Shown: piece by piece, positions 1-64,000 of the stretch
How positions within the stretch are numbered: the stretch's first letter is position 1
Layout: the number at the start of each line of letters is the position of its first letter
Source of the DNA: Heterodontus francisci
Taxonomy: Eukaryota
Assembly: GCF_036365525.1 (NCBI RefSeq)
Contig: NC_090399.1
Location: 46,470,430-46,534,429, forward strand
Direction of reading: 5' to 3'
Length of the DNA: 64,000 bases
Translations under genes and position numbers: made by a program
Notes under the pieces: model-generated
Seen by the model: only the letters and a program-made list of their open reading frames with translations
Databases searched by the model: none
Told to the model about the DNA's origin: nothing

Positions 1-1450
1 CTGTCTGGGTAAAGGTCAGGCCTTTTCCCAGTAAAAGGGATCTAGTGGCCCCTGTATCCCTGAGGATTACTATGGGCTTGCTTGCCCCACTCGAGAGGCA
101 TGGGGTTACTCTCCCTTCAGACACAAAATCGATAACCTTCAGGAATCCTATTAAATTTTCCTGTATGTTTTCTGGGCCTTGCTACTGCTGCATTTAAAGC
201 CACAGCTTGTTCTGCTGTACTTTCCATCAGGGTCCCACGTCCTGTACTGAGCGGGTGTGCCCTGATTAACCCTACAGGCTTTCCCTGTAGTTTCCAGCAG
301 GCAGCTCTCAGATGACCTGCCTTATTACAATGGAAGCACACAGATCTCCAGGTCTCACTCCGACTTACAGCACCTTCCTTTTTGGCTGGAGGAGGGCCCC
401 CAGTGTCTCCTGCTTTTCTTTCTCTCCCAGGATTGATTAGGCTCCCATCACCTTCCCACCGTTTGTCCTTTTCGGATTTGTGGGGGTAACTAGGAAAGGT
501 TTTCCCCAGGGAACTGACTTGTATATGAGAGAAAACTCATCAGCCATAACTACGGCTTGCCTCGCTCTGTGCACTTTTTGTTCCTCCACATGGGTCTTTA
601 TGGAGAGGGGGAGAGAGTTTTTAAATTCCTCTGGCAAAATCACCTCTCTGAGGTTTTCATTGCTGGGCTGCACGTTAAGAGCCCTCAACCACTGGTCAAA
701 GTTCAGCTACTTACTTCTCTTAAACTCCAAGTAAGTTTGATCAGCTTGTTTCCTGAAGATTCGGAACTTCTGGTGATAGGCTTCCGCTACTAGCTCATAT
801 GTCCCGAAGATTGCATTTTTTGTCAGTTCACAATTTTATGAACTTTCATCTGGCAACAGGGAATAAACCTCATGGGCTTGTCCTGTTAACTTACTTTGCA
901 ACAGAAGAGTCCAAAACTCAGACAGCCATTTTAACTGCTTTGCCAGTTTTTCTTTCAAAAGATACAAAAATGCTTCCACCTCTACCTCATTGAATTTTGG
1001 AATCAATTGGGAAAATTTTAAAAATTCTGCACACAGCCCTGCACGACTTATATTTTCTATGCTTTCACTGGGGTTACTGTGTTGCCCCCTAGCTAACTCA
1101 GCTCTCTTTTCTCCCGTTCCTTCTGTAAATTTCTTTCTTTCTTTCTTTCTCTCTCTCTCCTGCCTTTCTCTTTCCCTGTCTTCCAATTAAAATTTCCTCT
1201 GATCCAGTTGTATCTTTACTAGCAATACCCTGTCGGAGTCTATTGCTCGCCCTGTATCTGCTTCTTCAGATCGAGGGAAAAATGGTTGGCCATTCGTGTT
1301 AGGAGTGTTAGGACTTCCTAACCTTGCCACGTACAGTGATCCCAGACTGCTAAGAGAAACTCCTCGACGCTTCCGTAGACAGTGCTTTTAACTAATCCCA
1401 AGTTACTTCACCCTGACTTGGGGAGCTACTGGCTTCAGTCACGGACATGT
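1..1450 (-). mobile_element. Gypsy/Gmr1-like LTR retrotransposon internal region (degenerate gag-protease), running off the window start
   Basis: Minus-strand fragments: gag LIPKFNEVEVEAFL...WTLLLQSKLTGQAHEVYSLL (836-1186), SCAN-like ENLREVILPEEFKNSLP (437-688), CCHC knuckle CFHCNKAGHLRAAC (117-341), and aspartic protease IVILRDTGATRSLL (about 30-75). Frameshifts and stops are present. Confidence 0.85.
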
Positions 1451-1585
1451 TCATATTCTAGCACACACAAACCACAAGAAGACCTGTAGTGAAATATTTG
1501 CTCTTTTTGATTGGGATCAATTTGACTTCCCACTCCCAATTTCCTTCCAATCTGGTCAAATCTGGGATGCTAGCCCCCAAACTTC

Positions 1586-2560
1586 TGTTCTGACCAGATG
1601 AGGAAGGGATCTAGGACTCCCCTCTCAGCCTTTTCCTGGTTTGGCCGTAACAGGGTTTAACTTTTAAAATAGTGTTTTTAACTCCTCTCAGTGAGTCCTT
1701 GCTCACTGCTCTATAATTGTAATGGCAAAGAAATCAAGCTGACAGGTTTTCTCAGATTTAAACAAGAAAGGTGTAAGTTTAGTAATCTTAAAACTCTAGT
1801 TCAGTTAAAACTACTAAAAATACATGAGACGACTGTGCCAGCATGCATACGCGATAAATACACACGCAAATAGAGACAGAGGAGGAGAAAGAATTAAAGG
1901 GGAAAGATTTGAAGTAAGAGATGGAGTTTAGTTACTGGTTTTGAGTTGGATGTAAAGTCTTTGATTGAAGTTAAGTCTTGTAGTTCTCGTTGGGGCACAG
2001 TGCACACTTTCAAACTTGTTTTGCTGGTCTTCTGTCTTGAGGTTTAAGTTTCTTCTGTGGGTCCCTGGAACTTTGTGTGAGAGAGAGAGACAGAGAAGTA
2101 GTGCTCTCTTCTTGAAGTTCAATTGCAGTCTCTTCTAATTGTTCTGTGAGCACCATTCAAATAACTCCAGGTTGGCCAGCAGGTTAGTCATGTGACGAGC
2201 TCCCTGCCACAGCCTCTCCTGCGAGGTTTGTGGATTCCTCCAAGCTAACCGGACACTCACAGAGGGGTCAGGTGGGGTTGGGGGGGGGGGGGGGGTGGGG
2301 GAGTGGATTTGAATGCTACCCCTTACACAGTCAATGACTCTCAGAACGACTTTTGATCATCATTATTGATAAACCCATCTGGCTAATTGAATCTGGGAAT
2401 ACTCCCCTTGTCTCTCCATGGCATTGTCTTTTAGAATGCAGCTATGTTTTCTGCCACTGTTCTGTGGTCTTTTTAAAACAAGTTATGTTCAATGTCCAGG
2501 AGGAGTTCAATTAGTTTTCCATATGAAAAAATTAATATTTTCCATTTGGCAGGTGTCACA
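1586..2560 (-). mobile_element. LTR of the Gypsy/Gmr1-like element
   Basis: Termini read TGT...ACA on the minus strand (TGTGACAC at 2560; TCAGAACA at 1586). Followed by PBS-like TGGGGGCT (about 1571-1579, resembling a tRNA-Pro PBS) and preceded by purine GGAGG. Contains a G-run at about 2270-2300. Confidence 0.65.
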
Positions 2561-4314
2561 CCTCCAGATCTGGCTGAATGAAATATGACATTCAGGGAAC
2601 ATTTCATGATAAAGTAGAAAGAGAAGAAAGTACAGAAAAACACATATGCATTTCTCTCATTCATTCTCATTCATTCAGAAATCTTAAAAATTGTTATGAA
2701 TTGTCTTTCCTTTGTAGCAGTGCTGCTTCAAACTGCCCCTTTTCTCTTGAGATGGGTCTGAGATAGTTATGTGTTGCCCAAGGGGTTTAAAGTTTCTTCA
2801 CTGTCAGCCTGCAATACCTTGGGAATAAGCATGTGATTTTTGGGGAGGTTTGCTTTTCACACATTTCCATGACTGTCTCGGGTGCCTTTGTTCCTGTTGA
2901 GGTCTGTAGGGGGAGGGTTAGATTTAATTAGCCCGAGTTGGGATTTCTGATGAGCACTGGGTGGATCCATTCTGATCACTCTTTCAGTGCTCTGATGACC
3001 ACCTTAGGCGCTGGTTGGTTCTCTTTCCTCTTGACTGTGTGGGAAGATTCCTTGCTAACCTTTCCTTTGTCCTCTGGGACACTCCTGCTTGCAGATATTT
3101 GTCAAGATTCTGCTGTACTCCCCTGCGGCACTTCGACGAGGTGAGGCACCACGCTCACAGCTTCTCTGCCTTCTTGAGGACTTTGTTTGTCTCTACAGGT
3201 TCTTATAAGTGCTGTTCGCAACTCTGTTGAGGCACTTCTGTTGTCTGCATTTACATTGGAGGATGTGGGAAACACGGAGCTCACAGCAGGAGAAGCCTAT
3301 TTAGTGCTGGGCCATGAAGCAGATGAAGCAGGTTCTAGATGTCTGTTGTTCTGTTGATACTTTTGTTAATTTGGTTGATGTTGTGGTCGCTGTTGTTACT
3401 GTATGTTTAACAGCCCCACCATTTGTGATTGATGCTGTCCCTGTATTTCCAGCTGCTCCACAGAGACACTCGGAGCTCACTGTTCACTGGCACTCACACC
3501 TGCTCTGTTCCCTCGAGTCATAGTGACTGTTCCGATCCACACGAATCAAATCCGGACTTGAAATGTTCTCCAAGGAAGTGAAACATGATTGAGTCCCAGA
3601 CCACTGATTGCTGACAGGGCAGTGTTGTTTCTGTGCTCTGGTGTATTGTCTCTTTTCACACTCTGTTGGGAAGTTGATTGGTTTGTGGATACTTTCTCTG
3701 ATGTGGTCGAAAAGTCTTACAAAACCATTATCATGTAGTTAATTGTCACAAGGTCTTACCCTGTTTGTCTTTTTCTGATTGGTCATTGGCACAGTTTCTG
3801 TGCTGAGATGGCTGCCAGTTTTTTTATAAACCCCTCCCTCCCTAACTCTCTCCTCAATGTGAAAATAATCTGCTGTTCTCAACAAATGACAGGAAATATT
3901 GAATATAATTGAACATCACATGGATTCCATTTGCACTGAAACCAGCAGTTCCTATATTCCTATGTTAATCCTGAGGCCTTGAAGAGAGAGATTACTGCAA
4001 GTCCCCACATGTATCAGTGCAGACAAGGCAGAGTCTGAAACTGCAACACATGGCTGGATCTTTATGAATGAGCTTGCAGCACGGGCGATCCAACCCCTGC
4101 CATTGGTCCATGCAGTCGGAAGGAGCAGCAGGACGTAGCCAATGGCAGGTTTGAAATCTGCCTTCTAAATGCTGAGGTTTCCGAGCCCTCTGGTGAGATA
4201 GCCCGAGGGGCAGAATTTCACTTCAAAATCACCTCCCGCAATAAATTTGTGAGATTTGTCATGCGTGAAATAGAAGCAGGTTTATCTCTCAGCACTGGGC
4301 AAAGACCACACAGT

Positions 4315-6710
4315 TCAACAAATAACATGCATTTATATAGCGCCTTTCAGAGAGTAAAACATCCCAAGGTGCTTCACAGGAGCGTTTATCAAACAGAATT
4401 TGACACCGAGCCACGCAAGGAGATATGAGGACAGATGACCAAAATCTTGCTGAGGTATGTTTTAAGGGACCTTTTAAAGGAGGAGAGATATGTAGAAAGT
4501 TGGAGAGATTTTTGAGGGGGAATTTCAGAGCTTAGGGAGCAGACAGTTAAAGACACATTGCTAATGGTGGAGTGATTAAAATCAGGGATTCATTCATGGA
4601 ATGTGACTGTCGCTGGCAAGGCCAACACTTTTTCCCATCTTTATCTGCCTTTGAGAAGGTGGTGGTGAGCTGCTTTCTTGAACCACTGCAGTCTGTGTGA
4701 TGTAGATACCCACAGTGCTGTTAGGAAGGGAGTTGCAGGATTTTGAACAGGTGACAGTGCAGGAACGGTGGTATAGTTCCAAATCAGAATGGTGTGTGAT
4801 TGGGAGGGAACTGCAGTTGGTGGTGTTCCTATGCACTTGTCCTTCGAGGAGGAAGAGGTCGTGGATTTGGAAGGCGCTGTCAAAGGAGCCTTGGTGAGTT
4901 GCTGCAGTGCATCTTGTAGATGGTACACACTGCTGCCACTGTGCGTCAGTGGTGGAGGGAGTGAATGTTTGTGGATGGGATGCTTTTGAAGCAGGATGCT
5001 TTGTCCTGGATGGTGTTGAGCTTCTTGAGTATTGCTCAATCATCCAGACAAGTGGAGAGTATTCCATCACACTCCTGACATGTGCCTTGTAGATGGTGGA
5101 CAGGCTTTGGGGAGCCAGGAGGTGAGTTACTCACCACAGAATTCCCAGTATCTGACCCATCTTGTAGCCACAGTATTAATATCAGAGAATCACTGAACCA
5201 CAGAATTGTTACAGCACAGAAGGAGGCCATTCGGCCCATCGTGTCTGCTCCAGCTGTCCTAATGAGCAATTCACTTAGTGCCATTCTCCCGACTTCACCC
5301 CATAACCCTGTACATTCTTGCTTTTCATGAAACTATTTTGAACTTTTGAACCTCGATTGAATCTGCCTCCATTACACTCTCAGTCAGTACATTCCAGATC
5401 CTAACCACTGACTGAGTGAAAAAGGTTTTCCTCATGTCATCAAATGTCTGGTCCAGTTCAGTTTCTGGTTAACGGTAATCCCCAGGATGTTGAGAGTGGA
5501 GGATTCAACGATGGTAATGCCGTTGAATGTCAAGTGGAGATGGTTAGATTCTGTCTTGTCGGAAATGGTCATTATCTGGCACTTGTGTGGTGCGAATGTT
5601 ACTTGCCATTTATCAGCCCAAGTCTGAAAGTTATCCGTGTCTCGCTGCTTGTGGACACGGACTGCTTCAGTCTCTGACGAGTCATGAATAGGACTGAACA
5701 TTGTGCAATCATCAGTGAACATCCCCACTTCTGACATTTATGATGGAGGGAAGGTCATTGATGAAGCAGCTGAAGATGGTTGATCTAGGAAACTACTCTG
5801 AGGATACCCTGCAGTGATGTCATGTAAATCCAACCATTGGAGAGTTTTCCACTTTGTTCCCATTGACTCCACTGTTGCTAGGGCTCCTTGATGCCACATT
5901 CAGTCAGATGCTGTCTTGATGTCAAGGGCAGTCACTCTCACCTCACGTCTATTCCATGTTTGAACCCAGGCTGGAACGAGGTCTGGAGCTGATTGGCCCT
6001 GGCGAATTTGGAGGAGTGCAGGTATCTCAGCGGGCTTAGAGCTGGAGGAGATTGCAGAGATAGGGAGGGGCAAGGCCATGGAGGGATTTGAAAACAAGGA
6101 AGAGACATTAAAACAGAGGCATTGATTGATCGGGAGTCAATCTCAGTCAGCAAACATGGGGTGATGGGTAATCGGGACTTGGTGCGAGTTAGGACATGGG
6201 CAGGAGAGTTTTGAATGAATTGAAGTTTATGTCGGGTGGAATTGGGAGTCTGAGCAGGAGTGCATTGGATTAGTCAGGAACAGAGGGAACAAAAGAATGA
6301 GAGAGTTTCAGCAGCAGATAAGCTGAGACAAGAGCGGAGTTGGATGATGTTGGGGAGGTGGAAATAGGCCGTCTTAATGGTGGCATGAAAGAAGGTCAGA
6401 AGTTCATCTCGGGGTCAAATGCAAAGTCTGGGATCAGCCTGGGATAACTTCCAGGGAGAGGGATGGAGTCGGTAGCGAGGGAATGGAGTTTGTCATGGGG
6501 ACCAAAGACAATGGTTAAGGTTTTCCCAATGTTTGGTTGCAGGAATTTTCTGCTCATCCAGTACTGGATGTCGGATAAGCAGTCTGATAGTTTCAACACA
6601 GTGGAGGGGTCGAGAGAAGGGGTGGTGAGGTAGAGCTGAGTGTTGTCAGGGTACGTGTGAAAACTAATGCTGTGCTTTTGGATAATGTTGCTGAGGGGCA
6701 GCAAGTTGCT
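4315..6710 (-). mobile_element. L2-type LINE remnant (RT 3' part and 3' end), interrupted by a nested LINE
   Basis: ORF 6396-6704 MLPLSNIIQKHSISFHTYPDNTQLYLTT resembles the L2 RT YADD region. L2-like 3' end reads ...CATTTATATAGCGCCTT on + near 4330. Confidence 0.7.
4592..6003 (-). mobile_element. CR1-group LINE fragment nested in the L2, with a further small CR1 3' piece at about 5184-5435
   Basis: ORFs with GMFTDDCT (FADD motif), WADKWQVTFAPHKCQ and MEYSPLVW. Confidence 0.75.
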
Positions 6711-7034
6711 GGGAAATAGGAGGAGGACAAGGATCGATCCTGAGGATTGACAGTGCAGGAATAGGAAGAGGAGCCATTGATGGTGATTCAGTGGATTCGA
6801 TTAGATTGAGAAGAAGGCAGACGAGTATTGTCACATCCAGCTGGTTCCTGTGCCTTCTGACCACTTCCTGAAGATACTGTCATATCACATTTGATGCTAA
6901 AATAGGAGATGCAGAGCAAAAGTGGCAGAAAATAAATATTATTAAAATTCTGAAATTGTAATACAAGTATAAGGAAAGGAAGGGTTTGAAATGGGAGAGC
7001 TGGAGCACAGCAAGTAAAAATGAACAATTTATTT

Positions 7035-7676
7035 GCACAGTTGGAGGGTCAGTACTGAGGGAGTGCTGTACAGTCAGAGGGTCAGTACTGAGGGAGTGCT
7101 GCACCGTCGGAGGGTCAGTACTGAGAGAGTGCTGCACTGTCGGAGGGGCAGTACTGAGGGAATGTTGCACTGTCAGAGGGTCAGTATTGAGGGAGTGCTG
7201 CACTGTCAGAGGGTCAGTGCTGAGTGAGTGCTGCACCGTCGGAGGATCAGTACTGAGAGAGTGCTGCACTGTCAGAGGGGCAGTACTGAGGGAGTGCTGC
7301 ACTGTCAGAGGGGCAGTACTGAGGGAGTGCTGCACTGTCAGAGGGTCAGTATGGAGGGTGTGCTGCACCGTCGGAGGGTCAGTACTGAGGGGCTGCTGCA
7401 CTGTCAGAGGGTCAGTATTGAGGGAGTGCTACACTGTCAGAGGGTCAGTACTGAGGGAGTGCTGCACTGTCAGAGGGGCAGTACTGAGGGAGTGCTGCAC
7501 TGTCAGAGGGGCAGTACTGAGGTTGTGCTGCACTGTCCGGAGGGGCACTACTGAGGGCGTGCTGCACTGTCTGGAGGGGTGGTACTGAGGGAGTGCTGCA
7601 CTCTCCGGAGGGGCAGTACTGAGGGACTGCTGCACTGTAGGGGGTCAGTACTGAGGGAGTGTTGCACTGTCAGAGG
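7035..7676 (+). repeat. 33-bp minisatellite (GTCAGAGGGTCAGTACTGAGGGAGTGCTGCACT), about 19 copies
   Basis: Direct tandem units; 11-aa periodicity (QHSLSTDPLTV) in the spurious ORFs. Confidence 0.95.
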
Positions 7677-7679
7677 TGC

Positions 7680-8410
7680 CCCCCTTTTAATATTGACCTC
7701 TTAAGTTTAAACTGCCTTTCCTCATTCTTCCTTCCAAAATACATGAGTTCACACTTCTCTGCATTAAAACTCAGCTGCCGTATGCCTGCCCATTTCACCA
7801 GTCTGTCTAATGCAATCTTGGCCATTATCTCTGTGGGGTAAGGGGTGCTGGAATACAAAGTGGTGGATGTTATACATCAGTTGTACTGAATCTTGGTCAG
7901 ATCCCACCTGGTTCAGTTCAATCTGTGAACAGCATCTCAGAGAAGATCATTTTTCCTTGGAGAGGGTGCAGGGCAGGTTCACCAGAGAGATATATTGGCT
8001 TAAAGGGATGTTACCTCAACTTGGCTTGTATTCCCTGGATTATAGAAGTTTGAGTGGTGATCTAAATGAGATTTTTTAAGATTAAAATAGTGTTGATACA
8101 GGAAAATGATTCCCTGTGGTGGGCAATCAAGAATGAGGGGGTATAATCTTAATATTAGAGCTTGGCTGTTTAGGAGGGAAATCAGGAAATTTTTTTTGCA
8201 CATAAACTGTCGAAAACATCTGGAACTCATTCCTCCAATGGATGTTGGACAATTGAAGTTTTTAAAACTGAGAGCAATATTTTTTATTGGCTAATGGAAT
8301 AAGGGATTTGGAGAAAAGCTGGGAAAATGGAATTAAGGTGCAGGTCAGCAATGATCTAATTGAATGGTGTAGCTGGCAGAGGGGCTGAATGGCCTCCCTC
8401 AGTTCCAAAT
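7680..8410. mobile_element. Degenerate CR1 LINE fragments (short - piece then + 3' piece)
   Basis: LDRLVKWA...FNAEKCELMYFGRKN on -; LERVQGRFTR and GYNLNIR...FRREIRKFF on +. Confidence 0.7.
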
Positions 8411-8486
8411 GTTGTTCCCTCTTGTCACTTTCTGTGTCAAACTTTTATCCTCCCTGGCAATTGTTGAAGGAACTATGAGTTTTTAT

Positions 8487-8650
8487 CTGATTGGATAATT
8501 TATGATGTTTGAAAAATTTATTTTTGTCCCCAAGTCACAGTCTGGACCTGAGTCACATCCTGTTTTTATTCTGATTGGCTCCATGGAATGGTCTTGCCCA
8601 ATCAGTACAGAGGTTTCTGAGCAAATGGAATAATTCGCTGGTTTAATACA
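8487..8650 (+). promoter_or_regulatory. Putative MHC class I promoter: X2-like/AP-1 TGAGTCA, Y box CTGATTGG, extra CCAAT boxes, TATA-like TTTAATA
   Basis: TGAGTCA at 8549-8555 is followed 15 nt later by CTGATTGG at 8571-8578. Further CTGATTGG near 8487, CCAATCAG near 8598 and TTTAATA near 8642. Lies directly upstream of the class I gene. Confidence 0.6.
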
Positions 8651-8660
8651 GTCAGGAAAT

Positions 8661-9757
8661 GACACAACTCACAGACTGAGAGACACATTATCAGTACAGG
8701 ACACGGGTCACAGACTGAGAGACACAGTATCAGTACAGGACACGGTCACAGACTGAGAGACACAGCATCAGTACAGAACACGGGTCACAGACTGAGAGAC
8801 ACAGTATCAGTACAGGGCACAACTCACAGACTGAGAGACACAGTATCAGTACAGGACACGGGTCACAGACAGAGAGACACAGTATCAGTACAGGACACAG
8901 CTCACAGACAGAGAGACACAGTATCAGTACAGGACACAGCTCACAGACTGAGAGACACAGTATCAGTACAGGACACAGGTCACAGACTGAGAGACACAGT
9001 ATCAGTACAGGACACGGGTCACAGACTGAGAGACACAGTATCAGTACAGGACACAGGTCACAGACTGAGAGACACAGTATCAGTACAGGACACGGGTCAC
9101 AGACCGAGAGACACAGTATCAGTACAGAACACGGTCACAGACTGAGAGACACAGCATCAGTACAGGGCACAACTCACAGACTGAGAGACACAGTATCAGT
9201 ACAGGACACGGGTCACAGACAGAGAGACACATTATCAATACAGGGCACAGCTCACAGACTGAGAGGCACAGTATCAGTACAGGGCACAGCTCACAGACTG
9301 AGAGGGACAGTATCAGTACAGGACACGGGTCACAGACTGAGAGACACAGTATCAGTACAGGGCACAGCTCACAGACTGAGAGACACAGTATCAGTACAGG
9401 ACACAGCTCACAGACTGAGAGACACAGTATCAGTACAGGACACGGGTCACAGACTGAGAGACACAGTATCAGTACAGGACACGGGTCACAGACCGAGAGA
9501 CACAGTATCAGTACAGGACACAACTCACAGACCGAGAGACACAGTATCAGTACAGGACACGGGTCACAGACTGAGAGACACAGTATCAGTACAGGACACG
9601 GGTCACAGACCGAGAGACACAGTATCAGTACAGGACACAACTCACAGACCGAGAGACACAGTATCAGTACAGGACACGGGTCACAGACTGAGAGACACAG
9701 TATCAGTACAGGACATGGGTCACAGACCGAGAGACACAGTATCAGTACAGGACACAG
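8661..9757 (+). repeat. 39-bp VNTR (ACAGACTGAGAGACACAGTATCAGTACAGGACACGGGTC), about 28 copies
   Basis: Homogeneous tandem units ending about 80 bp before the ATG; 13-aa periodicity in the antisense ORF 9119-9640. Confidence 0.95.
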
Positions 9758-9836
9758 TTTACTGACTGCGAATTGATGCTCCCTGGAAAAGGATTTTCCA
9801 CAGACTTCTCCTCATAGGCTGTCGAAGGAAGCAACA

Positions 9837-9885
9837 ATGATTGGTCTGATTGTGCTGGTCCTTCTATGTGGAGGGGGCTCTGCTG
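9837..9885 (+). CDS. MHC class I exon 1, signal peptide [16 protein letters not shown]
   Basis: ACAATGA start context, hydrophobic leader, G|GTGAGT donor, phase 1. Confidence 0.88.
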
Positions 9886-12800
9886 GTGAGTACTGGGGTC
9901 TGTGATGGGCAGTGTCAATCTGGGTAATGGGGCATTAACCCTTGGTCAGTGGGTAATGTGGTCTGAGAGGTTTTCAGTGCCAGGCTGGATACTGGGGGTG
10001 AGACGAAAAGAGAAAGACCGTAGTTGGGGCAGACTGGGGGGGGGGATCAGCCTGGTTTCTGAGAGACTGGGGCACGGGGCTGGAGAGTGAAGAACATAGT
10101 AACAGGAGCAGGTCGTTCAGCCCTTCGAGCATATTCTGCCTCTCAACTGGATCATGGCTGATCTGTAACACAACTCCACTTTCCACCTTTGCTCTCTTTG
10201 CCCTGATACCCTCTTCTAACAAAAATCTATTGCTGTCAGTTTTGAGAGCTCTAAGTGACTCCCAACATCCACAGCCTTTTGATGGAGAGAGTTCCAGATT
10301 TCCACTGCCCTTTGTATGAAAACAGTGTTTCCTGATTTCACTCCTGAACAGCTTGACTCTAACTTTAAAATGATGTTATCTGGTTCTCGATTTAACCACC
10401 AGATAAAATTGTTCCTCTCGATCTACCCTATTGAATCCTTTTAACATTTTAAACTCCTCGATCATTTCCTCACATTTCCCCACATTGAACAACATCTGCC
10501 ACAGTTTTATCTGCTCTATTAATCCATCAATGTTCTTCAGCACTTTCCTGTCACTGTCCACACAATTTACTGTGCTACCTGACTTAGTGTTGTGAGCAAA
10601 CTCAGATAAACAAGTCTCTGGGGTGAAATTCGGGAATGGCGCCCCCAGCTCACACTGTGTTCACAGCACAAGCTCAAATGCTGAGATCTGTGGAGCCTGG
10701 ATTTTTGGCCTTGCACCTCACCGTTCTCTAGATGATGCTGGAGGAGGAGGCCACACAGATTAGTGCCCCAGGTTCCAGCTAACTGATCGGGTTGGATCAC
10801 AGTGGGTCTGGAGGAGGAATGAGTGGGGCTCAGAATGAGTGGTGTGGGGTGCAGTTGAGGATTGGGGAGAGAGAACACAGGCCATGGGAATATCGTTTGG
10901 GGTTGGGAAAGATCTGTGGGATTGGAGGAATGGGGTTGTTACTTTTTTCTTCATTCATGTCCCTCTATGTCTGTTCAGTGTTTTGTGTTTGTCAAACATT
11001 TTTACCATTCTTTGAAGATATGTCAAGCAGGGTAGATACAGAGGAGGTGGTAAATGCAGTGTATTTGGATTTCCAAAAGGCATTCGATAAGTTGCCACAA
11101 AAAAGATTATGATTCAAGATAGCAGCTCCTGGTGTTGGGGGATATTCTTCTTCTTTGGCCTCCTTATCTCGAGAGACAATGGGTAAGCGTCTGGAGGTGG
11201 TCAGTGGTTTGTGGAGCAGCGCCTGGAGTGGCTATAAAGGCCAATTCTAGAGTGACAGGCTCTTCCACAGGTGCTGCAGAAAAATGTGTTTGTCGGGGCT
11301 GTTACACAGTTGGCTCTCCCCTTGCGCTTCTGTCTTTTTTCCTGCCAACTGCTAAGTATTTTCGACTCGCCACACTTTAGCCTCGCCTTTATGGCTGCCC
11401 GCCAGCTCTGGCGAACACTGGCAACTGACTCCCACGACTTGTGATCAATGTCACAGGACTTCATGTCACGTTTGCAGACGTCTTTAAAGCGGAGACATGG
11501 ACAGCCGGTGGGTCTGATACCAGTGGCGAGCTCGCTGTACAATGTGTCTTTGGGGATCCTGCCATCTTCCATGCGGCTCACATGGCCAAGCCATCTCAAG
11601 CGCCGCTGACTCAGTAGTGTGTATAAGATGGGGATGTTGGCCGTCTCGAGGACTTCTGTGTTGGAGATACGGTCCTGCCACCTGATGCCAAGTATTCTCC
11701 GGAGGCAGCGAAAATGGAATGAATTGAGACATCGCTCTTGGCTGACATACGTTGTCCAGGCCTCGCTGCCGTAGAGCAAGGTACTGAGGACACATTCTTG
11801 ATACACTCGGACCTTTGTGTTCCGTGTCAGTGCACCATTTTCCCACACTCTCTTGGCCAGTCTGGACATAGCAGTGGAAGCCTTTCCCATGCGCTTGTTG
11901 ATTTCTGCATCTAGGGACAGGTTACTGGTGATAGTTGAGCCTAGGTAGGTGAACTCTTGAACCACTTCCAGAGAGTGGTCGCCAATATTGATGGATGGAG
12001 CATTTCTGACGTCCTGTCCCATGATGTTCATTTTCTTGAGGCTGATGGTTAGGCCAAATTTATTGCAGGCAGCCGCAAACCTGTCGATGAGACTCTGCAG
12101 ACACTCTTCAGTGTGAGATGTTAAAGCAGCATCGTCAGCAAAGAGGAGTTCCCTGATGAGGACTTTCCGTACTTTGGACTTCGCTGCCCCCTGATCTTGT
12201 GTGGAGGAAAATTCCTTCTTCAGAAGACTTGAACACATGTGAGAGCAGCAGGGAGAAAAAAATCCCAAAAAGTGTGGGTGCGAGAACACAGCCCTGTTTC
12301 ACGCCACTCAGGACAGGAAAGGGGTCTGATGAGGTGCCGCTATGTTGAATTGTGCCTTTCATATTGTCATGGAATGAGGTGATGATACTTAGTAGCTTTG
12401 GTGGACATCCAATCTTTTCTAGTAGTCTGAAGAGACCACGTCTGCTGACGAGGTCAAAGGCTTTGGTGAGATCATGAAAGCAATGTAAAGGGGCATCTGT
12501 TGTTCGTGGCATTTCTCCTGTATCTGACGAAGGGAGAACAGCATGTCAATGGTCGATCTCTCTGCTCGAAAGCCACACTGTGCCTCAGGGTAGACGGGCT
12601 CGGTCAGCTTCTGGAGCCTGTTTAAAGCGACTTGAGCAAAGACTTTCCCCACTATGCTGAGCAGGGAGATTCCATGGTAGTTGTTGCAGTCACCGCGGTC
12701 ACCTTTGTATTTATAGAGGGTGATGATATTGGCATCACACATGTCCTGAGGTACTGCTCCCTCGTCCCAGCACAGGCATAGCAGTTCATGTAGTGCTGAG

Positions 12801-15800
12801 AGTATAGCAGGCTTGGCACTCTTGATTATTTCAGGGGTAATGCTGTCCTTCCCAGGGGCTTTTCCACTGGCTAGAGAATCAATGGCATCACTGAGTTCCG
12901 ATTTTGTTGGCTGTACGTCCAGCTCATCCATGACTGGTAGAGGCTGGGCTGCATTGAGGGCAGTCTCAGTGACAACCTTCTCCCTGGAGTACAGTTCTAG
13001 GTAATGCTCAACCCAGCAGTCCATTTGCTTGCGTTGGTCAGCGATTATGGCCCCTGATTTAGGGGGGCGATCTTCTTGATGGTTGGCCCAAAAGCTCTCT
13101 TAATGCCATCATACATTCCTCTGATGTTTCCGGTGTCTGAGGCCAGCTGAATATGACTGCATAGGTGTTGCCAGTAGTCATTTGCACAGCGCCTGGCTGT
13201 TCTTTGTGCAGTGCTTCTGGCTGCTTTAAGTGCTATGGATGTTAACTCGCTGGGGGCTTTCTTGTAGTTCAACAGTGCAATGCGCTTAGCGGCTATGACT
13301 GGTTCCAGCTCTTCAGTATGAGATTGAAACCAGTCTGAGTGTTGGGGGATATATTAACATGGATAGAGGATTGGTTAATTAACAGCAGCATTGTATCTGT
13401 CTTCAGCAGCACTTTGGGGATGATGTACGCGGGTCATCAACCATGCACAAAGTGGGTAACCCTTGTCACCCAGGATCCAGCCGTCCAGTTCGGCTGCTTC
13501 CGCAAAAACCCCTGGCAACTGTGAGTTTCTCAAAATGTATGATCGTGACAGCTCCCTGGGAAACGTGCACAAACGTGCGTTAATATTCTCCTGTGGTTAC
13601 AAACAACTTGTATGTTTAAAGAGTGGAAGCCTTTGTGATTCACAAATGCGGCAGGCTGGTCCCAGGGAGCTCTAATGGCCACATGAGGACAGTCGATCAC
13701 CCCTTACACTCCAGAGAACCCAATGGTTGTACCAAAGGCTGCAGAATTTATGTCTGGCTGTCCCTGTCTGCAGCTAAGTAGGTGAAATCATTGGCACGTC
13801 GAGAAAGAGCATGGGTCACCTCTTTGATAGACCTGTGAGTCGTCGACTGTGATATGCCACATATGTCACCCGTCGATCCCTGGAAGGTCCCGTTTGCAAC
13901 AGAAATTAAGTGCAGCGGTCACCTTGAGGGCAACTGGCATGTGATTCCCACTAAAGGTTGGCTCAGGCCTGCAACTGAAACCCAACCCGAGCCTGACAGA
14001 ACCACATCCGACCCGAGCCTGACCTGGTCCGGGTCCTTTCATTTTTTCCTGTGCCCGACACGACCTGACCCGACCACTGGAATGAAGTTGATTATACTAA
14101 AGAGGTTGTGCTCTACCTTGGATGGAATCGCTGACTGTAGACAAGTGCGGAGTCTGGATGTATGTTTCCCGCCTTGACGTCCTGGCTGTCAATGTGTCCA
14201 AGCTGGCCCGACCCGACCCGAGCCTGAATGCCGGACCCGGAAGAGGCACCCGACCCAAACCCGACATATGTCTTCGGGCCCGGTTGGGTTCGGGTCGGGT
14301 AGCCACGCTTTGATTCCCACCGAAGCTGAGTGGCTGCAGGTCATGCTGCAGGATCCTGTAAATTTCTGTGACCATTTCACGTGACATCCTCAGGGGTCTC
14401 TGGCATTGCCTCTCTGACATGTGAAGGTAATCTGCCCTTGTTCTTAGGATGTGATGATGTGCCAGTGTCTGTCTTCGATAAGGCCATTCCTGGATGTCCT
14501 CATTCGGAGTATCCTCACCTTCCTTTTCTGCCTGTTGCTGTCGTTCAGGCATCATGCATTGAGGGAAAAGAGCCCTCCTGAATCTCTCCCTTTGTTCTTC
14601 ATCCTGTGGTACGAGACAAATTGGGTGTATGAGACCAATGTCACTGTCGTCGTTCTTAACAATAAATAAGCAGAGTGTGGCAGTTCAGCCCTCTGTTACC
14701 AGTCAGCTGAAGCATCGAAGCAATGAACAGTTCATTTTTTATGTGCCTTAGATTTTCAGTCCAGTGAAAGACACACCGACTATTGTTTTCTCCTCCCACT
14801 CTCCTTGCAATCCATGAGTGGCCATGCGGCTTGTATTATTGGAGAAAATGGTGCGTCTAGAATTCAGGGCACCTCCCCTCACCTTCCAACCACCTCCTGC
14901 CACCGTCCAGCCTGAGCCCGTCATCTTTGACCCGCCAAATATAACCTTAACCATTCTCTTCATTACCATCGATCCTCTCCCAGTACCGTGCATAGTGTCA
15001 TAATCAACTGATTCGTGCCATTCCTTCCTCCCTTTTACTGGTCCCGTTGCTATCGATGAGCCAATTCTGACCCCGGAACCTCCTCACATCGACCTGACCA
15101 TTGTTGTCGAGTCCTGTTCCCCTCCCTTTCATATTTGTAGAATACACAACCCTAAGTCTTGACCTTCCCCCACCTACAGAATCCATTGATCCCCATTGAA
15201 TCTGACCATTCCATCCACCAGCCAGTATCCTGAATTCGCCCCACAGGTCCCTGATATTGACAGTGCTCATCCCTCCCTTTAGGCCCCTCATGACCATTTG
15301 CTGACTGCAAAACTCAAATCAACCCTCCACCTCAGAAGCTGCCCACAGCCAGCTTCAGCAGCAATAGCAACCACTGCCCACCCAGGACATTCCCCTCCTC
15401 CCTCCCCTACTCCTCCACGCAGCCAATCACCCCACCATCTCCTCTCCTCCTCCCTCCCCTGTTCCTCCATGAACTCGATCACTTTACCCTTTATCCTCCG
15501 CTTCTCCTCCCCTGCTCCTCCAGGCACCTGATCACCCCACCATGTCTTCCCCTCCTCCCTCCCCTACTCCTCCATGCAGCCAATCACCCCACCATGTCTA
15601 CCCCATCTTCCTCCCCTGCTCCTCCAGGCACCCGATCACCCCACCATGTCTTCCCCTCCTCCCTCCCCTACTCCTCCACGCAGCCAATCACCCCACCATG
15701 TTGACCCCATCTTCCTCCCCTGCTCCTCCAGGCACCCGATCACCCCATCATGTCTTCCCCATCTTCCTCCCCTGCTCCTCCAGGCACCCAATCACCCCAT

Positions 15801-18800
15801 CATGTCCTCCCCTCCTCCCTCCCCTGCTCCTCCAGGCACCCGATCACCCCACCATGTCCTCCCCTCCTCCCTCCCCTGCTCCTCCAGGCACCCGATCACC
15901 CCACCATGTCCTCCCCTCCTCCCTCCCCTGCTCCTCCAGGCACCTGATCACCCCACCATGTCTTCCCCTCCTCCCTCCCCTACTCCTCCACGCAGCCAAT
16001 CACCCCACCATGTCGACCCCATCTTCCTCCCCTGCTCCTCCAGGCACCCGATCACCCCACCATGTCCTCCCCTCCTCCCTCCCCTGCTCCTTCAGGCACC
16101 TGATCACCCCACCACGTCTTCCCCTCCTCCCTCCCCTACTCCTCCATGCAGCCAATCACCCCACCATGTCTTCCCCATCTTCCTCCCCTGCTCCTCCAGG
16201 CACCCGATCACCCCACCATGTCCTCCCCTCCTACCTCCCCTGCTCCTCCAGCCACCTGATCACCCCACCATGTCTACCCCTCCTTCCTCCCTTGCTCCTC
16301 CAGGCACCCGATCACCCCACCATGTCTTCCCCATCTTCCTCCCCTGCTCCTCCAGGCACCCGATCACCCCACCATGTCTACCCCATCTTCCTCCTCTGCT
16401 CCTCCAGGCACCCGATCACCCCATCATGTCCTCCCCTCCTACCTCCCCTGCTCCTCCAGGCACCCGAGCACTCCACCATGTCCTCCCCTCCTCCCTCCCC
16501 TGCTCCTCCAGGCACCCGAGCACTCCACCATGTCCTCCCCTCCTCCCTCCCCTGCTTCTCCAGGTACCCGATCACCCCACCATGTCCTCCCCTCCTCCCT
16601 CCCCTGCTCCTCCAGGCGCCCGAGCACTCCACCATGTCCTCCCCTCCTCCCTCCCCTGCTCCTCCATGTAAACACCCCCATGCCTTCACCGCCATCCGGC
16701 ACATTTCCAAAATAAGGGGTCTCCCTTTTTAGACAGAGATGAAGAGGAATTGCTTCTATGAACATCGGAACAGGAGTAGGCTATTCAGCCCATCGAGCCT
16801 GCTGCACCATCCAATTAGATAAGGCCGATCATCTCCCACAATGGCACTTTCCTGCACTATCCCCATATCCCTTGATGTCATTAGTATCCAGATATCTATT
16901 GATCTCTGTCTTGAACGTACTTAATGGCTGAGTCTCCACAGCCCTCTCCGTCGAGAATTTCAAAGATTCACCACCCTCTGAGTGAAGAAATTCCTCCATA
17001 TCTCAGTTTTAAATGGCCTCCTGCTTATTCTGAGATTATGTCACCAGCCAGGGGAAACATCCTATCTACAACTACCCTGTAACGCCCTCTAAAAATTTGT
17101 AAGTTTCAATGAGATGACCTCTCATTCTTTGAAACTCTAGAGAATACAGGCCCAGTCTCCTCAATCTCTCCTCATAAATCAATCCTGCCATCCCAGGGAT
17201 TAGTCTGGTGAAACTTCCTGGTAAGTTTATCCTTCCTTAGGTAAGGAGACCAAAACTGTACACAGTACTCAGAGAGTTGTGAATCTTTGGAATTCTCTTC
17301 CCCAGAGAGCAGTGCAGGCTGGGTCATTGAATATGTTCAAGGCTGAGTTTGGCAGATTTTTGATCTCCAAGGGAGTCATCAGGTTTTGGGATGGCAGGTC
17401 GGAAAGTGGAGTTAAGGCCACAATCTGAATAGCCATGATCTTATTGAATGGCAGAAAGGCTGAAGGGCCTGAATGGCCTCCTGTTCCTATTTCCTAGGTT
17501 CTTAGTTTCTTAGCTCATGTCCTGATGTGTCTCTCTCCCTCTCTCCCTCTGTGTTCAGAATCTCACCTTTTGCAGGGTTTTGCCACAATTACAACTCCGA
17601 TTCCCAATCTTCCGGAATTTGTGGCCGTTGGTTATCTGGATCAAATACAGGTTATTGTGTATGACAGCGATCGGAAGAGGGTGATCCTCCGGGATCGGTG
17701 GATGTTCATGAATACGTTACCCATATCCATGGATCAGATGGAACAGCTTTTGCAGGAAGCAGAGCAGGAACGGAACTTCAGTTTCGCATACCTCATGTCC
17801 CTGAACAAACAGACTGGTGGTGAGTTTGAGAGTGGGGCCGGCAAGGTGGACGTAGGTAGCAGTGGAGCAGGATCTGTGTTCCTGGGATGGAGATGTGTCC
17901 CTGGGGTGGAGCTCTGTGTCTTGGTGTGTTTGTGGGTGGGGCTGGGGAAAGGAGGTGGTGGAGCTCTGTATCTCTGGGGTAGAGAGAGATCGGTGTGCTG
18001 CAAATTCACAATCCTGTCCTTCCCCGCGTGATGTCATTACCTTTTGGACAAAGAAAATTCACATTGACATGATGTGCCTTTCTGTTCCCCCACATCTTCC
18101 TGTTTCCCCATGTCCTTCTATTCCAGCCCCATGTTTCTCTATTCCACCCCCATGTCTCACTATTCCCCCCGTCTCCCTCTATTCCCCCCGTCTCCCTCTA
18201 TTCTTCTTGTCTCCCTCTGCTCCTCTTTATGTCCCACTATTCCTCTTTGTGTCCCTCTATTCCTCCCCGTGTCCCTCAATTCCTCCCCGTGTCCCTCTAT
18301 TCTTCCCCGTGTCTCTCTAATCCCCTCCGTGTCTCTCTATTCCCGTGTCTCTGTATTCCCCCTGCATCGTGTCTCTATTCCTCTGTGTCTTTCTATCACC
18401 ATATCTCTGTACTCCCCGTGCATGTCTCTCTATTCCCCTGCCTTTGTCTCTCTATTCCCCCCGCGTGTCTCTGTATTCCCCCCCGCCCATGTCTCTCTCT
18501 TCCCGTGTCTCTCTATTCCCTCGCCTGTGTCTCTCTATTCCCATGTCTCTGTCTTCCCCTCCGTGTCTCTCTGTTCCCAAGTCTCTGTCTTCCCCTCCAT
18601 GTCTCTCTGTTCCCGTGTCTCTGCATTCCTCCTGCCTGTGTCTCTCTATTCCCCCGCTTGTGTCTCTGTTCCCGTGTCTCTGTATTCCCCCTGCCCGTGT
18701 CTCTCTATTCCTGTGTCTCTGTATTCCTGCCTGCCTGTGTTTCTCTATTCCCCCTGCCTTTTTCTCTCTGTTCCCGTGTCTCTATATTCCCTATATCCGT

Positions 18801-21800
18801 GTCTCTCTATTCCCGTGTCTCTGTACTCCCCCCCGCCTGTGTCTCTCCATTCCCCCACCTGTATCTCTCTATTCCTGTGTCTCTGTATTCCCCCCTGCCT
18901 GTGTCTCTCCATTCCACCGCCTGTGTCTCTCTATTACCGTGTCTCTCTATTCCCCTTGCCTGTGTCTCTCCATTCCCCCACCTGTGTCTCTCTATTCCCA
19001 TGTCTCTCTATTTCCCCTGCCTGTGTCTCTCTATTCCCGTGTCTTTGTATTCCCCCTGCCCGTGTCTCTCTATTCCTCCCATGTGTATCTCAATTCCCCG
19101 CGCGTGTCTCTCTAATCATCCCCCTGTGTCTCTATTTCCCCCAGTGTCTCTCTATTCCCCTGCTCACCAATGCTCAGTTTGGATTCTGCCAGGGTCATTC
19201 AGCTCCAGAGCAGATTACAGCTTTGATCCAAACATGAACAAAAGAGCTGAACTCAAGACATGAGGTTAGAGTGGCTGCTTTTGACATCAAGGCAGCATTT
19301 GACCGAGTGGCATCAAGGAGGCCTAGCAAAACCGGAGTCCATGGGAATCCAGGGGAAAAGTATTCACTGGTTGGAGTCATAACTAACACAAATGAAGATG
19401 GTTGTCGTTGTTGGAGGCAAATCATCTCAGCTCCAAGACATCACTGCAGGAGTTCCTCAGGGTTGTGTCCGAGGCCCAACCATCTTCAGCTGCTTCATCA
19501 ATGACCTTCCTTCCATCACAAGGTCAGAAGCGGGATGTTTGCTGATGCTGGCACAGTATTCAGTTCTATTTGCAACTCCTCAGATACTGAACATACAAAC
19601 ATGCAAACATATGAATTGGGAGCAGGAGTAGGCCACTCGGCCCCTCGAGCCTACTTTGCCATTCAATAACATCATGGCTGATCTGATTGTAACTCAACAC
19701 CACATTCCCGCCTCAACCCCCCCGATAACCTTTCACCCTCTTGCTTAACAAGAATGTATCTAGCTCTGCCTTAAAAATATTTAAAAACTCTGCTTCCACT
19801 GCCTTTTGAGGAAGAGAATTCCAAAGACTCACAACCCTCTGAGAGAAAAAATTCTCCTCATCTCTGTCTTAAATGTTTGCCCCCATATTTTTAAACAGTG
19901 ACCCCTAGTTCTAGATTCTCCCAGAAGGGGAAACATCCTTTCCACATCCACCCTGTCAAAACCCCTCAGGATCTTATATGTTTCAATCAAGTCGCATCTT
20001 ACTCTTCTAAACTGCAGTGGATACAAGCCTACCCTGTCCGACCTTTCCTTATAAGACAGCAGCCATTGCATGTATTAGTCTAGTAAACCCTCTCTGAACT
20101 GCTTCCAATATATTTACATCCTTCCTTTAATAAAGAGACCAGTACTGTACACAATACTCTAAATGTGGTCTCACTGGTGCCCTGTATAGCTGAAGCATAA
20201 CCTCCCTACTTTTGCATTCAATTCCCAGTGCAAAAAATGATTACATTCTATTTGCTTTCCTAATTACGTGCTGTACCTGCATACTAACCTTTTGTGGTTC
20301 ATGCACTAGGACACCCAGATCCCCCTGCATCTCAGAGCTCTGCAATCTCTCACCATTTTTCATTCTTCCTGCCAAAATGGACAATTTCACATTTTTCCAC
20401 ATTATACTCCATTTGCCAGATCTTTGTCCACTCACTTAACCAGTCTATATCCTTTTATAGCCTCCGTATAACCTCTTCACAACTTACTTTCCTACCTATC
20501 TTTGTGTCATCAGCAAATGTTGCAACCGTCCCTTCGGTCCCTTCATCCAAGTCATTTATATAAATTGTAAAATGTTGAGGCCTCAGCACTGATCCCTGTG
20601 GCACACCACTCATCTTGCCAACCAGAAAATGACCAATTTATGCCTATTCTCTGTTTCCTGTTAGCAAGCCAATCTTCTATCCATGCCAAATTTACACCAT
20701 GAACTTTTATTTTCCACAATAAACTTTGATGTGGTACCTTATCAAATGCCTTCTGGAAATCTAAGTGCAGTACATCCACCATACAGTCATAGAGTCATAG
20801 AGTTAGACAGCACAGAAACAGGTCCTTTGGCCCATTGTGTCTGTGCCAGCCATCAAGTACCTATCTATTCTAATCCCATTTTCCAGCACTTGGCCTGTAG
20901 CCTTGTATGCTATGGATTTTCAAGTGCTCATCTAAATACTTCTTAAATGTTGTGAGGGTTCCTGCCTCTACCACCCCTCAGGCAGTGTGTTCCGGATTCC
21001 AACCACAAAAACAAATTTACCTCAATTCCCCTCTAAACTTCCTGCCCCTTACCTTAAATCTATGCCCCCTGGTTATTGACCCTCTACGAAGGGAAAAAGT
21101 TTCTTCCTATCTATCCTATCAATGCCCCACATAATTTTGTATACCTCAATCAGGTCCCCCCTCAGCCTTCTCTGCTCTAAGGAAAACAACCCTAGACTTT
21201 TCAGTCTCTCTTCACAGCTGAAATGCTCCAGCCCAGGCAACATTTCCTCTGCACCCTCTCCAGGGCAATCACATCCTTCCTATAGTGTGGTGACCAGAAC
21301 TGTACACAGTACTCCAGCTGTGGCCTAACTATCATTTTATACAGCTCCATCATAACCTCCCTGCTCTTATATTCTATGCCTTGGCTAATAAAGGCAAGTA
21401 TCCCATCTGCCTTCCTAACCACCTTAGCTAACTGTGCTGCTGCCCTCAGTGATCTATGGACAAGTCCACCAAGGTCCCTCTGACCCAGTACTTCCTAGGG
21501 TCCTACCATCCATTGTATCCCTCCTGTCACGGTCTGTTTATCATTTCCCATATTAATACCTTTCTCTCTTGCCTTGCCTGTACTCTTTGATGTACCACAC
21601 CTTCTCAAATTTGACTCCTTGCCCCATTATTTAGTTTAAAATCCTCTGTACTTCTCTAGTTATGAGGCTTACCCGAATACCAGCTCCAGCATGGTTCAGG
21701 TGTGGACCGTCCCAATGGTACAGCCCCACTTTCCCCAGTACTGGTGCCAGTGCCCCACAAACTGGATCCCTCTTCTGCCACACCAGTCTTTGAGCCATGC

Positions 21801-24800
21801 ATTTATTTCTCTAATCTTATTTGTCCTATGGCAATTTGAAGATGGCTCAGGTAATAATCCAGAGATTATTACCTTTGAGGTTCTGCTTCTTAATTTGCTG
21901 CCTAGCTCCTCATACTGACTATGCAGAACCTCCTTCCTTGTCCTGCCTATGTTATTAGTACTGCCATGGATCACAGTGACTGGATCCTTCCCCTGTCACT
22001 GTAAGTTCCTCTCCAGCCCTGAGCATGAGGCAAGCAACAGAGCTGTCTGGACTCTCACTCTTGGCTGCAGAGAACAGTGTCAATCCCCCTCACTATAATA
22101 TACCCTACTACTACTACATTCCTTTTTGCTCCCCCCACTTGAATAGCTCTCTGTACTATGGTGCCATGGTCAGGTTTCTCATCCACCCTGCAGCCCCCAT
22201 TTTCATCCAAACAAGCTGATAGAACCTCAAAAACTGTTGGACAATCACAAAGGCTGAGGCTGCTGCACTCCTGCCCTCTGGGTCCCCGGACCTGCCTCAG
22301 CCTAAGCGACACTCTCCTGTCCCTGACCGCTGACCAAATCAGAAGACCCTATCCTAAGGGGTGTGACCACCTCCTGGAACAAAATGTCCAGGTAACCTTT
22401 CCCCTCCCTAATGTGTGCAGTGTCTGCAGTTTGGCCTCCAGCTCAAAAACTCTGAGCCGAAGCTCCTCGAGCCACAACACGGCCTGCAGCCATGTTTGCC
22501 CTGGATCTCACTGGCATCCAGGAGCTCCCACATGCTACAGCCATGAAACATCACCTGTCCTGCCATCCTTAATGTGTTTGAATGAATGACTTAATTATTT
22601 TATTCACTTATTTCTTTTCCTTTTATATATATTATTCGCCTTACCACCAGTTCCTGTACTATTTTAAACCTTAAGAATTGAATAGATTAGATTTAACTAC
22701 TTACCAGATATTCACCAAATGGCTAGTTTCTTCCCCTGTAGTCAAGAACCAAATCCTATAAGGTGAAAAAGTAAGAAAATGCAAAGGAGCACCTCCTTCC
22801 CCTCCTCACCGAACTCCCGCAATTCACCAAACTCCTAGCACTCTGTTCATGTCACACTTAATCGCTTTTTAACAATCTAATTAGTAACCTATTTAAATGA
22901 TCAGTTTTAAGTAATACCTCTAGTCTTGCTCTGCGCTTATACTCTCATAACAACACTTACTGTTACACTACTCAGTTGAATATTTTTAATTTCCCAGGTC
23001 ATAATTTGAACTAATACACTCCCTGCTGGTCACTCTCTCTCACTCTGTATGATAAATTATAAAATCTGCATCAGCTTTTAGTTTATATATTAATGAATCA
23101 ATCAAGTCTTATTTCAGATTTGATTGATTTCGATTACATTAAATTAAAGCCTTACCCTGGCTGCTTTCAGTTCCCCTGCTATCTCTATGTTGATTGTAGC
23201 GTCACTCTGATGTCACTTTTAATTTTTTTTCCCGCGCTGCTCCCGCTGCGCTCTCTCTCTCTGCAGTCCGTGAATCTGGCCATGCCTGCATGCATGCATG
23301 TAATATTTCTTGTCCCATGGTGTGTGATCTGTTGTTAAAATTCACAGGAACTCAAGTAATATTCAAAATAAATGTGGGGTTTTATTATAACAGAACTGGA
23401 ACATATATACATAATAGTAACTGCATGAGCTCGTCTTGAACACATCTTACTGTCGCAGGCTCCATCCACAACTAACTGTTTTGGTGTGACTTGACATCAC
23501 TTCCTCTGATGATAGAACCATAGAAAAGTTACCGCACAAAAGGAGGCCATTCAGCCTGTCGTGTCTGCGCTGGACGAAAAATCTAACTACTGAATCTAAT
23601 GCTACCTCCCTGCAGCGGCACAGTGGTTAGCACCGCAGCCTCACAGCTCCAGCGACCCGGGTTCAATTCTAGGTACTGCCGGTGTGGAGTTTGCAAGTTA
23701 TTCCTGTGTCTGCGTGGGTTTCCTCCGGGTGCTCTGGTTTCCTCCCACAGCCACAGGTTGATAGGTAAATTGGCCATTATAAATTGCCCCTAGTATAGGT
23801 AGGTGGTAGGGGAATATAGGGACAGATGAGGATGTGGTAGGAATATGGGATTAGTGTAGGATTAGTATAAATGGGTGGTTAATGGTCGTCACAGACTCTG
23901 TGGGCTGAATGGCCTGTTTCAGTGCTGTATCTCTTAAAAAAAAACCTTGCACTTCAGGTGCACGTCCAGGTACCTTTTAAAAAAATTGAGGGTTTCTGCC
24001 TCCACCACCGTTCCTGGCAGTGAATTCCAGACACCCACCACCCTCTGAGTGAAAAGGTTTTTCCTCATGTCCCCTCTAATCCTTCCACCAATCACCTTAA
24101 ATCTGTGCCCCCGGTAATTGACCTCTCCACCAGGAGAAACAGGTCCTTCCTGTCTACTCTCTCTTGGCCCCTCATAAGTTTGTACAACTCAGTTTAAGTT
24201 ACCACTCAATCTCCTGTGTTCTAAGGACAACAACCCTAGTCGATCCAATCTTTCCTCATAGCCCTGGCAGAATTCTTGTAAATCTCCTCTGTACTCTCTC
24301 CAGAGCGATTAGAAATGAGATGAGGAGAAATTTCTTCACTCAAAGGTTTGTGAATCTTTGGAATTCCCTATCCTAGAGAGCTGTGGACCATCAGTCATTC
24401 AGTTTATTTAAGACAGAGGTTGATAGATTTTTGGCTACTAAGGGAATTAAGGGATAGGGGGATAGTGCAGGAAGGTGGAATTGAGGTAGAAGATCAGCCA
24501 TGATCATATTGATTGGTGGATCAGGCCCGATGGGCCAAATGGCCTGCCCCTGCTCCTATTTCTGATGTTTGTCTGTTCCTATGAAAGGTTTTGGGGAGTG
24601 TTGAGGTGTGTTAGTCACCACAGAATTCCCAACCTCTGACCTGCTATTGTAGCCACAGTATTTATGTGGTTGGTCCAGTTTAGTTTCTGGTCAGTGGTGA
24701 CAGCCCCCAGGATGATGATGGTGGGGGAATTCGACAAGTTATGCTGGTCATCGAATGGTAGGCGGGGTCTCAGGACTGCATCTGATTGGCTGTATGTGTG

Positions 24801-27237
24801 CTTGATTGACAGGGATACACACATTGCAGGTGAGGACTGGCTGTGAGCTAAAGGATGACGGGAGCAAGACTGAGTTCCTCCAGTTGGGCTGGGATGGCCA
24901 AGACATGATGACCTTCGACCCAGAGAAGGCGGAGTGGGTGGCACAGGCACCATGGGCACACACTGCCCAGGACAATTGGAATCAGGACAGGGCCCTCAAC
25001 CAGCTGTGGAATTTCTATCTGAAAGAGTTGTGCATCCAGTGGCTGAGGTCTTGTCTGCAGCACAAAGATCAAATACTGAGACCCAGTGAGTGATTGAGGG
25101 GACGGGAACTGAGTGAGTGAGGGGGGGTGACTGAGTGAGTGAGGGGGGGACTGAGTGAGTGAGGGGGGGACTGAGTGAGTGAGGGGGGAACTGATTGAGT
25201 GAGGGGGGGCTGATTGAGTGAGGGGGGGCTGATTGAGTGAGGGGGGAACTGAGTGAGTGAGGGGGGGAACTGAGTGTCTGAGTGAGGGGGGGACTGAGCG
25301 TTGGGGAGTGAGGGGGGTACTGAGAGTCGGGGAGTGAGGGGCAGACTGAGAGTCGGGGAGTGAGAGGGAGACTGAGAGTCGGGGAGTGAGAGGGAGACTG
25401 AGAGTCGGGGAGTGAGGGGGAGACTGAGAGTCGGGGAGTGAGAGGGAGACTGAGAGTCGGGGAGTGAGAGGGAGACTGAGAGTCGGGGAGTGAGGGGGAG
25501 ACTGAGAGTCGGGGAGTGAGGGGGAGACTGAGAGTCGGGGAGTGAGGGGGAGACTGAGAGTCGGGGAGTGAGAGGGAGACTGAGAGTCGGGGAGTGAGGG
25601 GGAGACTGAGAGTCGGGGAGTGAGGGGGAGACTGAGAGTCGGGGAGTGAGGGGGAGACTGAGAGTCGGGGAGTGAGGGGGAGACTGAGAGTCGGGGAGTG
25701 AGGGGGAGACTGAGAGTCGGGGAGTGAGGGGGAGACTGAGAGTCGGGGAGTGAGGGGGAGACTGAGAGTCGGGGAGTGAGGGGGAGACTGAGAGTCGGTG
25801 AGTGAGGGGGAGACTGAGAGTCGGTGAGTGAGGGGGCGACTGAGAGTCAGTGAGTGAGGGGGGGGGTCTGAGTGTCAGTTAGTGGGGTATTCTCTGAGTG
25901 AGGGTCAGTGAGTGACTCTCTATATTGGAGATCCTGTATTGATTCCACTTTCTCTCTCTCTCAGTCGCCCCCATCGTGTCCTTTACCCGTCCGGGTGATC
26001 CTAACCGGTTGTCCTGTGTCGTCACCGGGTTTTACCCTCCAGACATTGAGGTGACTCTGTGGAGAGATGAACTTTTGATCGATGAGACCCTATCCTCTGG
26101 GATCTTACCCAATCACAATAACACCTTCCAGATCCAGAAATGGACGGAGTTTGTTCCGGAAGACCAGGCCGTGTATTCCTGTCGGGTGGAGCACCGTGCA
26201 CTGAGGGAGACAATGGTGGTGATTTATGGTAAGACTGTCTCTCACTGTTAGAGGGGACCCAGCCTCAGAACAGGAGCACAGGAGGGAGGGTCAGTGCTGA
26301 GCTGTCAGCCCGGAACAGGCTGAGGCCCAGGATACAAAGAGAGGGAAATAACTATTAACTTTCAATGTCCTCAGTGTCTGACCAACTCTCTATCACCCTC
26401 TCTGTCTGTCCCTGTCCCTACCCCCTCCTATCCCACTCTTTCCTCACCCTCTCTCACAATCCCTATTGCCCTCTCTCTGTCTGTCCGTGTCCCGACCCCC
26501 TCCTTCCTTGCTCTCTCCCCTTCACACACTCCATATTTCCCTCAGTCTGTCCCTGCCCCTGTCCCTATCACCACATTCCCTCTCTCTCCGCCCCCTCTGT
26601 CATACTCTGCTTCTCCTTCTCCCTCTCTGTGTCTCTCTCTGATTGTCTCTCTGTTTCTCACTGACAGGTCCCCAGTCAGACTCCCAGGTCCCTGTTATTC
26701 TCGGTATTGTGTTTGGGATTGTGCTGGTCATCATTCTCATTATCCTGGCTTTCTTCATCTACAAAAAGAGAGGTAGGAATTGGAGAGGTAATGAACTGAT
26801 GCTTGTCAGGAGAGGTGGGGCCAGAGTGACGGTGGGGGGTGGGAATATGGGTGCTGGAGTCCAGGGTGAGGGAGGTGAGTGGGAATGGGGGTGCTGGGGC
26901 CCAGTATGATGCTGATGGTGTTTATGGTGTGTGTTCTGGGTCTGATGGGTTTTGTTGCTGGTATTTGTGGGGTGTGTTTTCGGGGTCTGATCGGTTTTGC
27001 TGCTGGTATTTGTGTAGGTACGTTTTCGGGGTCTGTTGGGTTTTGTTGCTGGTATTTGTGGGTGTGTCCTGTGTCTGATATGTTTTCCTTTCTCTATGAT
27101 CATGTATTTATCTCTCTTCCCCAGTGGCCTCCTGGGTCCCAACTGGAACTCCAGGGACTTCAGCACATGGAGGTCAGCAGGTGAACTGGATGAAAGAATC
27201 GGGGAGTGTGTCATTTCATCACAGTGACACTGCGTGA
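9837..27237 (+). CDS. Non-classical MHC class I heavy chain gene (6 coding exons, about 354 aa); shark UEA/UCA-like candidate
   Basis: Leader, alpha1, alpha2, alpha3, TM and cytoplasmic exons join in frame through GT-AG phase-1 introns (49+261+273+264+105+113 = 1065 nt) with no internal stop. Canonical alpha2 and alpha3 cysteines are present. The last exon is the least certain. Confidence 0.92.
11146..13338 (-). mobile_element. 5'-truncated RTE-clade LINE with 14-bp TSD, inserted into a CR1 fragment in intron 1
   Basis: RT ORFs ([15 protein letters not shown]; [10 protein letters not shown]; [10 protein letters not shown]) and C-terminal [17 protein letters not shown]. Short (GAA)n tail. GTGTTGGGGGATAT occurs at both 11132-11145 and 13339-13352. 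Confidence 0.93.
13386..14720 (-). mobile_element. PIF/Harbinger transposase remnant
   Basis: [14 protein letters not shown]...AAEDRYNAA (13375-13572) and [24 protein letters not shown] (about 14330-14460), both HARBI1-like motifs. Confidence 0.8.
13952..14312. mobile_element. hAT-like MITE with ACCCG subterminal repeats and 8-bp TSD, inside the Harbinger remnant
   Basis: ATTCCCAC at 13944-13951 and 14313-14320; imperfect TIRs TAAAG...CTTTG; many ACCCGA/TCGGGT motifs. Confidence 0.75.
15390..16670 (+). repeat. C-rich minisatellite (about 53-59 bp units, CCTCCCCTGCTCCTCCAGGCACCCGATCACCCCACCATGTC...)
   Basis: Tandem units; Pro-rich ORFs in all three forward frames. Confidence 0.92.
16755..17510. 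mobile_element. Two CR1 3'-end fragments in opposite orientation, just before exon 2
   Basis: GAACAGGAGTAGGCTATTCAGCCC (minus-strand CR1 3' end) and + strand AGAGTTGTGAATCTTTGGAATTCTC...GAATGGCCTC. Confidence 0.6.
17559..17819 (+). CDS. MHC class I exon 2, alpha1 domain
   Basis: Pyrimidine tract and TTCAG| acceptor. Encodes [48 protein letters not shown]...[11 protein letters not shown]|GTGAG donor. Confidence 0.93.
18075..19160 (+). repeat. Degenerate CT-rich tandem repeat (GTGTCTCTCTATTCCCC-type)
   Basis: Low-complexity pyrimidine-rich tandem units. Confidence 0.9.
19590..23100 (-). mobile_element. Internally deleted CR1 LINE (RT 3' part, ORF1 SGNH-esterase remnant, 5' UTR) with a nested CR1 3' fragment at about 20783-21510
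   Basis: [13 protein letters not shown] (20552-20782). ORF1 GSTNNIGRT...VIISGLLP...INAWLKDWC (21696-22312). The stretch at about 22780-22840 resembles the CR1 5' region at 59380-59430. Confidence 0.8.
23611..23943 (+). mobile_element. HE1-like tRNA-derived SINE
   Basis: A-box-like GGCACAGTGGTTAGC and B-box GGTTCAATTC; CR1-like 3' tail GGCCTGTTTCAGTGCTGTATCTC followed by an A-run. Confidence 0.85.
24813..25085 (+). CDS. MHC class I exon 3, alpha2 domain
   Basis: GACAG| acceptor. Encodes [16 protein letters not shown]...[11 protein letters not shown]...W...[14 protein letters not shown]...LRP with C101/C164 equivalents. A|GTGAGT donor. Confidence 0.95.
25090..25870 (+). repeat. G-rich minisatellite filling intron 3 (about 20-bp units grading into 26-bp AGACTGAGAGTCGGGGAGTGAGGGGG)
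   Basis: Direct tandem units. Confidence 0.95.
25965..26228 (+). CDS. MHC class I exon 4, alpha3 Ig-C1 domain
   Basis: Encodes [20 protein letters not shown]...LPNHNNTFQ...YSCRVEH. Acceptor TCTCAG|, donor G|GTAAG. Confidence 0.96.
26668..26772 (+). CDS. MHC class I exon 5, connecting peptide and transmembrane helix
   Basis: Encodes [35 protein letters not shown]. Acceptor GACAG|, donor G|GTAGG. Confidence 0.92.
27125..27237 (+). CDS. MHC class I exon 6, cytoplasmic tail (3' boundary uncertain)
   Basis: Strong acceptor TCTCTCTTCCCCAG|. Phase-1 reading gives [37 protein letters not shown] (TGA 27235-27237). Internal donors at 27173 and 27181 could be used instead. Confidence 0.6.
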
Positions 27238-28388
27238 TTGATGGCGTCTCTACATCTGTGACTCTGTATTTGGGATTGTGGGGGAGGGGCGGAGGATCTC
27301 CCTGAGACCTTCAGTCCCAGGGGGCTGTCGGGGTAGGTGGGTGGTCTGCTCCCGACACCTTCATTCTGGGGCTGGGGACAGCACTGACCCATAGGCTGAA
27401 GCCACATGGAGGGGGAGGGGTTATCGCTGGGAGATCAGGCAAACTGTGCACCAGAGATTTATTTCTGTTGTACATTTACAGGAGCTGAGACAGAGACATA
27501 CATGGGGCCGAAGAGTATCAGTGAAACACCACCTCCTCAATGCTTTGTTTGTATTTTTAATGGCCTTACTAACCTGCACCATTACTTTAATGATTTGTCC
27601 ATCTGTCCCCCTAGATCGCTTTACTCCTCTACCCCTTTTACTCTAGTTTTTCCAATTTATTACTTTTATCTTTTTTTTTTACATCCTTCTCAATCATTGT
27701 CTTAAACCTTTTGATGATGTGATCGCTATTGCCTTGATGATCCCTACATTTAATTCTCTTACCAATGCTGGTTCATTCCCCATTGTCAGATAGAAGATTA
27801 TGTTGATAGAGTGAGATGAAGAGGTGGGAGGAAGCTCATGTGGATCATAAACACTGGCATAGACCAGTTAGGGGTGAATGGTCTGTTTCTGTGCTGTACT
27901 TTCTATGTTATTCTATCCATCAAATTCATGGCAGTGGCTGCACAGTCTGAGATCTGCTTTCTCTTTACCTCCTTTCTGTTCTCCCCTTCTCAAAACCTCT
28001 TTGTTCCAGTCAATAACATTTTTGCTATACTCCCCCATGATGGATGTGTAATATTTATAAAAGATGAAGGATTTTATTTGTTTAATTCTCCCTCCTCTCC
28101 CACTTTTCCTCAGTTATTTAAGGATTATAAAAGAAATGTTGCTCTCATATCTTTTTCTTGATAGATTTGTACTTCCTGTCGAGTTTCCAATGAGCAGCAA
28201 CCAGTGGCATTTGCTGTGCTCCAGCCCTGACCGAATATCTCCAGCCACAATCCAAGTAGCTCATAAACATCTCCCTCTGTCTATGGTCCATCATTTACTC
28301 CTCAGTAACTCCCAAACCCTAATCCTGTTTGTTCTGTCACTCGCACCTCGCGTTTTTTATGAATTTAGTTTCATGATGTATTTTGGAT

Positions 28389-28716
28389 GGGAGCAGCACA
28401 GTGGTGCAGTGTTTAGCACCACAGCCTCACAGCTCCATGGACCTGTGTTTGATTCTGGGTACTGCCTGTGCGGAGTTTGCAAGTTCTCCCTGTGACCTTT
28501 TGGTTTATCGCCGGGTGCTTCGGTTTCTTCCCAGAGCCAAAGACTTGCAGGTTGATAGGTAAATTGGCCATTGTAAATTGCCCCTAGTGTAGGTAGGTGG
28601 TAGGGAATATGGGATTACTGTAGGGTTAGTATAAATGGGTGGTTGTTGGTCAGCACAGGCTCAGTGGGCTGAAGAGCCTGTTTCAGTGCTGTATCTCTAA
28701 ATAAAATAAATAAATA
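28389..28716 (+). mobile_element. HE1-like tRNA-derived SINE
   Basis: Homologous to 23611-23943; ends in a (TAAA)n tail. Confidence 0.85.
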
Positions 28717-29510
28717 CTGTCGTTCTAAGGAAACAGGGTGAAAACTCATATACAAATAATGCATCTCTCTCACACATATATTTCTGTACAGGAGTGAGAA
28801 CTCTGCTTTGTTAACCTGATGACAAGTGAACTAGTTGGTCCTAATGCACTCTGGCTACTGCAGTGTCACCAGAACAGGCTAGAAACTACCATGTCCATGA
28901 TGTGATTCTCTCCCACACAGAATGTGTTCATCGTAGCGGAAACACTGTAGTGTAAGATTTACTTTCGGGAGTCACAAATTACCCAAAAAGGGGGTCACAC
29001 TCATAGGTAGTTTTAAAGTAGTTTATTAAGAAGCAGCAGTTTAAATATGATGGTACATGCATACGCTAAATAGTCAGAAAATACATACGACCTGTAACAT
29101 TTTGTATAGTTTACTGATCCCAGATCATTCAGATGGTCAGAACGATGGTGACCATCTCCCCGATGAATGAGGCAGGCGAGGTGTTGCTGGTCTCTTTGGT
29201 CCTCAGAGTTCTCAGTCTTCTTGAACTAACCAATGTGTTAGGCCGAAGCCCAGCACTCGGGTGAAGCCGAGCTACAGGAAGATCTCCTTCTGTCAGAAGA
29301 AGACTGAAGATTTCCCCCCGAGTAACTGTTTATATCCTTTTATTTCTCGGTGCTGTTTGATGTCCCATTGTCAATCACTTGTTCAATTCCAATTGCCCAA
29401 TCACCAAGAGACAGTAAAAGTAAACCCCTCCCATGCCCATCACTCTGCCCCTGAAGTCATCTTGTGGTTTATCGCTTGCTAGGATTGTTTGTAAATTTCT
29501 GCCAGGCACT

Positions 29511-30390
29511 TAGAATCATAGAATGATAGAATGTTTATGGCACAGAATGAGGCCACTTGGCCCATTGTATCTGCCCCAGCCAAAAAAAAACTCCAGCCTT
29601 ATCCCACTTACCGGCAATTGGTCGGTAGCCCAGCAGGTTATGGCATTTGAGGTGCACATCCAGGCCCCTTTGAAATGAATTGCGGGTTTCTGCCTCAACT
29701 ACCCTTTCAGGCAGTGAGTTCCAGACCCCCATCACCCTTTGGGTGAAAAAATACTTTTCCTCATCTCCCCTCAAATTCTTCCACCGATCACTTTAAATCT
29801 ATGCCTCCGAGTCACAGACCACTCTGATAAGATAAATAGGTCTTTTTCATCCACTCTATCCAGACCCCTCACAATTTTGTACATCTCAATCAAATCGCCC
29901 CTCAGCCTTCTCTGTTCCAAGGAGAACAATCCCCTCCTATCCACTCTTTCCTCACAGCTGCAATTTTCCAATTCTGGCAACATCCTCGTAAATCTCCTCT
30001 GTACCTCTCCAGTGCAATTCCATTCTTTCTGTAATGAGGTGACCATAACTGCACACAGTACTCAAGTCTGGCCGAACCATTGAGTTATACAGTTCCAGCA
30101 TAACCTCCCTGCTCTTATATTCTATACTTCAGCTAGTAAAGGAAAGGATTTAATCTGCCTTCTTAACCACCTGATTTACCAGTCCTGCTATCTACAGAGA
30201 TCTGTGGATATTCACTCCAAGGTCCCTCACTTCCTTGACACTTATCACTATCCTCCCATTTATTGTGTATTTTTTTGCCTTGCTTGACCTCCCCAAATTC
30301 TTCACCTCACACTTCTCTGGGTTAAATTCCATTTGCCACTTTTCTGCCCACCTGACCAGTCCATTGCTATCTTACTGCAGTCTACAACTA
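29511..30390 (-). mobile_element. CR1 LINE 3' fragment
   Basis: VQRRFTRMLP...[20 protein letters not shown] and FFTQRVMGVWNSLP. Confidence 0.85.
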
Positions 30391-31597
30391 TCTGCAGAGA
30401 GTACGAGGCTCCATCTTATCAGCTTTAGGAATGTCTTGTTTCAGAGTTTGTGCCAGACTCATAGCAGAGATAACAGGCGGACTCTGCCCTGTGTGTTTCT
30501 GTCGGGGAGACTGCTATAGAATCTCTCTTAATAGAGTTAGAGAGTGAGAGTTATTTCTATCATATTCAATTAATTTTCTTCAGATTTTACAAGGTTACTA
30601 GACAGACATTTCTTCCAGCAGTATTATAAAAAAGAATAAAGAGGAAGTGGAGGAGGTGCAAAACAGATTGACAAGCCTGATAACAGATCTGAGAGGTTGT
30701 AACTGTCAGGAAAGATTGAGCAGATGTGGGCTTGAAAAGAGAAGGCAGAGGGGTGAGCTGATCCAGGACTATCAGGGTATAAAGGGGATTGATTAGTTAC
30801 ACATTGAGAACATGTTTTCACTTGTGGGGGAGATCAGAACTAGAGATCATAAATGTAACATGGTCACTAATAAATCCAAAAGGGGAATTTATGAGAAATG
30901 TCTTTAACCACAGAGTGGTGAGAATGTGGAACTTGCTACCACAAGAGGTAGTTAAGGTGTTGAGCACGGATCAATTTAAGAGGAAGAAAGATAAGCACAT
31001 GAGGGTTAAAGGAACTAGAATGATATAATGCTAGGGTTAGATAAAGAGGAGTGGGAGGAAGCTTGTATGAAGTATAAATACCAACAGTTGGGCCAAATGA
31101 CCTGTTTCAGTGCTGTACATTTTGTGTAATTCTATATAATAATCTGTACACCCAATAATAACCATATACTCAGTTACAAAACATACACCCAATAATAAAC
31201 TATTCCCTCTACTGACAAGCTATGGACAACTCCTCCAGTTGCCATCCCAGGCATTAGGTCACTCTCTAGGTGCACTTGATACAAAGGTATGGATATATAC
31301 TCCCCGCCCATACCATTAACGAAAACTTTAGCATTCAATGCACTGTCTCATGGAAATGTTATCCCTTTCCCCAGTAAAAGAGTTTGATTTGTCCCTGTGT
31401 CCGTAGTATAACGATAGGTTTGTCTGCCTCACTTGAGGGATATGGAGTTACTTTTCCTTTTGATAAGAGTTCTCTATAACTTTCAGATATCTTATTCTCA
31501 ACCTCTACACTCACTTGGGATTTTTGTGTCTGGTTTTACAGTTGCTCTTAAAGCTACAGCCTGATCTGCTGTACTCTGAGTCAGACCTCCTTTCTCT

Positions 31598-31805
31598 TTT
31601 GGTCAGCTATGTGGCCTTGTCCAATCTACACCTTCTCCTTTGTTATCTCTTGCCCCACCCCCAGCTCACTTACTTATAACCTTTGACATTTCCAATATTT
31701 GCTAGTTCCGAAGAAGGGTCACTGACCCGAAATGTTAACTCTGCTTTTCTTTCCACAGATGCTACCAGACCTGCTAAGTGGTTCCAGCATTTCTTGTCTT
31801 TATTT
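31598..31805 (+). mobile_element. Penelope-like terminal-repeat fragment with 11-bp TSD
   Basis: CTCCTTTCTCT at 31587-31597 and 31806-31816; near-identical to 33560-33764. Confidence 0.8.
31704..31740 (+). ncRNA. Minimal type I hammerhead ribozyme-like motif (mutated copy)
   Basis: AGTT-CCGAAGA-A-GGGTC/ACT/GACCC-GAAATGTT-AACT; C>T change in stem III relative to the 33667 copy. Confidence 0.45.
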
Positions 31806-33126
31806 CTCCTTTCTCTGCATTAGCTCTGTGTACCCCAACAAGTCACATGGGTTTCCCTCACTACTTCAAGTATTCTGAATGAAGATGTCCCACCTTGTGG
31901 CAATGATAACACTTTGGCTTGCGGATCTCACTTCCTCCCTCAGCACCTTCCTTTCTGTTCTGAGGAGGTGATCCTGTGGTGTTCCCAGCTGTTCCTTCTT
32001 GTCCCTGTCTACTTGCCGTCCTTTCACTCTCCCACTTTATATGCTTCTCGGATTTGTGGGGGTGACAGAGAAAAGTCTTTGGCTAATTCACAAGCTCAAA
32101 ATCATCAGCGATTTCCACTGCATGTCTGGTTTTTAAAACCTTCTGGTTCTCGACATGAGTTCTCACTACTGAAGGAATTGAATTTTTAAACTCTTCCAAG
32201 AGAACCAATTCTCTAAGATTCTCTACATGGCTTCCATCTTTACTGCTTGTATTCAGCAATCAAAATTTATTTGCGTTACCCTCTCAAATTCTATCGGAAG
32301 CTTCAGGGACTAACTCATACGCAGTAGGAATAGCCTTTTTTTGCCCTCTCATAGTCTGCAGAAGTCTCTTCAGGAAGTATGGCGTAAACTTCATGAGCTC
32401 TGCCCATCAACCTACTTTGCACAAGCAGCATCCAGCTTTCCTTTGTCCATTTAATTTGTTAGGCTATTTTTTCAAAAGAAATGAAAAATGTCTCTCTGTC
32501 CCTTTACTTAAATGTAGGGAGAGTTTGTATGAATTTAAACAGCTTTTCGATGGTTCCTGGGCTGGATTCAGATCCTTCCTGACCAGAATTTTCCTGGAGT
32601 CAAGACTATCCCTTAATCTTCGTTCCATCTCCTTTAATTTAAATTTCCTGCCTTCTCTTTCACTCTCTCCCTGAAGTGCTCTCTCTTTCTCCCTTTCCAA
32701 ATTCAAGTTTTCTTAGTTCTTTTTCAGCCTGAAGTTTTTATTTCATTTCTAACTGAATCTTAGCCGATTCTACTGCATCACCCTCTGATTTACTCTCTTC
32801 CTCTTCCTCTTCTTCCAATTTCAGATGTTGGGCTACAACATCAATTATCTCTGCTTTTTTTTACCACCTGATTTCAATTCTAACCCCAATTGTGCTGCCA
32901 GTTCTTTTAGTTTAATCTTGGTTAAAGTTTTCAAGTCACTGAGGGGCATATTCTCCTTTCCCAGAAAATCTGCTGCAACTGCTAATCCCATTTCAATGAT
33001 ATAACCTTTAACCTATTATAAAAGAAATCTGTTTCTTTTATTTTTTTCTTCTTTCAAATTATTACCCCCCTCACAATTCACATAATTAACATTGAAAATC
33101 ATCCCGACAAGAGCCCCAATTAATAT

Positions 33127-33764
33127 AAAAGCAAAATACTGCGGATGCTGGAAATCTGAAACAAAAACAAGAAATGCTGGAATCACTCAGCAGGTGATTG
33201 AACTCTCTTTCCACAGATGCTGCCAGACCTGCTGAGTGATTCCAGCATTTCTTGTTTTTGTTTCATGAACATTGAGTTCAATAATTTCAGAGCATGACAG
33301 CCCCCCATTTTACTTTCATTTTTAGTTATTTTTTCTTCCTTTTTTTACATTCCTTTTTACATTTTTTACAATTTTTTTTTGCATTTATTTCATTTCATCT
33401 TAGTTTGTTCAGTTTGCTTACCCACTGTGTTTTTCAGGTTGTTTTTCTTCAGGTTTGCACTTGCTGCTGTTCAATATTCAGTGTATTCACACCTAATCTG
33501 TACTAATGCTTTGTCTTTCAACACACCATTAACATATTGTTTGCCTTTGCTCCGTGACCTTTTGGTCAGCTATGTGGCCTGGTCCAATCTGCACCTTCTC
33601 CTTTGTTATCTCTTGCCCCACCCCCACCTCACTTGTTTATAATCTGTGACTTTTCTAATATTTGTCAGTTCCGAAGAAGGGTCACTGACCCGAAACGTTA
33701 ACTCTGCTTCTCTTTCCACAGATGCTGCCAGACCTGCTGAGTGATTCCAGCATTTCTTGTTTTT
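33127..33764 (+). mobile_element. Penelope-like retroelement 3' fragment with inverted terminal piece and 14-bp TSD
   Basis: GCCCCAATTAATAT at 33113-33126 and 33765-33778. Fold-back at 33127-33265. ORF end MNIEFNNFRA* near 33265-33297 resembles the Penelope GIY-YIG C-terminus. Confidence 0.8.
33667..33703 (+). ncRNA. Minimal type I hammerhead ribozyme-like motif
   Basis: Stem I AGTT/AACT; core CCGAAGA (U4C variant of CUGANGA); 5-bp stem II GGGTC/GACCC; GAAA; palindromic stem III within AACGTT; putative GUU cleavage triplet. Confidence 0.6.
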
Positions 33765-34849
33765 GCCCCAATTAATATGTTCTGACCAAGGTGGGACTAA
33801 TACATTGTTAATTCAGTTCCACTGCTCTACAGTTCATAGCATATCAAATAAAGTTTCCCACCTACCGAAGACTGGCCAAATTAAATACTCTATTTTTCCT
33901 CCAGAATAAAGTGCACCAAACCAGGTTTCTTTAAACAATAGTAACATTAACTATTTATGAGGAAATAAATAATAGGTCTTAACTACTAACGAGATAAATC
34001 TATACATGAAAAAAATCCTTATTCCCTTAACCCTCATGCACACGCAGATACATTCAAAAAGAAATGGTTAACCACTTTCAAAAGGGGGTTTTGGATTATA
34101 ATTGTTTCTTTGGAATAGAAGGAATAATAAAAACAAAATAATTGAGGTTCACGTTCTGGTAGAATGTTTTCAGTATGGCGAGGTGTCCCAGAGTCAAATC
34201 GGTGGATACCACTCAAAGTCTCTTCAGATGAGGTTGATGAACAGTCTGTGGTGGGTAGGTGTTCACAGCAATTTAACTGCAGCAGGCATCACATAGGTCT
34301 TCCATCAGGGGTGTAGCAACAGGTCTGCTTGGGTTTTCAAGCAGCAGTCTAGCAGTAGAAGAATTCTTCATATTTTAGGATTTTCTTCGAACACAGGAGG
34401 CAACAGGAATCTGCTACCTTGCAAAGCAGGATTCCTTTTCAAGAAATGCAAGTCTCCTTTACAGAGAGAGAGGTAGTACTTTTCTGGGTTTATTCACTCT
34501 GGCTCCCGGCAGGTCAAGCAAAGATTTCAAATGCCCGCTCTTTGTTCAATGCACAGACTTGTCAAGGGTCCAAAGTGAAAAAAACACCTTCCTGAATATG
34601 ATCACATGTCCAGGAACAGTGTCTCCCCATTGTTGCTCAAGCTGCTCTGAAGAAAGGTCAAACCCCTGTGATTTCCTTGAAACTGCAATCCTTCCTGTCC
34701 TTTTACTAGTTTAATTTCCTTTCAAAACACCCATAAAGTTGAACTCTTTGTTCTGTACTAATTTTCAACACATTGCTGGAATTCCAATTATTTTTGCACG
34801 TGTCCTTCACTAAGCAAAGTCCTTCTTTCATTTTTTGTTGAGACACATA

Positions 34850-37711
34850 GGGCTGAATGTTACCGGCCCCTTGAAACTGCGGACCGTGGTGCGAGGGCTG
34901 GTAAAATACTGCAGTGAGAGGCCCACCTTGACCCGCGACGTCGAGACGGGCCCGTCTCATTTTACTGGGGGCGGGACCTCGGTGCGGCCTCCCTGCCGCA
35001 TGGCAGCGGCACCACAATCAACGTATGGTAATGATTACTTACCTCTGCTGATTTTGCAGCCTGCTGCCTCTCCACTGACACTGCCAGATTTTGCGTTGAA
35101 TGGGTGGCCGTCATGTGCCGTCCCACTGACGATCTGAAAAGTCGTAGGGTCCTCACTCTGCATTACGGAAGGGAGGGGGTATACATGGGGGTCTAACTCT
35201 GCATTTTGGAAGGGAAGAGGGGGGAGATATACAGGTGTCTAAATCTGCCTTCTTAAAGCAAGGGGAGGGACACACAGGGGTATAACTGTGCATTCTTATG
35301 GGGAGGAGGGTGGGGGATATGCAGGGGTCTAACACTGCTTTTATAAAGGCGGGGGGGGTGTGGGTGGATACACAGGGGTCGTACTCTGCATTCTGAAAGG
35401 GAGGGGATCTGGGATTACTATGCTGGCATGAAGGGAGGTACTGTGTACCATCCCTCCATTAACAGTCTACGCTCTGTGTTTGTCAGGGTGCATTGGCACA
35501 CTGGGCACCCTGTATGTGAGGAGGCTGCCGAAAGGGCAGGAGCATTGGGTTTTATGGATGATGTGGAAAATCGATTCAGCTGGTAGATCTTGATGTGATC
35601 ATGTTGTGCCACTCTCAGTGTTGGCCAAGATGGGCAATGCCATGGCACGCCACATAGTTGATCCAGGAAAGCAGCTGATGTACCCGTCAACACTAATCCA
35701 TGCCCTGTTAGGAACCTTTGAATACATGCAGGGTTCAAACTTATTTATCACATGGAAATAGGTGTGGCTCATCCTACATTGTGTGGTCCTCTGCTCGTGA
35801 GGATCCGTATGCACCAGAGACAATACCAACAGACAGGTGCGATCTACGTAGAGGCCACCGGTTGTGACCAGCAGCCCCCAAGGGGAGCTCGCCATTACAG
35901 TTTCCGTGCATCTCCAGGCCCCAGATGACATGCCATCAGATGTCAGAGCACCAGTGTCAGAGGAGATTGCGCATATAGAGAGGGTGGTGACACGTCTCTG
36001 TGCCCTATTCAAGGGTGACCTGCAGCCCATGGGATCCGGTGGACATGCCATGCCTTTGTTCCTCATAGCAACAGCAGTTCTCAAGCCTGATGCCTCTGCA
36101 GCCTTTTAGGGGCCCACCAGAGACCATGTGGGGTCACAGTCAGCAGTGCACCACTGCAACAGGGAGTTCACCAATGCCCTGCACCGGAGGGCCAGTGAGG
36201 ATGTCCGCTTCAGGACAGACTCTCACAGCCAGGCCCAGAGGGCCATCGGTTTCAGCACCATTGCCAGAGAACCATAGGTTATAATGTTCATAGACTGCAC
36301 TCATGTGCCGTCAGACCGACTGCCAGGCTACCACCTGCAGACATCACCAATAAAGGAGCCCTCTCAATCTAGGTGAAGCTGGTACGTGAACACCGCAGAT
36401 GCTTGCAGCGAATGTGTGACTGCTTCTCAGGCAGCTGCCATGACACCTGGGTCTTGTGCCTAACCCGGCTGTCACCGCTGTTCACTGAACTGGCTCAGAT
36501 GGAGTGGTGGCTTCTTGGAGATAAGGGTTATCCTGTGCAGACATGGCTCCCGACAACGGTGAGAGACCCCATCGTTGCTGCAGAGGTGAGATACAACGCC
36601 AGCCACTGAGCTACATGAACCAGCATTGAGCAGGAGATCGGCATGCTGAAAGAGAGCCTCCAATGCCTCGATGGATAGGGTGATGCCCTGTACGACAGGC
36701 CGAAAACGGCAGTTCCTTTCATTGCTACTCTGCACAACTCTGCACTCAATAGTGGCCAGGCCAGACATGATGAGGAGAGACATCAACAGGATTCCTCCTC
36801 GGACTAAGAGGACACTGAGGACCTACAACATCAAAGACGCATGGGAGGGCAGATGGCACCCAGGCTCTGCACACAGGGCTAGCAGTGAGGTAGGGAAGTA
36901 CGGAAGTGCCTTATCAGACAAAGGCTGTCTGCTCCATAGGAACCGATATGAGCTCTGCAAGCCACACATCACCCTCGCTCACCTGCTGTGCGCCAGTCCA
37001 CATCTGCAGCATCCCTGTGTAAACCATTAGAGGCAGCAGCTGACTGAGCCAATGTCCATGTCACTGCATCCGTGGAGGCACTCATGAGTAATAGTGGCAT
37101 GGCAATGATGTTATTGCATTAGTTGGCTCTCCTGAAGGGCTAACGGTGCAAAGAGATGTGACATTGGCGCTACCTGCTGGCACACATCATTCGCACAGAG
37201 AAAAGGACACACATGTTGGTGAGGAACATTTGGTGAAAGACGTATTTACATTGCTCTGACACTCGTGCATTCCCATTTGTGTCTGTGTGTTCTCTGTAAT
37301 AACGTTTATGGTCTATTTAAGTCTCACATCCTGGAATGTGAAAAATTAAGATTATTCACCCAGGTGCAGCACGCCTGCAAGAAGGAACGCTACACTTGAG
37401 TGGAAGGGGAGGATCACAACTTCACAGGACACTGGGACACAGCAGGGTAGGTAAGTGGCAGCAAAGCAGAAAGTGCTGGGGTCACTCAATAGGTCAGGCA
37501 GCATCTGTGTTGAGAGAAGCAGAGTTACCTTTGAGGTCTATGAACTTGGACAAGTTAAATCTGCTTCGCTCTCCACAGATGCTGCCTGACCTGCTGGATT
37601 CCTGCAGCAATTTCTGCTTTGCTGCCTGATTGACGGCAGCCCCACTCTTCAGTCAGGTAAATATTCTTTGACAACTGTCAGAAAGCAGGTGCTGGGGCGC
37701 TTAAAATATGG
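34850..37711 (+). mobile_element. PIF/Harbinger element copy H1 (degenerate transposase; right terminus missing)
   Basis: Starts with TIR GGGCTGAAT. Encodes GSCHDTWVL...[15 protein letters not shown]...EVRYNASH (36373-36609). Has an internal 48-bp repeat. Confidence 0.88.
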
Positions 37712-37714
37712 TAC

Positions 37715-39090
37715 TATTGCGGGTGTGTGGTTTATTACTGTGTGTGTGGTTTATTACTGTGTGTGTGATTTATTACTGGGTGTGTGATTTATTACTAGGT
37801 GTGAGGTTTATTACTGGGTGTGAGGTTTATTACTGTGTGTGTGATTTATTACTGTGTGTGTGATTTATTACTGGGTGTGAGGTTTATTACTGGGTGTGAG
37901 GTTTATTACTGGGTGTGTGGTTTATTACTGGGTGTGTGGTTTATTACTGGGTGTGTGGTTTATTACTCTGTGTGAGGTTTATTACTCTGTGTGTAGTTTA
38001 TTACTGGGTGTGAGGTTTATTACTGGGTGTCAGGTTTATTACTGGGTGTGAGGTTTATTACAGGGTGTGAGGTTTATTACTGAGTGTGTGATTTATTACT
38101 GGGTGTGTGATTTATTACTGGGTGTGTGATTTATTACTGGGTGTGTGATATATTACTGGGTGCGTGATTTATTACTGGGTGCGTGGTTTGTTACTGAGTG
38201 CGTGGTTTGTTACTGGGTGTGTGGTTTGTTACTGGGTGTGTGGTTTGTAACTGGGTGTGTGGTTTGTAACTGGGTGTGTGGTTTGTAACTGGGTGTGTGA
38301 TTTATTACTGGGTGTGTGATTTATTACTGTGTGTGAGGTTTATTACTGGGTGTGTGATTTATTACTGGGTGTGTGGTTTATTACTGGGTGTGTGATTTAT
38401 TACTGGGTGCGTGGTTTGTTACTGGGTGTGTGGTTTGTTACTGGGTGTGTGGTTTGTTACTGGGTGTGTGGTTTATTACTGGGTGTGTGGTTTATTACTC
38501 TGTGTGTGGTTTATTACTGGGTGTGAGGTTTATTACTGAGTGTGTGATTTATTACTGGGTGTGTGATTTATTACTGGGTGTGTGATTTATTACTGGGTGT
38601 GTGATATATTACTGGGTGCGTGATTTATTACTGGGTGCGTGGTTTGTTACTGAGTGCGTGGTTTGTTACTGGGTGTGTGGTTTGTTACTGGGTGTGTGGT
38701 TTGTTACTGGATGTGTGGTTTGTAACTGGGTGTGTGATTTATTACTGGGTGTGTGATTTATTACTGCGTGTGAGGTTTATTACTGGGTGTGTGATTTATT
38801 ACTGGGTGTGTGAATTATTACTGGGTGTGTGGTTTATTACTGGGTGTGTGATTTATTACTGGGTGTGTGGTTTGTTACTGAGTGTGTGGTTTGTTACTGG
38901 GTGTGTGGTTTGTTACTGGGTGTGTGATTTATTACTGGGTGTGTGATTTATTACTGGGTGTGTGGTTTGTTACTGAGGGAGTGGTTTGTTACTGGGTGTG
39001 TGGTTTGTTACTGGGTGTGTGATTTATTACTGGGTGTGTGATTTATAACTGGGTGTGTGGTTTTTTACTGGGTGCGTTGTTTATTATTGG
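37715..39090 (+). repeat. 19-bp minisatellite (CTGGGTGTGTGGTTTATTA), inverted relative to the other blocks
   Basis: About 70 tandem units. Confidence 0.95.
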
Positions 39091-39140
39091 ATATTGTCAC
39101 AAAAGGTTTTACTTTTTGTAATAAAATCTTGGACTTCTAT

Positions 39141-42100
39141 GGGCTGAATTCCATCAGGGTGCCGGCATTTAGCAGCCGCTGCAGAGCCCTCACGAAATTA
39201 CATGAGGGAGCTCATTATTATCACTGCGCCGAGCCTCCCCCCCCAATATTACGTGAGGAGAGGTGGGACAATTGGCACAGTGAGGAACCCATTGAAAGTT
39301 GTGCAGTAAGTACTGGGGCCCTATTTTAAACACCCCAGCACCTGCTTCCTGACAGCTGTCAAAGAATACTTACTTGACTGCTGAAGCGTGGGGCTGCTGT
39401 CAATCTGGCAGCAAAGCAGAAAGTGCTGCAGAAATCCAGCAGGTCAGGCAGCATCTGTGGAGAGAGAAGCAGAGGTAACTTGTCCAAGTTCACAGACCTC
39501 AAAGTTAACTCTGCTATTCTCTTCACAGATGCTGCCTGACCTGCTGTGTTACCGCAGCATTTCCACATTGCTGCGACATACTTATCCTGCTGTGTCCCAG
39601 TGTCCTGTGAAGTTGCGATCCTCCCCTTCCACTCAAATGTGACATTCCTTCTTGTAGGCGTTCTGCACCTGGGTGAATAATCTTAAATTTGCACATTCCA
39701 GGACGTGAGACTTAAAAATCGACCATAAAAGGTATTACAGAGGTTTACAGAGAACACACAGATACAAATGGGAATGCACGGGTGTCACAGCAATGTAAAT
39801 ACGTCTTTCAGCAACATGTTCCTCACCAACATGTGTGTCCTTTTCTCTGTGCGAATAATGTGTGCCAGCAGGTAGCGCCAATGTCACAGCCCTTCAGAAG
39901 AGCCAACGTATGCAATAACATCATTGCCATGCCACTATTACTCATGAGCATCTCCATGGATACAGTAACATGGACATTGACTCAGTCAGCTGCTGCCTCT
40001 AATGGTTTACACAGGGATGCTGCAGATGTGGACTGGTGCACAGCAGGTGAGCGAGGGTGATGTGTGATTTGCAGAGCTCATGTCAGTTCCTATGGAGCAG
40101 ACAGCCTTTGGCTGATAAGGCACTTCCGTACTTCCCTACCTCACTGCTTGCCCTGCATGCAGAGCCTGGGTGCCATCTGCCCTCCCTCGCATCTTTCAAA
40201 TTGTAGATCCTCAGCAGCCTCATAGTCTGAGGAGGAATCCTGTTGACGTCTCTCCTCATCATGCCAGGTCTGGCCCCTATTGGGTGCAGAGTTGGGCAGA
40301 GCAGCAAAGAAAGGAGCTGGCGTTTTGGGCCCGTAATACAGGGCATCACCCTATCCATCGAGGCATTGGAGGCTCTCTTTCAGCATGCCGATCTCCTGCT
40401 CAATGGTGTCTCATGTAGCTCAGTGGCTGGCGTTGTATCTCTCCTCTGCAGCAGTGGTGGAGTCTGTCACTGGTGTCGGGAGCCATGTCTGCAAAGGATA
40501 GCCCTTATCTCCGAGAAGCCACCCTTCCATCTGAGCCAGTTCAGTCAACAGCAGTGGCAGCCGGGACTGGTGAAAGACCCAGGTGCCATGGCAGCTGCCT
40601 GAGAAGTGGTCACACATTCGCTACTAGCGTCTGCGGTGATCACATACCAACTTTGCCTTGATTGAGAGGACTCCTTTCATGGTGATGTCTGCAGGTGGTA
40701 ACCTGGCAGTAGGCCCGATGCCACATGAGTGTAATCTATGAACATTATAACCTATGGTTCTCTGGCAATGGTGCTGAAACTGATGGCCCTCTGGGCCTGG
40801 CTGTGAGAGTCTGTCCTGAAGCGGATATACTCACTGGCCCTCCAGTGCAGGGCATTGGTGACGTCCCTGATGCAGCGGTGCATTGTTAACTGTGTGACCC
40901 CACAAAGGTCTCTGATGGGTCCTTAAAAAGCTGCAGGGGTGTCAGGCTTGAGAATTGCTGCCACTATGAGGAACAAAGGCATGGGATGTCTACCGGAGCC
41001 CGTGGGCTGCAGGTCATCCTTCAGCAGGGCACAGAGATGTGTCACCACCCTTTCTATATGCGCAATCGCCTCTGACACTGGTGCTCTGACATCCGATAGC
41101 ATGTCATGTGGGGCCTGTAGACACATAGCAAACATAATGGCGACCTCCCTTTGGGGTTGCTGGTCATGACCGGGGGCCTCTACGTGGATCACAACTGCCT
41201 GTTTATATTGCCTTTGGTGCATACGTATCCTCTCGTGCAGAGGATCGCACAATGTAGGATGAGCCATACCTATTTCCATGTGATAAATAAAGTTGAACCC
41301 TACATGTATTGGAAGGTTCCTAACAGGGCATGGATTAGTGTGATGGGTCCATCAGCTGCTTTCCTGGTTCAACTATGTGGTGTGCCATGGCATTGCCCAT
41401 CTTGGCCAATACTCAGAGTGGCACAACATGACCACATCAAGATCCTACCAGCTGAATTGATTACCCACATCATCCAGAAAACCTAATTCTCCTGCCATTT
41501 CTGGTATCCTCCCCACACACAAGGTGTCTGGTGTGCCAATGCACCCTGACAAACACAGAGCGTAGACTGTTAATGGAGGGATGGTACACAGTACTTCCCT
41601 TCATGCCAGCACAGCTTTCCCTCCAGTAATACCAGACCCCCTCCCTTTCGGAATGCAGAGTGCGACCCCTGTGTATCTCCCCCTCCTCCCTCTAGCAATG
41701 CAGAGTTAGACCCCTGCATATCCCCCCTTCCTCCTCCCTTTAAGAATGCAGCGTTAGACCCCTGCATATCCCCCCTTCCTCCTCCCTTTAAGAATGCAGC
41801 GTTCGACCCCAGCATATCCGCCCCCTCCCTTTAAGAATGCACAGTTAGATCCCTGTGTATCTCCCCCTCCTCCCTTTCGCAATGCAGCGTTAGACCCCTG
41901 CATTTCCCCCCTCCCTCCTCCCTTTAAGAATGCAGTGTTAGACCCCTGCATATCCCCCCTCCTCCCTTTAAGAATGCACAGTTAGATCCCTGTGTATCCC
42001 CCCTCCCTCTTCCCTTCTGTCATGCAGAGTGAGGACCCATCAGCTTTTCAGATCGTGAATGGGATGGCACATGACTGCTGCCCGTTCAACGAAAAATCTG

Positions 42101-42338
42101 GCAGTGTTGGTGCAGAGGTGGTGGGCTGCATAATCAGCATAGGTAAGTAATCATTATCCTACGTTGATTGTGGTGCTATTGCTATGTGGCGGGGGGCCGC
42201 TCCGAGGTCCTGCCGCCGCCAGGAAAATGTGGCGGGCCCATCTCGACATCGTGGATCGAGGCAGGTCTCTCCCCACAGCATTTTACTAGCCACTGAGCCG
42301 CGATCCATGCCTCCGAGGGGCCGGTAACATTCAGTCCC
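39141..42338 (-). mobile_element. PIF/Harbinger element copy H2 with both TIRs
   Basis: GGGCTGAAT...ATTCAGTCCC termini; [18 protein letters not shown]...EERYNASH (40420-40617); reverse complement of H1; 48-bp repeat expanded at about 41630-42020. Confidence 0.9.
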
Positions 42339-42339
42339 C

Positions 42340-45300
42340 AGTATTAACCCTCATGCCCAGTCATAAACCTCACACCCAGTAATAACCCTCCCATCCAGTA
42401 TTAAACCTCACACCCAGTCATAAACCTCACACCCAGTCATAAACCTCACACCCAGTAATAAACCGCACACCCAGCAGTTAACATCACAGCCAGTAATAAA
42501 CCACATACTCAGTAATAAACTAAGACCCAGTGGTAAACGTCACCCAGTAATAACCACACACACAGTAAAAAACCATAAACCATCTAAACAAAGTTCACAC
42601 CCAGTAATAAACCACACACCCAGTAGTAAACCATACACCCAGTAATAAGCCAGACACATAATAATAAACCTCAAATCTAGTAATAAACCACACACCCGTT
42701 AATAAACAATGGACCCAGCCATAAACTATACACCCCATAATAAACCAGACACATAGTAATAAACCACACACCCAATAATAAATCATTCACTCAGTAACAA
42801 ATCGTACACCCAATAATAAACTATACACCCAATAATAAAGCATGCAACCAGTAATAAACCACACAACCAGTCATAAACCCCACACACAGTAATAATCCGT
42901 ACACCCAGTCATAAACTTCAGTCCCAGTAATCAAGCACAAACCCATTAATAAACATCACACCCAGTGGAAAAACACACTAAGTAATAAATCACACACCCA
43001 AGAATAAACTGTGCATGCAGTAACAAAACCTACACCAAATAATAAACCATACACCCAATAATAAACCAAACACCCAGTACCTCATGGCAGACTGGTACAA
43101 AAGGTGAAGTCACACAGGATCAGAGGTGAGCTGGCAAGATGGATACAGAACTCGCTCTGTCATAGAAGACGGAGGGTAGCAGTGAAAGGGTGCTTTTCTG
43201 AATGGAGGGATGTGACTAGTGGTGTTCCGCAGGGATCAGTGCTGGGACCTTTGCTCTTTGTAGTATATATAAATGATTTGGAGGAAAATGTAGCTGGTCT
43301 GATGAGTAAGTTGGCGGATGACACAAAGGTTGGTGGAGTTACGGATAGTGATGAGGATCGTCAGAGGATACAGCAGGATATAGATCGGTTGGAGACTTGG
43401 GCGGAGAAATGGCAGATGGAATTTAATCTGGACAAATGTGAGGTAATACATTTTGGAAGATCTAATGCAGGTGGGAGTTATACAGTAAATGGCAGAACCC
43501 TTAGGAGTATTGACAGGCAGAGAGATCTGGGTGTACAGGTCCACAGGTCACTGAAAGTGGCAATGCAGGTGGATAAGGTAGTCAAGAAAGCATACGGCAT
43601 GCTTGTCTTCATCGGTCGGGGCATAAAGTATAAAAATTGGCAAGTCATGCTGCAGCTGTACAGAACTTTAGTTAGGCCACACTTAGAATATTGCATGCAA
43701 TTCTGGTCGCCACACTACCAGAAGGACATGGAGGCTTTGGAGAGTGTACAGAGGAGGTTTACCAGGATGTTGCCTGGTCTGGAGGGCATTAGCTATGAGG
43801 AGAGGTTGGATAAACTCGGATTGTTTTCACTGGAACAACAAAGGTGGAGAGGTGACATGATAGAGGTTTACAAAGTTATGAGCGGCATGGACAGAGTGGA
43901 TAGTCAGAAGCTTTTTCCCAGGGTGGAAGAGTCAGTTACTAGGGGACATAGGTTTAAGGTGTGAGGGGCAAAGTTTAGAGGGGATTTGCGAGGCAAGTTC
44001 TTTACACAGAGGGTGGTGAGTGCCTGGAACTTGCTGTCGGGGGAGATGGTGGAAGCAGGTATGATAATGACGTTTAAGAGGCATCTTGACAAATACATGA
44101 ATAGGATGGGAATAGAGGGATACGGTCCCTGGAAGTGCAGAATGTTTTGGATTAGGCAGGCATCAAGATCGCCGCAGGCTTGGAGGGCCGAATGGCCTGT
44201 TCCTGTGCTGTACTGTTCTTTGTTCTTTGTAAACCAAACACCCAGTAATAAACCATAAACCATCTAATAAACCACACACCCAGTAATAAACCACACACAG
44301 CGTATTAAGCTTCACACCCAGTAATAAACCACACACCCAGTCATAATCCTCACAACCAGTCATAATCCTCACACCCAGTAGTAAACTTCATGCCCAGTAA
44401 TAAACCACACAACCAGTAATAAAACTCACACCCAGTAATAAACCACACACACAGTAATAAACCACAAACACAGTAATAAAACTCACACCCAGTAATAAAC
44501 CTCACACCCAGTAATAAACAACACATCCAGTCATGAAACATACACCCAGCAATAAACCACACACATAACAATAAACCACACACACAGTAATATGCCACAC
44601 ACTCAGTAATAACCACATATGCAGTAATAAGCCATAAACCATCGAACAAAAGCGTACAGCCAGTAATAAGCCACACACCCAGTCATAAGCTTCATACCCA
44701 GTAATAAAGCCTACACCCAGCACCCTATTCCAATCTGCAATGTCGGTGTACCTACCCCACGTTGACTGCAGCGGTTCAAGAAGGCAGCTCACCACCATTT
44801 CTCAAGGGAAATTAGGGATGGGCAATAAACGCTGGCCTCGCCAGTGACGTTCACATCTCAGGAACAAACTTTTTAAAATTAAACCACGCACCCAGTAATA
44901 AACCACACACCCAGTCATATGCTTCACACCCAGTAGTAGAACTCACACCCAATAATAAACAAAGCTCACGCAATCATAAACAATACACCCAGTAGTAAAG
45001 CTCACACCCAGTAATAAACGACACACCCAATAATAAACCACACACTCAGTAACAATACGTACACACAATAATAAACCATAAACCCAATAATAAACTATAC
45101 AGCTGGTAATAAACCATACACCCAGTCATAAAGCACATACCCAGTAATAAACCAACACTCAGTAATAACCTTCACACCCAATAATAATCACATTGCCAGT
45201 AATAAACTGCAAACCATCTAACAAAAGCGTACAACAAGTAATAAACCACACACCCAGTCATAAGCCGCACACGCAGTAATAAAGCACACACCCAGTGGTA

Positions 45301-45350
45301 AACCTCACACTCAGTAATAAACAACGCACCCAGTAATAAATCACACACAT
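42340..45350 (-). repeat. 19-bp minisatellite (TAATAAACCACACACCCAG), interrupted by a CR1 (43080-44229) and a small LINE piece (about 44720-44875)
   Basis: Tandem units, more degenerate than 37715-39090. Confidence 0.92.
43080..44229 (+). mobile_element. 5'-truncated, relatively young CR1 LINE with 18-bp TSD
   Basis: 286-aa RT ORF ([14 protein letters not shown]); (TTCTTTG)n tail; TAAACCAAACACCCAGTA at 43062-43079 and 44230-44247; same subfamily as 54968-59556. Confidence 0.92.
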
Positions 45351-45351
45351 A

Positions 45352-48300
45352 GGGCTGAATTTTATTGGGGCAGCGCCGTCTGCGGCGGCACCATTTGAAC
45401 TCAGCACGTCGCCCGCCTTTAGCAGCCGCCGCGGAGCCCCCACGATATTACGCCCGGGGTTCATTAAAATCACTGCGCCGAACCTCCCTCCCGATATTAC
45501 GTGGGGAGAGGCGGGACATTCGGCGCAGTGAGGAACCCTTGACAGCTGTGCAGCAGGTGCTGGGGCCCTATTTTAAGCGCTCCAGCACCTGCTTCCTGAC
45601 AGCTGTCAAACAAATACTTAGCTGACTGCTGAAGAGTGAGGCCGCTGTCAATCTGGTAGCAAAGCAGAAAGTGCAGCAGAAATCCAGCAGGTCAGGCAGC
45701 ATCTGTGGAGAGAGAAGCAGAGTTAACTTGTCCAAGTTCACGGACCTGAAAGTTAGCTCTGCTTCTCTCTCCGCAGATGCTGCCTGACCTGCTGATTGAT
45801 CCCAACACTTTCCACTTTGCTGCCACATACTTACCCTGCTGTGTCCCAGTGTCCTGTGAAGTTGCGATCCTCCCCTTCCACTCAAGTGCAACATTCCTTC
45901 TTGTACGCGTGCTGCACCTGGGTGAATAATCTTAAATTTGCACATTCCAGGACGTGAGACTAAAATAAACCATAAAAGTTATTAGAGGTTTACAGAGAAC
46001 ACACTGATGCAAATGGGAATGCACAGGTGTCACAGCAATGTAAATACGTCTTTCACTAAATGTTCCTCATCAACATGTGTGTCCTTTTCTCTGTGTGAAT
46101 GATGTGTGCCAGCATGCAGCACCAATGTTACATCCCTTTGCACCGTTAGCCCTTCAGGAGAGCCAACGTATACAATAACATTGCCATGCCACCATTACAC
46201 ATGAGCGCCTCCACGGATGCAATGACATGGACATTGGCTCAGTCAGCTGCTGCCTCTAATGGTTTACACAGGGATGCTGCAGATGTGGACTGGTGCACAG
46301 CAGGTGAGTGAGGGTGATGTATGACTTGCAGAGCTCATGTTGGTTCCTATGGAGCAGACAGCCTTTGTCTGATAAGTCACTGCCGTACATCCCTACCTCA
46401 CTGCTAGCCCTGTGTGCAGAGCCTGGCTGCCATCTGCCCTCCCATGCATCTTTCATGTTGTAGGTCCTCAGTGTCCTCATAGTCCGAGGAGGAATCCTGT
46501 TGACGTCTCTCCTCATCATGCCAGGCCTGGCCCCTATTGGGTGCAGAGTTGGGCAGAGCAGCAAAGAAAGGAGCTGGCCTTTTTGGCCCATAGTACAGGG
46601 CATCACCCTATCCATCCAGGTATTGGAGGTGCTCTTTCAGCATGCTGATCTCCTGCTCAATGGTGGCTCAGTGGCTGGCGTTGTATCTCTCCTCTGCAGC
46701 AATGGTGGAGTCGCTCACCAGTGTCAGGAGCCATGTCTGCAAAGGATAGCCCTTATCTCCGAGAAGTCACCCCTCCATCTGAGCCAGTTCAGTGAACAGC
46801 GGTGGCAGCCGGGACTGGAGCAGATCCATGGTGTCATGACAGCTGCCTGAGAAGTGCCCACAGATTCGCTGCTAACATCTGCGGTGTTCACATACCTGCT
46901 TCACCTAGACTGAGACGTCTCCTTTAATGGTAACATCTGCAGGTGGTAACCTGGCGGGAGGCCTGATGGCCACATCTGTGCAGTCTATGAACATTATAAC
47001 CTATGGTTCTCCGGCAATGGTGCCAGAACCACTGGCCCTCTGGGCCTGGCTATGAGAGTCTGTCCTGAAGTGGACATCCTCACTGGCCCTCCGGTGCAGG
47101 GCATTGGTGACCTCCCTGATGCAGCGGTGAATTGCTGACTGTGTGACCCCCACTAAGGTCTTTGGTGGGCTTCTAAAAGGCTGCAGAGGCACAGGCTTGA
47201 CAACTGCTGCCACTATGAGGACCAAAGGCATGGGATGTCAACTGGAGCCCATGGGCAGGGGACAGAGACGTGTGACCACCCTCTCTATATGCGCAATCTC
47301 CTCTGACACTGGTGCTCTGACATCCGATAACATATCATGTAGGTCAGTAGATGCACGGCAACCATAATGGCGGGCTCCCCTTGGGGGCTGCTGGTCAAGA
47401 CTGGGGGCCTCTGGGTGGATCGCAGATGCCTGTTGGTATTGCCTCAGGCACAGTCAGATCCTCACGAGCAGAGGATCACACAATGTAGGATGAGCCATAC
47501 CTATTTTCATGCGATAAATAAAGTTGAACCCTGCATGTATTGGAAGGTTCCAAACAGGGCAGGGATTGGTGTTGACGGCTACATCAGCTACTTTCCTGGA
47601 TTAACTATGTGTTGTGCCATGGCATTGCCCATCTTGGCCAACACTCAGAGTGGCACAACATGACCACATCAAGATCCTACCAGCTTAATTGATTGCCCAC
47701 ATCATCCATAAAACCTAATGCTCCTGCCCTTTCTGGCACCCTCCCCACACACAGAGTGCCTAGTGTGCCATTGCCCCCTGACAAACACAGAACGTACACT
47801 GTTAACGGAGGGATGGTACACGGTACCCGCCTTCATGCCAGCACAGCTTTCCCTCCAGTAATACCAGACCTCCTCGCTTTCAGAATGCAGAGTTAGACCC
47901 CTGCATATCCCCCCCTCCCTTCTCCCTTCTGTAGTTCAAAGCGAGGACCCGGGGCAGCACAGTGGCGCAGTGGTTAGCACCGCAGCCTCACAGCTCCGGA
48001 AACCTGGGTTTGGTTCTGGGCACTGCCTGTGCAGAGGTTGCACGTTCTCCCTGTGACCGCGTGGGTTTCTACCAGGTGCTCCAGTTTCCTCCCACATACC
48101 AAAGACTTGCAGGTTGATAGATAAATTGGCCATTGTAAATTGCCCATAGTGTAGGTAGGTGGTAGGAGAATTGAGGCAAGGTGGGGATGTGGTAGGGAAT
48201 ACGGGATTAATGGTGGATTAGTATAAATTGATGGTTGGCACAGACTTGGTGGGCCAAAGGGCCTGTTTCAGTACTCTATGACCCACTGGTTTTTCAGATC

Positions 48301-48543
48301 ACAAATGTGACAGCTGCCTGTTCAATGCACAATCTGGCAGTGTCAGTGGAGAGGCAGCGGGCTGCATATTCAGCAGAGGTAAGTAATCATTACCATATCT
48401 TAATTGTGGTGCTGCTGCCGTGCGATGGGGGGCCGCACTGAGGTCCTGCTGTTGCTGGTAAAATGCGGCAGGCCCGTCTCAGCATCGCGGGTCAAGGCGG
48501 GCCTCTCCCCACAGCATTTTACTGGCCCCTGCGCCACGATCCA
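45352..48543 (-). mobile_element. PIF/Harbinger element copy H3
   Basis: Starts GGGCTGAATTTT; colinear with H2; right terminus slightly truncated; contains a SINE insertion. Confidence 0.88.
47951..48279 (+). mobile_element. HE1-like SINE inserted in H3
   Basis: GGGGCAGCACAGTGGCGCAGTGGTTAGCACCGC; flanked by a GACCC duplication; absent from H1 and H2. Confidence 0.85.
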
Positions 48544-48723
48544 CACACTCAGTAATAAACCACACACCTAAATAATAAACCATACAATCAGTAACAAATC
48601 ATACACCCAATAATAAACTGTACATCCAGTTAATAAACTACACACCCAGTCATAAATCTCACACCCAGCAATCAAACTCACACCCAGTAATGAAACCCAC
48701 ACCCAGTAGTAAACCACACACTC
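48544..48723 (-). repeat. 19-bp minisatellite, last block
   Basis: TAATAAACCACACACCC units. Confidence 0.85.
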
Positions 48724-49333
48724 AAGGCTGAATTTTATGTGCCCCCCAGAGATGGGCTAGGAGGTGGGCCCATAGAATTGCAATGGGAGGCAGGGCAGAG
48801 GGTTCGTCACCTTCCTGTCGCATCGCAATTTAGTCAGGGGTGTGATAGGCTGATGACGACCTTCCTGCTCAGAGGACAATTGAGGACCTTCAGAGGCCCA
48901 TTAACAGCTATTTAAGGGTGTCAAACCCCTGCCACTAGCATTCAGCCAGTGATAACCTGTACAACGGTGCATCAACAGCCATATTTGCATCCCACCTGTC
49001 CCACATCCAGAAACCCCCTCCGCAATACATCCTATATCCAAATGCTCATATACACTAAGATCTCCCTTTCACCATGTTCCAACCTTCCTGCACCATTTCC
49101 AGCAATTGGGGAGCCAAGATCCATCCTCCTAGTACTCCCAAACTCAAGGACCACACCTCACCAATATTCCCAGCCACCACTCCTCCTCCATTCCTTCCTC
49201 ACTTCACTTCTCCTCCCACTGCTCCCACATCCCAGATCGCCCTCCCAACATTACCAGACCTCACAATCGTTAGAACATGTGGAGGCAGGGGCTCGTAGCA
49301 GGACGGTTAGTAAATTGGCTACAAAACAGAGAC

Positions 49334-51975
49334 CTTCTTAGGCAGTCCTTTGGGAACGAGGATGACCGTTTTCCACTCCAGAGTGATGGGTCCTTAGGTG
49401 ACTGAATAGTCCAATTCTGGACCTGCACACTCTGCCACAGGTGGAGCAGGTGGTGTTTGGTGAGGGAGTGAATGGGATGCTCGAATTTCCGAACGCTCCT
49501 TCCACTGTTTGCACTTGGTCACTGCCTGGGCATGTCGACGTTGTTGGAACTGGCTGGCACCTTCGCGGATGCTTCTTCTCCATTTTGGGCGGTTTCGGGC
49601 AAGAGATTCCCATGAATCAGTGGAGATGTCACATTTTTGCAGGGAGGCTTTATGGACATCCTTGTAGCATTTCCTCTGTCGTCCTGATAGCCTCTTGCTG
49701 TGATGGAGCTCAGAGTAGAAAGCTTGTTTTAGGTGTCTTATGTCAGGCATGCGGACAATCTGGCCCACTCAGCATAACTGACTAGCCATGATCAGTGTCT
49801 CGATACTGGGGATGTTGGCCTGACAGAGGACACTGATATTGGAGCGCCTGTCCTGTCACTGAATTTGCAGGATCTTGCGGAGGCACCTGTGGTGATATCT
49901 CTCCAGGGCTTTGAGATGTCTGTTGTGCAGTGTCCATGTTTCCAATGTATGCAGGAGGGCAGGTAACATTGCGGCCCTGTAGACCATGAGCTTGGCACCA
50001 GGTTTGATGTCTTTGTCTTCAAACACGGTTTTCCTCAAGCGACTGAAAGCTGCGCTGGCACAGTGGAGGCGATGCTGAATTTCATCGTCGATGTCTGCCC
50101 GTGCTGAGAGGAAGCTCCAAAGGTATGAGAAGTGATTCACATTGTCCAGTGGTTCACTGTAGATCTTGATAGTCGGGGGTAGTGTTGCGCTGTGGGAGCA
50201 GGCTGGTAGAGGACCTTTGCCTTCTGGATGTTTAGCTTGAGGCCCATTCTTTCATACATCTTAGTGAATGCATTGCCGAGGGTTTCAAGCTCATCCTCTG
50301 AGTGTGCGCATACGCAAGCGTTGTCAGCGTACTGCAGCTCGATGACAGAGGTCGGAGTGGCCTTGCTTCTGGACTGGAGGCGATGTAGATTAAATAGTTT
50401 CCCACTCATCCTGTAGAGTAGATCGACACCCGCAAGGAGCTTCAAGGAAATGATGTGGAATGTTGCAGCGAGGAAGATGGAAAAGAGCATTGGTGCTATG
50501 ACACAGCCTTGCTTGACCCCAGTTTTCACTCGGATTGGCAAGGATCTGAGCTCCGTCATGGCAAGAGGCAACCAGGAGGGCAGATGAAACTCTACAAGGA
50601 TGTCCTTAAAGCCTCCCTGCAAAAAATGTGACCTCTCCACTGATTCATGGGATTCATGATTCACTCTTGCTCAAAACCGCCCAAAATGAAAAAGAAGCAT
50701 CCACAAAGGTGCCAGCCAATTCGAACAACGTTGACCTGCCTAGCCAGCGACCATGTGCAAACAGTGGAAGGAGCATTCAAGCAGGTTGTGCAGCAGGTGG
50801 ACGATGGAGACGAATTTCTCCAGGCAGTCAAATTTGAGAAGGATGTTCCATAATCCCTCCCGATTGATTGAGTCGAAGGCCTTTGGGAGGTCAAAGAGGG
50901 CCATGTATAAAGGTTGCTGCTGCCTCCTACATTTTTCTTGGAGTTGTCTTGCTGTGAAGATCATTCCCATTGTGCCTCCTGATGGACGGATTCCACATTG
51001 TGATTCCCGTAGGAGCTCTTCAGCCACGGGGAGGAGGCGGGTGAGGAGGACTCTTGTGATGACCTTCCCTGTGGTGGATAGCAGGGATACCCCTCTGTAG
51101 TATCCACAATCGGTCTTGTCGTCATTTCTGAAGATGGTCACAATTATGGCGTCTCAGATATCCCCTGGCATGCTCTCCTCGTTCCAGACGAGGGATATGA
51201 GACCATGTATTCATGTCAAGAGTGCCTCTGAGTCGTATTTTAGTATTTTGGTGGGAATTCTGTCTGTGCCGGTGGCCTTATTGTTTTTTAGCTGTCAGAT
51301 GTATTTTTGATCTCATGTTGTGCTGGGGTTGTGTTGAGATCGTAGCAGTAGCATGCTGTGGAATGTGACCAAGAGTACTCGCATCAAGGACTGAGTCACA
51401 ATTGAGAAGATCTTTGAAGTGCTCCTTCCGATGAGCGCTGACTGCCTCTCTGTCCTTGATCAGTGCCACTCCATTCTTTACTCTCAATGAGGTAGGTCCT
51501 TGGGTACTTGGGCCGTAAATGGTCTTGACTGCGCTGAGGAATGCACGCATGTGGTGGCTGTCAGTGAGTTGCTGCACTTGCTGTGCTCTTTCAGACAGTT
51601 CTTTAGTCATGGGTTTTTTGTTGGACCTTGGCCTTCAATTGTTTGAATACCTGCTTTTTTTCCCTCAAATTTTGGTGATGCTTCCAGTTCAGGAGCACCT
51701 TGCACTTGTGATTTAGTAGCTCCTGGATCTCTTGGTTGTTCTCATCAAACTAGTCTTGATGTTTCCTGGTCGAGAAACCAAGATTATCTTCACAAGTGCT
51801 GATTATGGTAGCTTTGAGGGCAGACCAGGCATTGTGGACATACTGTGGTTCCTGTTCATTGAGCTTCGCCAGGTTTGTCGGTAGACGCTGAGTCGGTCTT
51901 TCTTCGCCGAGTCCTTGATATCATTGTTGCTGATTTTCCTGTGCAGTGCTTCTGCTGCAACTGCCGCTTTTGGAC
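49334..51975 (-). mobile_element. Degenerate RTE-clade LINE with an internal inverted piece
   Basis: [33 protein letters not shown] and C-terminal CSTCGRVCRSRIGLFSHLRTH. Confidence 0.88.
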
Positions 51976-53736
51976 TGGATTTATGGAGATAGCAGCTCGG
52001 ATTAGGGATTAAGGGTAAGCACTCAGACTGGTGAAACTTGGGATGTGGTGTTCCACAGGGATCGGTGATAAGAGCACTGTTGTTCACCATTCAAATAAAT
52101 GATTTGGACAAGAGAATCGGCAGCACAATTTCAACATTTACACAAGACATCAAATTGAGGGAAGGGTAAGGTGGCTGGGGTATAGTAAATAATAAGGAAG
52201 ATTGTGACAAAATACAGGAAGACATGATTAAATTTACAGAATTGGTGTGTAGTCCGTGTTACACTCATCTGATTCCTGCTTAATATTGATTTTCTAGGAG
52301 GTATTATTCATTCTCAGTGCCAGACACTGAACACATACTTGATCTGGAAAGGGAGCCTTTCAAATTTCTGAATATTGAAACATCTGGTTAATTTATGCCC
52401 TCAGTATCGGCAGAATGGACCTTTTCCAAATGATCGTTCTTAGACGTGGACCTTAGAAACACGGAGCTCACAGTAGGAGAAGCCTATTTAGTGCTGGGCC
52501 ATGAAGCAGATGAAGCAGGTTCTAGATGTCTGTTGATCTGTTGCTGCTTTTGTTAATTTGGTTGATATTGTGGTTGCTGTGGTTACTGTACGTTTAACAG
52601 CCCCACCATTTGTGATTGATGCATTTCCAGCTGCTCACTGTTCACTGGCACTCACACCTGCTCTGTTTCCTCGAGTCATAGTGACTGTTCCAATTCACAC
52701 GAATCAAATCCGGACTTGAAATGTTCTCCAAGGAAGTGAAACATGATTGAGTCCCAGACCACCGATTGCTGACAGGGCAGTGTTGTTTCTGTGCTCTGGT
52801 GCATTGTCCCTTTTCACACTCTGTCCGGAAGTTGATTGGTTTGTGGATACTTTCTCTGATGTGGTCGGAAAGTCTTACAAAACCATTATCATGTGGTTAA
52901 TTGTCACAAGGCCTTACCCTGTTTGTCTTTTTCTGATTGGTCATTGACACAGTTTCTGTGCTGAGATGGCTGCCAGTTTTTTTATAAACCCCTCCCTCCC
53001 TAACTCTCTCTCTCCTCAACATGAAAATAATCTGCTGTTCTCAACAGATGAAAGGAAGTATTGAATATAATTGAACATCACATGGATTCCATTTGCACTG
53101 AAACCAGCAGTTCCTATATGTTCCGATATTCCTATGTTAATCCTGAGGCCTTGAAGAGAGAGATTACTGCAAGTCCCCACATGTATCAGTGCAGACAAGG
53201 CAGAGTCTGAAACTGCAACACATGGCTGGATCTTTATGAATGAGCTTGCAGCATGGGCGATCCAACCCCTGCCATTGGTCCATGCAATCAGAAGGAGCAG
53301 CAGGACGTAGCCAATGGCAGGTTTCAAATCCGCCTTCTAAATGCTGAGGTTTCTGAGCCCTCTGGTGAGATAGCCCGAGGGGCAGAATTTCACTTCAAAA
53401 TCACCTCCCGCAATAAATTTGTGAGATTTGTCATGCGTGAAATAGAAGCTATTGTAGGTTTATCTCTCAGCACTGGGCAAAGACCACACAGTTCAACAAA
53501 TAACGTGCATTTATATAGCGCCTTTCAGAGAGTAAAACATTCCAAAGTGGCTCACAGGAGCATTTATCAAACGGAATTTGACACTGAGGCACATAAGTAG
53601 TTGTCAGGATAGATGACCAAAAGCTTGGTCAATGAAGTATATTTTAAGGAGCCTTTTAACGAGCAGAGATGGGTAAAGATTTGGAGAGATTTAGCGTGGG
53701 AATTGCAGAGCTTAGGGAGCAGGCAGTTAAATACAC

Positions 53737-54710
53737 ATAGAATCATCGAGTCATCGAACCATTTACACCACAGAGGTTAGCCATTCGGCCCATCGAGTCC
53801 ATGCCTGCTGTCCACAGAGCTATCCAGTTAGTCCCAATCCAACACCCAATCCCTGTAGCCCTGCAAGACTATTTCCTTCAAGTGACCAGCCAATATCCTT
53901 TTGAAGTCATCGCTCGTCTCCGCTTCCACCACCCTGGAGGGCAGCGAGCTCCAGATCATTACTGCCCGCTGTGTAAAAAAGTTCTTCCTTATATTCCCCC
54001 TGCATCTCTTGCCCAAAACATTCAAGCTGTGTCCCTGGTCCTTGTACCATTCGTTAATGAGTACAGTTTCAACTTGTCCACCTTATCTAAGCCTGTCAGA
54101 ATCTTGTACACTCCTATCAAATTTCCCCTCAATCTCCTTTGATCCAAGGAGTTCAAAACCATATTTTCAAACCTAACCTTGTAACTGAAATCCTCCATCC
54201 CTGGAACCATTCTGGTAAATCTCCTCTGCACCCTCTCAAGGATACTCACATCCTTCCTGAGGTGTGGTGACCAGATGGAATACTCTGGTTGGAGCCTAAC
54301 CAGAGCTTTATAAAGGTTCAGCATAACTTCCCTGCTTTTCTACTCGATGCCTCCATTTATGAAGCCCAAGATCCCATATACTTTACCAATCACTCTCTCA
54401 GTATGTCCTGGCACCTTCAAAGATTTATGCACATGAACCCCCAGATCCCTCTGTTCCTGCACACTCTTTAGAACTGTGCCATTCAGCATATATTGTCTTT
54501 CCCTATTCTATCTGACAAATTTCATCACCTCACACCTGTCCGTATTAAATTCCATTTGCTACCTCTCTGCCCATTCTGCGAGCCTATCAATATCCTGTTG
54601 CAGGCGGTTCACATCATCCTCACTGCCGCACCACCAATGTTAGCGTCACCAGCAAATTTTGAGAATTTACTCTGTATTGCAAGATCCAAGTCATTTATAT
54701 GTAGCAAAAT
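53737..54710 (-). mobile_element. CR1 LINE 3' fragment specific to copy B
   Basis: LYKALVR...[14 protein letters not shown]...RRLRGNLIGVYKIL. Confidence 0.85.
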
Positions 54711-54967
54711 AAAATGGTGGAGCAATTAAGATCAGGGATGCTCAAGAGGCCAGAATTATTTATTTTCTTTTTTTATTTATTTATGGGCTGTAGGCATCGC
54801 TGGCAAGTCCCATTTATTTATTTCGAATCGCTAACTGCCATTGAGAAGGTGATGGTGAGCCACCTTCTTGAACCGCTGAAGTCCATGTGGTGTAGCTACA
54901 CCCACGGAGCTGTTAGGAAGGGAATTCCAGGATTTTGACCCAGCGACAGTGAAGGAATGGCAATATA

Positions 54968-57900
54968 AGAACAAAGAACAAAGAACAGGACAGCACAGGA
55001 ACAGGCCATTCAGCCCTCCAAGCCTGCGCCGATCTTGATGCCTGCCCAAAACTGAAAGCTTCTGCACTTCCGGGGTCCGTATCCCTCTATTTCCTTCCTA
55101 TTCATGTATTTGTCAAGATGCCTCTTAAACGTCGCTATCGTACCTGCTTCCACCACCTCCCCTGGCAGCAAGTTCCAGGCACTCACCACCCTCTGTGTAA
55201 AGAACTTGCCTCGCACATCCCCTCTAAACTTTGCCCCTCTCACCTTAAACCCATGTCCCCTAGTAACTGACTCTTCCACCCTGGGAAAAAGCTTCTGACT
55301 ATCCACTCTGTCCATGCCGCTCATAACTCTATCATGTTGCCCCTCCACCTCCGTCGTTCCAGTGAAAACAATCTGAGTTTATCCAAACTCTCCTCATAGC
55401 TAATGCCCTCCAGACCAGGCAACATCCTGGTAAACCTCTTCTGTACCCTCACCAAAGCCTCCACGTCCTTCTGGTAGTGTGGTGACTAGAATTGCACACA
55501 ATATTCTAAGTGTGGCCTAACTAAAGTTCTGTACAGCTGCAGCATGACTTGCCAATTTTTATACTCTGTGCCCCGACCGATGAAGGCAAGCATGCTGTAT
55601 ACCTTCTTGACTACCTTATCCACCTGCATTGCCACTTTCTGTGACCTGTGGACCTGTACGTCCAGATCTCTCTGCCTGTCAATACTCCTAAGAGTTCTGC
55701 CATTTACTGTATACTGCCCACCTGTATTAGATCTTCCAAAATGCATTACCTCACATTTGTCCGGATTAAACTCCATCTGCCATTTCTTCGCCCAAGTCTC
55801 CAACCGATCTATATCCTGCTGTATCCTCTGACGATCCTCATCACTGTCCGCAACTCCACCAACCTTTGTGTCGTCCGCAAACTTCCTAATCAGACCAGCT
55901 ACATTTTCCTCCAAATCATTTATGTATACTACAAACAGCAAAGGTCCCAGCACTGATCCCTGCGGAACACCACTAGTCACATCCCTCCATTCAGAAAAGC
56001 ACCCTTCCACTGCTACCCTCTGTCTTCTATGACAGAGCCAGTTCTGTATCCATCTTGCCAGCTGACCTCTGATTCCGTGTGTCTTCACCTTTTGTACCAG
56101 TCTGCCATTAGGGACCTTGTCAAAGACTTTACTGAAGTCCATATAGATAACATCCACTGCCCTTCCTTCATCAATCATCTTTATCACTTCCTCAAAAAGC
56201 TCAATCAATTTAGTGAGACACAACCTCCCCTTCACAAAACCATGTTGCCTCTCGCTAATAAGTTTGTTTGTTTCCAAATGGGAGTAAATCCTGTCCCGAA
56301 GAACATTCTCTAATAATTTCCCTTCCACTGACGTAAGGCCTATAATTTCCTGGATTATCCTTGCTACCCTTCTTAAACAAAGGAACAACACTGGCTATTC
56401 TCCAGTCCTATGGGACCTCACCTGTAGCCAATGAGGATGCAAAGATTTGTGTCGAGGCCCCAGAAATTTCTTCCCTTGCCTCCCTCAGTATTCTGGGGTA
56501 GATCCGATCAGGCCCTGGGAACTTATCTACCTTAATGCTTTGCAAGAAACCCAATACCTCCTCCTTTTTGATAATGAGATGACTGAGACTATCTACACTC
56601 CCTTTCCCTAGGATTGTCATCCACCAAGTCCTTCGCTTTGGTGAATACTGATGCAAAGCACTCATTTAGTATCTCGCCTATTTCCTCTGGCTCCATACAT
56701 AGATTCCCTTCTCTGTCCTTGAGTGGGCCAACCCTTTCCCTGATTACCCTCTTGCTCTTTATATACATATAAAAAGCCTTGGGATTTTCCTTAATCCTGT
56801 TTGCCAATGACTTTTCATGATCCCTTTTAGCCCACCTGACTCCTTGCTTAAGTTCCTTCCTACTGTCTTTATATTCCTCAAGGGATTCGTCTGTTCCTCG
56901 CCTTCCAGCCCTTACAAATGCTTCCTTTTTATTTTTGACTAGGCTCACAATATCCCGCGTTATCCAAGGTTCCTGAAACTTGCCAAACATATCCTTCTTC
57001 CTCCCAGGAACATGCCGGTCTTGGATTCTAATCAACTGACGTTTGAAAGACTCCCACATGTCAGATGTTGATTTACCCTCAAACAGCCACCCCCAATCTA
57101 AATTCTTCAGTTCCTGCCTAATATTGTTATAATTAGCCTTCCCCCAATTTCGCACCTTCACCCGAGGACTACTCTTATCCTTATCCACAAGTACCTTAAA
57201 ACTTATGGAATTATGGTCACTGTTCCCGAAATGCTCCCCTACTGAAACTTCGACCACCTGGCCGGGCTCATTCCCCAATACCAGGTCCAGTACGTCCCCA
57301 TCCCTAGTTGGACTATCTGAATATTGTTTCAAGAAGCCCTCCTGGATGCTCCTTACAAATTCTGCCCCATCCAAGCCCCGAGCACTCAATGAGTCCCAGT
57401 CAATATAGGGGAAGTTAAAATCACCCACCACTACAACCCTGTTACCTTTACATCTTTCCAAAATCTGTCTACGTATCTGTTCCTCTAACACCCGCTGGCT
57501 GTTGGGAGGCCTGTGGAAAACCCCTAACATCGTGACTGCACCCTTCCTATTCCTGAGCTCCACCCATATTGCCTCACTGCATGACCCCCTCCGAGGTGTC
57601 CTCCCGCAGTACAGCTGTGATATTCTCCTTAACCAGTAATGCAACTCCCCCACTCCTTTTACAGCCCCCACTATCCCGCCTGAAGCTTCTAAATCGTGGA
57701 ACATTTAGCTGCCAATCCTGTCCTTCCCTCAACCAAGTCTCTGTAATAGCAACAACATCATAGTTCCAAGTACTAATCCAAACTCTAAGTTCATCTGCCT
57801 TACCTGTTATACTTCTCGCATTGAAACAAATGCACTTCAGACCACCAGTCCTGCTGTGCTCCACAACATCTCCCTGCCTGCTCTTCCTCTTAGTCTTACT

Positions 57901-59556
57901 GGCCTTATTTACTAGTTCCCCCTCATTTATTTCACTTGCTGTCCTACTGCTCTGGTTCCCACCCCCCTGCCACACTAGTTTAAACCCTCCCGAGTGACAC
58001 TAGCAAACTTCGCAGCCAGTAAGTTTGTGCCCCTCCAGTTTAGATGCAACCTGTCCTTCTTGTACAGGTCCCATCTGTCCATGAAGAGAGCCCAATGGTC
58101 CCGATATCTGAAACCCTCCCTTCTACACCAGTTGTTCAGCCACGTGTTTAGCTGCACTATCTTCCTATTTCTAGCCTCACTGGCACGTGGCACAGGGAGT
58201 ACACCCGGGATTACAACCCTGGAGGTCCTGTATTTTAACTTTCTACCAAACTCCCTAAACTCCCCCTGCAGGACCTCATCACTCTTCCTGCCTATGTCGT
58301 TGGTACCGATGTGTACCACAACCTCTGGCTGTTCACCCTCCCCCTTCAGAATGCCCCCTGTCTGTTCAGAGACATCCTTGACCCTGGCACCAGGGAGGCA
58401 ACATACCTTCCTGGCGTCTCTTTCACGTCCACAGAAGCGCCTATCTATGCCCTTGACTCTCGAGGCCCAATTAACTATTGCTCTTCTGCGCTTTGTCCCT
58501 CCCTGCTGAACAACAGTGCCAGCCGTGGTGCCACTGCTTTGGCTGCCGCTGTTTTCCCCTGATAGGCCATTCCCCCTCAACAGTATCCAAAACGATATAC
58601 TTGTTAGAGAGGGGGATAGCCACAGGGGATTCCTGCACTGACTGCCTGCCCCTTCTGGCTGTCATCCATCTACCTGCCTGTACCTTGGGTGTAACCACTT
58701 CTCTGAAACTCCTGTCTATGACGCTTTCCGTCACCTGCATGCTCCTAAGTGCATCCAGTTGCTGCTCCAACCGATCCATGTGGTCTGTGATGAGCTGCAC
58801 TTGGTACACTTCCTGCAGATGTAGTCATCCGGAACGCTGGAAGCGTCTCGGACCTCCCACATCTCACAGGTGAAGCACTTCACCCCTCTAACTGACATTT
58901 CTAGCACTAATTAAAAAATTAATTTAAAATAAATAAATGCTTATTAAATCCTTACTAAATTGTTATAATTAACAATATGGTCCCAAATGCTAGATTCCTA
59001 CTATAAATATTAAATGCTAACTAAATACAGTAATCTCCTCCCTCTGGTTTAGTTACTCTACTTATTAATTAGTTAATTAGGGTTTTAATCAATTTTTATC
59101 AATGTTTTATTTTCAAATTCAGTAAAAATTCCCGACCAGCCAATCAGGTCACAGCTTTCCTGTGATGTCACTTTCAGTTTTTTTTACCAGATGTAGGTTT
59201 TTTATACTTACCGGTCTGGAACTCCGCCCTTCAAGTCTTCTCCCTGGATGCAGGCCACAAAACCCCGAGGTAAGTTTTTTTATACTTACCGGTCTGGAAC
59301 TCTGCCCTCCAAGTCTTCTCCCAGTCAGCTGTGCTCTTTGGAAGCTCTCGGTTCTCCTCACTCTGAGGACAGGTAGGAAATGAAAGGAGCTCCTCACTCC
59401 CTCCTCACTGAACTTCCTCAGTTACCAAACTTCCACTATAGCATTCTAATGCAACCCAAGTCAGCACACTAGTGCAAACAAAGTCAGCACTGCAGGATGG
59501 CTCACTTTTATACTGACTGACTCTAGCCACTGAAAACTGGTTTAAGCCAATTGTCT
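54968..59556 (-). mobile_element. Near full-length CR1 LINE (5' UTR, ORF1 with SGNH esterase domain, ORF2 APE endonuclease plus RT), frameshifted
   Basis: ORF1 CCLPGARVKDV...VVHIGTNDIG...DRLHLN (57975-58809). APE motifs FNARSI, ITETWL, GDFN, LDLVL, SDHN. RT motifs [22 protein letters not shown]. (AAGAACA)n 3' tail at 54968. Confidence 0.93.
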
Positions 59557-61574
59557 AATAGTTCCAAGTCAGGATGGTGTGTGGCTTGGAGGGGAACTTG
59601 CAGGTGGTGGTATTCCCATTACTCTGTTGCTCTTGTCCTTCGAGCAGGTAGAGGTCATGAGTTTGGAAGGTGCTGCCAAATGAGCTTTGGTGAGTTGCTG
59701 CTGTGCATCTTGTGGATGGTACGCACTGCTGTCACTATGCGCCGGTGGTGGATGCGGTGCCAATCAAGCAGGCTGGTTTATTTTGCATCACACTGAGTTT
59801 CTTGAGTGTTGTTGGAGCTGCACTTATTCAGGCAAGTAGGGAGTATTCCATCATACCCCTGACTTGTGCCTTGTAGATCGTGGAAAGGCCTTGGGGAGTC
59901 AGGAGGTGAGTTACTTGCTGCAGAATTTCCAGCCTCTGATCTGCTCTGATCTGCTCTTGTGGCAACAGTATCTTCAGGCTGATCCAGTTAATTTGTTGGT
60001 TAATGGTAAACCTCACGATGTTGAAAGTGGAAGATTCAGCACTGTTGAATGTCAATGGGATATGGTTAGATTCTCTTTGTTGGAGATGGTCATTGCCTGG
60101 GACTTGTTCAGCACAAATGTAACTTGCCATTTATCAGCCCAAGCCTGGATGTTGGCCAGGTCTTGCTGCATATGGACATGACCTACTTCAATATCTGAGG
60201 AGTCATGAATGATACCGAACATTGTGCAATCATCAGCGAACATCCCCACTTCTGATCTTATGATGGAGGGAAGGTCATTGATGAAGCAGCTGAAGATGGT
60301 TGGGTCCAGGACACTAGCTTGAGGAACTCCTGCGGTGATGTCCTGCAGCTGAGATGATTGACCTCCAACAACCACTACCGTCTTCCTTCGTGCTAGGTAC
60401 GATTCAACCAGTGGAGAGTTTTAACCCTGATTTCCATTGACTTCAATTTTGTTGGGACTCCATAATGCCACACTTGGTCAAATGCTGTCCCATGTTCATG
60501 TTTGAACCCAGGCAGTAATGGCTGGAGATGAGAGTCCATAGCGGAATTGGAGGAGTGCAGATATCTCAGAGGGGTTAGAGCTGGAGGAGATACAGAGACA
60601 GGGAGGGGCCAGGCCATGGAGGGATTTGAAAACAAGGAAGAACATTTGAAAATGGAAGCATTGCTTGATCGGGAGTCAATGGAAGTCAGCAAGCACGGGG
60701 TGATGGGTAATCGGGACTTGGTGCGAGTTAGGACATGGGCAGGAGAATTTTGAATGAATTGACGTTGATGTCGGGTGGAATTGGGAGTCTGAGCAGGAGT
60801 GCATTGGATTAGTCAGGAACAGAGGGAACAAAAGGATGAGAGAGTTTCAGCAGCAGATGAGCTGAGACAAAAGCGGAGTTGGGTGATGTTGGGGAGGTGG
60901 AAATAGGCCGTCTTAATGGTGGCATGAATATAAGTTCAGATGTTCATCTCGGGGTCAAATGCAAAGTCTGGGGTCAGCCTGGGATAACTTCCAGGGAGAG
61001 GGATGGAGTCGGTAGCGAGGGAATGGAGTTTGTCATGGGGACCAAAGACAATGGTTAAGGTTTTCCCAATGTCTGGTTGCAGGAATTTTCTGCTCATCCA
61101 GTACTGGATGTCGGATAAGCAGTCTGATAGTTTCAACACAGTGGAGGGGTCGAGAGAAGGGGTGGTGAGGTAGAGCTGAGTGTTGTCAGGGTACGTGTGA
61201 AAACTCATGCTGTGCTTTTGGATAATGTTGCCGAGGGGCAGCAAGTTGCTGGGAAATAGGAGGAGGACAAGGATCGATCCTGAGGATTGACAGTGCAGGA
61301 ATAGGAAGAGGAGCCATTGATGGTGATTCAGTGGATTCGATTAGATTGAGAAGAAGGCAGACGAGTATTGTCACATCCAGCTGGTTCCTGTGCCTTCTGA
61401 CCACTTCCTGAAGATACTGTCATATCACATTTGATGCTAAAATAGGAGATGCAGAGCAAAAGTGGCAGAAAATAAATATTATTAAAATTCTGAAATTGTA
61501 ATACAAGTAGAAGGAAAGGAAGGGTTTGAAATGGGAGAGCTGGAGCACAGCAAGTAAAAATGAAGAATTTATTT

Positions 61575-63627
61575 GCACAGTTGGAGGGTCAGTACTGAGG
61601 GAGTGCTGCACAGTCAGAGGGTCAGTACTGAGGGAGTGCTGCACTGTCGGAGGGTCAGTACTGACGGAGTGCAGCACTGTCAGAGGGGCAGAAGTGAGGG
61701 AGTGCTGCACTGTTGGGGGTCAGGACCCAGGGAGTGCTGCACTGTGAGAGGGTCAGTACTGAGAGAGTGCAGCACTGTCAGAGGGTCAGAACTGAGGGAG
61801 TGCAGCACTGTCAGCGGGTCAGCACTAAGGGTGTGCTGCTCCATCAGAGGTTCAATAATGAGCGAGTGCTGGACTGTCAGAGGGTTAGTAATGAGGGAGT
61901 GCTGCTCTGTCAGAGGGACAGTATTGAAGGAGTGCTGCTCTGTCAAAGGGTCAGTGCTGAGAGAGTGCTGCACTGACGGAGGGTAAGTACTGAGGGAGTG
62001 CTGCATTGTCAGAGAGTCAGTACTGAGGGAGTACTGCACTGTCAGAGGGTCAGAACTGAGGGTGTCCTGCACTTTCAGAGGGTCAGCACTGAGGGAGTGC
62101 TGCATTGTCAGAGGCTTAGTAATGAGGGAGTGCTGCACTGTCGGAGGGTCAGTACTGACGGAGTGCAGCACTGTCAGAGGGGCAGAAGTGAGGGAGTGCT
62201 GCACTGTTGGGGGTCAGTATTGAGGGAGTGCTGCACTGTGAGAGGGTCAGTACTGAGAGAGTGCAGCACTGTCAGAGGGTCAGAACTGAGGGAGTGCAGC
62301 ACTGTCAGCGGGTCAGCACTGAGGGTGTGCTGCTCCATCAGAGGTTCAATAATGAGCGAGTGCTGGACTGTCAGAGGGTTAGTAATGAGGGAGTGCTGCT
62401 CTGTCAGAAGGTCAGTACTGAGGGAGTGCTGCTCTGTCAGAGGGTCAGTACTGAGGGAGTGCTGCTCTGTCTGTCGGTCAGTAAACAGGGAGTGCTGCTC
62501 TGTCTGTCGGTCAGTACTCAGGGAGTGCTGCTCTGTCTGTCGGTCAGTACTCAGGGAGTGCTGCTCTGTCAGAGGGACAGTATTGAAGGAGTGCTGCTCT
62601 GTCAAAGGGTCAGTGCTGAGAGAGTGCTGCACTGACGGAGGGTAAGTACTGAGGGAGTGCTGCATTGTCAGAGAGTCAGTACTGAGGGAGTACTGCACTG
62701 TCAGAGGGTCAGTACTGAGGGAGTGCTGCACTGTCAGAGGGTCAGAACTGAGGGTGTCCTGCACTTTCAGAGGGTCAGCACTGAGGGAGTGCTGCATTGT
62801 CAGAGGCTTAGTAATGAGGGAGTGCTGCACTGTCAGAGGGTTAGTACTGAGGGAGTGCTACATTCTCAGAGGGTCAGTATTGAGGGAGTGCTGAACGGTC
62901 AGAAGTTCAGGACTGATGGAGTGCTGCACTGTCGGAGGGGCAGTACTGAGGGACTGCTTCACTGTCAGAGGTTCAGTAATGAGGGAGTGCTGCACTGTTA
63001 GTGGGTCAGTGCTGAGAGTGCTGCACTGTCAGAGTGTTAGGACTGATACAGTGCTGCACTATCAGAGGGTCAGTAATGAGGGAGTGCTGCACGGTCGGAG
63101 AGTCAGTACTGAGGGCGTGCTGCACTGTTAGGGGTCAGTACTGAGTGTGTGCTGCACTGTCAGAGGGTCAGTACTGAGGGAGTGCAGCACTGTCAGAGGG
63201 TCAGTACTGAGGGAGTGCTGCACTGTCAAAGGGTCAGCACTGAGGGAGCGCTGCTCTGTCAGTGGCTCAGTAATGAGGGAGTGCTGCACTGTCAGAGGGA
63301 TATTTCTGAGGGAGTGCTGCTCTGTCAGAAGGTCAGTACAGAGGGACTGCAGAATTGTCAGAGGGTCAGCACTGAGGGAGTGCTGCTCTGTCAGAGACTC
63401 AGTACTGAGGGACTGCTGCTGTGTCAGTGGGTCAGTACTGAGGGACTGTAGCACTGTCAGAGGGTCAGTTCTGAGGGATTGCTGCAGTGTCAGAGGGTCA
63501 GTTCTGAGGGACTGCTGCACTGTCAGAGTGTCAGTATTGTTGGAATGCTGCACTGTCAGACGGTCAGTAATGAAGGTGTGCTGCACTATCGAGGGTTAGT
63601 ACTGAGGGAGTGCTGCACTGTCAGAGG
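61575..63627 (+). repeat. 33-bp minisatellite, about 60 copies (paralog of 7035-7676)
   Basis: Same unit and same flanks as copy A, with higher-order block duplication. Confidence 0.95.
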
Positions 63628-64000
63628 TGCCCCCCCTTTTAACATTGACCTCTTACGTTTATATTGCCTTTCCTCAATCTTCCTTCCAAAATACATGTGT
63701 TCACACTTCTCTGCATTAAAACCCAGCTGCCGTATGCCTGCCCATTTCACCAGTCTGTCTATTGGAATCTTGGCCATTATCTCTGTGGGGTAAGGGGTGC
63801 TGGAATACAAAGTGGTGGATGTTATACATCAGTTGTACTGAATCTTGGTCAGATCCCACCTGGTTCAGTTCAATCTGTGAACAGCATCTCAGAGAAGATC
63901 ATTTTTCCTTGGAGAGGGTGCAGGGCAGGTTCACCAGAGGGATACATTGGCTGAAAGGGATGTTACCTCAACTTGGCTTGTATTCCCTGGATTATAGAAG

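Follow-up and report, generated by a model that had tools for sequence, protein, structure and literature searches.

At least two loci have the upstream flank of a non-classical MHC class I gene in common, and one copy of this flank lies towards each end of the window, the 64,000-nucleotide stretch of Heterodontus francisci DNA analysed here. The sequence at 3269-8048 (copy A), upstream of the intact class I gene, recurs colinearly and on the same strand at 52456-64000 (copy B), where it is cut by the window end. An earlier note had claimed such a colinear repeat about 49-56 kb downstream, and five self-BLAST blocks bear this out; the note had set the window end at the equivalent of position 8049, nearly the position found (A 8048). 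The likely reading is that a paralogous non-classical class I locus, either a gene or a pseudogene, follows head-to-tail directly after 64000 and that copy B is its upstream flank.

The five blocks, all on the same strand, pair A 3269-4558 with B 52456-53738 (1838 bits), A 4610-4768 with B 54797-54960, A 4773-5155 with B 59558-59939, A 5448-7033 with B 59979-61573, and A 7679-8048 with B 63631-64000, at offsets ranging from 49,187 to 55,952. As a control, A 3269-4558 was compared with 50 base-shuffled copies of B, which gave a best score of 29 bits. Between the last two blocks lies, in register, a 33-bp minisatellite common to both copies, with 19 copies of the unit in A (7044-7676) and 62 in B (61584-63627); outside it, only 3,699 columns align. 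Copy B spans 11,545 bases and exceeds copy A (4,780 bases) by 6.8 kb because of two LINE insertions of about 1.0 and 4.6 kb and the expansion of the minisatellite. An insert of about 0.3 kb (about 5156-5447) is found in A only, and the part of A that is repeated in the window comes to only 4.8 kb.

The left edge of the homology is abrupt at 3269/52456, and A 1400-3268 and B 48730-52455, to the left of the breakpoints, shared no sequence at E below 0.05. This sharp border fits a simple duplication breakpoint at that position, or older homology erased by transposons. The sequence at 3269-4558 had one match within the window, at 91-96% identity, and no long reading frame that would suggest a gene is kept in both copies of this block, the longest being 84-118 aa. 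Several elements keep the same order in A and B. The repeat is a segmental duplication, given its colinear unique sequence and a transposable element junction common to both copies; independent insertions of transposable elements were ruled out as its cause by the unique sequence, the element order and this junction.

Identity between the two copies forms a mosaic along the plus strand. The first outer tract of A (3269-4397) is 96.5% identical to 52456-53575, the second (6091-7043) is 97.4% identical to 60629-61583, and the third (7679-8048) has 12 differences in 370 bases against 63631-64000 (96.8%), so that colinear homology continues at this level to the last base of the window. The middle tract (4398-6090), made of LINE-derived host sequence, is about 82% identical to B (81-82% in four pieces). 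Differences amount to 75 of 2,422 columns in the outer tracts versus 232 of 1,277 in the middle tract (chi-square p about 1e-55), corresponding to K2P distances of 0.03 versus 0.21; the three outer tracts are nearly equal to one another (0.036, 0.027 and 0.033). All three copy-specific insertions fall within the middle tract, namely the A-only insert, a LINE fragment found in B only (53739-54715, no strand assigned, right border approximate), and a near-full-length minus-strand LINE, also B-only, at 54961-59557, with GDSL-esterase, endonuclease and reverse transcriptase frames (PF13472, PF14529 and PF00078). A search for target-site duplications at five junction pairs found none beyond 5-6 bases and is thus uninformative.

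The middle tract of A contains a nested 3' fragment of a minus-strand LINE, with an RVT_1 match at 5432-5737 (Pfam). Copies A and B leave this LINE at the same position and re-enter host sequence at the same base, whereas a third copy of the LINE family in the window continues differently past the junction, as read from the alignment; the middle tract was therefore shared by descent. In four comparisons, A and B were 81-86% identical over this tract, and either was 75-83% identical to the third family copy, which was marginally closer in one of them. The A-B identity is thus near that to the third copy, and the homology of the middle tract rests on the junction, not on identity.

Matches to Pfam were obtained for 10 of the 14 repeat-derived ORFs scanned, the other four being without one. 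Two young copies of one LINE 3' end (43080-44228 and 54973-56112) are mutually inverted and 92.8% identical; one of them splits a 19-bp satellite and the other is part of the B-only insertion. The spacer at 34850-48740 also carries a local inverted duplication, in which an element of 2.4-2.6 kb occurs in three copies, at 35146-37711 and, inverted relative to the first, at 39319-41899 and 45566-47914. These copies are 86-87% identical, and each adjoins a 19-bp satellite. Their degenerate frames recall what we take to be Harbinger transposase; the one ORF of this element scanned against Pfam had no match. The segments at 1-2560 and 31300-34700 are presumably diverged remnants of LTR-retrotransposon-like elements with minus-strand gag-like frames, and they are about 70% similar in short pieces. 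The remnant at 1-2560 lies next to the sequence on the left of the duplication border, where it may conceal older homology. A 206-base direct repeat (31596-31801 and 33559-33764; 91.7% identity) apparently represents two copies of a short interspersed element.

The class I gene downstream of copy A is intact, with six plus-strand exons spanning 9837-27237, AG/GT borders, phase-1 introns and an open frame of 354 aa. A leader exon with the ATG and a GT donor (9837-9885, 49 bases) is followed by exons for alpha 1 (17559-17819, 261 bases, AG/GT with the frame kept), alpha 2 (24813-25085, 273 bases), an alpha 3 domain of Ig C1 type (25965-26228, 264 bases), the transmembrane segment (26668-26772, 105 bases) and the cytoplasmic tail to the stop (27125-27237, 113 bases). 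We take these domain assignments from cysteine spacing and motifs, read by eye. By our reading, also by eye and with HLA-A2 numbering placed by motif without an alignment, two of the eight peptide-anchoring residues are kept (W147 and Y159). We take positions 7, 59, 84, 143, 146 and 171 to be replaced, in the same motif-based numbering. With most of the peptide-anchoring residues lost, the gene is non-classical (MHC-Ib). The N-glycosylation site that usually closes the domain (position 86) is presumably missing from the alpha 1 exon, whose translation carries a different N-x-S site at an earlier point of the helix.

No second class I gene was found within the window, as tblastn of the translation and blastn of each exon matched the gene of copy A only. 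One leader-like match of 31 bases (42165-42195; E 0.002) falls within a repeat, and we ascribe it to chance. No other host genes were recognised in the ORF lists of the window, and Rfam returned no matches over the 64 kb; in the MHC-linked cluster that holds UEA, the flanking genes are brd2/b2m and hsd17b8/rxrb/slc39a7/col11a2. The introns of the class I gene contain large minisatellites and simple repeats that sit near exons: a 52-bp unit in 24.5 copies in intron 1 (15391-16666), a degenerate array of 16-22-bp units in intron 2 (18072-19165), and a 26-bp unit in 23 copies in intron 3 (25075-25904). Intron 1 also holds a minus-strand LINE with a reverse transcriptase and a few frame breaks (11115-13330), with weak RVT_1 matches below the Pfam cut-off. 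Two neighbouring poly(A)-signal hexamers at 28700-28715, about 1.5 kb past the stop, are a candidate transcript 3' end.

A putative promoter was located by motif scan at 8487-8662 (plus strand), with CCAAT/Y-box-like motifs at 8487, 8571 and 8598 and an ISRE/Ets-like motif at 8654; the promoter roles of these motifs are presumed. Between it and the ATG is a 39-bp minisatellite (8669-9755, plus strand, 28 copies, 1.1 kb), whose unit has a 10-base word in common with the motif context at 8598-8610. To judge by its letters, this minisatellite looks as if it were an expanded piece of the promoter or 5' UTR. The earlier note had put the window end at the equivalent of a point about 0.5 kb before the promoter and 1.8 kb before the ATG of copy A, distances with which our measurements agree: the end corresponds to a point 0.44-0.6 kb before the CCAAT/Y-box-like motifs and 1,789 bases from the ATG equivalent (9837). 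A second promoter would thus be expected about 0.5 kb past 64000 and a second leader exon about 1.8 kb past it, barring further insertions.

To follow the flank past the window-end equivalent, contigs of four runs among the 20 listed, all from one public sample, were compared with 7680-8650 at 86% likeness. Two of these runs (X2 and X3) yielded nearly identical contigs, and the four runs of one sample are not independent; contig depth was not taken as copy number, and contigs can drop variants. Part of 25905-29500, the 3' region of the gene, is covered by 15 of the 20 listed runs; the listing shows no RNA run covering it. A contig present in both X2 and X3 has the letters of B at 7988, 7993 and 8001 and extends to 8107, which takes it beyond the window-end equivalent by 59 bases, and it has one additional base following 8072. 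Two versions of 8078-8221 start at its end, one identical to A and one with 13 differences from A (X2, X3 and X4). Further non-A versions, both from X4, cover 8015-8172 (12 differences and three gaps versus A) and 8426-8537 (14 differences; listed in one of three DNA runs). Non-A versions in contigs of this one sample thus cover parts of the plus-strand stretch 8049-8537 at 87-92% identity. A third version, at about 92%, occurs in contigs at 7714-7886 and 8015-8172, and X4 holds three versions over 8078-8172, which in a diploid implies at least two loci. Two loci, one of them heterozygous, would account for three versions in one run, as would more loci. At position 8468, the A-type contig is accompanied by two others that differ from A.

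The attribution of these versions to copy B is conditional. Copies A and B are identical over 8002-8048 and no listed contig spans the whole stretch, so that overlap is the only tie between the downstream versions and B. In one contig, A-type and B-type letters are combined over 7714-7886, showing that contigs here can be chimeric.

Closest to the promoter, the contig at 8426-8537 alters the distal CCAAT-like motif at 8491 and has 67 of its 179 letters unaligned. From its shared start at 8426 and its first difference at 8456, these 67 letters most likely lie beyond 8537, which would place the point where the non-A version parts from A some 30 bases ahead of the two proximal CCAAT-like motifs. 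The stop at 8537 may reflect an insertion, a fall below the 86% threshold or the end of homology. Among the contigs listed, at the 86% threshold and for one sample, just one version covered the proximal promoter elements; 8538-8650 is represented by an A-type contig only, a blank that was not counted as absence.

The paralog that the earlier note predicted just beyond the window end thus finds support in the duplicated flank and in the non-A versions past the window-end equivalent, while no exon of a second copy was seen. We regard a class I gene or pseudogene downstream of 64000 as likely, and an intact gene there as about an even chance. Copy B could instead be an orphan duplicate of the flank, with homology cut off near the equivalent of A 8540, by the limit of the duplication itself or by a deletion or insertion since then, and with no class I exon after it. 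The deepest non-A contig near the promoter, which stops fitting at 8537 with 67 letters unaligned, would be consistent with this, as would the sharp left border, the repetition of only 4.8 kb of A, and a spacer rich in LINEs and local rearrangements. However, identity falls from 97% to 87-92% toward the promoter, and an old paralog at about 82%, the level of the middle tract, would slip under the 86% threshold while still continuing; repeated homogenisation of an old pair of flanks is also easier to explain beside paralogous genes, and clusters of several MHC-Ib copies spaced like this are on record. We therefore consider an orphan flank unlikely. Far less credible still is an assembly artefact in which the other haplotype of a single locus was placed in tandem. 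The 97% outer tracts could be divergent MHC alleles, and our evidence comes from contigs, not raw reads; yet the middle tract, with about 18% divergence and three private insertions, is excessive for ordinary alleles, and the three versions in X4 over 8078-8172, together with the two non-A contigs at 8468, are impossible from one diploid locus.

The mosaic would be consistent with a history that began with the insertion of the nested LINE in the middle tract, followed before long by an old segmental duplication that made both loci. The copies would then have diverged by about 20% and gained separate LINE insertions, and later gene conversion or unequal crossing-over among paralogs would have brought tracts of about 1 kb and about 2 kb back to roughly 3% divergence. 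We infer this order of events, as we do the assignment of the non-A versions to B and the presence of class I exons after them. The history could also run in reverse, with B a recent duplicate of A (about 3%) and one middle tract derived from a third, older paralog, which would mean at least three related loci. Such a single recent event would account for three outer tracts nearly equal in divergence, and the version of about 92% identity described above for 7714-7886 and 8015-8172 might belong to the older paralog. Nonetheless, the required donor is absent from the window, and this 92% version might instead represent A's second allele, since depths near 1:2:1 fit two loci, one of them heterozygous; we hold this reversed order to be possible but rather improbable. 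Both the old duplication and the reversed order need an old family of related loci exchanging DNA.

The earlier note went further, to a tandem array built of 50-55 kb units. The 49-56 kb is the spacing of the two flanks, and a repeat unit of that size is at most suggested by it; two loci explain the data, and an array of three or more copies would go beyond them. If the second locus is confirmed, this region would add a further pair of loci to the multi-copy MHC-Ib clusters known from sharks and would aid the annotation of a region that is poorly handled by assemblies and gene callers. The dated mosaic may be of wider use, with LINE junctions recording an old duplication and recent exchange of flanks between paralogs. 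More speculatively, paralogous MHC-Ib loci might exchange distal upstream DNA, as in the 97% tracts, while the proximal promoter is kept apart; this reading draws on the 87-92% identity at 8050-8537, the altered CCAAT-like motif and the departure before the proximal motifs, and we think it improbable. If true, each copy would have its own promoter on a shared and repeatedly reset flank, allowing different expression of young MHC-Ib copies.

The earlier note pointed to shark UEA, a multigene family; this locus might belong to UEA, to UBA or to another lineage, and its protein is, as judged by eye, without most peptide-anchoring residues. Work by Almeida et al. (2021, J Immunol) reportedly deals with the shark UEA lineage. 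According to passages in PMC10751288 and PMC12562908, UEA is an expanded non-classical class I family of sharks, and UBA is multicopy like UEA. In elasmobranchs, passages of Verissimo et al. 2023 (PMC10751288) place single-copy UDA with multicopy UEA, and a multicopy UBA cluster separately. The supplement of that paper has 45 MHC-Ib rows (18 from white shark, 17 from catshark and 10 from sawfish). In the white shark, 13 of the 18 rows fall within 578 kb, about 44 kb each, six on the plus and seven on the minus strand, and in the sawfish four consecutive plus-strand rows start 64-98 kb apart. Like this locus, these clusters lie in repeat-rich DNA and have tens of kb between neighbouring non-classical loci. 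They differ in that the second locus here is known from its flank alone, and the white shark cluster is of mixed orientation, not a regular head-to-tail array. In our limited search, the elasmobranch MHC passages of PMC10751288 gave no description of flank mosaics or exchange such as those seen here, and one may be in print. Clusters of several MHC-Ib copies with a spacing like this one are already on record for sharks and rays in those passages (PMC10751288). Among primates, passages in PMC12674619 describe alpha-block and MHC-B units duplicated as blocks, in which class I genes multiply with their flanks and pseudogenes and gene fragments are possible. The primate blocks differ in belonging to another lineage, and no repeat unit is delimited here. 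A duplicated flank with a probable second gene is an ordinary arrangement for multi-copy immune genes and represents no new kind of system.

Follow-up and report, generated by a model that had tools for sequence, protein, structure and literature searches.

The window, a 64,000-nucleotide stretch of horn shark DNA (C29:46.47-46.53 Mb), contains a gene of six exons, here called gene A, which lie all on the plus strand and are separated by GT-AG introns. Exon 1 (9837..9885) encodes the signal peptide; its join equals P0003, and the leader of a paralog is near-identical. Exon 2 (17559..17819) encodes alpha1, with a Pfam MHC_I match at E 7e-8 and PDB entry 6lup as its best PDB match, and exon 3 (24813..25085) encodes alpha2 (Pfam MHC_I, E 9e-18). 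Exon 4 (25965..26228) encodes a UBA-type alpha3 domain (Ig C1; Pfam C1-set, E 2e-15), exon 5 (26668..26772) the connecting peptide and the transmembrane helix, at 289-319 in the AlphaFold model, and exon 6 (27125..27237), by the RefSeq model, a cytoplasmic tail without Tyr that ends in TGA. The six exons joined give the exact translation of the 354-aa Heterodontus francisci RefSeq model XP_067865829.1 (P0003). The intact open reading frame described in an earlier sequence-only reading is therefore correct, and the two coordinates which that reading gave, 17559 and 25085, are exactly the alpha1 exon start and the alpha2 exon end. Leader, alpha1, alpha2, alpha3 (Ig C1), transmembrane segment and tail are on separate exons and the fold is that of class I, which is the layout of an MHC class I heavy chain.

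HLA numbering was assigned by eye from alignments. Exon 2 carries G7, A9, S59, M60, M63, A70 and L84, and exon 3 carries L114, L116, M123, A143, N146, L163 and C171 and retains W147, Y159, W167 and the two structural Cys. The N86 glycosylation site is gone (NKQT), a new N-F-S site is found at about position 75 on the alpha1 helix, and an alpha3 Asp with 95% conservation (P0003 position 246) is replaced by Asn, giving an N-N-T site. The motifs HTLQ, DGQD, LPN, TFQ and WMFM are all in gene A; the first four had been listed as retained contacts of the molecule at 17559..25085, and they are indeed present, except that LPN (26105) and TFQ (26123) are in the alpha3 exon, outside that interval.

Three sequencing runs (X1, X2 and X3), guessed to be RNA and all taken from a single sample in a single study, were compared over the region 16700-18050. 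Contigs of X1 and X2 matched 17559-17820 with 0 mismatches and continued past both ends, in X1 by 167 and 43 bases; the X3 contig covers 17559-17741 and matches as well. In these three probable RNA runs no contig covered 17850-18050, and among the alpha1 contigs of this single sample no variant was seen. Because the alpha1 contigs leave the exon at its splice sites, they show the pattern of a spliced transcript. Gene A is thus apparently spliced, and we infer the identity of the exons that are joined to alpha1 in the contigs. Absence of transcription had been named beforehand as a finding that would speak against the sequence-only reading; the probable RNA contigs point the other way.

Searching the same genome gave at least 36 alpha2, 31 alpha1 and 44 alpha3 matches along contig C29, and these class I exons were assigned by eye against the reference sequences of supplement file 10 of PMC10751288. 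On this by-eye map UBA occupies 32-42.9 Mb; UFA-, UDA- and UEA-like genes follow at 50-53 Mb, then an array of UAA-2-like genes at 57-63 Mb and, at 66-67 Mb, UAA-like genes. "UEA-like" means the multicopy group at 52-53 Mb that resembles the Gcirratum_UCA row, none of the supplementary rows that served as references being labelled UEA. Four related copies lie in 46.12-46.57 Mb, where gene A and paralog C (P0002) are intact and the other two are broken, one by a 1-nt insertion in its alpha1 exon and one by 27-nt and 1-nt deletions in its alpha2 exon. A further alpha2/alpha3 pair, also intact, is separated by 98 kb from the frameshifted alpha1; a closer alpha1 was not found in the 30 kb upstream of this pair. 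Genes A and C are 50% identical in alpha1 and 87% in alpha3.

The canonical UBA copies (32-42.9 Mb) lie between C4-like genes at 30.9 and 31.9 Mb and an exon at 44.5 Mb that we take to be of RXR type. The gene A cluster (46.1-46.6 Mb) is located beyond this RXR-type exon, outside the published C4-RXRB interval of UBA, and a third C4-like gene is found at 46.03-46.08 Mb, its thioester-domain exon 46 kb from the cluster. UBA has been reported as flanked by c4 and rxrb (PMC10751288), and in the supplement of that paper neither white shark nor catshark has any MHC-Ib listed from SLC39A7 up to the large Ib cluster. A C4-UBA block has presumably been moved or duplicated.

Gene A encodes a membrane-bound non-classical class I heavy chain and belongs to a divergent group of four copies that is sister to the UBA genes of horn shark. 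In a protein tree of 23 rows, genes A and C fell inside the UBA clade with support of 100/98, monophyletic with the nurse shark reference AAC60347, which is labelled UBA in the supplement of PMC10751288. On this tree, AU tests rejected the union of A and C with each of three other lineages: UAA at p 0.006, the UEA-like pair at 0.004 and UFA at 0.017, the last being a test in which long branches are involved; spiny dogfish UCA was compared by eye only, and UGA and YF1 stand outside all trees. A 50-row tree and 36-row single-domain trees, the latter leaving out 16 named rows, agree on UBA and differ on the position inside it, the alpha1 and alpha2 single-domain protein trees giving the UBA placement with weaker support. 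In the DNA trees the cluster is sister to canonical horn shark UBA for alpha1 (97.9/100), alpha2 (100/100) and alpha3 (94.3/94), and a tree from third positions gave the same sister relation (99.5/100). The stem of the branch is long, 0.44-0.49 changes per site. The identity of the gene A alpha3 domain is 78% with AAC60348 of horn shark and 67% with the UBA molecule AAC60347 of nurse shark, vs 52-66% with three UAA rows; at exon level it is 74-79% with the alpha3 exons of eight UBA genes of horn shark vs 61-66% with three UAA-like exons. Gene A is in all likelihood a UBA offshoot. A nesting within the horn shark UBA paralogs, as in the 50-row and alpha2 trees, was dropped, the 23-row tree leaving the position open and the DNA trees giving a sister relation. 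An origin of alpha1 and alpha2 from UAA by exon shuffling, hinted by synonymous distances, was ruled out by the third-position trees, which place the cluster with UBA at 99.5/100.

That gene A might be a misaligned classical UAA gene, or a member of UEA, UCA or UFA, is hardly credible. The synonymous distance of its alpha1 and alpha2 to two UAA-like genes (0.56-0.68) is not above that to UBA (0.60-1.10), and its alpha2 exon ends with LRP and carries GCEL as UAA does. However, the substitutions are confirmed by a near gap-free alignment to 6lup, the AU tests reject the UAA, UEA-like and UFA groupings, every exon DNA tree unites gene A with UBA at support of 94-100, and the genes with 7-8 anchors are 20 Mb away. 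A clustering within classical UAA with the anchors restored by alignment, another outcome named in advance as adverse, was thus not observed. The trees and AU tests, by placing gene A in UBA, also make the comparison with the UEA and UCA lineages offered in the sequence-only reading wrong.

The eight canonical anchors of the peptide ends are Y7, Y59, Y/R84, T143, K146, W147, Y159 and Y171 (PMC4364491). Gene A aligns to the nurse shark classical class I molecule 6lup at E 6e-69 with a single one-residue gap in the ectodomain, and keeps only two of the eight, W147 and Y159; by the eight-anchor criterion it is no classical class Ia (UAA) gene. All substitutions listed previously (G7, S59, M60, M63, L84, M123, A143, N146 and C171) were recovered in this alignment and in the residue tables, together with the retained W147, Y159 and W167. 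The losses are therefore real, and part of them is older than the branch: of the 35 rows of canonical UBA none retains Y59, two retain T143 and six K146, and position 63 is K rather than E in 31. Since Y59, T143 and K146 are usually absent from UBA, half of the anchor loss of gene A (3/6) is ordinary for UBA. The UBA rows have 3-6 anchors in 30 of 35 cases and two or fewer in five, three rows being truncated so that position 7 is missing.

Three anchors usual in UBA were lost in the gene A branch: Y7 (30/32), R84 (26/35) and Y171 (29/35). K63 (31/35 in UBA) and E163 (30/35) are both changed to hydrophobic residues in A and C, and W60, present in 34/35 UBA rows and in paralog C, is absent from gene A. 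T99 is a common UBA state (21/35), so it indicates no special adaptation. On the underside of the platform 12 of 13 checked positions, position 32 included, have the commonest UBA residue, position 94 being T in gene A (the residue table counts all 13 as matches), and these residues agree with both UBA and UAA. Gene A is new in having lost Y7, W60, R84 and Y171, both members of the K63/E163 pair and the glycan site at N86, and in a hydrophobic shift that is specific to the groove.

This shift was measured over 37 presumed groove positions. The groove of gene A has a mean hydropathy of 1.52, the second highest in 51 rows, with A/V/I/L/M/F/C at 24 of the 37 positions and charged residues at two; paralog C has 1.42 (rank 4/51). 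Relative to the mean of the 35 UBA rows, gene A is higher by 0.93 in the groove and lower by 0.07 in the remaining alpha1/alpha2 (permutation p=0.014), and the corresponding values of paralog C are +0.83 and +0.06 (p 0.040). The hydrophobic remodelling of the groove seen in the sequence-only reading hence exceeds that of the rest of these domains. Over the whole domain the hydropathy of gene A is -0.45 (rank 8/51), with a UFA-like gene far off at -0.09. The Mustelus genes P0020 (1.84) and P0017 (1.50) have grooves as extreme as that of gene A and also no N86 sequon, and they are located elsewhere in the UBA tree.

An AlphaFold model built on a 105-row alignment has a mean pLDDT of 87.4 and a normal class I fold; a single-sequence model (pLDDT 40.8) was discarded. 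The weakest block of the ectodomain is residues 61-70 (pLDDT 73), in the remodelled segment that opens the alpha1 helix. The domains have the lengths, and the helices the arrangement, of classical class I, and 6lup was the top structural match by Foldseek. A wide fold search gave Z of 23.8-24.9 for UGA, CD1-1, HFE, ZAG and two peptide binders, and such near-equal scores cannot separate lipid from peptide binders. Metabolite binding, suggested by the many MR1 matches of Foldseek, was rejected, as these matches track sequence identity and redundancy and the top one is the classical 6lup.

A search with the alpha2 end and alpha3 gave 46 matches among 71 candidates: eight from horn shark, 36 from other sharks and two distant. 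AAC60347 and AAC60348 are both among the 46. The 36 belong to 11 species, with no rays, and the search was not exhaustive. Members of the gene A branch have E112, E132, A135-Q136-A137, K161, C171 and K175 in common. No counterpart of gene A was found among the 36, and the residues shared by the branch were absent, by eye and within this non-exhaustive search, from all 32 other-species shark matches having alpha2. Protein searches by word matching, one with alpha1 (33 candidates) and one with residues 1-135 of P0001 (11 candidates), returned only gene A and paralog C, which is weak evidence of absence. In a search of 50% representatives, where orthologs in gene A's own cluster would be hidden, none of the ten matches inspected by eye was like the branch. 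No description of the branch appeared in the literature searched, and primary papers on shark class Ib lineages may describe it. Gene A is apparently a member of an undescribed UBA sublineage. The new sublineage proposed in the sequence-only reading is thus apparently upheld, and its "undescribed system" is not, because anchor-poor Mustelus UBA genes and lipid-binding UFA and UGA (PMC12562908) are known. Taken as a whole, that reading was right about an intact, non-classical class I gene with a hydrophobic groove, and wrong about the UEA/UCA lineage and the undescribed system.

By simple parsimony counts on three sequences, the terminal branch of gene A has 46 non-synonymous and 11 synonymous changes, a pN/pS of 1.19 (p 0.75 against neutral); paralog C has 0.61 (p 0.07), and four canonical UBA branches have 0.22, 0.37, 0.49 and 0.77. 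The groove of A vs C has dN 0.44 and dS 0.30, on about six synonymous changes. These counts do not demonstrate positive selection; the rate of the gene A branch is neutral-like, and relaxed constraint and diversifying selection are inseparable. A UBA duplicate under relaxed constraint might also be drifting to a pseudogene, its lost anchors being decay, and gene A would then be an ordinary case of birth and death within a class I cluster. The terminal pN/pS, the two broken copies of the four, the change of 17 of 74 conserved columns (W60, N86, G175 and the alpha3 Asp among them) and the lack of a counterpart in the other sharks searched all agree with decay; with indels ignored, an open frame would survive 57 substitutions under neutrality with a probability of 0.09. 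Nevertheless, we consider decay rather unlikely. The hydrophobic shift is limited to the groove and common to A and C, the changes avoid conserved columns in both genes (p 0.024 in A, p 0.012 in C; at highly conserved columns of A six were observed vs 10.2 expected, which is borderline at p 0.06), the three domain exons of A and C have zero indels, spliced contigs were seen, and many derived residues are common to all cluster members having the exon in question.

The function of the shark class Ib lineages has been described as unknown (PMC10751288). Judged from its residues, gene A probably does not hold 8-10-mer peptides as a classical molecule would, in agreement with the sequence-only reading: with Y7, Y59 and Y171 lost the N-terminus of a peptide cannot be fixed, with R84, T143 and K146 lost the C-terminus cannot be fixed, and the loss of both end-anchoring networks speaks against classical peptide binding. 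The likeliest function, held at a rough probability of 0.45, would be the display of a lipid-like ligand in the manner of chicken YF1. The product would pair with beta2-microglobulin and reach the cell surface. G7, A9, A24, A70, V97 and T99 would make room in the A/B region, which would be lined by M63, L66, L67, L114, L116, M123 and L163. The cargo would most likely be a single-chain lipid or an acylated small molecule, its polar head held by E73, R74 and S77, and it might be shown to an innate-like T cell or an NK-type receptor. Such a YF1-like working mode would have arisen independently of CD1, UFA and UGA. Since YF1 and Mamu-B*098 keep Y7 and F-pocket anchors and gene A does not, a lipid without a free peptide end would fit better than a lipopeptide.

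HLA-E binds peptides of leader type and H2-M3 those of formyl type, and gene A might likewise take a narrow set of hydrophobic or N-modified peptides, held chiefly by their side chains and by W147 and Y159. W147, Y159, W167 and S77 are retained, the domain lengths and helices are classical with 6lup as best structural match, and UBA is derived from the peptide-binding UAA (PMC12562908). Still, both end networks are gone (2/8) vs 3-6 anchors in 30/35 UBA rows, and a comparable loss in teleosts was interpreted as non-peptide or no ligand (PMC4364491), so we regard a peptide set as unlikely. Quite unlikely, too, is a molecule without antigen, its groove closed by hydrophobic side chains, that is itself recognised by an NK-type or some other receptor or has a task outside immunity. 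HFE, MIC and FcRn are class I-type precedents for antigen-free, receptor-ligand or non-immune roles, both helices of gene A carry bulky hydrophobics (M63, L66, L67, Y80, L81, L152, L155, W156 and L163), the alpha1 helix has its new sequon, and HFE ties for the best score in the fold search, with Z 24.5, an rmsd of 3.6 and 264 aligned. Against this, the small floor residues G7, A9 and A24 would make an unfilled hole, and the copies A and C diverge most in alpha1, as expected if ligand specificity diverges.

If gene A does bind lipid, one genome would hold UAA (7-8 anchors), UBA (mostly 3-6) and the gene A branch (2) with closely related alpha3 domains, a series on which the change from a peptide to a lipid groove could be tested, as a shark parallel to chicken YF1. 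A larger claim, which we hold as doubtful, is that a UBA branch deserving the rank of a named lineage moved to another site in the MHC, together with a C4 gene whose catalytic residue is unusual, and changed its peptide groove into a lipid groove independently of CD1, UFA and UGA. Were it true, then together with the separately derived anchor-free Mustelus UBA genes it would mean that lipid presenters arose repeatedly in sharks from genes of class Ia descent.

Among known systems, UBA (AAC60347, AAC60348) is nearest by descent: gene A shares its clade in all trees, its exon lengths, its multicopy state and its MHC linkage, and like most UBA it has no Y59, T143 or K146. It differs from UBA in being just 37-49% identical in alpha1/alpha2, in having also no Y7, R84, Y171, K63/E163 pair or N86 sequon, and in its position beyond the RXR gene, outside the C4-RXRB interval published for UBA. 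Anchor-poor UBA genes are also present in Mustelus. The UEA and UCA lineages resemble gene A in being non-classical and MHC-linked with partial anchor loss, but the UEA-like genes at 52-53 Mb, matched by eye, are 22/28/43% identical to it and retain 4/8 anchors, and their groove, at about -0.1, is less hydrophobic. Shark UFA and UGA, the CD1-like class Ib molecules said in a personal communication to bind lipids (PMC12562908), can be aligned with the gene A model (PDB 8gm8 and 9ch4, Z 19.8 and 24.9), whereas the identity between gene A and the UFA-like gene of horn shark is only 20-34% in each domain.

In Mamu-B*098, small residues at 9, 70, 97 and 99 form an acyl pocket with room for a myristoyl chain (PMC4735555), and gene A has A, A, V and T at these positions; in contrast, B*098 keeps Y7 and anchors the peptide C-terminus by Y84, T143 and K146 (PMC4735555), all of which gene A lost. 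Chicken YF1*7.1 (MHC-Y), whose groove is hydrophobic, takes up acyl-glycines as well as N-myristoylated peptides (PMC2998441, PMC12212280). It has Tyr7, Arg82, Thr139, Trp143 and a Lys64-Glu156 roof, whereas gene A has only the Trp and no such pair. As YF1 and Mamu-B*098 retain Y7 and several F-pocket anchors that gene A has lost, both are loose matches. YF1 and gene A are presumably not orthologous, given the UBA placement of gene A in trees that do not include YF1. As a class I molecule of classical descent with a hydrophobic groove, YF1*7.1 is the closest functional model for gene A.

Among the other members of the horn shark cluster, the paralog C (P0002), located at 46.12-46.15 Mb of C29, the contig that bears the window in the horn shark genome (G000), is intact, has retained W60, and carries I7 as well as Asp at position 95 of the groove floor; given these residues, paralog C and the window gene may have different ligands. 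The broken members include an alpha1 exon with a frameshift and its own leader (L036, 46.344 Mb), and an intact alpha2/alpha3 pair (L002/L062, 46.245 Mb) lies 98 kb from it.

Three fragments with Pfam matches to reverse transcriptase or endonuclease were found in the window, at 11204-13099 (minus strand), 43065-43961 (plus strand) and 55489-57704 (minus strand), and they are probably LINE remnants; intron 1 of the window gene contains one of them. An open frame matching GDSL-like lipase/acylhydrolase (57978-58661, minus strand, E 2.5e-12) is followed immediately downstream by a LINE-like endonuclease frame, and it is probably a transposon ORF1. Long minisatellite arrays were located at 8669-9755 (period 39), 15391-16666 (period 52), 18105-19163 (period about 20-60), 25255-25862 (period 26), 37721-39090 (period 19) and 61584-63627 (period 33), and one array ends ~80 bases upstream of the start codon of the window gene. 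In the region 27172-27560, a possible donor was observed inside the tail exon with an acceptor near 27481, a pair of candidate sites which could produce an alternative cytoplasmic tail.

The UAA-2-like gene is represented by ten near-identical alpha2 exons in the assembly (L014-L023), seven at 57.4-62.8 Mb of C29 and three on the unplaced contigs C815, C1290 and C1655. The one copy examined retained all eight canonical peptide-end anchors, and its alpha3 is of a different type.

In Mustelus asterias, two UBA proteins (P0017 and P0020) are nearly anchor-free, with very hydrophobic grooves and no N86 glycosylation sequon; they apparently arose separately from the horn shark branch. A second long-branched UBA subgroup, common to carpet sharks, is formed by P0027 (Stegostoma) and P0035 (Hemiscyllium), and its alpha2 has an insertion of one residue. 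Among canonical UBA sequences of horn shark and other species, K63 is conserved in 31 of 35 and E163 in 30 of 35. By analogy with the roof of chicken YF1 and rhesus Mamu-B*098, these two residues might form a cross-groove bridge.

Contig C29 also contains three C4-like genes, at 30.91 Mb (L142), 31.82 Mb (L144) and 46.07 Mb (L141), with H, D and M, respectively, at the putative catalytic position. The M-form gene is a neighbour of the studied class I cluster. PMC10751288 lists H, D and N/S/R as variants of the C4 catalytic residue. The same paper places the D-form C4 of white shark within the class Ia region, whereas in horn shark the D form lies beside the H form.
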